From an uncultured delta proteobacterium (GTDB lineage Bacteria; Myxococcota_A; Polyangia; Fen-1088), in assembly GCA_963796685.1 (NCBI GenBank), contig CAWCMR010000025.1, forward strand, positions 1,280,001-1,344,000: DNA of 64,000 nucleotides, in the 5' to 3' direction. This document shows positions 1-64,000 of the stretch, one piece after another. Position 1 is the stretch's first letter, and each line of letters starts with the position of its first letter. The position numbers and the translations under genes were made by a program. The notes beneath the pieces were generated by a model. It saw only the letters and a list, made by a program, of their open reading frames with translations, was not told where the DNA came from and did no database searches.

Positions 1-947
1 ATCGCCCCTGCTCCGATCAGAAGCATTACCAATAGCGCCAGGGGCGGGACCATCAAATCCAGCGCCATGGAGATCAAGTCGAGGCGCGCTCGTCTCAATC
101 CAGTCCAGAGTAACCTTGGTCCGTAAGTCCACAGCGTCTGTAGGTGCCCAGACTCCCAACGTCGCCGCTGGGTCATCTGATCCGCTGCCGCTGGGGGTAG
201 TTGACTTCTGACCTGTACGGTAGGGCAGGAAACCGGTGCCGCCCCACGCAGTGCCAGCTCGATGCCGAGCACCATGTCCTCGACAAGATTGCCCTTCAGA
301 GCTGGCGCTTCGTGAAGCAAGCGCCACGGAAAGGCCATCCCACTTCCAGTCAGCGGACATGGTAAGCCGAGCCGGTGCAGTCCGCGAGGGCGAACGCGAT
401 TGCGAACGATCAAGGCCAAGGCGCTGATCGCGGTCTTCGTGTCGGGCTGTCCGGCAGGATGAAGAAGATATTCCGCCTGAACCGGCCGGCCTAACCGCAC
501 CGCTTCCACGGCAAGCCTTTCGATTCCCCCTTCGGCGACCCGGCAATCCGCGTCGACGACGATGACGACATCTGGAGGATTCCGCGACAGGCTCTCGACA
601 CCGTATGCAAGCGCATAGCCTTTGCCGCGGCGCCGTTCGTCGACGCGACAAACGACCTCCGCACCGCTTTGGACCGCCAGTTCGGCCGTACGATCGGTGC
701 AGTTGTCGGCCACCACGAGGAGAGAATCGTGAGGGCCAAGGCCAGCGCGAAGCGCCGCAACCGTATCACCGATGCCAAGCTCTTCGTTGTGGGCGGGGAT
801 CAGAACGGCAACGCGTGGTCTATCTCCAACGGTGGGCGTCACGTAGGCGGATACCGGCGAAGCCGCTGCGCATTCTACCAGCATGACCAGACAGGGAATC
901 GCCAACCCAACCGCCAACAGTGCTAACAGCACGTCCAATGCAAGCAT
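1..947 (-). CDS. GT2 family glycosyltransferase (EpsU-like), 3' end runs off the window
   Basis: Not in the ORF track; translated by hand from ATG at 947: N-terminal TM, VAVLIPAHNEE, VVADNCTD, GKGYAL, VDADC (DxD), LVEDM and QRRRW motifs; open to base 1. Confidence 0.9.
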   Translation of the reverse strand, partial: MLALDVLLALLAVGLAIPCLVMLVECAAASPVSAYVTPTVGDRPRVAVLIPAHNEELGIGDTVAALRAGLGPHDSLLVVADNCTDRTAELAVQSGAEVVCRVDERRRGKGYALAYGVESLSRNPPDVVIVVDADCRVAEGGIERLAVEAVRLGRPVQAEYLLHPAGQPDTKTAISALALIVRNRVRPRGLHRLGLPCPLTGSGMAFPWRLLHEAPALKGNLVEDMVLGIELALRGAAPVSCPTVQVRSQLPPAAADQMTQRRRWESGHLQTLWTYGPRLLWTGLRRARLDLISMALDLMVPPLALLVMLLIGAGA

Positions 948-1187
948 GTCAGGTGGATGCTCGATTCATGGCTCGTGAAAGATGCAATCATGAAAAGGCA
1001 AACACGGGGCTTTGTCAAGGCAGCCACCGCGACGCGAGCGGACACCGAATTGACAACGCAGGTGGGAACTGTCAGCCTCCAGTCGCTGTGGCCCCCAGTG
1101 GCAAGGTCGAATTGCCGCTCGCAGGGGAGCGCCAACGAGACTACGATGTCACAATAACCCAGGAACGTCCGTCAGCCCCGCACATCA

Positions 1188-2432
1188 ATGCATCGCATCG
1201 GCTATTTCATTCCTGAGTTCCCCGGTCAGACGCACATCTTTTTCTGGCGTGAATATCAAGCGCTCAAGCGGCTTGGGATCCAACCTGAGCTCGTCAGCAC
1301 GAGGCGCCCTCCGCCCGGGATCGTGTCGCACAATTGGTCCGACGACGCCATAAGGCATACGACTTATCTCTTTCCCCCAAGTCTTTCCCGCATCGGTGAA
1401 GCTGTCGTCGGCACCGGCCGTGCCGGTTCGCGTCGCTGGTTGCGCTGCCTGTCGTCCATAGCCCGTGCACATGGCTTTGCAAGCTCGGCCAGTCTGCAAC
1501 AGCGGGCGCGCCTGCTCGGACTTGCCGTGATGGGGGCATCCCTTGCCGAGATTGCCCGGCGAAACGGATGGACGCATGTCCATTGCCACTCTTGTGCCGA
1601 TGCTGCGCACATCGCACTGTTTGCACATCTGCTCTCGGGGCTCTCGTACAGTTTGACGTTGCACGGGCCTCTCGTCACGTATGGACCCAATCAAAGGGAG
1701 AAATGGCGCCACGCCACCTTGGGAATTGTGATTACCGAGCGGCTTCGTGCCGAAGTCGGGCGGGACCTCGCGGGAGCGCTGCCGCAACAATTGGCGGTCG
1801 CTCCCATGGGCGTCGATACCGAACGCTTTCGCCGGCGACAGGCTCGCGAATTGTGGGGGGGAAAGGGACCGTTCCGCATCTTTTCGTGTGGGCGACTCAA
1901 TCTATGCAAGGGCCACCGTGATTTGGCCGAAGCCATTGCGCTTCTGCGGGCAGAAGGAATCGATGCCCGACTCGTGATTGCGGGCGAAGACGACGCTGGC
2001 GGCATGGGATATAGGAAGACGCTCGAGGCTGAAATCCGCGAGCGAGGAGTGGCGGACTGCGTTGTCTTACTGGGGGCCGTCGATGAGGACCGAATCATTC
2101 GGGAATTGCAGCAGGCCCATGTTTTTGCGCTCGCCAGCCACGCGGAACCGCTCGGTGTGGCTATCATGGAAGCGATGGCGATGGAGATCCCCGTTGTCGT
2201 CACAACCATGGGAGGTGTCGAAGAGCTCGTGCAGGAGAATGTCGACGGCCTGTTCGTGCCCCCCATGCAGCCGGTCCTGATCGCCAATGCCTTGAAGCGT
2301 GTCGCACAAGATCCGGAACTGGCCCTGCGTCTTGGCGATCATGGTCGTTACACAATCCTCGAGAAGTTTCAGGCGAGCCGCAGCGCCGAGGTTCTGGCAA
2401 AGCACATCCAGGAACGTGCCGCCTCCTCGTAG
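1188..2432 (+). CDS. GT4 glycosyltransferase (WcaL/EpsE-like)
   Basis: IGYFIPEFPGQTHIFFWRE, HVHCHS, GRLNLCKG, and the E-x7-E motif SHAEPLGVAIMEAMA. Confidence 0.9.
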   Translation: MHRIGYFIPEFPGQTHIFFWREYQALKRLGIQPELVSTRRPPPGIVSHNWSDDAIRHTTYLFPPSLSRIGEAVVGTGRAGSRRWLRCLSSIARAHGFASSASLQQRARLLGLAVMGASLAEIARRNGWTHVHCHSCADAAHIALFAHLLSGLSYSLTLHGPLVTYGPNQREKWRHATLGIVITERLRAEVGRDLAGALPQQLAVAPMGVDTERFRRRQARELWGGKGPFRIFSCGRLNLCKGHRDLAEAIALLRAEGIDARLVIAGEDDAGGMGYRKTLEAEIRERGVADCVVLLGAVDEDRIIRELQQAHVFALASHAEPLGVAIMEAMAMEIPVVVTTMGGVEELVQENVDGLFVPPMQPVLIANALKRVAQDPELALRLGDHGRYTILEKFQASRSAEVLAKHIQERAASS

Positions 2433-2458
2433 AGGCAGGTTGGGGAGAGTGGACCAGT

Positions 2459-3545
2459 ATGCGGACAAGTAAAGGAAACGCGAAGAAAGCGGTGCTGGTT
2501 GCGCCGGTCGTTGCCGACTTTGATCCCGGTTACAACCAAAGCATTGCCCGGGTGCTCGAAGCCCATGGCTTTGATGTGAAGAGCTCGACCTTTTTCGTGC
2601 CTAGCCCCCCCGGGGTCATCAACCGAATCCGAATCGACCTGGGAACGCGGCTCGGGTTTGCTGCGTACTATCGCAATTACGTTCGCGACTACAACGCCTC
2701 GCTGCGTCTATTGCTGGGTGCTCATCGGCCGGATCTCGTCCTTGTCATACGTGGCGGGACGGTATTCCCGGAGACGCTCGATGCGATCCAGGGGGCTGTC
2801 AAGGTTCTTTGGTTGCACGACCGGGTGCAACGGTCGGGTCTCACCGAAGCGCAGCTTCGGTGCTACCAACATCGTTTCCTCTTCGAGGGGAATGACGTGG
2901 ACTGGCTCAAGGAGACCTATGGCCTCGACTCGGAGTTCTTGCCCGTCGGTTTCGACCCGGAAATCTACCACCCGGTGGAGGGTGTTCCTCGGGACGTAGA
3001 CGTCTTCTTTATCGGAGCCTACTACCCGGCCCGGCGTGCAACACTCGAAAGCTTGGCGCGCGACTTCAAGGGCAAGGTATTCAAGTTCTATGGGCGAAAT
3101 CTTCGCTATCGCGAGCCGGTAAGTTGGGTCAAAGCACTGGCTCTGTACCCTCTTCACTATCCAGGCACATTCGTAAATCGGAGCCTCCATGCGCCTGCGA
3201 TCAATCGTTTCTATGCGCGCGCCAAGATTTGTCTGAACATGCATCACCAGCAGAGTGAACAGGGGTGCAATCCGCGCGTGTTCGAGATCATGGGCGCCGG
3301 AGCCTTCCAACTCGTGGACGCCATCCCGTTCGTCAAGCAGCATTTTGACGGGCTGGTAGAGACCTACCAGGGATACGACCAGCTCTGTTCGAAGATTGAA
3401 CGTTGCCTCGCCGCTCACGATCTGCGCGATCGCCTTGCGGCGAGCAGCTACCAGCATGCTCTTCGAGCGACACACCTTCGCCCATCGAATCGTGCGTATT
3501 CTCGAAAGAAGCGAGCTCTGCAGCCCACGGGAGGGTCCTCTCTAA
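2459..3545 (+). CDS. CgeB-like (Glyco_trans_1_2) glycosyltransferase; apparent +1 frameshift near 3462
   Basis: FLPVGFDP, DVFFIGAYYPAR, KICLNMH, NPRVFEIMGAGAFQL. Removing one T near 3462 restores the family C-terminus ERHTFAHRIVRIL and a TAA at 3543-3545. Confidence 0.8.
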
Positions 3546-3607
3546 CCTCGTCGGAGCGCGCCTGGGGAACGCCATGCGATATCTGCCCACATCGGATCGA
3601 GACTGCC

Positions 3608-4969
3608 GTGACTAGCACCTTCGCAGAGATTGTCCTGGGACTCTTCATCCCACTCGCGATTGGCGCATTCTTCTTCATGCGGCCTCTCACGGCCGCGATG
3701 GTCGTCGCTTTCGGTGGAGAAATGTTCCTCCCGGTGGGCCCGTCCTTCCATCTGCCATTCTGTCCTCCCTTCAATAAGATCAACCTTCCATACCTGTGCA
3801 TTTTGGTTGGTTGCCTTCTGAAGAATCCAGTGAGATTCACGAGGCCTCCCAAGGAACGATGGTTTCTGGTCTTGTCGTTCCTCACGCTCGTCAGCGGTAC
3901 CATGACTGGGCTCACCAACGGCGACCCTTTGTTGTGCCAACCTTCGGTCGGATGCTTAATTCCTGGATTGACGTTCAAAGACGGGATGTTCGTCGCCGTC
4001 TCCGAGTTCGTTCCGGCCATTTTGGCATTCTACCTTGGCTACTCGCTTGTGCGCACGGCGAGAGATGTCGAACACCTACTGGTTGGCATTGCAACGGCAG
4101 GCCTCCTATACTGTCCATTTGCCATCGTCGAGATGCGCATGAGCCCCCAATTCCACAGGTGGATATTCGGCTACGATCTCGGCGGATTCGAGATGACCAT
4201 GCGCTGGGGTGGTTATCGCCCCATGGTATTCATGCGTCACGGGTTGGCATTGGCTCGGTTCTTCATGATGACGACGTTGGCGCTCTTTCTGCTGACGCGT
4301 ATAAGACGCAAACTGGGAGGATTGCCAATACGATTTCTCGCCTGGTTTCAGGCTTTTATCCTCGTCTTGTGTAGGAGTACCGGTGCCATTGTTCTAGGTG
4401 CCATCGGCGTTCTGTCCCTCTTATCCCTCAAGCCGAAACGACGACTCCTCTTGGGGACAGTCCTGGCCGCTGCGACGCTGCTCTATCCCTTGCTGCGCGC
4501 TGCGGACCTTTTTCCAGTCGCTCAGCTGCTCGACGCCGGTGGGGAATTGGGTGAGGATCGACGAGGTTCTCTTGCCTATCGCTTCGATAACGAGGACGAG
4601 CTGCTGGCACATGCACGCGAGCGGATCCTTTTCGGGTGGGGAGAGGCAGGACGCAATCTCGTGTACAACGGGCGCAATGGCTACGGCAGGGTGACGGACG
4701 GATACTGGATTATCGTTCTCGGCTTCGCTGGAGCAACGGGTTTCGTCATCAGCTTTGGAATCCTACTGTGGCCGGTATTGCGGTTGCCGGGCAAGCTGAG
4801 AGGCCACGCGGACGAATTGGAGAAGGAGACACTGATAGGCATCAGCCTCATCGTCGTTCTTGTGACGACGGACCTCATTCCCAATGGTCTTTGGTCCTAC
4901 TACGTCTATTTTCTTGCCGGTTCGCTCTCGCGGCGGTCGAGGGAGATCCAAATGAGTCGGCTACCATGA
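3608..4969 (+). CDS. wzy: Wzy polymerase / O-antigen-ligase-like polytopic membrane protein
   Basis: GTG at 3608; about 11-12 hydrophobic segments; EMRMSPQFHRWIFG, RWGGYRPMVFMRHGL, SLAYRFDNE, ERILFGWG and VTDGYWII typical of EPS-locus Wzy_C proteins. Artefactually fused to the upstream ORF in the track. Confidence 0.75.
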   Translation: MTSTFAEIVLGLFIPLAIGAFFFMRPLTAAMVVAFGGEMFLPVGPSFHLPFCPPFNKINLPYLCILVGCLLKNPVRFTRPPKERWFLVLSFLTLVSGTMTGLTNGDPLLCQPSVGCLIPGLTFKDGMFVAVSEFVPAILAFYLGYSLVRTARDVEHLLVGIATAGLLYCPFAIVEMRMSPQFHRWIFGYDLGGFEMTMRWGGYRPMVFMRHGLALARFFMMTTLALFLLTRIRRKLGGLPIRFLAWFQAFILVLCRSTGAIVLGAIGVLSLLSLKPKRRLLLGTVLAAATLLYPLLRAADLFPVAQLLDAGGELGEDRRGSLAYRFDNEDELLAHARERILFGWGEAGRNLVYNGRNGYGRVTDGYWIIVLGFAGATGFVISFGILLWPVLRLPGKLRGHADELEKETLIGISLIVVLVTTDLIPNGLWSYYVYFLAGSLSRRSREIQMSRLP

Positions 4970-5002
4970 ATCGAGTAATCGCAACTCGAAGTCCATAGCG
5001 GT

Positions 5003-6464
5003 TCAGGTTGCGATCCCCTGGCGCTTCTGCTGCAATCGATCCCACCCGTAGACGCAGGCCCAACCAGCCCCGACGCAAACGGTGATGACCAAGCCCTCGA
5101 TAAGGACGCCCAGCTTGGCCGGGCGAAAAACCACGGAATGCAAGGATGTCGCGATCCAGCGCGCCGCCAGCATTCCCACCAAGCTGGTAACCAGGACCAA
5201 GCCCGAGAGCGCCAAATCCTGACCCAGGCAAGCAACCCCTCTGCGCCGAGCGCCGACCACGGATGCCACGTAGCGAAGCAGCTCGGTGCTTGCGAGACCC
5301 ACGACAGCACCCGGGAATCCCCAACGTGCGTACCCAACCGGAATGAGGACTACCATCCCCGCGAGTTTCACCGCGTTGCCGATGGCAATCCATTTCGGTT
5401 GTCCCAGCGCGAGCAGGGCCGTGCCATTGGCGGTTTCGAGCGCGAGCAACCAGATTCCCGAGGCAAGAATCTGGATGATCCAGCCAGCACTCGTGGCCCG
5501 CGATTCGTAGAACAAACGGATGAGCGTGGGCCCCCCGCTGATGAAACAGGCCGAGGTGAAACCGCTGAGAAGCAACCACGGCCTACGGGTTCGTCGAAAA
5601 TCCAAGGAAAAGTCAGTGCCTTCGTAGTGTAGTCGGCTGAGCAAGGGGAAGAGCACGGTACTGAAGATCCGGCTGATGATCGAGAGCGGCATGGCCGCCC
5701 AGGTGGTCGCAACGCTGTACACTCCAAGGAGGCCCATTGGAATCAGCTTTCCAAATATCAGGCGGTCAGATTGCATCACTGCAAACGTGAGCATGGTACT
5801 CGCAAAAATCCATCGGCCGAAACTCAGCAAGGTTCGCGCGCAGATCGGATCCCATCGGAAACGGTTCTGAATGCCGGGGAGAAACGTATGGCTGAGGACG
5901 AGTCGAACGACGTTTGTAACAGCGGCCCCCAGAAGAAGTGCCCAAATGCTCCGGTATGCCCACGCCCAAAGTACCATGGTGATGAGACCAGAGGCCTGCC
6001 CTGCGAGATCCAATGCAGTGAGTCTGCCGAGAGAAATCGTCCTCGTGAGCGAGAAAAGCCGCGTTGAGTTGAAGCCGGAGACGAGGGACACGAGCGCCGC
6101 AACCGGGAGCAAATGGGCGAGTTGAGGCTGGTGGTAGAAGACAGCAACGGGCTTGGCGAGGATGAAGGCGGCGAGACAGAGCAAGCATTCACGGATGACC
6201 TGGATGGTCCAGGCAGTATTTAGGTAGTCGGGATCGCCGCCGCGCTCGTGCTGCACAATGCTGGGCCCGATACCCACATCGGAGAACATGGCAAGCCCCG
6301 TTAGGCACACATTGACAACGGCCATCAAGCCGAAAGCCTCTGGATAAAGCAGCCGCCACAGGATCAGGTTGTTGAGCAGACGGAGTCCCTGGCTACTCGC
6401 GTAACCCGTTAGGGTCCACGCTGATGCCCTCGCAACCCTGGAAGCTCAGGATCTGGGCGTTCAT
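5003..6464 (-). CDS. wzx: Wzx oligosaccharide flippase; apparent frameshift near 6443
   Basis: RASAWTL..SQGLRLLNNLILWRLLYPEAFGLM, FSDVGIGPSIVQ, NTAWTIQVIR, QSDRLIFGK..LGVYS. The probable ATG at 6464 is one base out of frame. Confidence 0.88.
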
Positions 6465-6554
6465 CGTGTGCTTCTCACCTTCCCCACTGAGGGGTGAATG
6501 ACTCGAAGCGTTCATGGGAGAGGATGGTACCTGTTCCACGGCCTGGTTGGCGCT

Positions 6555-7655
6555 CTATAGTTCGCCGGACCGATGGCGCTCGACTGCGTGACGCAGTCCC
6601 CGTTCGAAGCGATCGGTGGCCTCATCCCAGGTGTAGCTCCTGGCGGTTTCGTAGGCAGCACTCGACATCGCCTGCCACTCCGGCTCTGTCTTGGAGAATA
6701 CCTCGATGAGATGGCCAGCCAGACCTTGCGAATCGCCAACCGGAACGAGATAGCCGTTGACGCCATGTCTGATCGAGTCGACCGCACCCCCAACACGAGT
6801 CGAAACCACCGGGCAGCGGCAGGCCATGGCCTCGAGAATGGGCAAGTGAAAGCCCTCGGCGTAGCTTCCACACAGCCAGACGTCGCAACGAGCATACAGA
6901 TCGCGCAATTGATCCTGCGGTGGACGCAGATGGTATTGGGCTTTCGCCGGAAGCGGCAGGGTATCCTCCGGGGGCGAAGCTCCGAACGACACCAATTGAA
7001 TTTCGGGAATCTTCTCGGTCGCAAGGGAGAGCGCGGCCAGGCTCACCGCGCAGCCTTTCCAGGGCGTTCCCGTATACAGAAGGCCTACGGTTGGCACAGG
7101 CTGTCGCCCCCGCGGAGGTGCATGAAACTGCTGCGTATCAACGCTGTTGGGTACCCAGGTGGCCTTGGCATCGCCATACTCATCACGGGCAAGATCGACC
7201 AACCACTGGGATATCGTGATCTTGTGCAGAGGAAGGCGCCAGGTCGCTTTCACCCGATCCTTCGGCAAGTAGTCGAAGACCTCGTGGTGTTGGATGAAAT
7301 AGGCTTTCGCGCCCTTCGCTGGCGACAAACGGGCAACCCATTCTGCAGTCTCCCACCAAGTTGCGACCACCACGTCTGCATCAGGGACATCATTGTCCGT
7401 GACCGGCCGATTGCTCTCCAGCACCCTATGCAAAACTGGCACGCCGTCGAGATGCGATGGCGAATCCTTGGGGATCCTCGCAAAGCGACCTCGCCTCAGG
7501 AAGAAGCGGGCCTGGTCGTACCAGCTCGCTCGGGCCATGGGCTGGGACACGACAACCACATCGTGTCCGCGTTCGGCGAGGTGCTTGGCATAGATGGCAA
7601 CGACACGTATGCCACCGTCCAAACTGGCGTGGGGAAGAATGAAGGTAACCCTCAT
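6555..7655 (-). CDS. GT4 glycosyltransferase
   Basis: GGIRVV..YAKHLAERGHDV, DADVVVATWWET, SYAEGFHLPILEAMAC. Confidence 0.9.
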   Translation of the reverse strand: MRVTFILPHASLDGGIRVVAIYAKHLAERGHDVVVVSQPMARASWYDQARFFLRRGRFARIPKDSPSHLDGVPVLHRVLESNRPVTDNDVPDADVVVATWWETAEWVARLSPAKGAKAYFIQHHEVFDYLPKDRVKATWRLPLHKITISQWLVDLARDEYGDAKATWVPNSVDTQQFHAPPRGRQPVPTVGLLYTGTPWKGCAVSLAALSLATEKIPEIQLVSFGASPPEDTLPLPAKAQYHLRPPQDQLRDLYARCDVWLCGSYAEGFHLPILEAMACRCPVVSTRVGGAVDSIRHGVNGYLVPVGDSQGLAGHLIEVFSKTEPEWQAMSSAAYETARSYTWDEATDRFERGLRHAVERHRSGEL

Positions 7656-7896
7656 CTACGGACTCTAGCATGCAACCTATACGCCGATCTGACGAGGAGC
7701 AAGATCTCGGACAGGTGTCGGGACCTCATCGAAATCGATTGCCTCCATGCCAGCATTCGCATACTTGTAGCTTGGACATGCCGACGGAGGTAGCGACCAG
7801 TGAAACCCCATGCCGCGTCGTTGGCACCTCGCGCCTGATGCATGTGATCGAAACCAAATCGCTCGAGGATTGCGGAAACCGTGGCCTGAGATCGCC

Positions 7897-9211
7897 ATGA
7901 CTGGAAATCATCCCAGAGTACTCCTCATTGCCGAGGCAGCCAATCCCGACTGGGTCAGCGTGCCTCTGGTTGGGTGGCACATAGCGTCCTCCCTGAGGAA
8001 GGTTGCGCACGTTCATGTCGTGACCCAGCAGCGGAACACCGAGGCATTGGTGCGGGCGGGCTGGGTGAAGGATGGGGATTTCACTGCGCTCGACAGCGAG
8101 GCGGTGGCCGCGCGGATGTGGAAGCTGACGAGTCGACTGCGTGGTTCCTCGGGTGTGGCGTGGACCTTGGCCACCGCGATGTCGGTGCCTTCCTACTATT
8201 GGTTCGAGCATCTCTTCTGGACGAGGTTCGCTGCCGAGCTTCGCGGTGGAGCGTGGGACATCGTCCATCGCGTAACCCCGCTTAGCCCCACGGTTCCGAG
8301 CCTCGTAGCCAGACGGCTCCGCCGAATCGGAGTTCCGTTCATGATTGGGCCGCTCAACGGCGGAGTTCCATGGCCACGCGAATTCGTCAAAGCCCGGTGG
8401 CAAGAGAAGGAATGGCTTTCCTACGTTCGGGACGCGTACCGGCTCCTACCGGGATCGCGGAGCATGCGTGACAGCTCTTCCGCCATCCTGGTGGGGTCTC
8501 GAGCAACCCTGCAACAACTGGGCAAGCGATGGAGTGAGAAGGCGGTCTATATCCCGGAGAACGGAATTCTACCGGACCGCTTCAGTGAGCCAGTAGCTCG
8601 GCCACCGATGACGCCCCTCCGCATCGTCTTCGTCGGGCGTTTGGTTCCGTACAAGGGGGCCGACATGCTGATCGAGTCCTGCGCAAACCTGGTGAAGGCG
8701 GAGAAGGTGCAGTTGGAGATAGTAGGTGACGGTCCGCAAAAGGCATTGCTCGAACGGATGGTCGCCGAGCAAGGGCTCGGCCTGTCTGGTGGCGTCACGT
8801 TTGCGGGATGGTTGAGCCAGGCCGAAGTGGCGGAACGTTTCTCGCGTTCTCACGTGTTGGCCTTCCCGAGCGTGCGCGAGTTTGGCGGCGGGGTGGTCTT
8901 GGAAGCCATGGCTTCGGGTGTGGTTCCTGTAGTTATCGACTATGCCGGTCCGAGCGAGCTGGTTACTCCAGCGACAGGCTATCTCATCCAGCTCGGGTTC
9001 CCGGCACGACATCGTGAGACGGTTGCGCGACCAGTTTGAGAGCTTGGTGCAAGACCCGGAGGCCATCAAGGCGAAGTCATCAAGGGCCCGTTCGCGCGTT
9101 GAGCGCTGGTTCACCTGGGAGCGCAAGGCGGAGCAAATCTCGGCCGTGTATGCCTGGGTCCTCCGCCGAGGGCCCAAGCCGGACTTCGGTATGCCCTTTC
9201 CGGGCCACTAG
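7897..9211 (+). CDS. GT4 glycosyltransferase; apparent +1 frameshift near 8998
   Basis: RVLLIAEAANPDWVSVPLVGW, FVGRLVPYKG, FPSVREFGGGVVLEAMA. The C-terminus (FTWERKA..VYAWVL) continues in the next frame to TAG 9211. Confidence 0.88.
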
Positions 9212-9240
9212 ACGTGCAGACGTCAGCGCGAGCAGCCGAA

Positions 9241-10905
9241 TCAGTTCGTCAGTGGTTTGGCGCCCTTGAATCCATTGGATGATCCCGTCACATATGCCTG
9301 ACAAGTTGCTCCCGAAAGGGGGCATTCGACGCTCCCGTTCTTCCACGACCACCAGAGCCAACTCATGCCATCCGCTGCTGCCTGATCGATCTCGGCCTGG
9401 TAATCACCGGCCGTGTCGCTCGCGTAGTTGTCGACGCCGATCTCAATGGGGAACGACTGAGTTGCGGCAAATTGATGGATGGCTTGCGCTCCCGTGAGAA
9501 CTCCGTTCTTGCCCAGGAACAGGCTACCTTGCCACGCATTGTAATATCCATCGCTCGTGCCCCAGTATGCTTGCCATCCGAACATCGTCTGGGGGTTGCC
9601 ATTCACCTGCACGGTGTCCACGGCGCGAATGGCGTCGCCGTATTCGGCGATACAGTATAAGTCGCGACCTGAATAGTTGGCCATGATCTCGAGTGGATTC
9701 GTGTAACCTTGCGATCGGAAGAACTGGATGTTGGTCTTGGCGGCACCAGCCCAGACCACGCGCACGGCCTCCGTGCTGGCATCCCCAGTGCTGATGAACT
9801 CCTGTCCCGCGTCTATGATCACATTGCTGCGGTACTTGCTCATCAAGTCTTTGAGCCACTGGCGGCTCCACACGGCCAGGTAGCAAGACGATGGAGTATT
9901 GCTGGAGCAGGTGTCTCCAACGGGGGAGGTCAAAGAATAGAAATTGCCTCCACCCAGCGCGCTGGAGATAAGGTGGTTCTGGGACGAATCCCAAGTAAAG
10001 AGAGATACCCAAACCAGCATGTGCTTGGCAACGGCCTTGGCGAGAAGCGTATCGAATCCAGCCGGCGTCATGCCGTTCGCCGCATCGAGTGTCAATAGCA
10101 TACGCATGGCATTTGCGCCCAGCCCGGTTATTGTGTCGATGTCCCCGGTCTGGTCCGCGCCAGCCATGACATCCTCGGGACCGCGCGCAACGATGACTTT
10201 TCCAGCCGAATCGTAGATCTCGTTGCCGATCAGTTGGATGCTCGCAGTGCTCGCAGGCTCTCCGCCCGAGCTCACGATGCCACCAGCTCCGGTCACGCCA
10301 CCCGTGGTTGCCAAGCCACCTTTTCCGCTCGTGCCACCGGCGCTGGTCACGCCACCCGTGGTTGCCAAGCCACCTTTTCCGCTCGTGCCACCAGCGCTGG
10401 TCACGCCACCCGTGGTTGCCAAGCCACCTGTCCCGCTCGCGTCGTGAGTGCCGCCGGTTGCGTCGGAACCGCCGGTTCCGCTTCTGTCGCCCGCGACGGT
10501 CGAAACACCGCCAGAGCCGCCGCTCGCCCCGCCACTATCAGACTGCGTCGTAAGCTGATTAGCCGCGACGGTAATCTCAGCCAATGCGGATTTCGATGGG
10601 TCTGCGTGACTTGTCGCGATAACATGGTAGGTGCCCACAGAGGAAGGGGCCGTGTAGAGGCCAGTAATTGTGACGGAGCCCCCAGAAGTCCCCTCGGCCA
10701 CGGACCACGCCACTTGGATATCGGAGGATCCTGTGACCAAGCTGGCAAGAGGCACGCTCGCGCCAGGCGCAATCGTTACATCCCTCGGTTGCAAGATGAC
10801 GGCAATTTCACTGGTCCCAGCTTTGGAGTTGGAGTTTACTTGCGAGCAACTTGCAGTGATCAGCAAGATCGGGAGTAGCCACGCACGCCGTGCAACGACC
10901 TTCAT
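9241..10905 (-). CDS. Lipoprotein: Ig-like domain, Gly/Thr-rich linker and GH5-like (beta/alpha)8 glycoside hydrolase domain
   Basis: GAGGT RBS before ATG 10905; lipobox ITASC; Ig-like GLYTAPSSVGTYHVIATSHADP; GH5-like GANAMRMLL, VIIDAGQEF, FPIEIGVDNY, GMSWLWWSW. Confidence 0.65.
   Translation of the reverse strand: MKVVARRAWLLPILLITASCSQVNSNSKAGTSEIAVILQPRDVTIAPGASVPLASLVTGSSDIQVAWSVAEGTSGGSVTITGLYTAPSSVGTYHVIATSHADPSKSALAEITVAANQLTTQSDSGGASGGSGGVSTVAGDRSGTGGSDATGGTHDASGTGGLATTGGVTSAGGTSGKGGLATTGGVTSAGGTSGKGGLATTGGVTGAGGIVSSGGEPASTASIQLIGNEIYDSAGKVIVARGPEDVMAGADQTGDIDTITGLGANAMRMLLTLDAANGMTPAGFDTLLAKAVAKHMLVWVSLFTWDSSQNHLISSALGGGNFYSLTSPVGDTCSSNTPSSCYLAVWSRQWLKDLMSKYRSNVIIDAGQEFISTGDASTEAVRVVWAGAAKTNIQFFRSQGYTNPLEIMANYSGRDLYCIAEYGDAIRAVDTVQVNGNPQTMFGWQAYWGTSDGYYNAWQGSLFLGKNGVLTGAQAIHQFAATQSFPIEIGVDNYASDTAGDYQAEIDQAAADGMSWLWWSWKNGSVECPLSGATCQAYVTGSSNGFKGAKPLTN
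10279..10440. repeat. Three tandem 54-bp coding repeats (GGLATTGGVTSAGGTSGK)
   Basis: Unit gccaccrgcgctggtcacgccacccgtggttgccaagccaccttttccgctcgt at 10279, 10333 and 10387 with few mismatches. Confidence 0.95.
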
Positions 10906-11049
10906 TTCGACCTCTCGAAGTCGGATTGGCACAAACGGGATCACGAGTGGCTGAAGTATGAGGCACCCCTTACTGAAAGTCAGGGAAGAAAATGAGATCG
11001 ACTCTCAGTTGTACACAGCCTTCTGTAGGGATAGGTGGGCGATCGTAAT

Positions 11050-12285
11050 TCAGCGGCGACCACCCTGCACGTTTTCCGGTGCCGAGGTCACCGAAGCAAA
11101 GCATCCGACCAGACTTCGCGCAATTGTTTCGACGCTGTGAACCTCTGCAACCTCCTCGCGCCCTCGCATGCCCATCTCGGTGAGTCGCTCGAAGGGAGTA
11201 TCGAGAATGCACCGCAGGCCCTCGACGAGAGCGTCCGACGAACCCGCCGGGATAAGCCAGCCGTTCCATCCAGGGTGAACCAACTCCGGAATGCCCGCAA
11301 CGAACGTGCCGAGCACGGGTCGAGCGCGGGCCAAGGCTTCCATGATGACAACAGGGAGTCCCTCGGCCAGGCTGGGCAGGACGAACGCGCAGCTCTGGTC
11401 GAGATTGCTTCTGATGGTCGCGCCATCGGCCCAGCCGAGGATACGCACTGTGTTCTGCAGTTGGTTACGCGCAATGGCGTTTTCGATGTCCGCGCGCAGT
11501 TCCCCGTCACCGATCAGAATTACCTCCATAGGACGTCCCTGGCGATGCAGCTCGGCCACCGCTTCGATCAGAAACAGCTGGCCCTTTTCCGCGGAAAGGC
11601 GACCAATCGAAAGCAGTCGGTGTACCCTGGGTAAGGGAACCAGTGCAGCGTCCAAGAATGCTTCGTCCACTCCGCAACGAATCAGCTTGATCTTGGACCA
11701 TTCCCGCGATGCACAACGTCTATACAGCTGGCTGCGCCCGTAACTACTGATCGCGGCTACGAACGCCGCGCGTGCGATCTTCTCAAAGAGACCGAGCGAA
11801 AAGACGTCCTCGAACTCTTCCGGACCATGGGCCGTAAAGCTATAGCTTGGACCTCCAAGCTCGCGGCACAGCATAGCGACCGTCGTCGAGTTGGTGCCAA
11901 AATGGGCGTGTACATGCTGGATGTTCTCCCGTCTGAACCATCGAAGGAGCACGCACGCTTCAGCAAGATAGATGAGGTTACGGAGAAGTCCGCGTTGCGA
12001 CCGATTTCCCATCCGAACAGCAAGCCAAAGGGCTCGGCAGGATGCAGCCGGTCGCGAGACGGCGGTAGCTAGAAGCGCCAGCAGCAGTCCTCTGGCTCCG
12101 CGATCGAGCACGATGCGAGTCTTCGTAGCCTCTTCTATGTCGACAGGATCGATCAGCTTGTCCGCCGAGCGTCGAATACTGCATCGCAGCACCTCGCATC
12201 CCTGTCGTTCGACAGCAAGAATCTCCCGCCTGATGAAAGCGTGGCTGATCTTCGGATATTGGTTGACGAGGTAAGCGATTTTCAT
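11050..12285 (-). CDS. GT4 glycosyltransferase (WcaL-like)
   Basis: KIAYLVNQYPKISHAFIRREI, HVHAHFGTN, GRLSAEKGQ, SLAEGLPVVIMEALA. Confidence 0.92.
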   Translation of the reverse strand: MKIAYLVNQYPKISHAFIRREILAVERQGCEVLRCSIRRSADKLIDPVDIEEATKTRIVLDRGARGLLLALLATAVSRPAASCRALWLAVRMGNRSQRGLLRNLIYLAEACVLLRWFRRENIQHVHAHFGTNSTTVAMLCRELGGPSYSFTAHGPEEFEDVFSLGLFEKIARAAFVAAISSYGRSQLYRRCASREWSKIKLIRCGVDEAFLDAALVPLPRVHRLLSIGRLSAEKGQLFLIEAVAELHRQGRPMEVILIGDGELRADIENAIARNQLQNTVRILGWADGATIRSNLDQSCAFVLPSLAEGLPVVIMEALARARPVLGTFVAGIPELVHPGWNGWLIPAGSSDALVEGLRCILDTPFERLTEMGMRGREEVAEVHSVETIARSLVGCFASVTSAPENVQGGRR

Positions 12286-12457
12286 CGCCCGTACGCTAGC
12301 ATGCCGCCGCTACTGACCATGGCGCGCGACAAGATCCGCCCGGTCCACGACCATCCGCGTTGGTCAGTCGTCCTTCGAGAGGTAGCAAATCGCAAAAAGA
12401 CCGGTATTCTACGCACCATTCACTACACGATTCTTCATTAGGGATCAGGAATCGCCG

Positions 12458-15400
12458 ATGGATGTCAACCCAGCTCCACCTGTCCTCAGCGAAGATCTAG
12501 CGGCGGCATCGGCCGAGGTCGTGCTTGCGGCCACCTTCACGGTGGACCCTCTGGTCGAGTCGCTCTCCTTCCTGCTGCACGAAGCTGGACTGTCCCTACC
12601 CATCGAAGTGGCTCCCTACGGTCAGGTGTTCCAGCAACTGCTCGATCCTGCGAGCCGCTTCGCGCTCAATCGTGCCGGAGTAAACGTTCTTCTGATTCGC
12701 TTCGAAGACTGGTGGCGCGACGCGCATGGCATCGTCGACAAGGATGTGCTCGAGCGGAACGCGACCGATTTGATATCGGGCTTGAGGGAGGCAGCCAGGG
12801 TCGGTCCGACCCCCATCGTGCTCTGCGTCTGCCCACCGTCCGCGGCGGTCGCGGCCGACGAAGAAACAAAGGCTCTCCTCTGCAAGCTCGCGGACAGGCT
12901 GCATGATGCAATCGACCAAACGCCGGGTGTACGGGTTCTGTCCATGGATTGGGCCCAAGCATGGGATCCCTCGGTGCTCCACGATCCAGAAGGGGATAGT
13001 CTCGGGCACGTGCCGTATACGCGGCGGTTCTTTGCCGCTTTGGGAAGGGAGATCGGCCGTGAGGTTCACGCCCTCAAGACCTCGCCGGTCAAGGTCCTCG
13101 TGCTTGATTGCGACAACACCCTATGGGGTGGCGTGGTGGGAGAAGACGGTCCGGCGGGCATCGAGCTGACGCCTCGCTATCTCAACCTCCAGAGGCTCGT
13201 GCTCGAAAAGAAGCAGAAAGGCATGCTGCTTTGCCTTGCCAGCAAGAACAACGAGGCCGACGTCCTGGAGGTTTTCGAGCAGCGCAAGGACATGCTGCTG
13301 CGCCAGGAAGACATTGTCGCCATGCGCGTGAACTGGCTGCCCAAGTCAAAGAACCTCCAGGCTCTTGCCGACGAGCTGAACCTCGGGCTCGACAGCTTCG
13401 CCTTCATCGACGACAACCCTCTCGAATGCGTGGAAGTCGAAGCCAGTTGTCCGGGAGTGCTTGTCTTGTCGCTGGCCGATGCCCAAGATCCGGCTGGATA
13501 CCTCGGCAACGTCTGGCCGCTCGATGTTCTGTACGTCACCGATGAGGATCGTCGCCGCAGCGAGATGGTTCGCGATAACCTCTCACGCGACCGCTTGGCC
13601 AAGTCTGTTGGGGATCTGGCCAGTTTCCTGGCCGCCCTTGACCTGCGCGTTGACTTTGCCGAACCCCAAACGGGGCAGTTGGCCCGGGTCGCGCAGCTTA
13701 CCCAACGTACCAACCAGTTCAACTTCACCACACGGCGGCGCAGCGAGCTGGAGATCGAGCAACTCGCGAAGCAGGGCCTCGAATGCCGCGTGGTCGAGGT
13801 TCGAGATCGCTTTGGCGACTACGGCTTGGTCGGAGTGGTCATCTTTTCACGGACCCAGGATGCGCTGGTCTTGGATACCTTCTTGCTAAGCTGCCGTGTG
13901 CTCGGTCGCGGCGTCGAGCACGCGATCATGCGTGAGTTGGGAACGCTGGCTCGGGGGCGAGGCCTGGGGCGCATCGAGATTCCGTTCGTTGCCAGCAAGA
14001 AGAACATGCCGGCCCGGCGGTTCTTGGACAGCCTCGAGGCGCAGGAGCGGGATGTACCTGGCGGAGGAGCTCTGTTCACGCTCTCAGTCGAGCGGGCCTG
14101 CGAGCTCGCCTATGCGCCGGAAGGCGAGCCCGTCCAGAATACTGAGGACACTACGCAAAGACCGAGCTTGCCGCCGGAGGAAGGTGTCTCTCGGTCCAAG
14201 CGCTGGAACCGGCTGGCCCGGACCCTCGAGAGCGAGGAGAAGCTCCTGGCAAGCCTGGAAAGGAATAGCCACCGTGCGCGCCTAAGCGGCGAACGTCCGG
14301 TCTTGCCCAAGAGCGAAACCGAACGCAAGCTCGCAGCGATCTGGTGCGAAGTGCTGGGTCTCGATGAGGTTGGTATCCACGACGACTATGTCTCCGATCT
14401 CGGAGGTACGTCCCTTCTGGCCGTTACGATCTTCGCGCGTATCGAGCGCGAATTGGGCGCGCACCTACCCTTGTCCGCGTTGGTGGAAACACCCACCATT
14501 GCCGGCATCGCCCTGCTCATCGATCGGCCACGCGATCGGCGATCGGTGGTGTTGCTCCACGCAGGGGGCCCTGCGGTTCCGCTTTTTCTCGTTCACGACG
14601 CCGATGGCGAGACCTTGCTGTACCGCAACTTGGCGCAACGGCTTGGCGATCGATCAGTCTACGGGATCCAACCTCATGCCCGGCCCGAGATCCCCATCAC
14701 GCACACCAGCATCAGCGACATGGCCGCTCACTATGTTGGGGAGATGCGCAAGGTTCGCCCACAGGGACCCTACCTTCTCGGCGGCTTATGTGCCGGCGGG
14801 GTCATCGCCTACGAGATGGCGTTGCAGTTCGAAGATATGGGCGAGACCGCCAAGCTCGTCGCCGTTTTCGATGCAGCCGCCCCAGAAGCCAAACGTAGAC
14901 CCAGCCTCGAAAACCACCGGCGCCTAGAACGCATTCGCCTGGTCTTGGGTGAGGATTCGCCCGGCAGGGTGGTCCGGACTGTGGCGGGGAAGGTGGGCAA
15001 CTATGCTGCCTTTCAAGTGCACAATGGGATCAAGCACGTCTGGGACCGCGCGGCGGTGGCCAGCTTGCGCTTCTGTCTGGATCGGGGTCTTCCGCTTCCG
15101 CCTTGGGCACGCAGCCTCGACGTGCGCAGCGTCTACAACGTCGCGGAGGCCGAGTACCGTCCGCGGCGGCCCTTGCGCGAAGAAATCCTCCTATTCCGTG
15201 CCAGCGAAGGCGAAGGGACTGAAGAGCCCTACGTTCGTCTCTATGTGGATCCCTTGCTCGGCTGGGGGCAATCCAGCCAGCGCGGCGCACGCGCCTTCGA
15301 TGTCCCGGGCGGGCACGGGAGCATGCTTCAGGAACCAAACGTGGCCGTGCTTGCGGAGATTTTGCGTTCCTATCTCGGGCCCGCCCCCATCGTGACCTGA
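12458..15400 (+). CDS. FkbH-like glyceryl transferase (HAD-IIIC plus GNAT-like) fused to a carrier-protein domain and a thioesterase domain
   Basis: VLDCDNTLWGGVVGEDG (DxDxT), SKNN, FIDDNP, QLTQRTNQFN, DRFGDYGLVG, LLSCRVLGRGVE; carrier DLGGTSLL; TE GPYLLGGLCAGG ... VPGGHGSML. Confidence 0.9.
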   Translation: MDVNPAPPVLSEDLAAASAEVVLAATFTVDPLVESLSFLLHEAGLSLPIEVAPYGQVFQQLLDPASRFALNRAGVNVLLIRFEDWWRDAHGIVDKDVLERNATDLISGLREAARVGPTPIVLCVCPPSAAVAADEETKALLCKLADRLHDAIDQTPGVRVLSMDWAQAWDPSVLHDPEGDSLGHVPYTRRFFAALGREIGREVHALKTSPVKVLVLDCDNTLWGGVVGEDGPAGIELTPRYLNLQRLVLEKKQKGMLLCLASKNNEADVLEVFEQRKDMLLRQEDIVAMRVNWLPKSKNLQALADELNLGLDSFAFIDDNPLECVEVEASCPGVLVLSLADAQDPAGYLGNVWPLDVLYVTDEDRRRSEMVRDNLSRDRLAKSVGDLASFLAALDLRVDFAEPQTGQLARVAQLTQRTNQFNFTTRRRSELEIEQLAKQGLECRVVEVRDRFGDYGLVGVVIFSRTQDALVLDTFLLSCRVLGRGVEHAIMRELGTLARGRGLGRIEIPFVASKKNMPARRFLDSLEAQERDVPGGGALFTLSVERACELAYAPEGEPVQNTEDTTQRPSLPPEEGVSRSKRWNRLARTLESEEKLLASLERNSHRARLSGERPVLPKSETERKLAAIWCEVLGLDEVGIHDDYVSDLGGTSLLAVTIFARIERELGAHLPLSALVETPTIAGIALLIDRPRDRRSVVLLHAGGPAVPLFLVHDADGETLLYRNLAQRLGDRSVYGIQPHARPEIPITHTSISDMAAHYVGEMRKVRPQGPYLLGGLCAGGVIAYEMALQFEDMGETAKLVAVFDAAAPEAKRRPSLENHRRLERIRLVLGEDSPGRVVRTVAGKVGNYAAFQVHNGIKHVWDRAAVASLRFCLDRGLPLPPWARSLDVRSVYNVAEAEYRPRRPLREEILLFRASEGEGTEEPYVRLYVDPLLGWGQSSQRGARAFDVPGGHGSMLQEPNVAVLAEILRSYLGPAPIVT

Positions 15401-15475
15401 GGCGGGGCCCGCGTGAACGACAAGCACCCGCGAGCGCCGCGGAATCCGACTCGTGATATGTAGGAGCTCCTGCTC

Positions 15476-16288
15476 ATGTCCGAGCTCGCCACGACAGCTC
15501 CGGTGACGGACCCCATCCCGATGGCTTCGCTGATGGGACTTCGCCTGGCGTGTATCGACTGCCGCAGTTTGGTTGACCATATCTTCGCGTCGCTGGGCAA
15601 GGGGCGCGGCGGGTGGCTCATCACGGCGAATCTCGACTTCTTGCGCCGCTATGTTGGCGATCCGGAAGCGCGCAGGCTCTACGACGCCGCAGACATTCGC
15701 GTGGCCGATGGCATGCCACTGGTGTGGGCTTGCTCGGTTCAAGGCGACAAGCTTCCCGAGCGCGTGGCGGGCTCGTCTCTGGTTTGGCCGGTGATCGAGC
15801 GAGCCGCTCGAGAAGGGCGTTCTTTGTACCTGCTGGGCGGAGCTCCGGGCGCGAGTGCGCGCGCGGCCAAGGTGCTGGTCGACAAGCATCCCTCCCTCAA
15901 TGTCTGTGGCGCCACCAGTCCCACGCTCGGAAGCCCGCCGTCGTCCAGGGACATCGAGCTTGTCGTGGCCGAGCTCGAGAAGGCAAAGCCGGATATCTTG
16001 TTCGTGGGCTTGGGATCTCCCAAACAGGAACAGCTGATTCGCGTTTTGCGTCAGCACCTACCGTCCACGTGGATGGTAGGCGTCGGCATCAGCTTCAGTT
16101 TCATCGCCGGGGACTTGAAGCGCGCGCCGGCTTGGATGCGAAAGATGGGAATCGAATGGGTCCACCGTCTGATTCAGGATCCCCGACGGCTGACCAAGCG
16201 TTACCTGGTCGAGGACTTGCCGTTTGTCCTGCGGCTGTTTCCCCATGCATTGGGGGTTCGGCTGCAACGCGCCCACAAGCGTGATTAG
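15476..16288 (+). CDS. WecB/TagA/CpsF family glycosyltransferase (GT26)
   Basis: TANLDF, ADGMPLVW, ERVAGS, FVGLGSPKQE, RAPAWMRKMGIEW, RRLTKRYL. Confidence 0.93.
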   Translation: MSELATTAPVTDPIPMASLMGLRLACIDCRSLVDHIFASLGKGRGGWLITANLDFLRRYVGDPEARRLYDAADIRVADGMPLVWACSVQGDKLPERVAGSSLVWPVIERAAREGRSLYLLGGAPGASARAAKVLVDKHPSLNVCGATSPTLGSPPSSRDIELVVAELEKAKPDILFVGLGSPKQEQLIRVLRQHLPSTWMVGVGISFSFIAGDLKRAPAWMRKMGIEWVHRLIQDPRRLTKRYLVEDLPFVLRLFPHALGVRLQRAHKRD

Positions 16289-16300
16289 AACCAGCCCGAC

Positions 16301-17325
16301 TTAGGCGCGCGAAGGCTCTGCAATCTTCACGAGCTGTTTGCCCTGGTTTTCGCCTGTGAAGAGGCGATTGAGGGCTGCGGGAGCGTTCTCGAAGCCATCG
16401 ACGATGTCGACACGATCCTTGAGTCTACCTTCGCACAGCCAGCCGGAGAGAGCGGTGGTTGCCTCAGCAGTCCGATGGGCATAGTCGAGGAAATTGAAGC
16501 CCTCCATCCGACCGCGCTGCACCAGCAGCCGAAGGTAGTTCTTGGGTCCCGGCGGTAGCATCTCGTCGTTGTAGCCAGAGATTGCGCCGCAGATCACGAC
16601 GCGCCCCCTGAGCGCCAGAAAAACCAGAGCCGCGTCAAGAATGACTCCGCCGACATTGTCGAAGAATACGTCGATCCCGCGCGGACACTGTGCCCGCAGT
16701 GCGGTTATGAGGTTCTCGCTCTTGTAGTCGATGGTACCGTTGAACCCAGCTCCTGGGTGAGGTAGCGGCATTTCTCCGATCCCCCTGCGATGCCGACGAC
16801 TCGGCAACCGATGAGCTTCGCGATCTGCCCCACGACAGAGCCCGTGGCTCCCGCGGCGCCTGACACCACGACGGTCTCGCCAGCCTTGGCGCCTCCCACG
16901 TCGAGCAAGCCGAAGTAGGCCGTGAGTCCCGTCAGGCCGAGTGCGCTCATCCCAGTTGGGATGGAGAATTCGTCTGGGATGGTCAGGATGGGGAGACTTT
17001 CAGATTGCTTCGCCACCGCGTAGTCCTGCCAACCAAACAGGCCCTGCACGCGCTGACCAGGCGCAAATCGTGGATCGCGGGACCGCACCACCTCGCCGCC
17101 AGCGAACGAGCGCACGACCCCGCCAAGGGGAATCATTGGCATGTAAGTATCGCGAGCCATCCAGCCTCGCTGGGTTGGATCGCACGACAGGAAGACGTTG
17201 TGCACGAGGATCTCGCCCTCGCCCGGCTCGGGAACATCGGTCTCGTTCAAGCGAAGATCCTCGACGCCGACCGCCCCCTTGGGGCGGCGAGCAAGGAGCC
17301 ATTGCCTATTTATTCCATGCGTCAT
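16301..17325 (-). CDS. NADP-dependent MDR oxidoreductase (CurA/YncB/PTGR1 alkenal reductase family); apparent -1 frameshift near 16743
   Basis: NRQWLLARRPKG, LSCDPTQRGWM, GLTAYFGL, VVSGAAGATGS in one frame; FNGTIDYK, FFDNVGG, CGAISGYN, GENQGKQLV in the other. Confidence 0.9.
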
Positions 17326-17469
17326 CCTGCTTCCTCTGGGCCACATTCTATCTACACAACCACCATCCCGCTACGCTCGCTAGGATTTACCAAGACCCAT
17401 CGCACCGAGCCAATCCAACGTATTGGCATTTGTTCAACGCGATGTCTATGTTTGACGGACTAGGAAATC

Positions 17470-18531
17470 ATGAGCCACAGCTTGCCAAACCTAGCTTCGG
17501 ATCTCCTCCTACTCCATGCTCCTGCATTTTTCGATTTCCGAAATCGGCGCGATATCTATTTTCCATACCTCAGCACGTCTGGGGACGTGCCCATTACGCC
17601 GCTCTACGAGTACTTTCCACTGGGATGGAAGACCCTTCAGCGCTTCTTGTCTGAACGCGACCACAGCGTCCGGATCGTCAACCTGAGTGGCCTGCTGCTT
17701 CGCTATCCTTCATTGTCTGCAAACGCCGTGTTCTCCGCCTTCGATGTGAGGCTACTCGGCATCGACCTACACTGGATGGTCCACGTGCAGGGTTCCCTGG
17801 ACGTCGCCAGCAGGTTCAAGCGCGTGCAGCCCGATGTGCCGGTCATGGCGGAAATGGAGGCCTGGATCGACCGCGCCCTTTCCCTCGGTATCCACAACGT
17901 CGACGTCTGGTTCTTCATCGGCATGCCCGAACAAGACGAGAATGCCGTGAAGGCCGAGGTAGATTATTGTGCACGTCTCCTGGATAAGTTTTCCGGCCGA
18001 CGAGTGACGCCCTTGCTGTGCCCCATGATGCCCTTCCTCGATCCCGCCTCGACTTTCTTCGAGAATCCCGAAGAGAACGGCTACCACGTTTTCTACCGCA
18101 CCGTGGAAGAACACCGATGTGGCATGCAGCGCGCCTCGGTCATCAATCGCATCAACTACGAGACGCGCTGGCTTAGCCGCGCCGACCTGGTGCATGTGGG
18201 GTATCGCGCGGTTGCCGAAGTGATGCATTTGAGAGCGAAAACGCGACAACTGCCGACGAACGTGGCGAAAGCAGTGAGCCACGCCGTGAACGATGCACTC
18301 GCGTTCATCGACGTTGTTCACGAGGCAGACTGCCTGAGCAACCCGGCGGATCGCACCCGCGCCATGGAAGAGCTTGGCGACGGTATCGTCGAGCGCAACC
18401 AAGCGATCTTTTCTTCCGAGGTTGCCAATCAAGCCTTCCCGATCAATCGCCAAATTGGCGGACGCTGGTTTGATGAGATGGGCTGGACGCCGGCTCAACT
18501 CGACTGCGTTCTCCAAGCAGGCAAGTCGTGA
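17470..18531 (+). pseudogene. CloN6/TIGR04190-like B12-binding radical-SAM methyltransferase with an in-frame internal deletion (no CxxxCxxC)
   Basis: N-terminus DLLLLHAPAFFDFR..LYEYFPLG..GIDLHWMVHVQG and C-terminus DVWFFIGMPEQ..PFLDPAS..FENPEENGY match this family as I recall it, but they join directly near 17845 with no radical-SAM core. Confidence 0.65.
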
Positions 18532-18666
18532 GTACGACTTTTCCTATTTCATAACGCAACGGTCCTGTCCCGTGTCGCGGACCGTCGCCGATCATCAAAA
18601 AATCGCCTGGACGGCGACAGCCTGTCCGTTCAACCTTAGACCACAAAGCCTCTGCAGCCCCCTAAC

Positions 18667-19827
18667 ATGCTGTCTTCGTTGAAATTGGATCTTTCCCCGT
18701 CGCAAAGCGAACGCGTTGAAGCGGTTCTGCGTTTCGCACGAACGCGTCTTTCCCCGGGCGCCAGAAAGCGAGAAGCCTCAGGCGCCTTCGATCGCAAGTT
18801 GTGGGACGAATGCTCCGAGTTCGGATTGGCCGGGCTACCCATTCCCGAAGCATGGGGTGGCGGCGGACTTGATGCCGTGGACACCATGCTGGTCGTCGAG
18901 ACCCTGGGTAAGGGCTGCGAAGACGGTGGGCTCGTGTTTTCATTGTGCGCGCACATGTTCGCCTCGGCGGTCCCCATCTGGCGTTCTGGGGCAAAAGAGA
19001 TTCACGAGCGCTACTTGCGCGACATCGCCAGCGGGAAGCTCCTGTGCGCCAATGGCACGACCGAGCCGGAGGCCGGCTCCGATATCTACGCCATGAAGGC
19101 CACGGCCCGTCGCGACGGCAACGACTACGTCCTCGACGGTACCAAGTGCTTCATCACCAACGCCCCGGTGGCCGATCTCTTCCTCGTCTACGCCAAGACG
19201 AATCCCTCGGCTGGCTTCATGGGCGTCTCCGCATTCCTGTTTCCGAGCGCGACCCCTGGCGTTCGGGTCGTGCCCGAACACAGCAAGACCGGACTCAAGA
19301 CCTCGCCGTGGGGGACCATCTATCTCGAAGAATGCCGCGTCCCTGTCGAATCGCGTGTGGGTCCCGAGGGCTCGGGCGCCGCCCTGTTCGGCGAATCGAT
19401 GATTTGGGAGCGCTGCTGCCTGTTCGCCTATTACGTTGGGGCCATGGATCGAACCCTCGAACGATGCGTCGAACATGCGCGCTCGCGCAGCCAGTTTGGC
19501 CATCACATTGCGTCGTACCAGGCCGTTCAGAATCGCATCGTGGGCATGAGGCTGCGCCTGGAAACCAGTCGCCTGCTGCTCTACCGTACGGGCGAGCTGC
19601 ATCGGCAAGGCAAGCGCTGCGACGATGCTGTTGCCATGTGCAAACTGTGGATCTCCGAGGCGGCGGTACAATCGGGGCTTGATGCCATCCAGATTTTCGG
19701 AGGTACCGGCGTGGTTACCGAAACCGGCGTTGATGCATTGTTGCGCGACGCGATTCCAGCGCAAATTTTTTCCGGCACATCGGAAATGCAACGGATGATC
19801 ATCGCTCGCACGATGGGACTTTCCTGA
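18667..19827 (+). CDS. L-prolyl-PCP dehydrogenase (PltE/RedW/CloN3-like acyl-CoA dehydrogenase family)
   Basis: ETLGKGCEDGGLVFSLCAHMFA, TEPEAGSD, GTKCFITNAPVAD, WERCCLFA, IFSGTSEMQR; translationally coupled to an A domain and a PCP. Confidence 0.85.
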   Translation: MLSSLKLDLSPSQSERVEAVLRFARTRLSPGARKREASGAFDRKLWDECSEFGLAGLPIPEAWGGGGLDAVDTMLVVETLGKGCEDGGLVFSLCAHMFASAVPIWRSGAKEIHERYLRDIASGKLLCANGTTEPEAGSDIYAMKATARRDGNDYVLDGTKCFITNAPVADLFLVYAKTNPSAGFMGVSAFLFPSATPGVRVVPEHSKTGLKTSPWGTIYLEECRVPVESRVGPEGSGAALFGESMIWERCCLFAYYVGAMDRTLERCVEHARSRSQFGHHIASYQAVQNRIVGMRLRLETSRLLLYRTGELHRQGKRCDDAVAMCKLWISEAAVQSGLDAIQIFGGTGVVTETGVDALLRDAIPAQIFSGTSEMQRMIIARTMGLS

Positions 19828-21389
19828 TGCGAATCGATCAACTGGTTACGTCCTGGGCCAAGCAATCGCCCGACCATGTCGCGGTGGACAGCGCGATGGA
19901 GGCTATGTCCTACGTAGAGCTCGAGGCATTGGCCAATCGCTTCGCCAATCTTTTCAGAGCCACCGGGGTCGTTTTCGGCGACCGGGTGGGTGTGCACATG
20001 CCCCGTTCTGGTCGCACCATTGCAGCCATGCTCGGTGCAGCCCGCGCCGGTGCAGTCTACGTGCCGCTCGATCCCAGCTCGCCGCCTGCGCGCATGAAGA
20101 CCATCATCGCCGATTGTGGCCTGCGCCACGTGGTTATTGCGCCAACGCTGCTAGCCAATTGGATTGCGGGCTCGGCGCATACCGGGGTCCAGCATTTCTT
20201 CCTCTCTGCGGAGGCGCCCCCGCCAGTCATATCAGCGCAAGTGCACACCTGGTCCGAGGTACAGACTGCTAGCGCCAAGCCGCTTGCATTGGTCAACCCA
20301 TCGCCGGATGACCTCGCCTACCTCCTCTACACGTCGGGCTCCACCGGAATCCCCAAAGGTGTGATGATCTCGCATCGCAATGCCCTTGCTTTCTCGGAGT
20401 GGGCTGCCGACTTGATCGCGCTCAATCCCGAGGACCGCGTGGCCAGCGTAGCGCCTTTCCACTTCGATCTGTCGGTGTTCGACATCTGGGCCACCCTGTC
20501 GCGCGGTGCCACCCTGGTCATCGTCGACGAAGCCACCGTGCTCTCGGGACGGCGCATGGTCGACACCATCGTCGCAAAGTCCATCACGGTTTGGTATTCG
20601 GTACCGTCCGCGCTCATCCTGATGCTCGACCATGGCGGGCTGGCCGAACGGGGCGCACCATCACTGCGCGTCATCTTCTTCGCGGGCGAAGTGTTCCCCA
20701 TCAAGTACTTGCGCCGGACAATGGTTGCCCTACCGCGGGTGCGCTTCTTCAACCTGTTCGGTCCCACCGAGACCAACGTATGCCTAGCGTACGAGGTCCC
20801 TGAGCCGCCACCGTTGGAAGCCACAGCCATTCCCATCGGCCTCCCGAGCTGCGGTGACGCGATCGCGGTCCTCGATGAACGCGGTCGCACCGTTCCCGAT
20901 GACGAGATCGGCGAGCTCTTCGTCGAAGGGCCCACGGTGATGATCGGCTACTGGAACGGCGGACAGCCCGCCCTCGTCCGCGGCCCCTACCCTACGGGCG
21001 ATTTCGTGTCTCGCCGTCCGGGGGGCGAAATCATGTACCACGGGCGGCGCGATCACATGGTCAAGATCCGTGGCTTCCGCATCGAGCTGGCCGAGGTCGA
21101 GGCAGCATTGATGCAACACCCGGGTATTCGCGAGGCCATCGCCTTTGCCGTCGAACAGCGCCTAGTGGCTGCCATCCTACCTTCGGATCCCGATCTGTCC
21201 GTTCTGGCGATCAAGCACCATTGCGCCAACCGCCTTCCCCCCTACATGATTCCTTCCGACGTGAGGCTGCTCGCCGAGATGCCGCGTACGTCGAGCGGCA
21301 AGATCGATCGAGTCCGCCTGAGAGCGGACTTAACGGGTGGTGCAGCACAACCTGCCGCCGTCTATCAGGAAGAATCGAGGTCGCTCTAA
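19827..21389 (+). CDS. Stand-alone adenylation enzyme, L-proline--PCP ligase (PltF/RedM/CloN4-like)
   Basis: YTSGSTGIPKG, HFDLSVFD, TVWYSVPS, FFAGEVFP, NLFGPTETNVC, TSSGKIDR. Hand-read specificity code DLFYFALVCK resembles the DLLYLALVCK code of pyrrole-pathway Pro ligases. Confidence 0.85.
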   Translation: MRIDQLVTSWAKQSPDHVAVDSAMEAMSYVELEALANRFANLFRATGVVFGDRVGVHMPRSGRTIAAMLGAARAGAVYVPLDPSSPPARMKTIIADCGLRHVVIAPTLLANWIAGSAHTGVQHFFLSAEAPPPVISAQVHTWSEVQTASAKPLALVNPSPDDLAYLLYTSGSTGIPKGVMISHRNALAFSEWAADLIALNPEDRVASVAPFHFDLSVFDIWATLSRGATLVIVDEATVLSGRRMVDTIVAKSITVWYSVPSALILMLDHGGLAERGAPSLRVIFFAGEVFPIKYLRRTMVALPRVRFFNLFGPTETNVCLAYEVPEPPPLEATAIPIGLPSCGDAIAVLDERGRTVPDDEIGELFVEGPTVMIGYWNGGQPALVRGPYPTGDFVSRRPGGEIMYHGRRDHMVKIRGFRIELAEVEAALMQHPGIREAIAFAVEQRLVAAILPSDPDLSVLAIKHHCANRLPPYMIPSDVRLLAEMPRTSSGKIDRVRLRADLTGGAAQPAAVYQEESRSL

Positions 21390-21664
21390 TGCAAGAACGA
21401 ATTCGCGCATCCGTCCATCAGTACATCGTCAGCACCTGGCTGAGCGGAGATGAGCGGGGCTTCGACGACAATACCGATCTCCTGCAGGCCGGCATCCTCG
21501 ATTCCTTCACTACGTTATCCATCACAGGCTACCTGGATGAAAGTTTTCACATCCAGCTCGATCCAGCAGAAATCAATCCCGAGAATCTGCGCAGCGTCAA
21601 TGCTCTCGTCAAGATCGTGCTCGCCAAGCTGGCAACGAGAGGCGAGAGGCCTGACAAGACTTAA
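21389..21664 (+). CDS. Peptidyl carrier protein (PltL/RedO/CloN5-like)
   Basis: ATG overlaps the upstream TAA; DLLQAGILDSF phosphopantetheine site; PENLRSV C-terminal motif. Confidence 0.88.
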   Translation: MQERIRASVHQYIVSTWLSGDERGFDDNTDLLQAGILDSFTTLSITGYLDESFHIQLDPAEINPENLRSVNALVKIVLAKLATRGERPDKT

Positions 21665-21711
21665 GTCACGGCTACCGACAAAAGTGCCCCCCAAACCCGT
21701 TCGAGGACCCC

Positions 21712-21939
21712 ATGGAACAAACCCTGCGAAATATCGTCGCCAAGATTGCAGAAATCCCGCCGGACTTTGCCCCCGACGCGTCCCTGCGCGACGACCTCAA
21801 GGTCGATTCGGTGCGCGCCCTCGAAATCCTTTTCGAGGTGGAAAAGGAATTGGCGATACCGGTTCCCGAGGCTCGCTACGGCGAGATACGTACTTTTCAG
21901 GACCTCGTGAAACTGGTCAGTTCGCTCAAGAGCGCTTAG
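21712..21939 (+). CDS. Acyl carrier protein (type II)
   Basis: 75 aa and acidic; DDLKVDSVRALEI; GAGGA RBS. Confidence 0.9.
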   Translation: MEQTLRNIVAKIAEIPPDFAPDASLRDDLKVDSVRALEILFEVEKELAIPVPEARYGEIRTFQDLVKLVSSLKSA

Positions 21940-21978
21940 CGCCCATCGTCGGACCGCATCCTGCAAGCGAGTTTGCAC

Positions 21979-23200
21979 GTGCAACGACGGGTCGTCATCA
22001 CTGGGTGTGGGATTCTGAGCTTCCGCAGGCAACGACCTCGACACATTCTGGCGTTCGCTGACGAGTGGCAAGAGCTTCATCAGCCCCCTGACGAGCTTCA
22101 CGTGTCCCGCGCAAGACGCCCCGGTCGGGGCCGAGCTGCAGATACCTGCCGAAGACGCGCTTTCGGCAGGTATCGACGAGAATTCCTACCGAGCACGCTG
22201 TGCGCACTTGGCCATGGCAGCGTCCCGCCGTGCGGTCGCGCATGCGGGCCTCGAGCCAGGTGACGAGTGCCTTTTCCGGGCCGGTGTCGTACTTGGCACG
22301 ACCATGGGCGAGGAACGACAAATCGGCGACCTCAGCGAACGCTGGGCAAACCTGGCGGCCGACAGCGTGGATGCCGGTTTTTGTGCACGCGCTGACAATC
22401 ACAAGCTCGCGGCAAACATCGCGTCCAGGTACGGCCTCGGCGGGCCCGTCCTACTTAGCGCGACGGCTTGCAGCTCGGGCAATGCCTCCGTGGCCTTGGC
22501 CTATGACCTAATCGCCGACGGCACGGCTGACCTCATGATCGCGGGCGGCGCCGACACCTTTACCCGTCTCACCTATTGCGGATTTGCCCGCATGAGCGCG
22601 TTATCCAAGACCGCGTGCAAACCCTTCGACAAGAATCGCGACGGCGTTTCCTTCGGCGAGGGCGCAGGCATTCTGGTCATTGAAGAGCTCGAACACGCCC
22701 GCGAGCGCGGTGCAAACATCCTCGCCGAAGTCCTGGGCTACGGCTTCAGCAACGACGCGCACCACGTGACCGCCCCCGAACCCAATGGCGCCGGTTTCAT
22801 TCGCGCGATCGAGCAGGCCCTGACGACAACCAGCACCCCACCGGACCAGATTGGCTACGTATGCGCGCATGGCACGGGAACCCAGTACAACGACCAGGGC
22901 GAAGTTCGTGCCATGAAAACCGTGTTCGGGGAGCGTGCGAGCCGAATCCCCATGAGCTCGATCAAGGCGGCTATCGGACACACCAACGGAGCAGCCGGTG
23001 CCATTGCGACCATCGCATGTACCCTCGCCCTGCTCCATCAGATGGTGCCCCCCACCGCCACCCTGGTCGAACCCGATCCGGAGTTCGCCATGGACTTTGT
23101 CATGGGCCGAGGCCGCAAGGCTTCGTTTTCGACCTGCCTCAACTTGTCCGCTGGCTTTGGCGGGTCCAACGCCTGCGTGTTGCTTGCGAGGGCGCCGTGA
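21979..23200 (+). CDS. Beta-ketoacyl-ACP synthase (KS, FabF-like); apparent +1 frameshift near 22021
   Basis: RRVVITGCG then, in the shifted frame, SAGNDLDTFWRSL; catalytic triad motifs TACSSG, HGTGTQYND and KAAIGHT are intact. Confidence 0.9.
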
Positions 23201-24405
23201 CCGGCCAAGCTGAACACGCCGTGGCCATCACCGGCGTCGGGATCCTGACTCCACTCGGCGATTCCATGGCCGGCGTCGTGGAGGCGCTGTGCGCCGGCCG
23301 CTCGTCGGTTGCTCCCATACAAAAGCCCGCGTCAGCCAATGGCTCCAGCTTCGCGGACTTCGAGGCTACCCGCTACGCCAACGTGCGCGGGATGCGCATC
23401 TACAATCGGACCACGCGGCTCGGGATCTGCGCCACGCGGCTGGCCATGGTCGATGCTGGACTGGAAAATGCCGGCTTTCCCGGCGAGCAACTCGGCGTAG
23501 TCATGGCCTCGACCTTTGGCCATTTCGACACCCTCATCGAATACGATCGTGGCCTTTTCACCCAGGGTCCGGCAAGCACCAATCCAGCGCTCATGCCCCT
23601 GGCCATCCCGAGTGCGCCCGGCGCCCTGATCGCCCTCTCCTTCGGTGCCAAGGCCTGTTCCATTACTCTCGCTGACGGCGGTGCCGGTGCACTCGATGCC
23701 CTGGGTCTGGCTGCGCGGCTCGCACGAGCGGGTCGGGTCGGCGCCTGCATCGTGGTCGCCGCGCTCGGCCTCTTCGACGAGCTGATTATGTCTGCGGCCC
23801 GCGCGGGCCAGCTCGCGCCACCGGATGCGTTTCGCGTATTCGACCAGCGCAGCGGCGGCAGTGCCTTCGGCGAGGCCGGGGTCGCGGTGATCGTGGAGAC
23901 AATGGCACATGCCCGCGCGCGAGGCGCCACGCCCAAGGGCTTCGTGGCCGGACAGGCCTCCACCTTCGCCGCAGACTCCGAGCGTTTGGAAGGGTCCCTA
24001 GCTCGCGCGTGCTCACAAGCCCTGCACAAAGCCGGGGTGGAACCTCACGGCCTCGGACTGGTGAGCAGCGGCGCCAATGGCTCGCCGGCAGTCGACCGGG
24101 CCGAAGCGCGCGCGCTGCTCTCTGTCCTGGGCCAATCGTCCGAACGGCCGGCAGTCACCGCGATCAAGTCCGCGCTCGGCGACATGCTCGACGCCAGTGG
24201 GCTGCTTCAGACAGTCGTCGCAATGTCTGCCTTGGCCGGAACACCAGCACCGCCCATCGCGAGGCTGGGCGAGGCCGCCTTCCCAGGTCTGCGCTACCTG
24301 GCCGAACCATCACCCATCGAGCAAGGTCATGCGCTGATCACAGGCACATCCCAAACCGGTGCATGCTCCGCGCTCGTGCTTTCGAGGGAACCTCGTGCCG
24401 GCTGA
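23197..24405 (+). CDS. Catalytically inactive KS paralogue (chain-length factor-like)
   Basis: GTGA overlap; VAITGVGILTPLG; Cys motif replaced by DGGAGA, HGTGT by GANGS, and KSxxGH by KSALGD. Confidence 0.82.
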   Translation: MTGQAEHAVAITGVGILTPLGDSMAGVVEALCAGRSSVAPIQKPASANGSSFADFEATRYANVRGMRIYNRTTRLGICATRLAMVDAGLENAGFPGEQLGVVMASTFGHFDTLIEYDRGLFTQGPASTNPALMPLAIPSAPGALIALSFGAKACSITLADGGAGALDALGLAARLARAGRVGACIVVAALGLFDELIMSAARAGQLAPPDAFRVFDQRSGGSAFGEAGVAVIVETMAHARARGATPKGFVAGQASTFAADSERLEGSLARACSQALHKAGVEPHGLGLVSSGANGSPAVDRAEARALLSVLGQSSERPAVTAIKSALGDMLDASGLLQTVVAMSALAGTPAPPIARLGEAAFPGLRYLAEPSPIEQGHALITGTSQTGACSALVLSREPRAG

Positions 24406-25144
24406 TGCTTCAAGGAAGGTGGCGGTCGTCACCGGAGGTTCGCGCGGCATTGGTCGCGCCGTGGTCGAGCACCTTGCACGCAAGGGCGTGGACGTCACCT
24501 TCACCTTCGTCGCCAACGAAGCCGCTGCGCAGAAAGTCGCGACCGATCTTTCCGCCGACGGGTTCGCCGCGCGAGGCCGGCGTGTGGATGCCCGCGATGT
24601 GGCAGCCTGCAAGGCCCTGGTACAATCCGTTATCGCCGAACGTGGCCGCATCGACCTGCTGGTCAACAATGCCGCCGTCCTCGCGGACAAGCTCTTGGCG
24701 CTGATGGCTCAAGAGGACTGGGACCATGTGGTGAATACCAGCCTGAACGGCCTCTTCGGAACCACCCAGCCGACGGCGAGGCAGATGATGCGCCAGCGTG
24801 CTGGACGAATCGTGAACCTGACTTCGGTCTCGGGAATCGTCGGCGTTGCCGGACAGACCAACTATTCAGCCGCCAAGGCTGCCATCATCGGTTTCACGCG
24901 CTCTCTGGCCAAAGAGCTTGCGCCCCTTGGCATCTGCGTGAACGCGGTGGCTCCCGGATTCGTCGACACGGAGATGCTGGCTATGTTCTCGCCCGAACAG
25001 CGCAAGGACGCGATTGCCCGCGTTCCCATGCACCGGTTCGCCCAGGCGGACGAAATCGCGGAGCTGGTTTGCTACCTGGCCCTCGAGGCGCCCTCGTACC
25101 TCACGGGCCAGACCCTTGTGATAGACGGGGGGCTCACGGCATAG
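24395..25144 (+). CDS. 3-oxoacyl-ACP reductase (FabG-like ketoreductase)
   Basis: TGGSRGIG, LVNNAA, GQTNYSAAK, PGFVDTEM, GQTLVIDGG. Confidence 0.92.
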   Translation: MPADASRKVAVVTGGSRGIGRAVVEHLARKGVDVTFTFVANEAAAQKVATDLSADGFAARGRRVDARDVAACKALVQSVIAERGRIDLLVNNAAVLADKLLALMAQEDWDHVVNTSLNGLFGTTQPTARQMMRQRAGRIVNLTSVSGIVGVAGQTNYSAAKAAIIGFTRSLAKELAPLGICVNAVAPGFVDTEMLAMFSPEQRKDAIARVPMHRFAQADEIAELVCYLALEAPSYLTGQTLVIDGGLTA

Positions 25145-25183
25145 AGGCCGGAAGGTCGACGCGAAACGTAACGGCGCTCAACA

Positions 25184-25846
25184 CTACTTCGGCGCGCCGC
25201 CGGTGCCGAGCGCGGCTCCCGCCAGCTCGGCCGCACTGACGAAACGCATTGGGATGCCGAGGACCACTGAGTTCTCCGGGATATCCCTGGCCACGACGGT
25301 ATTTGCGGCGATGTACGAGCCATCCCCAACCCGGATTCCCCCTACAATGCAGGCCCCGGGACCGATCTCCACGCGATTCCCAATCTTGGGGATCTCGGTA
25401 TCGTTCCGACGCGAAAGGCCCATGGTCACCGAGTGCTGCATGATGACGTCATCGCCGATTTCGCTTGCACCGAGGACCATGCACCCATGGTGCCCCAGGC
25501 GAACCCTCCTGCCCACCTTGACGTTGTAAGGCAGGTCGATCCCCCAGAGGGCGACCGTGGCTCGGTATGCCGTACGGTACGCAGCGCTCATCGGAGCGCG
25601 CAACAACTTGCTCTTGAAAGACATGCGCCAGTTGCCAAATCGGTGCACGGAGAGTGTCCAGAAACCTGGCGAAAGCAAGCTCCCGCCGTGGGTACGAAAA
25701 TCCTCTGCCAAGAGGGACAGCAAACTCATCCCGGCCGGGTTCGAATTGGTGTCGCCGACCGCGATATTGACCGGACAACGTACGGGGTTCACACGCGGCA
25801 CGCGCGGCGGCTGGCCGCGTTCGTGGCTGTCGGTCATCGAAGTCAT
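25184..25846 (-). CDS. CysE/WcaB/EpsC-like hexapeptide-repeat O-acyltransferase
   Basis: HRFGNW, GIDLPYNVKVG, HHGCMVL, PKIGNRVEIGPGACIVG, AANTVV, GIP. Confidence 0.85.
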   Translation of the reverse strand: MTSMTDSHERGQPPRVPRVNPVRCPVNIAVGDTNSNPAGMSLLSLLAEDFRTHGGSLLSPGFWTLSVHRFGNWRMSFKSKLLRAPMSAAYRTAYRATVALWGIDLPYNVKVGRRVRLGHHGCMVLGASEIGDDVIMQHSVTMGLSRRNDTEIPKIGNRVEIGPGACIVGGIRVGDGSYIAANTVVARDIPENSVVLGIPMRFVSAAELAGAALGTGGAPK

Positions 25847-26427
25847 TGGGGAATGATTCTGGCGGGGACACCGAACACGACCACGCCCGGTGGAACCTGC
25901 TGCGTGACCACGCTGTTGGCGCCCACAAAAGCTCCCTTGCCCACGTGAACATCCCCAACGACACAGGCGCCCGAGCCAATATCCACGCCGTCCTCAATAA
26001 CGGGCAGACACTCGGGCCGGCCAGCATCGGCCTGTCGCACCGGCCCGAAAGTCGTGTCTTGACGAATATGCACGTCATCACCAATCGACCGCGCGTTGAG
26101 CAGGATCGATCCGTGATGCCAGATACGAAACCGGCGGCCGACGCGAGTCGTATTCGGTAGACAAATCCCCCATACCCAATCAATGGCCGTGGTCAAGACC
26201 TTGTGAGCAGAAAGCAACGGACGTCGCAGCGCCGCGGGACTCACCCGGCTGGCGCGTGTCCCCAAGCGATGCGCGGCAACGGCCCAGAAACCCGGCTCCA
26301 GCCAAAGCCGGTCGTGGGTGGTGAAGTCCTCAGCCAGGAGCTCGCGTAGCGACAGTTCCTCTGCGCTGCGTTTGTCCAAGCCGCGGGCCGAATTTTCATT
26401 GGGCGACTGTCGCGGTGGGTCGGTCAT
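25843..26427 (-). CDS. CysE/WcaB/EpsC-like hexapeptide-repeat O-acyltransferase (paralogue)
   Basis: LLAEDFTTH..PGFWAVAAHRLG, WHHGSI, PVIEDGVDIGSGA, GANSVV, GVPAR. Confidence 0.85.
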   Translation of the reverse strand: MTDPPRQSPNENSARGLDKRSAEELSLRELLAEDFTTHDRLWLEPGFWAVAAHRLGTRASRVSPAALRRPLLSAHKVLTTAIDWVWGICLPNTTRVGRRFRIWHHGSILLNARSIGDDVHIRQDTTFGPVRQADAGRPECLPVIEDGVDIGSGACVVGDVHVGKGAFVGANSVVTQQVPPGVVVFGVPARIIPQ

Positions 26428-26717
26428 GATGGTGGGTTCGCCTGGGTTCGATCAACCAGGCAAAGGCCGTGCTTCAAATGTACGAGTACGCTCCCCGGCT
26501 AGCAAGTCTCGAAAACAGTGTCCTTCCGGTGAGCATGCGTGAAATCGGCGGCCAACCGAGCGTAGACCATGGGCTGGCTCGGTTGAGCCTGAAGGACAAG
26601 GCATGGCACGCCCGAACGAGACGCGAGCGACGCAAGGATTGCAGCAGGTGCGCAGAAGGCTCGACTTCTGGCAGTGCTGACACAACGTAGCGCCTGCCAC
26701 CTGGCACGGTGCGTGTG

Positions 26718-27182
26718 TCAAGTCTTGCCGGCAGAGCGCACGTCGAGGCGGGTCTCGTGCGGGTAGAGAATCTGCAGATCATTCACACCTCGCGTCCGCA
26801 TGGCCAGCTTTCGGATGACCGTGACCAACCGCACCACGACGGCTTCGCTGCTCCACTTGCCTCGCGAGGTGTAGTCCTCGTGGGCGGCGATGTGCACAAC
26901 CACGATGGTGCTGCGCCGGACCCTGGTGAACATCGCGACTCCGACGAGTCGTTCCTGTGCCTCCGTCGCGTCGAATGCGTACAGGGTCTGCAATATTCCC
27001 AAAGTAGTCGCGCGGAAGCGGAGTCGATCATCCTCTTCGACGATCTCAGGGACGCCGTAGCGATGGACGAGATCGACCAGGCGTCCGGTGATCAAGCTTT
27101 GCTCGGGATTGAAGAAAACGATCCGCTCCAACTCCTTGCGGAACGAGCCACGAAGCTCGGATGAGATACGGATGTTGCGCAT
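26718..27182 (-). CDS. Hypothetical protein, possible GNAT-like fold
   Basis: 154 aa from ATG 27182; ELERIVFFNPEQ, LVGVAMFTR, IVVVHIAAHEDYTSRG resembles GNAT motif A. Confidence 0.55.
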   Translation of the reverse strand: MRNIRISSELRGSFRKELERIVFFNPEQSLITGRLVDLVHRYGVPEIVEEDDRLRFRATTLGILQTLYAFDATEAQERLVGVAMFTRVRRSTIVVVHIAAHEDYTSRGKWSSEAVVVRLVTVIRKLAMRTRGVNDLQILYPHETRLDVRSAGKT

Positions 27183-27291
27183 GAGCGGACTTTGCAGGTG
27201 CTCTTTCCATCGGATGCCGCTGCGATTCCAAAGTTGCTGCCAACGGATTCCAGCGCGCTGGTGATCCGTATTGTCGAGTTGCTTGTCAATC

Positions 27292-27306
27292 TGGCACACA
27301 TCTTGC
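27292..27306 (+). promoter_or_regulatory. Possible sigma-54 -24/-12 element, antisense to the flanking genes
   Basis: TGGCAC-ACATC-TTGC has exact consensus spacing and is intergenic, but there is no nearby plus-strand gene. Confidence 0.3.
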
Positions 27307-27391
27307 GCAAGGTTGTCCGATCTTCGCGTTCGCGATGACCCGAAATTCGCAGACCGCACATCCTGAAGGCATGCGTTCGGCCAACCGAGGG

Positions 27392-28438
27392 TTACTCTGA
27401 ATCACGCGTCGGCCGCCACTCTCGGGCAGGTTCAATCGTCCGGTTGGCTTTGCGAAGCACGCTGTACCGCAAGACATCGCGGGCAAAGTACGGGACGCTT
27501 GTTCGACCATGTCCTTTCAGCATCTCCTTCGTCTCGCCAACCACGTGAGCCAAGAGGAGGACAACATCCGTGGCCATGGCATAGGGCACGCCGTGGTTCT
27601 TGGCAAAGTACCTGCGCCGCGACTCGAACCAGTAACCGGGCAGCCGCTTGTTTCCCTCCTGCTTGCCCGTAACCCCCGTGCTTTGCCCTGCAATATGCAT
27701 GACCCTGCTTTGCGGGACGTACCAGATGGTCCAACCCGCGGCCTTGATTTTGCGGCAGAAGTCGGTTTCCTCGTAGTACAGGAAGTAGTTTTCATCCATG
27801 CCTCCGATGTTCTCGATGACCTGGCGCCGAACCATCATGGAAGCGCCTGGAAACCAGTCCACTTGCTCGGGAACGTTGCCCATGGTCCTCGCTACGATGT
27901 GCCTGTGGAGAAGCTTGCTGACCAGGCCGAATCGCAACCCGTGGTCTAGCTCACCAAGCAGGCTGGGATAGCGAAAGGCATAGGGCCAGAGTCGGCCATC
28001 CTGAGACTCGAAACTGCTGCCCACGATTCCCGCATCGTCGTGCCGATCGAGAAAGTCCACCAGTGCGCTGATGGCCCCACTGCGCACCTCGGTATCCGGG
28101 TTGAGCATGAGAAAGAAATCGGGCACCGTGGCCGATTCGAAGCCGTGGCGAAAACCGAGGTTGTTGCCGTAGGCGAATCCGCCATTCCGAGCCGCGGATA
28201 CAACCATGATCCACTCCTGGTAGCCGGAATCCATCACCATGCGCTGGATCGGCTCGGCATCCCCAGACGCATTGTCAATAACCACAACCCGAAGCACGAT
28301 ATTGCGAGCGGCCTCGGCCGATCTCTCGCCGGCTAGCGAGGTAAGGAGGTTCTTCACCAAGATCGGGGTCTTATAGGTGACGATCACGGCTAGAACGGTA
28401 CGCTGGGGTACGGCGCGAGGTGCATTCATGAAAGTCAC
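27392..28438 (-). CDS. GT2 glycosyltransferase (rhamnosyltransferase/EpsD-like)
   Basis: VIVTYKT, VIDNASG, NGGFAYGNN, LNPDT, GGMDENYFLYYEETDFC, HIAGQS. Confidence 0.92.
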   Translation of the reverse strand: MTFMNAPRAVPQRTVLAVIVTYKTPILVKNLLTSLAGERSAEAARNIVLRVVVIDNASGDAEPIQRMVMDSGYQEWIMVVSAARNGGFAYGNNLGFRHGFESATVPDFFLMLNPDTEVRSGAISALVDFLDRHDDAGIVGSSFESQDGRLWPYAFRYPSLLGELDHGLRFGLVSKLLHRHIVARTMGNVPEQVDWFPGASMMVRRQVIENIGGMDENYFLYYEETDFCRKIKAAGWTIWYVPQSRVMHIAGQSTGVTGKQEGNKRLPGYWFESRRRYFAKNHGVPYAMATDVVLLLAHVVGETKEMLKGHGRTSVPYFARDVLRYSVLRKANRTIEPAREWRPTRDSE

Positions 28439-28744
28439 ACGATATCCTTAGCGCAATTCAGCTTGTTGGTCGCGCTGCGCTCGAGCGGTACAACCCCTCC
28501 GCCATACGTGCTCGCTGCGAACCCTGCTCAGGAAACAAGAAGGAAACCCTGGCGCCTGATTTGGGAAATTATAGTGAGTGCCCATAGCATAAGTGATACG
28601 TGCGCTAATCAGTTGCGCAAGGCGGGAGATAGCGCGTTCGCAAAGGCCAAGCAAGAGCGTGGTTTGCAAGGGCTTCCCCTTGCCCAGGACCGGCTGTCGG
28701 GGCACCATATCCCTCCTAGAACCAAAGACAGGACGCAGCAAGCC

Positions 28745-31243
28745 ATGGGCCGCGAAAGCGACGACGACGAAAAACCTACGCACGAGACGCTTAGCTTTGC
28801 TGAGTTCGCCACGCGTGGCAACGTTCAGCAGCCTGGCTCCGACAGCGCGGCGTTGATGATTGCGGAAAAGGACGGGGGGCAGCAAGTGCACGTCCTGACG
28901 CGAAATCCCACAGTCATCGGTCGTTCAAGCAAAGCGGACTTGGTTCTGTCCGACCCTGGCGTCTCCGACTTCCATGCGCGGATTTTCAAGCACAGCTTCG
29001 GCTACACGGTCGAGGACATGGGCTCCGCAGAGGGCACTTTTCTTGGCGACAGGCGCGTCAGCCATGCGCGTTTGGTCAGTGGTGACGTGCTTCGATTGGG
29101 CGCGACGATCCTCACGTTTCTGGACGAACGGGTCAACGCGACAAGGGACAGGAGCTCGTCGCTTGTGCCTGTGCGCGCCACGGTCGCCGGCATGGCACTA
29201 CGCTCGACCATCGTTCGCGATTCATACTCCCAATCGTCCCAGAGAGCACAGCAGCCACGGATCAAGCCTATTCAAGAGCGCATGCGGCGGCCCTCTGATA
29301 GCGACGAAGCCGCTCCTTCACTTGAGGATATCCTACTCAAGATCCTCCGTGCTTGGCGCTACTTCAAACGCCACGCCTGGCTGATCAGTAGTCTGGCCAT
29401 GCTCGGGCTTACCCTGGGTGCCGCGAGCTTCAAGTTCTATCCACCGGTGCGAGCCGCCATCTGCGTGGTCACTCTGCATCCGGCGCCCAGGGCCAACCCC
29501 ATCGAGCCGCAATTTCGACCGGACCCGTCAGAATCGACCCAGTTCTTTGCCGGCGCCCAGCAGGCCTTCAAGAGCAACGAAAATATCATGGCCGCACTCA
29601 AGCGGATCGGCGTTCCCAATCCAACCATCCCACAGGCTATGAGCATCGCCAAGCGCCTGAAGGTCGAGAACGACGGCAACAATACTTATGCTGCCACGCT
29701 CACACCTCCCCTCTTCGGCCGTGGGGGGGATGAGCTCGTGGGAATGCTTGACGCCCTCGTCAAGACCTACGTTGAGACCGAGATCGAGAAGATGCTGCAA
29801 ACCATCGTCGCTGAGGTCACCTTCCTGCGTTCCCAAACCGAGATTTCAGAGAAGCGCTTGGACCAGATCATGCAGGACACCGTGAAATTCCGCGAAGCCA
29901 ATTCGGATCAGATCCTCGCGCAAGGCACGCTCGCGAGTTCACCAGGAGAGCTCGAGTCCAAGCGACTCGAAGTGTCCAGCCGGATCGAGCGTTTGACGGG
30001 CGAGCTGGAAGGCGTACGTAGCCAACTCGCGCGAGGGAGCGTTCTCAGTCAGGCCAAGACGCAGGCGGCGCAGTCCGATCGCGAAGCCCTGAACAATATA
30101 AGCCGCAAATTGGCTGAGCTGCGTGCGCAAGGTTTCGCCGATGGGCATCCCGACGTGCAACGGCTGCTCACCGAGCAGAAGAACCTGCAGAAGCTCGTCG
30201 ACGACCATCTTCACTCCAATGTGACTCAGTTCGAGAAGCGCTCGAACGTCGCCTACGATAGTCTGCAGAGTCAGGCCGACCAACTGGAGGCACAGCTCAG
30301 GGCTGCACGCGCTGAGCTAGGCACCGTCGGAGCCAGCTTGCACACGCTTCGCACCGTCAGCAGCGAGTCGCCCAAGGTCAATGCACGTCTGGAGGAGCTC
30401 GTGCGCATGAAGGAGGAAGTCGAGAAACAGCATGGCTTGCTTTTCGACCGCTTGAAGCAGGCCGAAGTTCAGCTCCAGCTCGAACGCGTGTCGGCAACCT
30501 CACGCTACGAGATTGTCGTGCCTACGCGCCTGGAACCGCCGCCGGGCCGCAAAGCCTTCGCCTTGCGCATGGCCATGGGGCTCGGCCTTGGACTGCTTCT
30601 CGCAGCCATCGTGCTCGGCATCGGTGAGCTGCGCAGGGGGTTCGCCCGACTTGCCGAGAAGGGCATGGTGGCAGGTCTGCTCGTTCTTCTATTCCTGCCG
30701 CCGCTGGGTTGCGCGCATGAGGAACGATTCATTTGGGCATCCGACTTGCCACCCAAGGATTCATCGGCTGAACCCGCGGTTCGGGCGCGCGACTCCATTC
30801 TCGTGGAAGTCGAGAAGCAGCCGAGCCTCTCCGGCGAATTCGTGGTGCGAGACGATGGACACTACACCCAACCCACGGTGGGCAGCGTCCGTGTGGCCGG
30901 CTTGACCGCCCGGCAAGCCGCGGCCCAAATCGCCCTTGCGCTGAAGGATGTCGTCGTCACGCCCGTGGTTTCAGTGTGGATCACCAAGTCCCCCCCCATC
31001 CATGTCAGCGTCGTCGGCGAGGTCAAGTCACCCGGCATCTACGAAATGACCCGCGACCGCAGCTTGCTCACCGTTCTGGCTCAAGCGGGCTGGCTGACGG
31101 AGTTTGCCCACGCCGATCGTGTCTTCGTCGTACGCGCTGGCTCCAACGAGAGAATCCGTTTCCGGGTTCGCGACATCACCGCTGCCGAGCCCTTCGTCGC
31201 CCAGTTCGTGCTTGCAGACGCGGATACGGTGGTCGTGGAGTAG
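28745..31243 (+). CDS. FHA domain / polysaccharide co-polymerase (GumC/Wzc-like) / OPX (Wza-like Poly_export plus SLBB) fusion
   Basis: FHA: IGRS..VSDFHA..EDMGSAEGTF. TM1, long coiled coil with HPDV, TM2. Then a lipoprotein-signal-like MVAGLLVLLFLPPLGC and OPX motifs VRDDG..P.VG.V.VAGLT, VVGEVKSPG, LAQAG, DTVVVE. Confidence 0.85.
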   Translation: MGRESDDDEKPTHETLSFAEFATRGNVQQPGSDSAALMIAEKDGGQQVHVLTRNPTVIGRSSKADLVLSDPGVSDFHARIFKHSFGYTVEDMGSAEGTFLGDRRVSHARLVSGDVLRLGATILTFLDERVNATRDRSSSLVPVRATVAGMALRSTIVRDSYSQSSQRAQQPRIKPIQERMRRPSDSDEAAPSLEDILLKILRAWRYFKRHAWLISSLAMLGLTLGAASFKFYPPVRAAICVVTLHPAPRANPIEPQFRPDPSESTQFFAGAQQAFKSNENIMAALKRIGVPNPTIPQAMSIAKRLKVENDGNNTYAATLTPPLFGRGGDELVGMLDALVKTYVETEIEKMLQTIVAEVTFLRSQTEISEKRLDQIMQDTVKFREANSDQILAQGTLASSPGELESKRLEVSSRIERLTGELEGVRSQLARGSVLSQAKTQAAQSDREALNNISRKLAELRAQGFADGHPDVQRLLTEQKNLQKLVDDHLHSNVTQFEKRSNVAYDSLQSQADQLEAQLRAARAELGTVGASLHTLRTVSSESPKVNARLEELVRMKEEVEKQHGLLFDRLKQAEVQLQLERVSATSRYEIVVPTRLEPPPGRKAFALRMAMGLGLGLLLAAIVLGIGELRRGFARLAEKGMVAGLLVLLFLPPLGCAHEERFIWASDLPPKDSSAEPAVRARDSILVEVEKQPSLSGEFVVRDDGHYTQPTVGSVRVAGLTARQAAAQIALALKDVVVTPVVSVWITKSPPIHVSVVGEVKSPGIYEMTRDRSLLTVLAQAGWLTEFAHADRVFVVRAGSNERIRFRVRDITAAEPFVAQFVLADADTVVVE

Positions 31244-31247
31244 CGGG

Positions 31248-32564
31248 ATGTTCGCCAGCGGACTCACCATCTTGTCCGCGCTATTCGTTCTCCAGGCCGA
31301 GGTGCAGTTCGAGGCCGGCACACGAATCGAAAGCAGTATTGGGGAAGCGCCCACGGGAACGACGCAGGTAACGTCCTCGAGCGCGGCGGGTTCGCCCGTC
31401 ACAACGTCCGTGCCGGCTGAGCAACCCCAGGTTGTGGTGGCGGCAACGCCGCTCCTCAGCCTGCGCTGGCTGGATGGGGTCGACGACCTTCGTGTAGAAT
31501 CCGCCAGCAGGATTCTCTGGCGTCCGGAGCCTCTCCCCGACTCTCGTCCACTTTTTCTCGAAACACTCGAGGCAACTCACACCAGACATCCGAGTAGGCG
31601 AAGTCGACTGCGGCTCAACTTCCTGGCCAGCTACGGAGAACAGGACTACACGTCCCTCCAGCAGCAACTCTCCAATCAGCCCGCCTTGCCACTCGCCACG
31701 ACCATGCTCATGCTCGATGCGACAGGTGGCGCATCATGGCGCAGCTCGCGGCGAACAACGCTGGATATCCAGCTAGGGGCGATGTATCGCCGCGCCTTCG
31801 ACACTTCTACCCTCGTGAACGGGACAGCAGGCTCCTCCGCGTCGACCGTCCCAACGCTCCCCACCCAATATACGCTCACGGCCGCTCCCGGACTGGCCTT
31901 CGCACTCACCCGGCGCTCGAGCGTGGATGCCGTCGTTTCCGTCATCGACACGGACAGCCAAGAAGTCGAGCTCGCATCCGGGCAGCCCGGCGACTTGAAT
32001 GTACTCTTGATCCAGCCTCAGGTGGGCATTCGCGAAGAGCTCACCGGCCGGCAACAATTGCACCTGGCTGCCGGATTCAGCTATGCGGTGACACTCCGTC
32101 GAACGGACATTGCCAACCTGACCTGGTATCCCGCGCCACTCCTTCAGATCGATCTCATCTCGGTCTTGCAGCGAACGCGCACGGCTGTCGTACGATCGAC
32201 CCTGGGTGCGGGAACGACAGAGTTCGTTGACCCCGTGCTTGGCGCAGTGGTCTCGCGTGGTCTCGCCCAGGCGGGTGTAGACGCCCAACTGGGGCTGTGG
32301 AGCGTGGGGGCACGCTGCGCGTTTGCGACCGATCTCTCCAGGACTCTGCCTACCATCGGGAATGTCTTCCCTGACGAAACCGCCGTGTCGGCCGAGATCC
32401 CGGTTCGCTATCGCACGTCGAGACACCTGGTTGTCGAGCTCGGGGGGCGATACACCGAGCGCGCTCCCCACCTGGGCGCGCCGGGGTTCGCCTGGCACAA
32501 CCGAGAGCTGTGGCTGTACCTCAATCTGACTGCCTCTTCGCGGCCCTCGTCCACGCGCTCCTAG
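31248..32564 (+). CDS. Putative outer-membrane beta-barrel of EPS export (EpsX/GumB-partner-like)
   Basis: Signal-like N-terminus; many amphipathic beta-strands (VVELGGRYTER, ELWLYLNLTA); starts 4 bp after the OPX stop, as in myxobacterial epsY-epsX. Confidence 0.6.
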   Translation: MFASGLTILSALFVLQAEVQFEAGTRIESSIGEAPTGTTQVTSSSAAGSPVTTSVPAEQPQVVVAATPLLSLRWLDGVDDLRVESASRILWRPEPLPDSRPLFLETLEATHTRHPSRRSRLRLNFLASYGEQDYTSLQQQLSNQPALPLATTMLMLDATGGASWRSSRRTTLDIQLGAMYRRAFDTSTLVNGTAGSSASTVPTLPTQYTLTAAPGLAFALTRRSSVDAVVSVIDTDSQEVELASGQPGDLNVLLIQPQVGIREELTGRQQLHLAAGFSYAVTLRRTDIANLTWYPAPLLQIDLISVLQRTRTAVVRSTLGAGTTEFVDPVLGAVVSRGLAQAGVDAQLGLWSVGARCAFATDLSRTLPTIGNVFPDETAVSAEIPVRYRTSRHLVVELGGRYTERAPHLGAPGFAWHNRELWLYLNLTASSRPSSTRS

Positions 32565-32657
32565 CACTCTTGGCATCGCGCGCCTGGGTCGGTGGCCGCG
32601 CGGAGTACCGGCCACGTCGCGCGTGACCGACTTCGATGTCATCGTATGATTGGTGCC

Positions 32658-33974
32658 ATGACCAACGTCGCAGCGGATAGGTCCGACCCGAGCACCCTGG
32701 TGCTGTCCGGGGAAACTCAGGAGGCATTGGAAGCCGCCACGCTGAGGCTGGCGACCTGGATGGCTGAGGGCTGCCGCGACGGAACCGTGGGTTGGCCGCT
32801 GCCGGAGCTCGCGGCCGCCTTGCGCAACCGCTGCAAGCCGCTACCCTGGCGTCGGGCAGTGCGCGTCGATAGCTGGCGAGACGCGATCGCCGCCCTTGCG
32901 AACAAGAGCCGCCAGGTGACAGCGACGGCGATGGCGAGTCCGCCCAAACTGTTTCTATCGTTTCCCGGCCAGGGCTCGCTGCGGCCGGGGGTGCTGTCAC
33001 GACTGTCGACCGGCGCGCCAGCCTGGGCCGCGCACCTCGCGCGCTATTCCAACCTGGGCCGCGAGCTTTCCGGCTTCGACAGCGCCGTGTGGCTCGGCGA
33101 TGCCGGGGCCGACGCCGATCCCGTGCTCAAGGACAACGCCAAGACCCAGCTCGCCATCTTCTGCGCGGGCGCATCGCTTGGCCGCTGGCTGCTTGACCTC
33201 GGCTTGCGCCCCGACGGGTACATCGGCCATTCGCTCGGGGAATGGATTGGCGCCAATCTCGCGTCTGCGCTCAGCGACCAGGACGCCATACGGGCGGTCC
33301 ACCACCGCGGGCGGTTGATGCAGGCCACCGGAGCCGGCGCGGCGCTCATCGTGCGGTTGGCGCCGGATGTCCTGGCGCCGCAATTGCCCGATGAGATCTC
33401 GCTGGCCTGCGTGAACGCGCCCGACGTGTGCCTGATTAGCGGTCGCCCCGACGCGATCGCGGCCTGCGGCCAAAAGCTCTCCGCTGCGCATATCATCACA
33501 CGCTCGGCCCCTATCCACGTCGCTGTGCACTCGCCCGCGATGGACGAAGTGGTCGAGCCATTCCTGCGCGAGCTCGCGCCGCTCGACTTCGCCGCGCCCG
33601 CGACACCGCTGTTGTCGACCGTGACCGGTGAATGGATGACCGATGTGCAAGCGCGCGACCGCGAGTACTGGGCCCGGCAGCTGCGCCGCCCTGTGCGCTT
33701 CGACAAGGCTGCGAAGACGCTGCTGGCCGAGCCGTGCGCCGTCGTGCTCGAGGTGGGCATGGGCGCTGCGCTCACCAGCCTGGTGACCATGCAGGCACGC
33801 GGCCGCGCCAACCTGCGTGCCCTGCCCCTGCTGGGCCGTGACGAGCCGCCCGCCGAGGGCTACGACCCTGTCAGGGTCCACCAAGCCCTGGCCGAGCTGT
33901 GGGCCGCCGGTATCGCCATCGATCTGACGGGCGAGGTAGAACCGACGCGCCCCGCGCCCAAATTGCCGATCTAA
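32658..33974 (+). CDS. Stand-alone PKS-type acyltransferase (AT) with KS-AT linker
   Basis: FLSFPGQGS, TQLAIF, PDGYIGHSLGE, RGRLMQ, VAVHS, YWARQLRRPVRF, LEVG, LAELWAAG. Confidence 0.88.
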   Translation: MTNVAADRSDPSTLVLSGETQEALEAATLRLATWMAEGCRDGTVGWPLPELAAALRNRCKPLPWRRAVRVDSWRDAIAALANKSRQVTATAMASPPKLFLSFPGQGSLRPGVLSRLSTGAPAWAAHLARYSNLGRELSGFDSAVWLGDAGADADPVLKDNAKTQLAIFCAGASLGRWLLDLGLRPDGYIGHSLGEWIGANLASALSDQDAIRAVHHRGRLMQATGAGAALIVRLAPDVLAPQLPDEISLACVNAPDVCLISGRPDAIAACGQKLSAAHIITRSAPIHVAVHSPAMDEVVEPFLRELAPLDFAAPATPLLSTVTGEWMTDVQARDREYWARQLRRPVRFDKAAKTLLAEPCAVVLEVGMGAALTSLVTMQARGRANLRALPLLGRDEPPAEGYDPVRVHQALAELWAAGIAIDLTGEVEPTRPAPKLPI

Positions 33975-34000
33975 GTCCAAGCTAGACCGAAGTCCCGGGG

Positions 34001-34693
34001 TCACTTGCCATAGCGATCGAAGCCCCCAGAGGCCAGGCGCATCCCGGTCGCGACCATCTCGCGATCGATGACCAGGTGGCCCATGAGGCGTTCCTGGGGC
34101 AGGCCGAGGGTCCGGGCCGAGGCGATCAGCTCGGAGAAGAAGATGCCTTGTTGCGGTACGAGCTCGACATGAGCGTCGGAGAATTCAAGGTATCGCTTGA
34201 AGGTTGGGAAGAGCGCCTTGTAGGTCGTTTCCTTGGCCGAAAAGACCATGCGCGCATGGACCCCCGGGTCGGCGGCACGGTTGGCTTCGCGCAGCTCTTC
34301 TCGGTCGAGCACCAGGGACCACACCTCGGCGGGAAGAGGCAAGCGCGGCTCGGCGTCGAGGCCCAGACCCAAAGCCGTGCTTCGATGGGCAACCGCGACG
34401 GCACAGAACCCGCCCGGAAAGCCGTCGGTGTGGGTGATGGAGCCGACCACCGATGGCGGCCAGATGGGAGTACGGTCAGCCCTCGCGAGCAAGGGAAAGT
34501 CGATGATGCCAATTTCAGCCAAAGCCTTGCGTGCACAGCTTCGCCCAGCCCTGAGCTCCTTCCGTCGCTTCTCTACCGAGTTGGCAACGAGGACGGCTTC
34601 TTCGGGGCGAAGCGGCTCGTGTTCCCCATCAAGAGTTGTCTCCCTCACAACCACGCCTGGCAGGCCGAAGAAGTCAGCAAGACGCACTAGCAT
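34001..34693 (-). CDS. 4'-phosphopantetheinyl transferase (EntD/Sfp family)
   Basis: KRRKELRAGRSCAR, PIWP..VVGSITHT, GLGLDAE, FSAKETTYKA. Confidence 0.92.
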   Translation of the reverse strand: MLVRLADFFGLPGVVVRETTLDGEHEPLRPEEAVLVANSVEKRRKELRAGRSCARKALAEIGIIDFPLLARADRTPIWPPSVVGSITHTDGFPGGFCAVAVAHRSTALGLGLDAEPRLPLPAEVWSLVLDREELREANRAADPGVHARMVFSAKETTYKALFPTFKRYLEFSDAHVELVPQQGIFFSELIASARTLGLPQERLMGHLVIDREMVATGMRLASGGFDRYGK

Positions 34694-34718
34694 CGCTCGG
34701 GGGAATGGCTCGCAGGCG

Positions 34719-36128
34719 TTACCAGGCGTTGCGACCCTTCACCGCGCTGAAAATGGTCATGAAGATGATCTTCAGGTCGAGCAGCAAATTCCAATTACGA
34801 ATGTACTCCAGATCGTGTTCAACGCGCTGTTGCATCTGTTGGAGGTCGGCTGTTTCCCCTCGTAGGCCATTGATCTGAGCCCATCCGGTGATGCCTGGCT
34901 TGACGATGTGACGGAGCATGTACCCATGGATGAGGCCACGGTACTGCTCGTTGTGAGCCACCGCGTGCGGCCTCGGCCCGACCAGGGATAGCTCACCCGT
35001 GATGACCTGCAGGAACTGCGGGAACTCGTCGAGGGAGGTCCGCCGCAAGAAGCGCCCTACCCTGGTAATACGCGGGTCGTTCTTGGAGGCTTGAACGATG
35101 TTTGGCCCGTCCTCGCAAACGCTCATGGTGCGGAACTTGAGGATGCGAATCTTCTTGCCGGATAGACCGTAGCGCCATTGGCGGAAAATGATCGGACCAG
35201 GCGAGCTGACCTTGACGGCAACAGCGATGCAGATCATCGGAATCGCCGTGAGCAGCACGATAACGCTGCCCAAAACCAGGTCTTCCAGGCGCTTGACCAC
35301 ACCCACGATTCCGTCGAAGGGAGAGTCGTGCAGGGCCACGACAGGCAGGTCGCCAACCTGGGACCACTGCGCGGCAAGCAAGCTATACGAGAACAAATCG
35401 GCCACCAGATAGACGGCAGCTGTGGTGTCCGCGAGCAGCGAGATGAGCCCCGCCGTACGCAGATCGGCACGCAATGGAAGGGCGACATAGACGACATCGA
35501 CCACTCCCTCGCGGCACGCGCGAAGTAGGTCTTGCGAATTTCCCATGAACCGCAGGTGAGGATGCTTGGGAACGCCGCGACGCTTCTCTGAACGATCGTC
35601 GTACACCCCGTGCAACTTCAGCCCAAGCCATGGAAGCTTGTCAAACGACTCGGCAAGGCGTTCGGCATCCGCAGTGCAGCCGAGTATCGCAACGCGACGT
35701 TCGTTGTGCCCATGGGCGCGAAAAATGCGCAGTCCAACACGAACGCCGACGCGAAGCATACAAATCATGAGTGGCGCGAAGACGAACCAAGCAAGCGCCG
35801 TGACACGTGAGTAGTGGGTTGAGGTCTTGGTGAAAAACCAGAACCCGAGAAGCACCAGCGGGACCGGCAGCCACGCAACCAGGGTATGCCTGATCTCGCG
35901 AAGAATGCTCTCCATCCGCCAAGTGCGATAGAGGCCCTTCACCTCCGCTGAAAAGCCGTAGACCAGCAAGCCGATGACGGTAACGGTCATCGCATCCTGC
36001 CGCCAATGCTCCCGATAGACGGCGTAAGCCAAAGTCTGAGCGAGAATGATCATCGCCGCGTCGGCTAAGCGCTGCACAGAGCTAACCCACGTTGCATGCC
36101 TCCGAAGTGGACCGCTTGTTGATCCCAT
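34719..36128 (-). CDS. wcaJ: Undecaprenyl-phosphate hexose phosphotransferase (WcaJ/EpsZ priming enzyme)
   Basis: Four N-terminal TMs; KRLED, KFRTM, DPRITRVGRFLRRTSLDEFPQ, SLVGPRP, VKPGITGWAQING, DLEYI. Confidence 0.93.
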   Translation of the reverse strand: MGSTSGPLRRHATWVSSVQRLADAAMIILAQTLAYAVYREHWRQDAMTVTVIGLLVYGFSAEVKGLYRTWRMESILREIRHTLVAWLPVPLVLLGFWFFTKTSTHYSRVTALAWFVFAPLMICMLRVGVRVGLRIFRAHGHNERRVAILGCTADAERLAESFDKLPWLGLKLHGVYDDRSEKRRGVPKHPHLRFMGNSQDLLRACREGVVDVVYVALPLRADLRTAGLISLLADTTAAVYLVADLFSYSLLAAQWSQVGDLPVVALHDSPFDGIVGVVKRLEDLVLGSVIVLLTAIPMICIAVAVKVSSPGPIIFRQWRYGLSGKKIRILKFRTMSVCEDGPNIVQASKNDPRITRVGRFLRRTSLDEFPQFLQVITGELSLVGPRPHAVAHNEQYRGLIHGYMLRHIVKPGITGWAQINGLRGETADLQQMQQRVEHDLEYIRNWNLLLDLKIIFMTIFSAVKGRNAW

Positions 36129-36253
36129 GTTGGTCTATCCTCCCCTAAGCTTGTTTAAACTTGTCCGTATTGTAGCGAGCGAGATTGAGTCAAGCACGCC
36201 ACTTCAAGTCAAAGGAAAATGGCCTATCGAGCGCGTTATCGTCCCCACGACCT

Positions 36254-37342
36254 CTAACGTTCAGTCGGTGTCACCACGGCACTGACGCAAAGATGATCGG
36301 AAGCGAGGGTTTCGCCCACGCGAAATTCGACAGCACGCAGGCCGGGACCCGTGAAGATGCGGTCGATGCGCAACCACGGCAACTTGCTCGGGTAGGTGTA
36401 GCCAAAGCCGCGGCCGACGCTGGCGAACGCGTCGTCGAGGTCGCCCAGATTATCGGGCACCATGCGGCTCAAAGCCGGAAGGTTGAAGTCGCCGGCCGCG
36501 ATCACCGGGTGCACGCTGGCCCGCACCGCCGCAGCCAGCGCCTCCACCTGGCGGCGGCGGCGGTAAGCGTTGAAGGTCAGCGTGTCGGCGTGGTGGCCAA
36601 GCAGCACGTGGCCGTGCCGCAGCTCATACAGGAAGCCCCGCCCGCGCATGTCTTCGAGGCCCTCGCGCGGCGAGGTGGTGTGGACGCTGAAGACGTCGAT
36701 CGGACCGAGATCGGTGGCAATCGTATAGGCCAGAAAGTGCGCCCCACCCTCGCGGTCCTTTTGGCCGCCACCCTCACCTGCCCCGTAGTGCAGCCGGGCA
36801 GGCTGTCTGACCTCGAGGATGGGAAAGCGCGAGGCGATGAAGAACTGGTCGCGTTGATCGACGTGCCAGCCGGCAAAAGCCTGTCGCAGCTGGAGAACCA
36901 GGCCGTCTTGAGCCTCCTGCAGCAACACCAGATTAGGCTGTAACTTCATGACCTGGGCCACGATGTTGGGCACACCACGAGCGCCGAGATCGATGTTGTA
37001 ACTGACCAGTCGGATGGCGCGCGGGTCTTGCGCAGCATCTCCGTCACGCCGCAGGCCGAGCTCGAGACCGAGCAGCGCGAACAACGCGAATAGCACCGCT
37101 GCCAACTGAAGCGCGAACCACCTGCGTGTGCCCCACCGCCAGGTCACGGCGAGCGCGACAGGCGCCGGAAAGAGAAAGCCGACGGGCGGCGCGTATTGGC
37201 CTACGAGCGGTGGCCACCAGCCCTCGCCCGAGAATCGCAGCAAAAGCCACGCCGTCAGCAGACCAAGTGGATAGCCTGCGCCAACGATCATGGCCACGCG
37301 GCGCTTGCTACGCATGGCATCGGAAGATGCTGGCTGGGTCAT
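36254..37342 (-). CDS. Membrane-anchored endonuclease/exonuclease/phosphatase family protein
   Basis: Three N-terminal TMs; SYNI, LLQEA, AGDFN, RIDRIF, SDHL. Confidence 0.85.
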   Translation of the reverse strand: MTQPASSDAMRSKRRVAMIVGAGYPLGLLTAWLLLRFSGEGWWPPLVGQYAPPVGFLFPAPVALAVTWRWGTRRWFALQLAAVLFALFALLGLELGLRRDGDAAQDPRAIRLVSYNIDLGARGVPNIVAQVMKLQPNLVLLQEAQDGLVLQLRQAFAGWHVDQRDQFFIASRFPILEVRQPARLHYGAGEGGGQKDREGGAHFLAYTIATDLGPIDVFSVHTTSPREGLEDMRGRGFLYELRHGHVLLGHHADTLTFNAYRRRRQVEALAAAVRASVHPVIAAGDFNLPALSRMVPDNLGDLDDAFASVGRGFGYTYPSKLPWLRIDRIFTGPGLRAVEFRVGETLASDHLCVSAVVTPTER

Positions 37343-37521
37343 GTGTTGCAACCGTCGCTAGGGCTAGGTGAGGCGGGTGGCCGCCATCCACCTCCTCCAT
37401 GGCCATGGCAAGATCCCCGTCCGTAACGGGCCCGTGCGGCCTGGAATGAGCGATCCTGCGAGGCGAGCCTGCAGCGCACTCGGGAAGGCGTACGTGATCT
37501 GCTTCATGAGGCTGCGGCGTC

Positions 37522-38511
37522 TTAGCTTTGCTTCCAGCGGGGGCTGTCAATGGTGGCGCGCCAGAAGCGGGCGGGTTCCTGGTCTTTGAAGAAGCGCTGG
37601 ATATAGTCGTGGCCGGCGCGCGAGAGTCGCTCGCGAAGCGTTCCATCTTCCAGCGCCCGTAGGGACTGGGCCGCCTTGTCGGGCGTATCGGCAACCAGCG
37701 CGGTTTCGCCGTCCCGCATGCAAAAATTGGCACTATTGGCGTTGCGCCCGACGACCACCATGCCGGCCGACATGGCCTCTTGCGGGGGCAAGGCGCAGCC
37801 CTCGACCAGCGCAGAAGCGAGGAACACTTGGGGAGTTCGAAAACGTTGGGCCAGCTCGGCCAACGGAAGGCCATCGACCATGGTCAGCTTCCAATAGTTG
37901 CCGCCGGTCTGCTGATACGCATGCATGGTTTCTTGAATGAACTCAGGACCCTTGCGCGGAAAGGCCATCAGTTCACCCGCGCGTCTCTCGGATTGGGGAA
38001 TGAAAGGAAAGGCCGAGGCGTCGACGATATTGGGGACGATGGGAATGTCTTTGCCGGAATACTCGCGCTTGCAAATGGCAAGCATGTGCGGCGAGTCGGT
38101 CCAGATGAGCACGCGCTCGCGCCGGTAATCGAAGTCGTGGTGAACGAAGATCGGGCTTTGTTCGTAGGCCACCGCCCAGCCGTCAATGCCGTCGATAAGT
38201 TGGGTATAGATATCGGGCAGGATACAGATATCGTCGGGACGCCTATCAGCCCAACGGACGAAAGGAAGCTTGTCGATTCCCCAGATGGGTCCATAGGTAT
38301 CCGTCCCAGACTCCGTTGCCAGCACTGCCTCGGCACCTTGGTCGCGAGCGACGGCACAGTGGCGCATGATATTGAGGGTCCCACCCCAGACCTGATCGGT
38401 GCGCATGTGCTTTGACCGACACAGCCGCCGCAGGGGCGAGCCTTCCAGCTTCAGCCGCAGCGCCGACTTTTGGGTTCGGTCGAGGTCGGGGATCAGGAAG
38501 AGGAAACGCAC
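37522..38511 (-). CDS. GT-B (GT4-like) glycosyltransferase
   Basis: GGTLNIMRH, FPRKG, EGCALPPQEAMSAG; overlaps the upstream aminotransferase. Confidence 0.75.
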   Translation of the reverse strand: MRFLFLIPDLDRTQKSALRLKLEGSPLRRLCRSKHMRTDQVWGGTLNIMRHCAVARDQGAEAVLATESGTDTYGPIWGIDKLPFVRWADRRPDDICILPDIYTQLIDGIDGWAVAYEQSPIFVHHDFDYRRERVLIWTDSPHMLAICKREYSGKDIPIVPNIVDASAFPFIPQSERRAGELMAFPRKGPEFIQETMHAYQQTGGNYWKLTMVDGLPLAELAQRFRTPQVFLASALVEGCALPPQEAMSAGMVVVGRNANSANFCMRDGETALVADTPDKAAQSLRALEDGTLRERLSRAGHDYIQRFFKDQEPARFWRATIDSPRWKQS

Positions 38512-39674
38512 GACTCAGCTCCTTGACGCAACGTGGTGCGAACAACCCCGATGATGCGTTCGACCTGTTCGCCGGTGAGATGGGGTGAAAGCGGAATGGA
38601 CGCCGTGTGCTCACCAACATAGTACGCGTTGGGAAAGTCGTCCGGCTTGAAGCCGAAGCGCTTGCGGTAGTAGGGGTGGATGTGGAGAGATCGATAGTGA
38701 ACCCCGCAGCCGATCCCGTTCCGATGCAGCGTCTGTAGGAATTGGTCGCGCGTGATTCCCGCCGTGGCTTCGTCGATCAGCAAGGTGTAGAGGTGGCGGG
38801 CATGCAAGGTTTCTGCTTCTTCGGGGGCGGGCCTGACACAAGGAAGATCGGCGAAAGCTTCGTCGTAACGAGCCCAGATTTCGCGGCGCCGCTGTAGCCA
38901 CCCGTCGATCTTGGCAAGCTGGCGAATGCCGATGGCCGCCTGGACGTCGGTCATGTTGTACTTGAAGCCCGTGAAGATCACGTCGTAGTGCTTGTAGCCT
39001 TCGTCGCTGAAGCGCGACCAGGCATCGGCGCTCATGCCGTGCAGGGAGAGAACCCGTGCCTTGTTGGCGATGTAATCGTGGTCGGTGCAGAGCATGCCGC
39101 CTTCGATCGTCGTCATGTTCTTGGTGACGTAGAAGCTGAAGCAGCTGGCATCGCCAAGGGCGCCGATTTTGCCACTACGGTAGCGGGACTCGACGGCATG
39201 GGCGGCGTCCTCGATGAGCATCAGCCCGTGGCGATGGGCGATCTTTCGTAGGGAATCCATTTCACAAGGGCGACCGGCCAAGTGCACGGGAAGGATGGCC
39301 CGGGTTCGGGGGCAAACGCGCTCTTCGACCTGATCCGGGTCGATGTTCATGCTGTCACGCCGAATGTCCGCAAAAATGGGTGTGGCGCCCGAATGAACGA
39401 TGGCATTGCTCGTCGCCGCGAACGTGAGCGGCGTGGTGATCACCTCGTCGCCTTCGCCTAGCCCGGCGGCGACGAGTGCCAAGTGGAGGGCCGCGGTACA
39501 GGATCCGACGGCGACCGCATGGCGCGTTCCGATGTAGCTCGCAAAGGCGCGCTGAAATTCTTGGACCCGTGGGCCGGTGCCTGCCCACCCGCTGCGTAGC
39601 GTGGCGGCGACCGCCTCAATTTCCTCATCGGTGAAGCTTGGCTTGCCAAATACGATATAGTCCTTATTCGCCAT
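38493..39674 (-). CDS. DegT/DnrJ/EryC1/StrS PLP-dependent sugar aminotransferase
   Basis: GPRVQEFQ, SCTAALHL, PVHLAG, IEDAAHA, FSFYVTKNMTTIEGG, GFKYNMTD. Confidence 0.93.
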   Translation of the reverse strand: MANKDYIVFGKPSFTDEEIEAVAATLRSGWAGTGPRVQEFQRAFASYIGTRHAVAVGSCTAALHLALVAAGLGEGDEVITTPLTFAATSNAIVHSGATPIFADIRRDSMNIDPDQVEERVCPRTRAILPVHLAGRPCEMDSLRKIAHRHGLMLIEDAAHAVESRYRSGKIGALGDASCFSFYVTKNMTTIEGGMLCTDHDYIANKARVLSLHGMSADAWSRFSDEGYKHYDVIFTGFKYNMTDVQAAIGIRQLAKIDGWLQRRREIWARYDEAFADLPCVRPAPEEAETLHARHLYTLLIDEATAGITRDQFLQTLHRNGIGCGVHYRSLHIHPYYRKRFGFKPDDFPNAYYVGEHTASIPLSPHLTGEQVERIIGVVRTTLRQGAESCVSSS

Positions 39675-39978
39675 GGCTTTCTATCTGCCTTCGCCAACGC
39701 AAGAGAGCATAGCAGTGGCCGGCCAGCCGGCGAGGGAAAAGCGGGCTTCGAAGCGCTAGCTGCGTACCGCTGGGCGGTTGAATCCATATTCGGAGCACTC
39801 GATGGTGCCAATCGGCGTCCGTCCACGAGGAGCCAAGCCAATATCGCGAACTCCAAGCTTGCCGAGGCGCTCCACGTTCTCTCTGCTATACAACCACCAC
39901 GGTCGTAGGCGTAGGCACGCACGAATCCGCCGCCAAGTACCTGGGATCCCCCCGCGTGGTCAAGGCATAGAATCGACG

Positions 39979-54044: not shown

Positions 54045-56211
54045 TTGAACACTCAGACGCTTTCGGCCTTGGTCGCCGCCATCGTCGGTCTTGCCGTCGG
54101 CGGGGCGGTTCTGCTGCGCGACCCCCGGCGCAGCGTGCACGCCCTCTTCGCCACTTTCGCGTTCAACGTGGCGGTGCAGAGGCTCCTCATGTTCCTCTCC
54201 TCGTCGCAGGATGCAAATTCGCTCCTGCGTTGGGGGGCCATGCTGGCCGCGGTATCGTTGCCCGCCACCGCGCAGCGGTTTTTCCGCGCGTTTCTCGGCG
54301 ACGAGGCCGGGCCGCCGCCCATGTCGCGTATCACCCTGGTCGGCGCCGCCCTGCTCTACCTGGCCTTGCTTTCCAGTCTCTTCCTGGCCACGCCGGTTCA
54401 CACCTCCAAGTGGTTCCTACTCGGCCTCCTCTCCTACGTCTTCCTCGGGCTCTACCTGTCCGTCTACTACCTGTACCGGCGCTACCGGCGCACGCCGTCG
54501 CGGGTCGAGAAGAATCCGCCTGCTCTACCTGCTGGTGGGAGGCCTCGCCACCGTGACTGCGGCGCTCCTGGACCTGGTTCCCTGGGCGCCCTCGGTGGGA
54601 AACATCTTCATCACCATCTACCTGTTTTTCCTGTCGCAGACGCTCGTGCGCTACCGCCTGCTCGACCTCAACGAGCTCCTCGGACGCATGGTCGTGTTGG
54701 CGGCCCTGGCCAGCATCTCCACCGTCATCTACGGCCTCTTGCTCATCAAGCTGGTCGATCTGAACGAAATCGGCCTGCTCTTCCTCAATGCCCTCATCGC
54801 CTCCACCGCCATCATCATCGTGTTCGAGCCGCTGCGCTCGCTGCTCGAACGCGTGGTGAATCGCTGGATGTTCCAGGAGAAATACGAGCTCTTTCGCCGC
54901 ATCGAGAGCCTGCGCGCCGACCTCATGAACGTCATCGACGTGCGCGATCTGGTGCCGCGCGTGCTCTCCGCGCTCGAGGATTCGCGCCGCGTGACCCACG
55001 CCTCGATGTACATCGTCGACCCTGACGGCTCGGCCTACGACCTCATCGGGCATGTGGGCCCGCGCCCGGAAGGCCGCATCGATGCCGTCGCCCATCGCGG
55101 GTTCCTGGAGCGCCTGCGCCGGGCCGGGGTGGTCTCCGTCGAAGGTCTCGAGCGTGAGCTGCTGGCCTTACGCAACAAGCAGGGCGAAGAGCGCGAAGCC
55201 CTACTGCTCATCGTGCGCGTGCTTGAGCAGCTCAACGGCTCGGTGGTGCTGGCCATCCTCGGCGAAGAGCAGCTGCTCGGCATGTTGGTTCTGCGCGACG
55301 AGCGCCTGCGCGAGGCCTATTCCTCCGAGGAAATCGAGCTCTTTCGCGGCGTGGCCGCGTCCATCGGTGTGACCTTGCAGAACTCGCAGATCTACGAGCG
55401 CATGAAAGAGCGCGATCGTCTGGCGGCGCTCGGCCAGATGGCGGCGGGGCTCGCCCACGAGATCCGCAATCCGCTCGGATCGATCAAGGGGGCGGCCCAG
55501 TACCTGCAGCCGGTGGAAGGGCAAAAGCCGGACGCCAGCACGCGCGAGTTCCTCGACATCATCGTCGAAGAGGTCGACCGTCTGAACAAGATCGTCTCGC
55601 AATTCCTCGACTACGCGCGGCCCTACCGCGGCGATCAGAGCCCGCTCGATCTCAACGACGTGGTTCGCAAGACCGTCAATCTGATCGAGAAGGAGCGCAG
55701 CGGTTCGCGCGTGGAAATCGTGATGAACCTGCTCGAAGGCCTGCCGCCGGTGCGCGCCGACGCGCAACAGCTTCGCCAGGTGTTCCTGAACCTGGCCATC
55801 AATGCCTTCGATGCCATGGCCCAGGGCGGGCGCTTGCAGGTGTCCACCAGCTTGCGTCGTTCGACCCGGCGGGGCGCGTCCGCGGCGTTTCTGGAAATCC
55901 GTTTCCGCGACGACGGCATCGGCATCCCGCCCGCCGATCTGCGCAACCTGTTCATCCCCTTCTTCACGACCAAGGAAAAGGGCACCGGCCTCGGCCTGCC
56001 CATCAGTCAACGCATCATCGAGAACCATGGCGGCACCATCGAGGTGCGCTCGCAGCCGGGCTCCGGGTCGACCTTCACCGTGCTATTGCCCGTGGAAGCC
56101 GATGCCTACGCGTCGTACGCCGAAAACAAGAAAGTGACCGCCTCACGCAAAGTCACGCCCGCATCCACCACCGCGGCGGTGACCGTACGGCCTCCTAGGC
56201 CGTTCCCATGA
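54045..56211 (+). CDS. Membrane-bound sensor histidine kinase (multi-TM, GAF, HisKA, HATPase); apparent +1 frameshift near 54513
   Basis: GGAGG then TTG; TM block continues across the frame change; GLAHEIRNPL, QVFLNLAINA, DDGIGI, PFFTTKEKGTGLGL. Confidence 0.88.
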
Positions 56212-57373
56212 CGAGGTTGTCGCGCGTGACCAGGGCGTCGTAGCCGCGATAGCCGAGGATGGTGTCGATTTCGTCGCTTTGCCGGCCGGCCAGCTTGCGG
56301 CACGCGTCGGCGTCGTAGTTCACCATGCCGCGGCCCCGCACCCGCCCGCTGCCGTCGCGGATCTCGACCACGTCGCCCTTGTCGAAGCTGCCTTCGACGG
56401 TGATGACCCCGACGGGAAGCAACGAGGCCTTGCCCTTCTCCAGCGCCCGCAACGCGCCCTCGTTGAGCACCAGGGCGCCGAATCTTCGACTGGCCACAGC
56501 GATGAAGCGCAGGCGCGCGCGCCGGCGATCCGGGGTCGGGATCAGGGTGCCCACGTCGTCACCGGCCAGGATCTTGGCCAGCACCGAGGGCTCCCCGCCA
56601 TTCGCGATCACGACCGAGGTGCCCTCCGCGGTGGCGAGCCTGGCCGCCTCCAGCTTGCTCAACATCCCGCCCGTACCGCCGCTCGACGATCCGCTGGCAC
56701 GACCGAGGGCGCTTTCGTCCACGTGGGTCAGCAGCGCGATCCGCTGAGCGCCCGCATCGGTCTTGGGATTGGCCGTGAAGAGCCCGTCCACGTTGGTGAG
56801 CAGGACGAGCAAATCGGCGTCGAGGGTCACGGCCACGCGGGCCGCCAGACCGTCGTTGTCGCCGAATGTCTTCTTGGCCGGCCCGCCGCCCGCCCGACTC
56901 TGGTACTCGACCAGCTCGCGGATACTGACGCTGTCGTTCTCGTTGAGAACCGGAACGGCGCCGAGCTCGAGCAGGCGCATGAGGGTCGTACGCACGCACA
57001 GGGCGCGATCCCGGTCGCCCAGGTCTTCCTGGGTCAGCAGCACCTGCGCCGCGATCACGCCCTGTTTGGCGAAGGCATCGGCGTAGGCCGCCATGAGGTG
57101 CCCCTGGCCCACGGCCGCGCATGCCTGGCGCAGTCCGAGCGAGCGTGGCCTCTGATTCAGGCCAAGCAGGCGCATGCCCATGCCCACGGCCCCCGAGGTG
57201 ACCAAGACGATGTCGCGACCGGCCTTGCGCTGGCTCGCCAACCCTTCGACAAGAGCCGTCACCCGCCCCACGGCCAGCTCGGAGCCTTCATTCGTGACCA
57301 CCTGGGTTCCGACCTTGACCACCAAGCGGTGTACATCGCGAAGCGTCGCGCGAGGAGTGACGTCTTTGGTCAT
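56195..57373 (-). CDS. proB: Glutamate 5-kinase
   Basis: VVKVGT, VTSGAV, AAVGQ, LNENDSV, FGDNDGL, GTGGMLSK, C-terminal PUA domain. Confidence 0.96.
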   Translation of the reverse strand: MTKDVTPRATLRDVHRLVVKVGTQVVTNEGSELAVGRVTALVEGLASQRKAGRDIVLVTSGAVGMGMRLLGLNQRPRSLGLRQACAAVGQGHLMAAYADAFAKQGVIAAQVLLTQEDLGDRDRALCVRTTLMRLLELGAVPVLNENDSVSIRELVEYQSRAGGGPAKKTFGDNDGLAARVAVTLDADLLVLLTNVDGLFTANPKTDAGAQRIALLTHVDESALGRASGSSSGGTGGMLSKLEAARLATAEGTSVVIANGGEPSVLAKILAGDDVGTLIPTPDRRRARLRFIAVASRRFGALVLNEGALRALEKGKASLLPVGVITVEGSFDKGDVVEIRDGSGRVRGRGMVNYDADACRKLAGRQSDEIDTILGYRGYDALVTRDNLVMGTA

Positions 57374-57419
57374 GCGGGAGCGACTTTACCTTGACCGCGC
57401 TTCGTGTGGTAATGCGCGT

Positions 57420-58238
57420 GTGACTCTCCTCGAAGACGGCAAGACCTTGGGCGTAATCGGCTGCGGCACGATGGGCGAAGCCATCGTGCGCGGCATTCTC
57501 CATTCGGGCAACCTGGCACCCGCGCAGATCTTCGCCTGCGACGCACGCGCCGAGGTGGCCCGCGACCTGGCAGCCAAGCACGGTATTCGCACGAGAACCG
57601 ACAACCTGGCGGTGGCCAAGGCTTGCGACGTGGCGCTGGTCTGCGTGAAACCCTACCAAATGGGCGCCGTCCTCGACAGCGATGCCATGCGCTCGGCCCT
57701 GGCGGGCAAGTTGGTGATCAGCATCGCGGCTGGCGTCCGCCTGGAGAAGCTGTGCGGCTTTCTACCCGGCAGCGCCGTGATTCGCGCCATGCCCAACGTG
57801 TCCGCCCTCATCGGCGAAGGCATGGCCGGGCTTGCGCGCAGCAAGGGCACGAACGACCAGCAGATGTCCCTGGCGCTGGCGCTCTTCGCCTCGGTTGGCA
57901 AGGCCCAGGAGGTCGACGAGGCCCACATGGACATCGTGACCGCCGTGGCGGGCAGCGGGCCGGCTTTCGTGTTCGTGATGATCGACGCCCTGGCCGACGG
58001 GGCCGTGCGCCTCGGCTTGCGCCGCGACGCCGCGGTGGCCATGGCCGCCCAGATGGTGCAGGGCGCTGCGCGTATGGTCGTGCAGACCGGCACGCATCCG
58101 GCCGTGCTCAAGGATCAAGTGACGACGCCCGGGGGTTGCACCATCGCCGGCCTCGGCGTGATGGAGGACGGCAAGATCCGCTCGGTCCTGGCGCGCACCA
58201 TCGAGGAAACCGCGCGCGTGGCGGGCAAGCTCGGGTGA
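57420..58238 (+). CDS. proC: Pyrroline-5-carboxylate reductase
   Basis: IGCGTMG, CVKP, ISIAAG, RAMPN, GSGPAF, VTTPGGCTIAG; GTG start inferred. Confidence 0.95.
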   Translation: MTLLEDGKTLGVIGCGTMGEAIVRGILHSGNLAPAQIFACDARAEVARDLAAKHGIRTRTDNLAVAKACDVALVCVKPYQMGAVLDSDAMRSALAGKLVISIAAGVRLEKLCGFLPGSAVIRAMPNVSALIGEGMAGLARSKGTNDQQMSLALALFASVGKAQEVDEAHMDIVTAVAGSGPAFVFVMIDALADGAVRLGLRRDAAVAMAAQMVQGAARMVVQTGTHPAVLKDQVTTPGGCTIAGLGVMEDGKIRSVLARTIEETARVAGKLG

Positions 58239-58282
58239 GGAGAACCCGAATCCACCGGCGCCTGGAGGCCATCTAATGGATC

Positions 58283-59155
58283 ATGACGCTTCGACCTATC
58301 GAGCAGATCATCCGGCCTCAGCCCACGGTTGAAGGAGCGGGCGTACACCTCATCCGCAGCATCGGCACGGGCCAACTGACCAACCTCGATCCGTTTCTGC
58401 TGCTCGACCACTTCGAGTCGTCGGCGCCTTCGGACTACCGGGCCGGCTTTCCCTTTCACCCCCACCGCGGCATCGAAACCGTGACCATTCTGCGCACCGG
58501 GCAAGTCCGGCACGGCGATTCGCTGGGACACAAGGGCACCATCGACGGCGGCGACATCCAATGGATGACCTCGGGCAGTGGCATCCTTCACGAGGAAATG
58601 CCGGTCGTGCGGCCCGAGGGCATTTCGGGCCTGCAGCTGTGGCTCAACCTGCCCGCCCGGGAAAAGATGACCCGGCCGAAGTACCGCGATCTGCGCGCCG
58701 ACAAGTTGGAAGAACGAGCCACCGACGATGGCGCAAAAATTCGAGTCATCGCGGGCGAGGCCGACGGCGGCCGCAGCAAAGGCCCGGTGGAGGGGCTTTC
58801 GGTGGCGCCGAAGTTCATCGACGTGAATCTGCCCGCGGGCGCGGTTTTTCGCGAAGAGGTGCCGGCGGGCCACACCGCGTTCGCCTACCTTGATCGCGGC
58901 AAGGTGGATTTCGGCACGGGCGCCGACGTGCAGTCCGTCGAGGGGCCAGCCCTGGTGGTGTTCGGCGAGGGCGATTTCATTCGCGCCCGGGGCGGGTCGA
59001 AGGGCGGGCGATTTCTGCTCGCCGCTGCCCGTCCGCTCGGCGAGCCCATCGCGCGCTACGGACCGTTCGTGATGAACACGCGCGAAGAGATCGAGCAAAC
59101 GCTGGACGAATTGCGTAGCGGAAAGTTCATCCGCGAGGAAGCCACCGACGCGTGA
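58283..59155 (+). CDS. Pirin family protein
   Basis: DPFLLLDHF, HPHRGIETVT, WMTSGSGILHEE, QLWLNLP, GPFVMNT. Confidence 0.95.
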   Translation: MTLRPIEQIIRPQPTVEGAGVHLIRSIGTGQLTNLDPFLLLDHFESSAPSDYRAGFPFHPHRGIETVTILRTGQVRHGDSLGHKGTIDGGDIQWMTSGSGILHEEMPVVRPEGISGLQLWLNLPAREKMTRPKYRDLRADKLEERATDDGAKIRVIAGEADGGRSKGPVEGLSVAPKFIDVNLPAGAVFREEVPAGHTAFAYLDRGKVDFGTGADVQSVEGPALVVFGEGDFIRARGGSKGGRFLLAAARPLGEPIARYGPFVMNTREEIEQTLDELRSGKFIREEATDA

Positions 59156-59728
59156 AACGGCCGAGGTGCGGTACGGTAGCGAAACGATGGATTGCCCTGC
59201 TCGTGCTCGCGCTCCCAGCATGCAAACCCGGTATATCCCCCTCGCCGGTCCGGGAATCGTCGCCGGCTCGCACTGAAGAGACGGCCGCACCTCTTCACGC
59301 GCGGGGAGCATCGGCCGCGATGCGTGACAAGAACGAGATCTTCCCCGAGGCCGCGCCGCCGTACGTGGCCGCGGGGCCCATTCAGCACGGTCCGGGCTAC
59401 GTGCGTCGCACCTACACCTCAGGCGAAAAGAGGGTGGAGATCACCATCGCGACCACGGGCCGGGAGCCAGGCGCGTTCGAGCGCTGGGTGGCGGGCTCGG
59501 CGAGCTACCCACAAGCCCCGCTCGCGCTGCCAGCGTCCCAGGCCAATGGCTTCTTCACCTGCGCCTCCGAGCGCGCCAATGCCCCCTGCGACCTGCACAT
59601 CCAGCTTCGTTCGGGGTTTCACATCGAAGCCATGGGCAACGGCCGCGTCCCGCGCGCCGACTTGCTCGAGCTTCTCCGCCCATGTCCCCCTGGGCGCCCT
59701 GTCGGATGCGACCTTCGCCAAGCTATAG
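59152..59728 (+). CDS. Hypothetical lipoprotein; apparent +1 frameshift near 59672
   Basis: Lipobox LALPAC; the corrected frame ends AHVPLGALSDATFAKL-TAG. Confidence 0.55.
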
Positions 59729-59799
59729 CGTCCCACAAGTCTTCCTTCTTTCTGTTTCCGCGCGCCAGCGTGTCTCTCTTAGCGGAAGGAGAGACCACC

Positions 59800-60795
59800 A
59801 TGACACGTTTCGTTGCCTACACTGCCTTGTTCTCTACCCTGACCGTTGGGCTATTCGCCTGCCAACCCAAGGACGAGCCGGGCTCGGAGTTCGCCACCGG
59901 GGTACCACGCGCAAGCACGGTGGCCATGGCCGTCCCCGGCTCGGACAACAAGGCCCTGACGGTCGAGGGAAGCAACTACGCCCTCATGGGGCAACTCGCC
60001 GACTGGTACGTCACCACCCGCGCCGTCACCGTGACGGTCAATGCCGGCGCCCTGGCGGTGGGCTTGCTGGTCAAGTTGGTGACCAACAACCCGGCAACGA
60101 GCGTCACCTTGAATGCGGCAGTGTGGGGTCCCTGGCAATCTCCTCTCGATCCCATCGAATGGAAGGTCACGATCACGCGTACCGCGTCGCACCAGTATGC
60201 GTACATGTTCCAAGGACGCGACAAGCACGACCAGACCGCGCCGTTCGTCACCGTGCTCTCGGGAACGCACGCGCCCGGTCTCGATGCGCAGGGCAACGAA
60301 ATGGAAGGCTTTGGCGCGGGAAGCTTCACGCTCGATTGGGACGCGCGCGCCACGTTGCCCCAACCGGACAGCAACGTGGGTACCGCTAACTACACCTATG
60401 ACCACATGAGTCCCGACGCCGTGGTCAATATCGCGGCCAAGTTCCGCCAGGTCAAAGACGACAATCAACCTGGCAAGCTGGTCGATGTAGACTATGCCTT
60501 CGTTCAGAATCCTGGCGCGGATGGCAGCATGGATTTCCTCTACGACGTTCCCGCGAACGCGACGTCTGCCGGCGGCCTCGGCAAGGTGCACAGCCGGTGG
60601 CTGTGGAGCGGCGCCGGACGCTCGGATGTCAGCGTCACCACCACGGACAGCGCGCTGACCTACACCCTGAGCGAGTGCTGGGACACGAATTACCTCAGCG
60701 TCTACAAGTCGGTTCCCATTTCGACCAGCGCGACGGACAATTACGGCAGCGTCTCGAGCTGCGTGTTCCAGGACGCGCAATTCTCGAACCTTTGA
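59800..60795 (+). CDS. Hypothetical beta-rich lipoprotein
   Basis: AAGGAG RBS plus ATG; lipobox GLFAC; WGPW, GAGRSD and ECWD motifs. Confidence 0.8.
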   Translation: MTRFVAYTALFSTLTVGLFACQPKDEPGSEFATGVPRASTVAMAVPGSDNKALTVEGSNYALMGQLADWYVTTRAVTVTVNAGALAVGLLVKLVTNNPATSVTLNAAVWGPWQSPLDPIEWKVTITRTASHQYAYMFQGRDKHDQTAPFVTVLSGTHAPGLDAQGNEMEGFGAGSFTLDWDARATLPQPDSNVGTANYTYDHMSPDAVVNIAAKFRQVKDDNQPGKLVDVDYAFVQNPGADGSMDFLYDVPANATSAGGLGKVHSRWLWSGAGRSDVSVTTTDSALTYTLSECWDTNYLSVYKSVPISTSATDNYGSVSSCVFQDAQFSNL

Positions 60796-60797
60796 TC

Positions 60798-61346
60798 ATG
60801 AGCGGCCGCCAGACCCCGACGTTTCAGATCATCCCGGGCGAAAAGGGCCTGGCGGCCTCGGATGCGCGCGAGCAGCTGCGCGAGCTTTACACACGATACG
60901 GCGCCAGTGTTTTCGGGCGCTGTGCCTACATTCTCAAGGATCGCAGCAAGGCCGAGGATGCCATGCAAGACGTATTCGCCAAGGCCCTCACCCACTACGC
61001 GGGCTTTCGCTCGGAATCCTCGCCTCTCACCTGGCTTATCAAGATCGCCACCCACCACTGTCTCAACATCCTGCGCGCCGATCGCGCCGCCTGGCACGAA
61101 CGTTTCGAGCGCGAGACCCGCGCGCGCAACGCCAGCGAGCCCGGCCCGCAGGTTTTCGAGATGCGCGAGCTGGTGGCCAAGATGCTGTCCCTCGTCGACC
61201 AAGAGACCCAGGCCGTGGCCATCCACTACCACGTCGACGAAATGACCCTGGAGGAGGTCGCCGCGCTCCTCGGGCGGTCGGTGCCGACGGTGCGCAAGCG
61301 CCTGGGCGAGTTTGCCGCGGCCTGCGGCAGGGAGTTTTCGCCATGA
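60798..61346 (+). CDS. ECF RNA polymerase sigma factor
   Basis: LYTRY, AEDAMQDVF, TWLIKIATHHCLN; region 4 MTLEEVAALLGRSVPTVRKRL. Confidence 0.92.
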   Translation: MSGRQTPTFQIIPGEKGLAASDAREQLRELYTRYGASVFGRCAYILKDRSKAEDAMQDVFAKALTHYAGFRSESSPLTWLIKIATHHCLNILRADRAAWHERFERETRARNASEPGPQVFEMRELVAKMLSLVDQETQAVAIHYHVDEMTLEEVAALLGRSVPTVRKRLGEFAAACGREFSP

Positions 61347-62137
61347 CCCTGGTCGAGAATCACGAGACGCCGTCGAGTCACCTGGCCGAGCTGGCCCTGC
61401 GCTGCTACCGCGCGGGCGAGTTTCCGCCCGAAGCCTGCGCCGAGATGGAGCGTCACCTCGCGAGCTGCCCCGCCTGCCGGGCCAAGATGCGCGTGCTGGT
61501 CGAAGAGCAGCGTGCGTTCGAGCGCGAGATCCCGTTCGAGCGCTTCGCCGGCGGTGTGGAGCGCGCCCAGCGCGTGCCGCGGCAGCGTCCGCGACGGGCG
61601 TGGGCTTTCGGACTTTCCGGGGTGCTGGCCGCCGCAGCGGTGGCCTTGTTCCTCGTGCGCGTGTCCTCGCCCGGGAACCATCAACACAACCGCAGCAAGG
61701 GCAGCGCCGTGGAGGCCACGGCACGCATCGCCTCGACGGGAAATTCATCGCAGCGGATCTCCCCGCCCGGATCGCAAGAGGTGCTGGACCCGGGCGACCG
61801 GGTTCGTCTCGGCTACAAGACCGCGGACCCGCGCTACCTGGCGGCCGTCTCCGTCGACGACAGCGGTGAGGTGACCCCGCTCTATCCCGAACGAGGTCCG
61901 GCTCTCCCGGTGCCCGCCACTCTAGAAACTGTCTACTTGCCCGACAGCCTGGAGTTCACGGGCGCGGGCCGCGAACGGGTCTTCCTCTTCCTGGCGCGAA
62001 CGCCCTTCGACCTCGAGGCCGCCGAGCAGGCCGTGCGGTCCGCGCACCAGGCGGCCAAGGGCGATCTCTCGGCCCTGCCGAATCCCGCCTTCGCTGGCGG
62101 ACAAGACGTCTTCTCCTGGCTGTTTCGCAAGCCATGA
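61343..62137 (+). CDS. Zinc-binding anti-sigma factor with TM and a DUF4384-like periplasmic domain
   Basis: ZAS motif HLASCPAC; TM; RSKG; PGDRVRL, SVDDSGEVTPLYP, LPDSLEF, GRERVF. Confidence 0.8.
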   Translation: MTLVENHETPSSHLAELALRCYRAGEFPPEACAEMERHLASCPACRAKMRVLVEEQRAFEREIPFERFAGGVERAQRVPRQRPRRAWAFGLSGVLAAAAVALFLVRVSSPGNHQHNRSKGSAVEATARIASTGNSSQRISPPGSQEVLDPGDRVRLGYKTADPRYLAAVSVDDSGEVTPLYPERGPALPVPATLETVYLPDSLEFTGAGRERVFLFLARTPFDLEAAEQAVRSAHQAAKGDLSALPNPAFAGGQDVFSWLFRKP

Positions 62138-63735
62138 CCACCCTGCGAGCCATCGCGCGGGCCGGGCCGGTGTTGGCGCTACTGCTTTGCGCGGCGCCGA
62201 CGCAGGCCGCGGGTCAGCACCGATTCGCGCTCATCGCGGGCAACGACGAAGGCGGCAGCGACACCCGTCCTTTGCGCTTTGCCGCCGAGGACGCGCGCAA
62301 GGTGTACGCCGTGCTCACGCAGCTCGGGGGCGTGGCATCGGGCGATGTCACCATGATCCTCAACCAGTCGGCGGGTGAATTTTGGCGCGCCCTTGGCGAC
62401 CTCGAGGGGCGCATGGCCCAGGCCAAGCAGCGCGGCGAGCGGGCACTTTTCATCCTCTACTATTCGGGCCACGCCAAGGACGGCGAGCTGCGCCTGGGCG
62501 ACTCGCGCATTCGGCTCGATCAATTGAAGGCGCGCTTGTCGGCGGCGCCGGCCGACATCCGCATCGGCGTGTTCGATTCGTGCCACTCGGGCATGGTGAC
62601 CCGCACCAAGGGCGCGCGCCACGCGCCGGCGTTCCAGATCGAAGCCGCGGGCTCGGAAGAAACCCGCGGCCTGGTGCTACTGTCCTCGTCCAGCGCCGAC
62701 GAGGACGCGCAAGAATCGGATGAGATTGGCGGCAGCTACTTTTCCCACTACCTGGTCAGCGGTTTGCGCGGCGATGCCGATCGCTCGCGCGACCGCCGCG
62801 TGACCCTGTCCGAGGCCTATGCCTACGCCTACGCGCGCACGGTGGCGGACACGGCTGAAAGCGCCGCTGGCGCCCAACACCCGACCTTCAGCTACGACTT
62901 CCAGGGCAACGCCGATCTGGTGCTGACCGATTTCGCCAGCCGGCGCGAGGGCATCTACGTCCCCGGCACGGCGCCCGCGGGGATCTACTACATCGTGGAT
63001 GGCAATGGCTTCATCGCGGCCGAGATTCAAAAAGCTGCCGACGGCGATCGACAGATCGCCTTGCCCGCCGGCCGCTACCACGTCCGCCGCCGGCTCGCCG
63101 ATCGCCTGCGCATCGGCGAGATCCAGATCGCCTCGGGTCAGCTCGCCACCCTCGACGAATCCCGGCTGCGCGACGCCCCCTTCTCCGACGACCCGGTGAA
63201 GGGCGCGATTCGCGACGAGGGCGCGCATTTGAGCCTCAGCCTGGGCGGCATGATGCAGTCGTTCTTCGATGGACCCACGCGCGACAGTCTCTTCCCACCC
63301 ACTGGCATGGTGGGCGTGGAGCTCGAGGTGCGCGATTTCTTCCGCCACGGCTTCATCTGGGGACTCGACGTGGCCAGCGGCGGCGCGCACGGCCAGGTCG
63401 ATCGCTATGGCTCGCTCTTGCCCTTCCGTTTCAGCGAGGTCACGGCGGGAACCACGCTGGCCGCGGAGTGGCGTTTTCACTTCGGCGACGTCGGCGTGTT
63501 CGCGGGCCTGCGCCTGGCGGTCGTGCTCATGAGCCGCAAATTCGACGATCCCGCCATTCCCGATCAGTTCTTCGCCACCTTCACGCCGGGCCTGGTCGGA
63601 GGTTTCCGCTATCGTCTGTCACGAAGCTTTGCCCTGCTGACACGCGGCCGTGTCCATTACTTGCTTTACAACGTCGACGAAGACCGCTCCCTCGGTTATT
63701 GGGAGCTTTCCGCGGGGGTTGCCTATGATTTCTGA
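62134..63735 (+). CDS. Secreted caspase-family (peptidase C14) protein with a C-terminal beta-barrel-like domain
   Basis: Signal peptide; LRFAAEDA, YYSGHA (His), FDSCHSG (Cys), GLRGDAD, QHPTF; amphipathic C-terminal strands ending GVAYDF. Confidence 0.85.
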   Translation: MTTLRAIARAGPVLALLLCAAPTQAAGQHRFALIAGNDEGGSDTRPLRFAAEDARKVYAVLTQLGGVASGDVTMILNQSAGEFWRALGDLEGRMAQAKQRGERALFILYYSGHAKDGELRLGDSRIRLDQLKARLSAAPADIRIGVFDSCHSGMVTRTKGARHAPAFQIEAAGSEETRGLVLLSSSSADEDAQESDEIGGSYFSHYLVSGLRGDADRSRDRRVTLSEAYAYAYARTVADTAESAAGAQHPTFSYDFQGNADLVLTDFASRREGIYVPGTAPAGIYYIVDGNGFIAAEIQKAADGDRQIALPAGRYHVRRRLADRLRIGEIQIASGQLATLDESRLRDAPFSDDPVKGAIRDEGAHLSLSLGGMMQSFFDGPTRDSLFPPTGMVGVELEVRDFFRHGFIWGLDVASGGAHGQVDRYGSLLPFRFSEVTAGTTLAAEWRFHFGDVGVFAGLRLAVVLMSRKFDDPAIPDQFFATFTPGLVGGFRYRLSRSFALLTRGRVHYLLYNVDEDRSLGYWELSAGVAYDF

Positions 63736-64000
63736 ACGTCTCGGTCCATGGTCGCTGGTCCTGCTCGCCGCCATTGGCGCGAGCGCCTGCGGAAACTATT
63801 CCAACGAGGATCTCGATTTTCAGCTCGCCCTGCCCGAGCAAAGCGACATCGAAGCCAAGATGCAACTATCGGTCACGCGTGCGGACTCGGCCGAGTACTA
63901 CCTTGCGACCCGCGGCGCGATTGCCACCTTCAACACCATGGTCGCGGATCTGGTCGGCCTCATCGAGGTGGTTCGCGGCACCACGCCGACCTCGCGCCAG
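63725..64000 (+). CDS. Hypothetical lipoprotein (partial), paralogue of 59800-60795
   Basis: Hand translation MISERLGPWSLVLLAAIGASACGNYSNEDLDF..AEYYLATR..; runs off the window. Confidence 0.75.
   Translation, partial: MISERLGPWSLVLLAAIGASACGNYSNEDLDFQLALPEQSDIEAKMQLSVTRADSAEYYLATRGAIATFNTMVADLVGLIEVVRGTTPTSRQ

What the first reader, a model, noticed from the sequence alone, without database searches (positions are those of the whole stretch)
12458..34693. Pyrrole-starter type II PKS and glyceryl-transfer assembly line interleaved with an exopolysaccharide locus: candidate system for pyrrolyl-acylated surface glycan
Seen: a coupled operon (18667-25144) of acyl-CoA-dehydrogenase-like enzyme, Pro-type A domain, PCP, ACP, KS, inactive KS and KR. 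FkbH-ACP-TE, a stand-alone AT and a PPTase lie elsewhere among wzx, wzy, wcaJ, export and GT genes rather than at the locus edge. Known: the A/PCP/dehydrogenase trio makes pyrrolyl-2-carboxyl-S-PCP in the pyoluteorin, prodigiosin, clorobiocin and DKxanthene pathways; in clorobiocin the pyrrole is esterified to a sugar; FkbH loads glycerate from 1,3-bisphosphoglycerate onto a carrier. Inference: the locus makes a (methyl)pyrrolyl-polyketide acyl group and attaches it, perhaps through glycerate, to the Und-PP-linked repeat unit or a glycolipid. No efflux pump, resistance gene or type I PKS/NRPS module is visible, which argues against a diffusible antibiotic. I do not know of a described polysaccharide with this decoration.
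Basis: partly seen in the sequence, partly recalled or inferred. Interest (0 to 1): 0.9.

Follow-up and report, generated by a model that had tools for sequence, protein, structure and literature searches.

The report
Pyrrole-acyl cassette inside a polysaccharide locus
A conserved gene cassette that should turn proline into a pyrrole-bearing acyl chain sits, in this genome only, in the middle of a surface-polysaccharide gene cluster, hinting at an undescribed sugar decoration that is not yet shown.

Summary
Window 18667-25144 encodes a translationally coupled PigA-type prolyl-carrier dehydrogenase, a PltF-like proline adenylation enzyme, PCP, ACP, KS, a Cys-less partner KS and a FabG-type KR. 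FkbH-ACP-TE, an AT and an Sfp-type PPTase lie among Wzx, Wzy-like, WcaJ, export and glycosyltransferase genes.
- a 1-nt insertion breaks the KS frame; it is probably an assembly indel, because rpoC of this assembly also changes frame;
- the unit also holds a divergent reductase and one or two CysE/WcaB-like hexapeptide acyltransferases;
- the radical-SAM ORF is an internally deleted remnant, so a "methyl" pyrrole has no support.

In 5 of 7 relatives with usable flanks the same cassette has no polysaccharide genes in the fetched flanks. The cassette, FkbH-ACP-TE and the polysaccharide core lie on separate contigs in G004 and G007. In favour, PigA-type loci from other phyla carried polysaccharide genes in 11 of 22 cases against 0 of 58 for generic acyl-CoA dehydrogenase loci, several with the exact PltF pocket code. 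My best reading (0.5) is a portable tailoring module that puts a proline-derived pyrrolyl-acyl group on a glycan. A free metabolite is the main rival (0.3).

The parts
12458..15400 (+). FkbH-ACP-TE, 980 aa. It has the HAD motif DCDNT, a fused carrier domain, and a thioesterase whose nucleophile position reads Cys (GLCAGG).
   Evidence: TIGR01686 297.9 bits (cut-off 146.65), PF00550 and PF00975. Sequence. Cys at this position in 11 of 11 T-TE proteins of this family. Orthologues at 60-63% identity lie next to GT, WcaJ or Wzy genes in G004, G007 and G012.
15476..16288 (+). WecG/TagA-family glycosyltransferase, part of the polysaccharide core.
   Evidence: PF03808, E 6.5e-55. A 69% orthologue sits beside GT4c in the G007:C5 core.
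16301..17346 (-). PTGR/CurA-type NADP reductase (ADH_N_2 plus ADH_zinc_N). It is divergent from the cassette and split into two frames as assembled.
   Evidence: Pfam. It is in frame and adjacent to the ACAD in G003, G004, G005, G007, G261, G579 and G633. Frame change near QELG|F.
17470..18531 (+). Remnant of a B12-binding radical-SAM gene. About 230 internal residues are missing.
   Evidence: No Pfam hit. Partial TIGR04190 match. The G004:C23 homologue is a 605-aa frame in which query residues 3-126 and 125-347 lie 684 nt apart, and it is not linked to the cassette.
18667..19827 (+). PigA/RedW-type L-prolyl-S-PCP dehydrogenase.
   Evidence: NF053553 566.2 bits (cut-off 500) and three Acyl-CoA_dh domains. 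Orthologues at 73-85% identity in 8 relatives.
19827..21389 (+). Stand-alone adenylation enzyme, predicted to activate proline.
   Evidence: Best PDB hit is PltF, 6o6e_B, E 2.1e-111. Pocket code DLFYFALVCK against DLLYLALVCK in PltF.
21392..21664 (+). Peptidyl carrier protein with the serine motif GILDSF.
   Evidence: Sequence. Carrier-protein family hits, E 5.7e-13.
21712..21939 (+). Acyl carrier protein with the serine motif KVDSV.
   Evidence: Sequence. ACP families, E 1.4e-9.
21973..23200 (+). Ketosynthase with Cys-His-His. One extra T at 22021-22022 moves the frame after RRVVITGCGILS.
   Evidence: fabF family 323.5 bits, below its 493.75 cut-off. Best PDB hit 9s5h_B.
23200..24405 (+). Ketosynthase-like partner (chain-length-factor position). 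It lacks the Cys and both His.
   Evidence: PF00109 and PF02801. Sequence. Best PDB hit 9s5h_C, the same entry as the KS hit.
24359..25144 (+). FabG-type 3-ketoacyl-ACP reductase.
   Evidence: PF13561 and PF00106. TIGR01830 275 bits, below its 297.75 cut-off.
25184..25846 (-). Hexapeptide acyltransferase Hex1, CysE/EpsC/WcaB-like.
   Evidence: Orthologues next to the cassette in G007 and G004. More distant Hex genes in G010, G261 and G633.
25843..26427 (-). Hexapeptide acyltransferase Hex2, a paralogue of Hex1.
27392..28438 (-). GT2 glycosyltransferase of the polysaccharide core.
   Evidence: Pfam. A 38% orthologue sits in the G007:C5 core.
28463..31243 (+). FHA + Poly_export + SLBB export protein, the conserved core of the locus.
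   Evidence: Pfam. Found in 11 of 12 congeners.
32592..33974 (+). Stand-alone acyltransferase with GHSLGE. GC is 0.68 here against about 0.60 around it.
   Evidence: PF00698, NCBIfam, motif, composition. A 58% orthologue lies directly beside the cassette reductase in G007.
34001..34693 (-). Sfp-type phosphopantetheinyl transferase.
   Evidence: PF17837 and PF01648. Also next to WcaJ in G001, where no cassette was found.
34719..36128 (-). WcaJ/WbaP-type initiating phosphoglycosyl transferase.
   Evidence: PF02397 E 1.8e-63 and CoA_binding_3. Orthologues at 73-74% in G001 and G007.
38493..39680 (-). DegT/ArnB/PseC-like sugar aminotransferase. It marks the right edge of the polysaccharide locus.
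   Evidence: PF01041 E 1.2e-129, NCBIfam. BamD, a Mur ligase and TyrRS follow.
2459..6328 (.). GT-like+Wzy_C fusion (2459-4969, + strand, 9 hydrophobic segments) and Wzx-like flippase (5003-6328, - strand).
   Evidence: Pfam (Wzy_C 30.5 bits, below its 31.7 cut-off). Hydropathy.

Best explanation
The window holds a Wzx/Wzy-type surface-polysaccharide locus into which two separable carrier-protein modules have been brought together.

Module 1 is a portable cassette of a reductase, a PigA-like dehydrogenase, a PltF-like A enzyme, PCP, ACP, KS, an inactive KS, KR, one or two hexapeptide acyltransferases and sometimes an AT. Its inferred chemistry runs as follows:
1. The A enzyme loads L-proline on the PCP.
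2. The flavoprotein oxidises it to pyrrolyl-2-carboxyl-S-PCP.
3. The KS pair condenses it with malonyl-ACP.
4. The KR gives 3-hydroxy-3-(pyrrol-2-yl)propanoyl-ACP. This may dehydrate and be reduced by the PTGR-type reductase.
5. The CysE/WcaB-like hexapeptide enzymes move the acyl group from the carrier to a hydroxyl or amine of a sugar.

Module 2 is FkbH-ACP-TE with a cysteine thioesterase. It loads glycerate and hands it to the glycan. It may also serve as the acceptor that the hexapeptide enzymes acylate.

Shown: gene content, family membership, pocket residues, conservation of the cassette, and its genomic contexts. Inferred: every chemical step, the number of elongations and the acceptor.
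For: - Family assignments.
- Proline specificity: PltF is the best solved relative and 8 of 10 pocket positions are identical.
- The cassette is conserved as a unit in 8 relatives, namely G003, G004, G005, G007 and G010 of the same genus, G579 and G633 of another genus, and G261 of another family. Nothing else is conserved beyond its ends.
- There is no thioesterase in the core. A hexapeptide acyltransferase lies next to the KR or close by in G000, G004, G007, G010, G261 and G633. Its nearest families are the EPS-type EpsC, CysE and WcaB.
- PigA-type loci from other phyla carried Bac_transf, Wzx, GT4 or DegT genes in 11 of 22 cases, against 0 of 58 generic acyl-CoA dehydrogenase loci.
- Single operons make the same point. 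A Desulfobulbaceae MAG reads WcaJ, exosortase, ETF, ACAD, A, PCP, GNAT, two deacetylases, GT4, sulfotransferase, Wzx. An Acidiferrales MAG reads Hex, ACAD, A, PCP, WcaJ, A-T-TE. G359 reads A, GT4, A, ACAD, Hex, GT4, Wzx, WcaJ. Many carry the exact PltF code DLLYLALVCK.
- T-TE(Cys) loaders, both FkbH-T-TE and A+T-TE, lie beside GT, Wzy or WcaJ genes in 4 of 4 loci with usable flanks. They also lie beside the cassette in G005, G579 and G633, and within 2-9 kb in G010.
Against: - In 5 of 7 relatives with usable flanks (G007 47 kb, G004 47 kb, G005 28 kb, G579 27 kb, G633 28.5 kb) no polysaccharide gene was detected near the cassette, either by local HMMs or by Pfam on 20 flank ORFs. The Pfam neighbours were a Ser/Thr kinase, a PMT-like GT, a beta-lactamase, PA14, a GH5 cellulase, FG-GAP, MMPL and pilins.
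- Whole-genome scans place the nearest GT1 gene 35 kb away in G004. No GT1 or Bac_transf gene lies on the cassette contigs of G007 and G005.
- The cassette, FkbH-T-TE and the export core lie on different contigs in G004 and G007.
- As assembled, the KS and the reductase are frameshifted, so the cassette might be decaying in this genome.
- The hexapeptide enzymes are only distant relatives of any characterised enzyme, and all their scores are below the curated cut-offs.
- No product is known, and no paper linking pyrroles to polysaccharide loci was found.
- The enrichment control uses HMMs seeded from this window, and its loci come from different taxa.
Confidence: 0.5

Rival explanations
1. The cassette is an autonomous small-molecule pathway. 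Its product might be a pyrrolyl-hydroxyacyl ester or an N-acyl-glycine-type compound released through the neighbouring A+T-TE. On this reading, its place inside the polysaccharide locus of this genome is a by-product of rearrangement in a plastic region.
For: The cassette is conserved as a self-contained unit in unrelated contexts, without polysaccharide genes in 5 of 7 relatives. A second A enzyme plus a T-TE follows it in G005, G579 and G633. The polysaccharide core is visibly rearranged in G000 compared with G001 and G007. The AT is compositionally foreign. In the same phylum, several PigA-type loci sit with KS, AT or other ACAD genes rather than glycan genes.
Against: No condensation domain, exporter, halogenase or resistance gene was found in the cassette or window. 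The only transferases that travel with the cassette are EPS-type hexapeptide acyltransferases. The same T-TE(Cys) loaders are otherwise found beside GT, Wzy or WcaJ genes. PltF/PigA trios lie inside polysaccharide operons in other phyla.
Confidence: 0.3
2. The cassette is dead in this genome. The KS and reductase frameshifts and the gutted radical-SAM gene are real, and the locus makes an ordinary polysaccharide, perhaps modified with glycerate.
For: One extra T in the KS relative to 5 orthologues. The reductase is split while 7 orthologues are in frame. The radical-SAM ORF is internally deleted.
Against: rpoC of the same assembly also leaves and re-enters its frame, so indel errors occur even in an essential gene. 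The rate in the checked marker genes is about 2 per 14 kb, similar to about 2 per 21 kb of compared window genes. An rRNA operon inside a contig of more than 1.3 Mb points to a long-read assembly. All other cassette genes are intact and 56-88% identical to their orthologues.
Confidence: 0.12
3. The acyl group goes to a lipid or glycolipid of the envelope rather than to the repeat-unit polysaccharide. One possibility is a diacyl-glycerate-like species built on FkbH-ACP.
For: Two paralogous CysE-like enzymes could serve the two hydroxyls of glycerate, which is a deamino analogue of the CysE substrate serine (inference). An MMPL gene lies about 11 kb from the cassette in G004. The Hex1/Hex2 orthologue pair is seen in G000, G004 and G007, all of which also have an FkbH-T-TE orthologue.
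Against: The co-occurrence rests on three related genomes. G579 has an FkbH gene but no Hex1/Hex2 orthologue was detected near its cassette. No lipid-synthesis genes are in the window.
Confidence: 0.08

Closest known systems
Pyrrolyl-2-carboxyl-S-PCP trio of pyoluteorin (PltF/PltL/PltE) and prodigiosin (PigI/PigG/PigA)
   Same: It has a stand-alone Pro-type A enzyme, a free PCP and an ACAD-fold dehydrogenase. PltF is the best solved relative. The PigA model is passed above its cut-off. Eight of 10 pocket positions match PltF.
   Different: There is no halogenase, type I PKS or bipyrrole enzyme. The next step here is a discrete KS/inactive-KS pair with its own ACP and KR, and the unit carries hexapeptide acyltransferases.
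Pyrrolyl chain extension by PigJ/RedX with PigH in the prodigiosin MBC pathway (the pathway role is recalled)
   Same: An active KS paired with an inactive KS would take pyrrolyl from the PCP and condense it with malonyl-ACP.
   Different: These are two separate proteins, not a fusion. The PigJ model scores 90.5 bits against a cut-off of 900. No PigH-type seryl-transferase is present. A KR follows instead.
Type II PKS-like / FAS-like KS heterodimers that do few elongations (cispentacin AmcF/AmcG; solved entry 9s5h, chains B and C)
   Same: The KS and its partner have their best solved relatives in one and the same entry, 9s5h. The AmcF model is the sixth-best of the KS family hits listed, at 239 bits. 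There are no cyclases or aromatases.
   Different: All scores are below the cut-offs (AmcF 239 against 325). The starter unit is predicted to be pyrrolyl. I could not find what 9s5h is; a search for that code found no paper.
FkbH/OzmB-type glyceryl-ACP loading (the chemistry is recalled)
   Same: The FkbH domain scores above its cut-off, has the DxDxT motif and is fused to a carrier.
   Different: The carrier is followed by a thioesterase with Cys at the nucleophile position. In this genus the gene lies in polysaccharide neighbourhoods, not in PKS clusters.
Carrier-protein-dependent decoration of glycans: Dlt D-alanylation, the V. cholerae O1 tetronate genes and the C. jejuni flagellar glycan locus (the first two are recalled)
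   Same: An adenylating or loading enzyme plus a small carrier protein sits inside a glycan locus. A passage in PMC7099621 places an FkbH-domain gene, cj1302, in the C. jejuni flagellar glycosylation region.
   Different: None of these uses a proline-to-pyrrole trio or a KS pair. The acceptor and the transferase here are unknown.
Transfer of 5-methylpyrrole-2-carboxyl to noviose in clorobiocin and coumermycin (recalled)
   Same: A pyrrole made on a carrier protein ends up as an ester on a sugar.
   Different: That is a small-molecule antibiotic pathway. Its transfer enzymes were not compared here. The radical-SAM ORF that might have suggested C-methylation is a remnant.

Membership tests
Prolyl-to-pyrrolyl carrier trio (PltF/L/E, PigI/G/A) | ACAD-fold prolyl-S-PCP dehydrogenase | tested here: met
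   NF053553 566.2 bits, cut-off 500.
Prolyl-to-pyrrolyl carrier trio (PltF/L/E, PigI/G/A) | Stand-alone A enzyme with a proline pocket | tested here: met
   PltF is the best PDB hit, E 2.1e-111. Code DLFYFALVCK against DLLYLALVCK. The mapping of positions to GrsA numbering is recalled.
Prolyl-to-pyrrolyl carrier trio (PltF/L/E, PigI/G/A) | Free carrier protein with a phosphopantetheine serine | tested here: met
   90-aa ORF with GILDSF. Carrier families, E 5.7e-13.
Prolyl-to-pyrrolyl carrier trio (PltF/L/E, PigI/G/A) | Four-electron oxidation to a pyrrole | not testable with these tools
   This needs an enzyme assay or carrier-protein mass spectrometry.
Type II PKS minimal system (KS/CLF/ACP) | KS with Cys-His-His and an intact frame | tested here: inconclusive
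   The triad motifs are present. One extra T breaks the frame at 22021-22022. An assembly error is likely but unproven.
Type II PKS minimal system (KS/CLF/ACP) | Partner KS without the catalytic Cys | tested here: met
   There is no Cys, His or His at the aligned motifs. The KS domains score E 1.4e-15 and 2e-13.
Type II PKS minimal system (KS/CLF/ACP) | Aromatase, cyclase or dehydratase tailoring | tested here: not met
   None was found among the ORFs scanned in 12458-34693. I therefore do not file it as an aromatic or highly reducing type II PKS.
Prodigiosin MBC pathway | PigJ and PigH equivalents | tested here: not met
   PigJ model 90.5 bits against a cut-off of 900. No aminotransferase-ACP protein is in the cassette.
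FkbH glyceryl-carrier loaders | FkbH domain, HAD DxDxT motif and a cognate carrier | tested here: met
   TIGR01686 297.9 bits against 146.65. DCDNT motif. PF00550 at residues 624-686.
FkbH glyceryl-carrier loaders | Use of 1,3-bisphosphoglycerate | not testable with these tools
   This needs a biochemical assay.
Wzx/Wzy-dependent polysaccharide locus | Initiating phosphoglycosyl transferase, flippase and outer-membrane export protein | tested here: met
   PF02397, PF13440, and PF02563 with SLBB.
Wzx/Wzy-dependent polysaccharide locus | Wzy polymerase and a co-polymerase | tested here: inconclusive
   Wzy_C scores 30.5 bits, below its 31.7 cut-off, with 9 hydrophobic segments. ORF 31104-32564 has no family hit and one N-terminal hydrophobic segment.
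Clorobiocin-type pyrrolyl transfer to sugar | Homologues of the dedicated transfer enzymes | not tested
   No reference sequences were available from a tool.

The most novel reading that the evidence does not exclude
PltF/PigA-type proline-to-pyrrole trios may be a widespread, undescribed glycan-tailoring module. In several phyla they sit inside Wzx/Wzy or exosortase-type polysaccharide operons, next to sugar aminotransferases, de-N-acetylases and GNAT or hexapeptide acyltransferases. The phyla seen are Acidobacteriota, Desulfobacterota, Actinomycetota and the phylum of this window. This would imply pyrrole-2-carbonyl esters or amides on surface polysaccharides. In this bacterial family the unit has gained a KS pair and a KR that lengthen the acyl group by two carbons. 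It may work together with cysteine-thioesterase carrier loaders (glycerate, probably glycine) that pass acyl groups to the glycan.
Probability: 0.35. Interest if true: 0.85.

Novelty: new variant of a known kind. Interest (0 to 1): 0.62.

Why it matters
Non-carbohydrate substituents set the charge, antigenicity, phage recognition and material properties of bacterial surface polysaccharides. I could find no report of a heteroaromatic pyrrole substituent. The paper searches returned nothing relevant, and subscription journals are mostly outside the library.

If the trio really tailors glycans, a textbook antibiotic-pathway module would also be a glycan-modifying tool found in many uncultured phyla. 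Genome-mining pipelines would then be mislabelling such loci as natural-product clusters.

The work also gives testable pieces. One is a discrete KS pair predicted to accept a pyrrolyl starter. Another is a set of EPS-type hexapeptide acyltransferases that may take acyl groups from carrier proteins. The third is a family of carrier-TE proteins with a cysteine nucleophile in polysaccharide loci.

If the rival is right, the cassette is still an undescribed small-molecule pathway of a poorly studied lineage.

Tried and rejected
- Reads to test the two frameshifts: the look-up of sequencing runs on window:16000-24000 listed no run. I instead checked marker genes of the same assembly. rpoB and two uvrA copies are intact. 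rpoC leaves and re-enters its frame.
- Structure route to identify PDB entry 9s5h: an AlphaFold2 model of the KS from a 5-sequence alignment had mean pLDDT 33.6. That is too poor for fold search, so no fold search was run. A paper search for '9S5H' found nothing.
- Mobile-element signatures: the repeat finder over 11000-36500 gave only short two-copy matches of 18-30 nt at 73-89% identity. I take these as chance and found no flanking repeats of the cassette.
- Literature: pyrrole-2-carboxyl + polysaccharide + gene cluster gave 17 papers, none on glycans by title or abstract start. FkbH + polysaccharide gave 3 papers, of which I read one passage. Searches were too loose to be useful. Searches gave nothing relevant. 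Supplements were not consulted.
- '(Methyl)pyrrole' through the radical-SAM ORF: rejected.
- A conserved glycerate bridge: rejected as a conserved feature. It is kept only as a lead for G000, G004 and G007.
- PPTase position as evidence for a cassette-polysaccharide link: rejected.
- The ORF picker used for other loci is crude. It takes the longest frames and produces some false N-terminal extensions and shadow ORFs.
- In one search I dropped several rows before the Pfam tally: L031, L035 and L036; ORFs under 110 aa; ORFs touching a locus end; the ACAD and A ORFs themselves; and ORFs further than 4 kb upstream or 5.5 kb downstream. This left 108 ORFs, down from the 160 that a wider filter over all 22 loci had given.
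- The most frequent families in that tally were Glycos_transf_1 (4 of 108), sulfotransferases (3), Hexapep (3), ABC_tran (3), Bac_transf (2) and Polysacc_deac_1 (2). The signal is real but thin.
- Complex prediction, the search for homologous proteins, the search of protein representatives, the protein-atlas search and the metagenome scan were not used.

Full report
**What is there**

The window is G000:C25:1280001-1344000. The assembly has 7.3 Mb in 26 contigs, is 88.6% complete and 6.5% contaminated. It is probably a long-read MAG, because a complete rRNA operon lies inside the window at 45344-51095 on the minus strand.

From 3 to 39680 the window is a polysaccharide locus. Its parts are:
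- glycosyltransferases: GT2 and GT4 enzymes;
- polymerase and flippase candidates: a GT-like+Wzy_C fusion and a Wzx-like flippase;
- further glycosyltransferase and export genes: a WecG-family enzyme and an FHA+Poly_export+SLBB export protein;
- initiation and sugar modification: a WcaJ-type initiating transferase and a DegT aminotransferase.

BamD, a Mur-ligase fusion and TyrRS follow.

- The ACAD-fold protein passes NCBI's PigA model (566 bits, cut-off 500).
- The A enzyme's best solved relative is the proline ligase PltF (6o6e_B, E 2e-111).
- Anchoring on the conserved core motifs, the ten pocket positions read DLFYFALVCK here and DLLYLALVCK in PltF. Which motif positions correspond to the GrsA pocket numbering is recalled, not tested.
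- Two small carrier proteins follow.
- Next comes a KS with the Cys-His-His motifs, then a KS-like protein that lacks all three, then a FabG-like KR.
- FkbH-ACP-TE passes the FkbH model (297.9 bits against 146.65) and has the HAD motif DCDNT.

1. The KS frame is broken. After RRVVITGCGILS the frame shifts, and five orthologues lack one T at 22021-22022.
2. A PTGR/CurA-type reductase (16301-17346, minus strand) lies divergent from the cassette. It is also split into two frames, whereas seven orthologues are in frame.
3. Two paralogous hexapeptide acyltransferases (25184-26427, minus strand) converge on the KR. Their nearest families are EPS-type EpsC, CysE and WcaB, all below cut-off.
4. ORF 17470-18531 has no Radical_SAM or B12 Pfam hit. 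Relative to a 605-aa homologue in G004 it lacks about 230 internal residues, and that homologue is unlinked to the cassette.
5. The TE of FkbH-ACP-TE has Cys where the nucleophilic Ser usually stands (GLCAGG).

**Are the frameshifts real?**

No sequencing run could be listed. In the same assembly rpoB and two uvrA genes are intact. rpoC, however, matches its model in one frame for positions 1-500 and 624-1146 and in other frames in between. An essential gene with an out-and-back frame change points to indel errors. The rate is about 2 per 14 kb of checked marker genes. About 21 kb of window genes that I could compare with orthologues also show 2. I therefore treat both frameshifts as probable artefacts (about 0.75), but this is not proven.

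**Is the cassette a unit, and does it stay with polysaccharide genes?**

The PigA-like gene was found in 5 of 12 congeners at 80-85% identity. It was also found in G261, of another family, at 76%. The CLF-like gene was additionally found in G579 and G633, of another genus.

In all eight relatives the order ACAD-A-PCP-ACP-KS-CLF-KR is kept as far as the contigs reach. The G003 contig ends inside the KS. The reductase is divergent beside the ACAD, except in G010, where it lies 25 kb away. An all-against-all comparison found nothing else conserved beyond the cassette ends.

A hexapeptide acyltransferase lies next to or near the KR in G004, G007, G010, G261 and G633. A second A enzyme plus a T-TE follows in G005, G579 and G633, and lies 2-9 kb away in G010. 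The AT orthologue (58%) lies directly beside the reductase in G007.

The contexts differ. Pfam on 20 flank ORFs gave these neighbours:
- G007: a Ser/Thr kinase, a PMT-like GT, a beta-lactamase-fold protein and a PA14 protein.
- G004: a GH5 cellulase, FG-GAP, MMPL, phosphoglucomutase and pilin-like proteins.

Whole-genome scans with PF00534 and PF02397 put no such gene on the cassette contigs of G007 and G005. The nearest GT1 gene in G004 is 35 kb away. Local HMMs for eight polysaccharide families found the following:
- G007, G004, G005, G579, G633: nothing in the fetched flanks.
- G261: a GT4 gene 3.3 kb away and a Bac_transf gene 13.6 kb away.
- G010: Wzy and export genes 36-45 kb away.
- Control loci: the same HMMs recovered the expected genes.

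**The other pieces are separable too**

The export protein is present in 11 of 12 congeners. The core order is:
- G001: GT4c | WcaJ-PPTase-export-ORF31104.
- G007:C5: GT2b-ORF31104-export-WcaJ | GT4c-WecG.

G000 is rearranged relative to both. The PPTase lies beside WcaJ in G001, where no PigA-like gene was found (90% complete).

FkbH-ACP-TE orthologues (60-63% identity) lie beside a WcaJ-like gene in G004:C11. They lie beside a GT4-like gene and an A+T-TE pair in G007:C75, and beside Wzy-like and GT4-like genes and a T-TE+A pair in G012:C49. G011 and G012 have the FkbH protein but no PigA hit. G005, G010, G261 and G633 have the cassette but no FkbH-family hit. These are incomplete genomes, so I write 'not found'.

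All 11 T-TE proteins of this bacterial family that I could align have Cys at the TE nucleophile. The four acidobacterial A-T-TE proteins have Ser. The A enzymes paired with T-TE mostly read DILQxGMVWK. I recall this as a glycine-type code, which is a recollection and not a test.

**A wider view changes the picture**

A scan of one genome per species with an alignment of PigA-like proteins returned 80 loci. The 22 loci with 41-48% identity form a group apart from generic acyl-CoA dehydrogenases at 31-40%.

With HMMs seeded from this window, 11 of those 22 loci carry Bac_transf, Wzx, GT4 or DegT genes in the fetched flanks. None of the other 58 does. The caveats are that the HMMs are seeded from this window, the taxa differ and related genomes are not independent.

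Pfam on single loci shows the trio inside polysaccharide operons:
- A Desulfobulbaceae MAG (L036) reads WcaJ, exosortase, ETF beta and alpha, an Fe-S oxidoreductase, ACAD, A, PCP, GNAT, polysaccharide deacetylase, PIG-L deacetylase, GT4, sulfotransferase, Wzx, all on one strand.
- An Acidiferrales MAG (L038) reads Hex, ACAD, A, PCP, WcaJ, A-T-TE.
- G359, in the window's own phylum, reads A, GT4, A, ACAD, Hex, GT4, Wzx, WcaJ.

Their A enzymes carry DLLYLALVCK, the PltF code, or DLFYLALVCK.

Not all loci fit. Streptomyces, Nocardia and Actinocrispum loci, and several loci of the window's phylum, look like ordinary natural-product clusters. Geomonas, a Bacteroidales MAG and a Desulfobacter MAG pair the dehydrogenase with a different pocket code. 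A Pfam tally of 108 neighbouring ORFs from 19 loci put Glycos_transf_1 first, but with only 4 members.

**Mechanism I think most likely (confidence 0.5)**

1. Proline is loaded and oxidised to pyrrolyl-2-carboxyl-S-PCP.
2. The KS pair extends it once with malonyl-ACP. The AT or the housekeeping FabD would supply the malonyl unit.
3. The KR gives the 3-hydroxy acyl-ACP.
4. No dehydratase is present. A hydroxyl next to a pyrrole may leave easily, which would give the PTGR-type reductase its enoyl substrate. This step is speculative.
5. The core has no thioesterase, so the hexapeptide enzymes are the candidates for off-loading to a sugar hydroxyl or amine. A carrier-bound acyl donor for such enzymes is known from LpxA and LpxD (recalled).
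6. FkbH-ACP-TE would add glycerate on its own. Glycerate on glycans is known from gellan (recalled). An FkbH-domain gene lies in the C. jejuni flagellar glycosylation region (passage of PMC7099621).
7. Whether the pyrrolyl-acyl group is placed on carrier-bound glycerate is open. This is attractive because CysE acylates serine, which is the amino analogue of glycerate. The co-occurrence of the Hex1/Hex2 pair with FkbH-ACP-TE in G000, G004 and G007 is only a lead.

**Rivals**

- Free small molecule (0.3).
- Dead cassette in this genome (0.12).
- Lipid or glycolipid acceptor (0.08).

**Novelty**

The parts are known families. The combination appears in no paper that my searches found. That combination is a pyrrolyl-primed discrete KS pair with a KR and EPS-type acyltransferases, together with the presence of PltF/PigA trios inside polysaccharide operons. 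The library lacks most subscription journals, and supplements were closed. I rate it a new variant of a known kind, with interest 0.62. The anatomy is solid and the cross-phylum association is a useful lead. The link to the polysaccharide rests on neighbourhood evidence that is mixed within the genus.

Noticed in passing
window 45344-51095 (-): A complete rRNA operon: 5S at 45344-45460, 23S at 45595-48612, two tRNAs at 49202-49388 and 16S at 49533-51095. It accounts for the low-GC stretch that has no long ORFs.
   Followed up: yes
G000:C8:8200-12225 (-): rpoC matches its model in one frame for positions 1-500 and 624-1146, and in other frames for positions 508-635. This looks like a pair of compensating indels in an essential gene, so the assembly carries indel errors.
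   Followed up: partly
window 14780-14800 (TE of FkbH-ACP-TE); L021, L022, L105, L109, L110, L111, L114, L158, L160: All 11 carrier-TE proteins of this bacterial family have Cys at the thioesterase nucleophile position (GLCAGG or GLCFGG). The four acidobacterial A-T-TE proteins have GYSFGG.
   Followed up: partly
L036:4842-8567: In a Desulfobulbaceae MAG, ETF beta and alpha and an Fe-S/CCG oxidoreductase lie just upstream of the PigA-like dehydrogenase, inside an exosortase-type polysaccharide operon. They are a plausible electron outlet for the flavoprotein in an anaerobe.
   Followed up: no
L028, L031 (Geomonas), L035, L042: Here the PigA-like dehydrogenases are paired with A enzymes of a different pocket code (DLFNHSVSSK or DMFNLAMSSK), so probably another substrate. 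An arginase-family gene lies 0.7 kb upstream in Geomonas propionica. A second tally ORF is 60% identical to it and likewise matched the Arginase family.
   Followed up: no
L105:8265-9665, L109:6436-7839, L111:15172-16602, L160:1659-3101, L022:8980-10410: The A enzymes paired with T-TE(Cys) read DILQxGMVWK or a close variant. I recall this as a glycine-type code. They lie beside Wzy or GT genes, or beside the pyrrole cassette.
   Followed up: partly
window 56195-58238: proB-like (amino-acid kinase + PUA, - strand) and proC-like (P5C reductase, + strand) genes overlap head to head about 20 kb from the locus. They are housekeeping proline synthesis genes and no link is claimed.
   Followed up: no
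window 32001-34000: The AT gene region has GC 0.68 against about 0.60 on either side, and GC3 of 0.82. This fits recent acquisition.
   Followed up: no
window 41601-43439 (+): A Mur-ligase three-domain protein fused to a C-terminal GNAT domain.
   Followed up: no
window 62134-63735 (+), 53246-53902 (-): A caspase-domain protein with a weak OMP beta-barrel match, and a stand-alone HNH endonuclease.
   Followed up: no
G010:C12 (L020, L021, L105, L106): The closest relative's copies of the KS, CLF, an AT-like gene and ORF31104 are each split into 2-3 frames. That assembly seems even richer in indels.
   Followed up: no

What the first reader, a model, noticed from the sequence alone, without database searches (positions are those of the whole stretch)
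28745..32564. Single-chain FHA / co-polymerase / OPX export protein with an internal lipoprotein signal, next to a beta-barrel gene
Seen: one 832-aa frame carries FHA, TM1, a periplasmic coiled coil, TM2, a short basic loop (RRGFARLAEKG), a third hydrophobic helix ending in lipobox-like PLGC (ATG 30665, Cys codon 30710) and a short two-domain OPX with no C-terminal membrane helix. A barrel-like gene starts 4 bp later. Known: in M. xanthus the co-polymerase EpsV, short OPX EpsY and barrel EpsX are separate proteins forming a composite translocon. Inference: either a covalently tethered PCP-OPX conduit, or a polyprotein whose OPX is lipidated and released by Lgt/LspA at the internal lipobox, or an internal restart. 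The fusion looks real: a protein starting at 30665 would lack a basic n-region, and a single-base indel in the linker would make the PCP overlap the OPX by roughly 55 or 240 bp.
Basis: partly seen in the sequence, partly recalled or inferred. Interest (0 to 1): 0.8.

Follow-up and report, generated by a model that had tools for sequence, protein, structure and literature searches.

The report
Fused co-polymerase and export-lipoprotein gene
One gene joins an inner-membrane polysaccharide co-polymerase to an outer-membrane export lipoprotein and keeps the lipoprotein's signal and lipid-attachment cysteine in the middle of the chain, so the cell probably makes one precursor and cuts it in two at that site.

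Summary
The 832-aa frame (28745..31243) has this order: FHA domain, TM1, helical PCP periplasmic domain, TM2, 13-residue basic loop, short hydrophobic stretch, PLGC (Cys656), then a two-domain OPX (Poly_export + SLBB). An 18-strand-type beta-barrel gene starts 4 nt later.

The fusion is not an assembly error. In a 95-protein alignment, 73 relatives (39-81% identical) span the junction in one frame. In sister genera the FHA-PCP and the OPX are adjacent separate genes. There each OPX starts with a typical lipoprotein signal peptide whose Cys aligns with Cys656. The internal signal is therefore the retained signal peptide of a gene that was once separate.

In the fused forms the Cys is kept in 73 of 73 and the -1 residue is G, A or S in 73 of 73. 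The h-region varies in sequence but is always hydrophobic. The internal ATG is unique to this genome (1 of 73).

A FastTree tree suggests one fusion and up to three later fissions. In one fission the OPX became a stand-alone lipoprotein again.

Best reading (about 0.6): a polyprotein that Lgt/LspA cleaves at the internal lipobox. This releases an outer-membrane OPX lipoprotein and leaves a three-helix FHA-PCP. Cleavage was not shown here. Six literature searches gave no such architecture.

The parts
28745..31243 (+). Fused gene, 832 aa: FHA, PCP, internal lipoprotein signal, Class-3 (D1D2) OPX
   Evidence: ORF. Domains. 73 relatives span the junction in frame. Seven genomes carry it with no stop.
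28910..29101 (+). FHA domain (aa 56-119; folded core about aa 36-126), cytoplasmic
   Evidence: Pfam PF00498, 61.5 bits. AF2 beta-sandwich with pLDDT about 90. Foldseek matches GarA and other FHA domains with TMt 0.84-0.91. G59, R60, S74 and H77 are nearly invariant.
29132..29317 (+). Low-complexity cytoplasmic linker (aa 130-191)
   Evidence: pLDDT below 50. Lowest sequence conservation of all segments, 0.44.
29369..29437 (+). TM1 (about aa 209-231)
   Evidence: Hydropathy peak at 211-229. AF2 helix 211-231.
29438..30562 (+). PCP periplasmic domain: alpha/beta base plus long helices (aa 232-606)
   Evidence: TIGR03007 over 335-634. PslE profile hit over profile positions 282-625, E 0.006. Foldseek hit to Wzc 9r68_I, E 1.4e-9. 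AF2 helices 328-385 and 502-585.
30563..30625 (+). TM2 (aa 607-627), preceded by a Pro/Gly-rich motif
   Evidence: Hydropathy 2.27. AF2 helix 602-637. P593, R608 and G612 are invariant.
30626..30664 (+). Cytoplasmic basic loop (aa 628-640), which acts as the n-region of the internal signal
   Evidence: Read. Net charge is 0 to +4 across the 73 sequences, and +1 to +3 in 71 of them.
30665..30712 (+). Internal lipoprotein-type signal: h-region aa 641-652, lipobox-like PLGC aa 653-656, Cys656 codon 30710-30712
   Evidence: Cys in 73 of 73 and G/A/S at -1 in 73 of 73. The uncharged run before the Cys is 13-22 residues. It aligns with the N-terminal signals of separate OPX genes. pLDDT is below 50 over 636-659.
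30710..31240 (+). Predicted mature OPX (aa 656-832): about 25-residue linker, Poly_export D1 (677-746), SLBB D2 (754-831), no outer-membrane helix
   Evidence: Pfam. M. xanthus WzaB crystal structure 9n9a: E 6.4e-19 by profile and E 1.7e-9 at 30% identity by Foldseek.
31248..32564 (+). Outer-membrane beta-barrel gene (438 aa), Wzp/EpsX-like by fold and synteny
   Evidence: AF2 all-beta barrel, pLDDT 82. VIA-align top rows are OccAB1 Z 17.3, AlgE Z 17.0 and Wzi Z 17.0. A homologue follows the OPX or the fused gene in 14 of the 15 other loci where that region is held.
34719..36128 (-). Initiating phosphoglycosyl transferase (Bac_transf) of the same cluster
   Evidence: Pfam, 213.7 bits. Syntenic with the PCP/OPX genes in 4 of the 7 related loci compared.
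5003..6328 (-). Wzx-type flippase
   Evidence: Pfam Polysacc_synt_3, 149 bits.
2459..4969 (+). Multi-TM protein with a glycosyltransferase-like domain and a weak Wzy_C match (candidate polymerase)
   Evidence: Wzy_C 30.5 bits, just below the 31.7 cut-off. The stop-to-stop frame around it (2087-4966) has 10 hydropathy peaks.

Best explanation
The gene encodes a polyprotein of a Wzx/Wzy-type polysaccharide export machine.

Origin (inferred). In an ancestor of this Polyangia genus, a deletion or stop loss joined the FHA-PCP gene to the next gene, a Class-3 OPX lipoprotein.

Insertion (inferred). The chain inserts with FHA in the cytoplasm, then TM1, the periplasmic co-polymerase domain and TM2. 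The former OPX signal peptide acts as a third N-in/C-out helix that carries the OPX domain into the periplasm.

Processing (inferred).
1. Lgt lipidates Cys656.
2. LspA cuts between Gly655 and Cys656.
3. The lipidated 177-residue OPX is sorted to the outer membrane.
4. There it rings the periplasmic mouth of the neighbouring 18-strand-type barrel and meets the PCP apex.
5. The FHA-PCP keeps the signal helix as a C-terminal third transmembrane segment.

Regulation (inferred). The FHA domain probably couples export to Ser/Thr-kinase signalling, in place of the tyrosine-kinase module of Wzc-type PCPs.

Shown here: the architecture, its conservation, the homology of the internal signal to N-terminal lipoprotein signals, and the retention of the lipobox. 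Not shown: insertion topology, lipidation, cleavage, sorting and the FHA role.
For: 1. Separate genes in sister genera. FHA-PCP, OPX and barrel are separate adjacent genes in G018, G013, G024 and G020. In G034 they are separate and divergent. In G020 a single TGA separates the two genes, which lie in the same frame.
2. Homology of the signal. Each of the six separate OPX genes examined starts with an n-region, h-region and lipobox whose Cys aligns with Cys656, followed by the same conserved motif ending in W.
3. Retention in the fused forms. Of 73 fused sequences, Cys is kept in 73, -1 is G in 65, A in 7 and S in 1, and +8 is W in 73. The uncharged run before the Cys is 13-22 residues and the loop net charge is +1 to +3 in 71 of 73.
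4. Signal-peptide behaviour. The h-region has the lowest sequence conservation of the three hydrophobic segments (0.50 against 0.61 and 0.66) but the highest hydropathy. AF2 gives 636-659 a pLDDT below 50, while blocks over TM1 and TM2 average 65-88.
5. Fission after fusion. On the PCP tree the fused forms make one clade (99 support), with three split lineages nested inside it. In G006:C199 the OPX now follows the PGT gene and has a new basic N-terminus in front of the same h-region and Cys. So the OPX works as a free lipoprotein in this lineage.
6. Requirement for lipidation. Passages of PMC12819527 report that WzaB must be lipidated and anchored in the outer membrane to form octamers and to function.
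7. Geometry. The PCP helix 502-585 is about 125 Å long (my estimate). The Cys-to-D1 linker is at most about 28 residues.
8. Enzyme present. Two LspA genes are in the genome.
9. Engineered precedent. The title of Hayashi et al. 1985 (J Biol Chem 260:5753) reports modification and processing of internalised prolipoprotein signals. I saw the title only, in a reference list.
Against: - There is no direct evidence of lipidation or cleavage.
- The lipobox of this genome (PPLGC) and of 29 other fused forms (30 of 73 in all, mostly LPLGC) fails a PROSITE-like lipobox pattern that I recalled from memory. In 28 of the 30 the cause is a Pro at -3 or -4.
- A crude genome-wide scan found Pro at -3 in only 39 of 766 candidate lipoprotein N-termini and PLGC in 2.
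- Residues +1 to +8 are conserved as well, so the Cys could be constrained for another reason.
- No natural internal type II signal came up in my searches. LspA access next to a polytopic protein is untested.
- The tree is FastTree only, with long outgroup branches.
Confidence: 0.62

Rival explanations
1. Uncleaved single chain. The third hydrophobic segment is a permanent membrane anchor, with or without lipid on Cys656. The OPX domain stays tethered to the inner membrane beside its own PCP, forming a fixed 1:1 PCP-OPX conduit.
For: One frame is conserved in 73 sequences. The lipobox is non-canonical, with Pro at -3 in the query and in 25 of 73 sequences. PCP and OPX are known to interact: co-evolving residues at the PCP apex and the OPX base are described in PMC9603273 (passages). 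One published model has OPX oligomers sitting on PCP oligomers (same passages).
Against: The strict retention of Cys and of G/A/S at -1 (73 of 73) is not needed for a plain anchor. The uncharged run before the Cys has a median of 16 residues (range 13-22), shorter than the roughly 20-residue TM1 and TM2 segments, and AF2 models it poorly. A linker of at most about 28 residues cannot bring D1 to a PCP apex about 125-165 Å above the membrane (figure for WzcB from PMC9603273). Non-lipidated periplasmic WzaB was monomeric in solution and in the crystal, and was tested for rescue of the wzaB deletion; lipidation-dependent octamers and essential outer-membrane association are stated in the figure legend and section title (PMC12819527). 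Secondary fissions gave a free lipoprotein OPX.
Confidence: 0.22
2. Internal translation restart. The OPX is made separately from ATG 30665, or a nearby start, inside the long frame.
For: An in-frame ATG at 30665 is preceded by a purine-rich stretch.
Against: Met at this column occurs in 1 of 73 sequences, and 58 have Ala. A product starting there has no basic n-region. The purine-rich stretch ends 1-2 nt before the ATG.
Confidence: 0.04
3. Artefact or decaying gene. A sequencing or assembly error, or a recent stop loss, joined two genes.
For: The genome is a draft of 26 contigs, 88.6% complete. Relatives G002 and G004 show frameshift-like breaks elsewhere in the gene. Public reads did not cover the junction.
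Against: 73 independent database sequences at 39-81% identity and seven genomes keep the frame open across the junction. Both halves are well conserved, with majority-residue frequencies of 0.76 and 0.81.
Confidence: 0.01

Closest known systems
Myxococcus xanthus EpsV / EpsY / EpsX (WzcX / WzaX / WzpX) composite translocon
   Same: The gene order is PCP, short D1D2 OPX lipoprotein, then an 18-stranded-type barrel. The best NCBIfam model for the OPX part is EpsY. The barrel fold class is AlgE-like, as reported for EpsX (bioRxiv 10.1101/2022.04.04.486985, passages).
   Different: Here the PCP and OPX form one frame and the type II signal is internal. The PCP carries an N-terminal FHA domain. The EpsY score of 116 bits is far below the equivalog cut-off of 320. 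The barrel matches no Pfam or NCBIfam model.
M. xanthus WzcB / WzaB / WzpB (Class-3 OPX system; PDB 9n9a)
   Same: The OPX part matches the WzaB crystal structure: E 6.4e-19 by profile and 30% identity by Foldseek. It has the same D1 and D2 architecture, with the lipobox Cys followed by a flexible linker.
   Different: WzcB has a C-terminal tyrosine kinase, whereas this PCP ends 13 residues after TM2 and has FHA instead. WzaB's C-terminal di-Phe, reported at the porin interface, is replaced by an invariant V-E end.
E. coli Wza-Wzc and P. aeruginosa PslD-PslE complexes (PDB 9r68, 9v6l)
   Same: PCP fold and OPX D1/SLBB folds.
   Different: Those are separate proteins. Wza has D3 and an outer-membrane helix, so it needs no barrel partner.
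Engineered internalised prolipoprotein signals (Hayashi et al. 1985, J Biol Chem 260:5753) and the Bradyrhizobium FbcH cytochrome b/c1 polyprotein
   Same: A signal sequence placed inside a chain can still be recognised and cut.
   Different: The first is an artificial construct; I saw the title only, in the reference list of PMC2114505. The second is recalled from memory and involves signal peptidase I, not LspA. Neither joins a polytopic inner-membrane protein to an outer-membrane lipoprotein.

Membership tests
Polysaccharide co-polymerase (PCP) | Two transmembrane helices flanking a large, mostly helical periplasmic domain | tested here: met
   Hydropathy. AF2 helices 193-231 and 602-637, with long helices between them. 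Foldseek hit to Wzc, E 1.4e-9.
Polysaccharide co-polymerase (PCP) | Sequence membership in a curated PCP model | tested here: inconclusive
   TIGR03007 scores 83 bits, below the 278.85 cut-off. No Pfam Wzz or GumC hit at E 0.01 or better. PslE by profile at E 0.006.
Polysaccharide co-polymerase (PCP) | Pro/Gly-rich motif just before TM2 (motif recalled from memory) | tested here: met
   P593, R608 and G612 are invariant. P600 and G616 are nearly invariant.
PCP-2a (Wzc type) | C-terminal cytoplasmic tyrosine autokinase domain | tested here: not met
   Only 13 residues lie between TM2 and the internal signal, and there is no kinase hit.
OPX (Poly_export family) | Poly_export (D1) domain above Pfam's cut-off | tested here: met
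   48.6 bits against a cut-off of 28.
Class-3 / D1D2 OPX | Only Poly_export plus SLBB, with no Wza_C helix and no GfcC module | tested here: met
   Pfam. The chain ends after SLBB, and the AF2 model shows no terminal helix.
Bacterial lipoprotein (type II signal) | n-region, h-region and lipobox with an invariant Cys | tested here: met
   Cys in 73 of 73 and a small -1 residue in 73 of 73. A recalled PROSITE-like pattern is matched by only 43 of 73 and not by this genome's PPLGC.
Bacterial lipoprotein (type II signal) | Signal located at the N-terminus of the translated chain | tested here: not met
   The signal starts at residue 628 of 832.
Bacterial lipoprotein (type II signal) | Lipidation by Lgt and cleavage by LspA | not testable with these tools
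   Only the enzyme's presence could be shown: two LspA genes.
Wzp / EpsX-type polysaccharide porin | About 18-stranded outer-membrane barrel encoded next to a Class-3 OPX gene | tested here: met
   AF2 barrel with pLDDT 82. The top VIA-align rows are 18-stranded barrels, including AlgE and Wzi. Synteny holds in 14 of the 15 other loci where the region is held. I estimate the strand number at 18-20 from the DSSP string.
Wzp / EpsX-type polysaccharide porin | Sequence homology to EpsX/WzpX | not tested
   No M. xanthus sequence was fetched. There is no Pfam or NCBIfam hit.
FHA domain | Pfam FHA above cut-off, and the conserved Gly-Arg and Ser-x-x-His residues (motif recalled from memory) | tested here: met
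   61.5 bits. G59, R60, S74 and H77 are nearly invariant. The usual Asn of the N-G motif is Glu96.

The most novel reading that the evidence does not exclude
This would be a natural bacterial polyprotein. A polytopic inner-membrane co-polymerase and an outer-membrane lipoprotein are translated as one chain and separated by the lipoprotein pathway (Lgt/LspA) at an internal lipobox. It would be the first natural substrate with an internal type II signal. It would fix the two ring-forming partners of a trans-envelope polysaccharide channel at 1:1, under Ser/Thr-phosphorylation control through FHA.
Probability: 0.55. Interest if true: 0.75.

Novelty: new variant of a known kind. Interest (0 to 1): 0.62.

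Why it matters
- Lipoprotein biogenesis. If the cut occurs, Lgt and LspA accept a signal buried behind two transmembrane helices of a natural protein. That widens what should count as a lipoprotein in genome annotation, because predictors look only at N-termini.
- Polysaccharide export. The family contains fused forms, ancestral split forms and re-split forms. This is a natural experiment on whether PCP and Class-3 OPX must be made together and in equal numbers.
- Regulation. The N-terminal FHA domain occurs in a large family of PCPs of about 600-750 aa: most of the 150 best representatives. It points to Ser/Thr-kinase control of chain export where the tyrosine-kinase module is absent. Two searches for it in the literature found nothing.

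Tried and rejected
- Reads over the junction. One soil run held a small share of the stretch. Only a 151-nt contig at 30743-30893 was laid and the junction was not covered. No RNA holder was listed.
- Complex prediction of OPX 657-832 with the barrel: no verdict, score 0.00 against a mark of 0.32. This counts neither for nor against binding.
- Foldseek of the barrel against the PDB gave only generic barrels, with TM-scores normalised to the query of 0.30-0.49. VIA-align was more informative.
- Earlier notes of this scan: none for this genome.
- Literature searches that gave no paper on such an architecture:
  - 'FHA domain' with 'polysaccharide co-polymerase': 0 papers.
  - 'Poly_export' with 'FHA': 0 papers.
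  - 'internal lipobox' and three variants: 1 unrelated paper.
  - internal signal peptide, LspA and polyprotein: 11 papers, by title and abstract eight viral and the others unrelated.
  - prolipoprotein and internal-signal terms: 15 of 125 listed, of which only a reference-list title was relevant.
  - Word searches for fusion, fused, FHA, Wzz and GumC inside three OPX papers found no PCP-OPX fusion.
  - Their supplementary tables of OPX architectures could not be opened and might list such proteins.
- Internal restart and assembly artefact were rejected for the reasons given under the rival explanations.
- The TTG 28463 start was rejected because homologues begin at the Met of 28745.


Full report
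**What is there**

The + strand frame is open from 28463 to the TAG at 31241-31243. ATG 28745 gives 832 residues. In an alignment of 61 full-length relatives the first Met, T15 and L16 are nearly invariant, so I take 28745 as the start.

Domain and structure evidence:
- Pfam places an FHA domain at 56-119, Poly_export at 677-746 and SLBB at 754-831, all above their cut-offs. There is no Wza_C.
- NCBIfam's best models are EpsY for 647-832 and the XrtA chain-length determinant for 335-634, both well below their equivalog cut-offs.
- Hydropathy shows three hydrophobic segments: 211-229, 609-627 and 640-658.
- The AF2 model (61-row alignment, mean pLDDT 77) shows, in order:
  - a confident FHA sandwich;
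  - a disordered linker (130-191);
  - helix 193-231;
  - an alpha/beta base and long helices (328-385, 502-585);
  - helix 602-637;
  - a stretch with pLDDT below 50 (636-659);
  - a confident two-domain OPX.
- Foldseek matches Wzc (9r68_I), the M. xanthus WzaB crystal structure (9n9a, 30% identity) and many FHA domains.
- A profile search of PDB sequences gives 9n9a at 6.4e-19, Wza, PslD, and the PCP PslE at 0.006.

The next gene starts at 31248, 4 nt after the stop.

**The barrel**

The 438-aa product has no Pfam or NCBIfam match.

With a 14-row alignment built from syntenic genes, AF2 gives an all-beta barrel with pLDDT 82 and pTM 0.75. From the DSSP string I estimate 18-20 strands.

VIA-align against 48,161 chains puts 18-stranded barrels on top: OccAB1 Z 17.3, AlgE Z 17.0 (318 aligned, rmsd 4.8) and Wzi Z 17.0. 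BcsC, PgaA and PelB barrels follow at Z 12.5-13.3. These rows are effectively tied, so only the fold class can be named.

A homologue of this gene follows the OPX or the fused gene in 14 of the 15 other loci where that region is held. In L002 it is broken over four frames. L009, L010, L011 and L019 hold no OPX or barrel.

**The fusion is real**

The word-indexed search returned 101 proteins. I aligned P0003-P0097 (95 sequences) and dropped P0098-P0103, which match only the FHA or only the OPX part, at E-values of 1e-15 to 2e-4.

Of the 95, 73 cover both TM2 and OPX D1 in one chain. Their identity to the query runs from 39% to 81%.

In 41 genomes, an uninterrupted full-length match occurs in seven: G000, G010, G001, G005, G007, G008 and G012. 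All seven belong to the window's own genus, which has 13 genomes in the set. The other genus members:
- G002 and G004 have the junction intact but a frameshift-like break near residues 354 and 394.
- G003 and G011 show only partial matches (1-555; 3-552 and 536-832 on separate contigs). In G011 one of them reaches a contig end.
- G009 lacks a close homologue.
- G006 has two PCP-only copies.

Against 1.84 billion 50%-identity representatives, 5 of the 150 best rows cross the junction in one stretch. They are P0026, P0092 and P0105, plus fragments P0106 and P0125. Most of the others are proteins of 600-750 aa that match query residues of about 30-640, which is the FHA-PCP alone. So FHA-PCP is a large family and the fusion is a narrow branch of it.

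**Where the internal signal comes from**

In four other genera of the same family (G018, G013, G024, G020) the FHA-PCP, the OPX and the barrel are separate consecutive frames. In G034, from another family, the PCP is divergent from the OPX and barrel.

In G020 the two genes lie in the same frame, separated by one TGA and 13 codons.

All six separate OPX genes I read (these five plus G006:C199) begin with a Met, an uncharged hydrophobic run and a small residue before a Cys. Five of the six have basic residues before the run; G034 has none. The Cys aligns with Cys656, and the motif after it, ending in an invariant Trp at +8, is the same. Five of the six fit a PROSITE-like lipobox pattern that I recalled from memory.

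The internal signal of the fused gene is therefore the N-terminal type II signal of a formerly separate lipoprotein. The fusion removed the PCP tail, the stop and the OPX n-region, and left a 13-residue loop.

**Is the signal still used?**

Among the 73 fused sequences:
- The Cys is present in 73.
- The -1 residue is G in 65, A in 7 and S in 1.
- +1 is A in 68.
- +8 is W in 73.
- The uncharged run before the Cys is 13-22 residues, median 16.
- The loop has net charge +1 to +3 in 71 of 73.

The h-region shows the lowest majority-residue frequency of the three hydrophobic segments (0.50, against 0.61 for TM1 and 0.66 for TM2). It also has the highest mean hydropathy (2.54, with a minimum of 1.69 in any sequence). 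This is how signal peptides evolve.

Met641 is found only in this genome (1 of 73; 58 have Ala), so a conserved internal start is excluded.

One point counts against the reading. The query's PPLGC and 29 other fused forms (30 of 73) fail the recalled lipobox pattern. In 28 of the 30 the cause is a Pro at -3 or -4.

I also ran a crude, uncalibrated scan of the genome for lipoprotein-like N-termini. It found 766 candidates with a relaxed lipobox:
- Pro at -3 in 39.
- xLGC in 40.
- PLGC in 2.

BamD in the window has a non-canonical box as well. Two LspA genes are present.

**Evolution**

I built a FastTree tree of alignment positions corresponding to query residues 200-630, with 83 rows. I left out the fragments and near-duplicates P0020, P0036, P0038, P0057, P0063, P0064, P0069-P0071, P0084, P0087-P0089, P0091, P0093, P0094 and P0097.

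The tree puts all 62 fused rows, together with 16 split rows, in one clade with 99 support. The five other-genus split forms fall outside it. The label needs four changes, which fits one fusion and three later losses.

The three nested split lineages differ in weight:
- P0053, and the pair P0066/P0067, could be truncations or errors.
- The third is a 13-cluster clade whose PCPs end inside what was the h-region. One member, P0080, has the same 649-aa length in four of its six cluster members and is seen on 7 contigs.

In G006:C199 the PCP has moved to a divergent position. The OPX now follows the PGT gene directly and has a new basic N-terminus before the old h-region and Cys.

Caveats on the tree: it uses FastTree only, the outgroup branches are long, and related sequences are not independent.

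**Mechanism**

The topology works. TM2 ends in the cytoplasm, and the basic loop and h-region form an N-in/C-out hairpin that places the OPX in the periplasm.

Published results on the homologous Class-3 OPX WzaB report three things (PMC12819527, passages seen):
- It is lipidated at its signal-peptidase-II Cys.
- It forms octamers only when lipidated and anchored in the outer membrane.
- Its outer-membrane association is essential, as a section title states. A periplasmic variant without the lipobox was built to test rescue of the wzaB deletion; the outcome lay outside the passage I saw.

PMC9603273 (passages) gives these figures:
- about 327 Å for the M. xanthus periplasm;
- up to about 165 Å for the WzcB periplasmic domain;
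- about 62 Å for WzaB.

It also reports co-evolving contacts between the PCP apex and the OPX D1 base.

In the model of this protein the descending PCP helix has 84 residues, about 125 Å by my estimate. The Cys-to-D1 linker has at most about 28 residues. An uncleaved OPX could therefore reach neither the PCP apex nor the barrel.

I conclude that cleavage at Gly655/Cys656 and sorting to the outer membrane is the most likely course (0.62). The products would be a three-helix FHA-PCP (residues 1-655) and a 177-residue lipoprotein. Insertion, lipidation, cleavage and sorting are all inferred.

The benefit could be fixed 1:1 synthesis of two ring-forming partners. The repeated fissions suggest that the fusion is close to neutral.

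The FHA domain keeps the Gly-Arg and Ser-x-x-His residues (motif recalled from memory). It stands where other PCPs depend on a tyrosine kinase, which suggests Ser/Thr-kinase control. This too is inference.

**Context**

The window holds a Wzx/Wzy-type cluster:
- Wzx (5003-6328, 149 bits);
- a multi-TM protein with a weak Wzy_C match (2459-4969);
- several GT4 and GT2 genes;
- a WecG-type transferase;
- a DegT aminotransferase;
- two hexapeptide transferases;
- the initiating PGT (34719-36128).

Acyl-chain enzymes are interleaved with them:
- an ACP-thioesterase protein;
- an acyl-CoA dehydrogenase;
- an AMP-ligase;
- a ketosynthase;
- a ketoreductase;
- an acyltransferase;
- a PPTase.

**Novelty**

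The parts and the system are known. The single-chain form, with a retained internal type II signal and the FHA-PCP, did not come up in the literature I could search. Database names are only 'FHA domain-containing protein' or 'polysaccharide export outer membrane protein'. Supplementary tables of the OPX surveys were closed and may list such architectures.

I rate it a new variant of a known kind, with interest 0.62.

Noticed in passing
P0233 (metagenome protein, 502 aa): A second kind of OPX fusion. A GT2 glycosyltransferase (4-319) is followed in the same chain by a basic stretch, a hydrophobic run, a lipobox Cys and a D1D2 OPX (347-501). It is one cluster on one 4.7-kb contig, so it may be an error. 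If it is real, internal OPX lipoprotein signals arose more than once.
   Followed up: partly
P0090, P0092, P0095, P0096, P0105: Fused PCP-OPX forms without an FHA domain sit at the base of the fused clade. P0092 and P0095 instead have N-terminal regions of about 200 residues rich in Pro, Ser and Gly. P0105 starts just before TM1.
   Followed up: partly
window 12458-25144 and 32592-34693: Acyl-chain and PKS-like genes lie inside the polysaccharide cluster: an ACP-thioesterase protein, an acyl-CoA dehydrogenase, an AMP-ligase, a ketosynthase, a ketoreductase, a MAT-like acyltransferase and a PPTase. This suggests an acylated glycan or a glycolipid product.
   Followed up: no
L002 (G010:C12), barrel gene: In the closest relative with a fused gene (81% identical), the barrel gene matches in four different frames. 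It is either a pseudogene or carries assembly errors.
   Followed up: no
G002:C11 and G004:C6: In these two genomes of the genus the fused gene is broken into two overlapping pieces near residues 354 and 394, while the PCP-OPX junction stays intact.
   Followed up: no
window 29024-29038 (aa 94-98): The FHA loop that usually carries Asn-Gly reads Ser-Ala-Glu-Gly-Thr, with Glu96 nearly invariant in the family. The canonical motif is recalled from memory.
   Followed up: no
window 41610-43439: A Mur-ligase-like protein with a C-terminal GNAT acetyltransferase domain, next to a BamD-like lipoprotein gene (39979-40863).
   Followed up: no
window 2459-4969: One 836-aa protein combines a glycosyltransferase-like domain (192-339) with a weak Wzy_C match at 627-743; the stop-to-stop frame around it (2087-4966) has 10 hydropathy peaks. 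It may be a GT-polymerase fusion.
   Followed up: no
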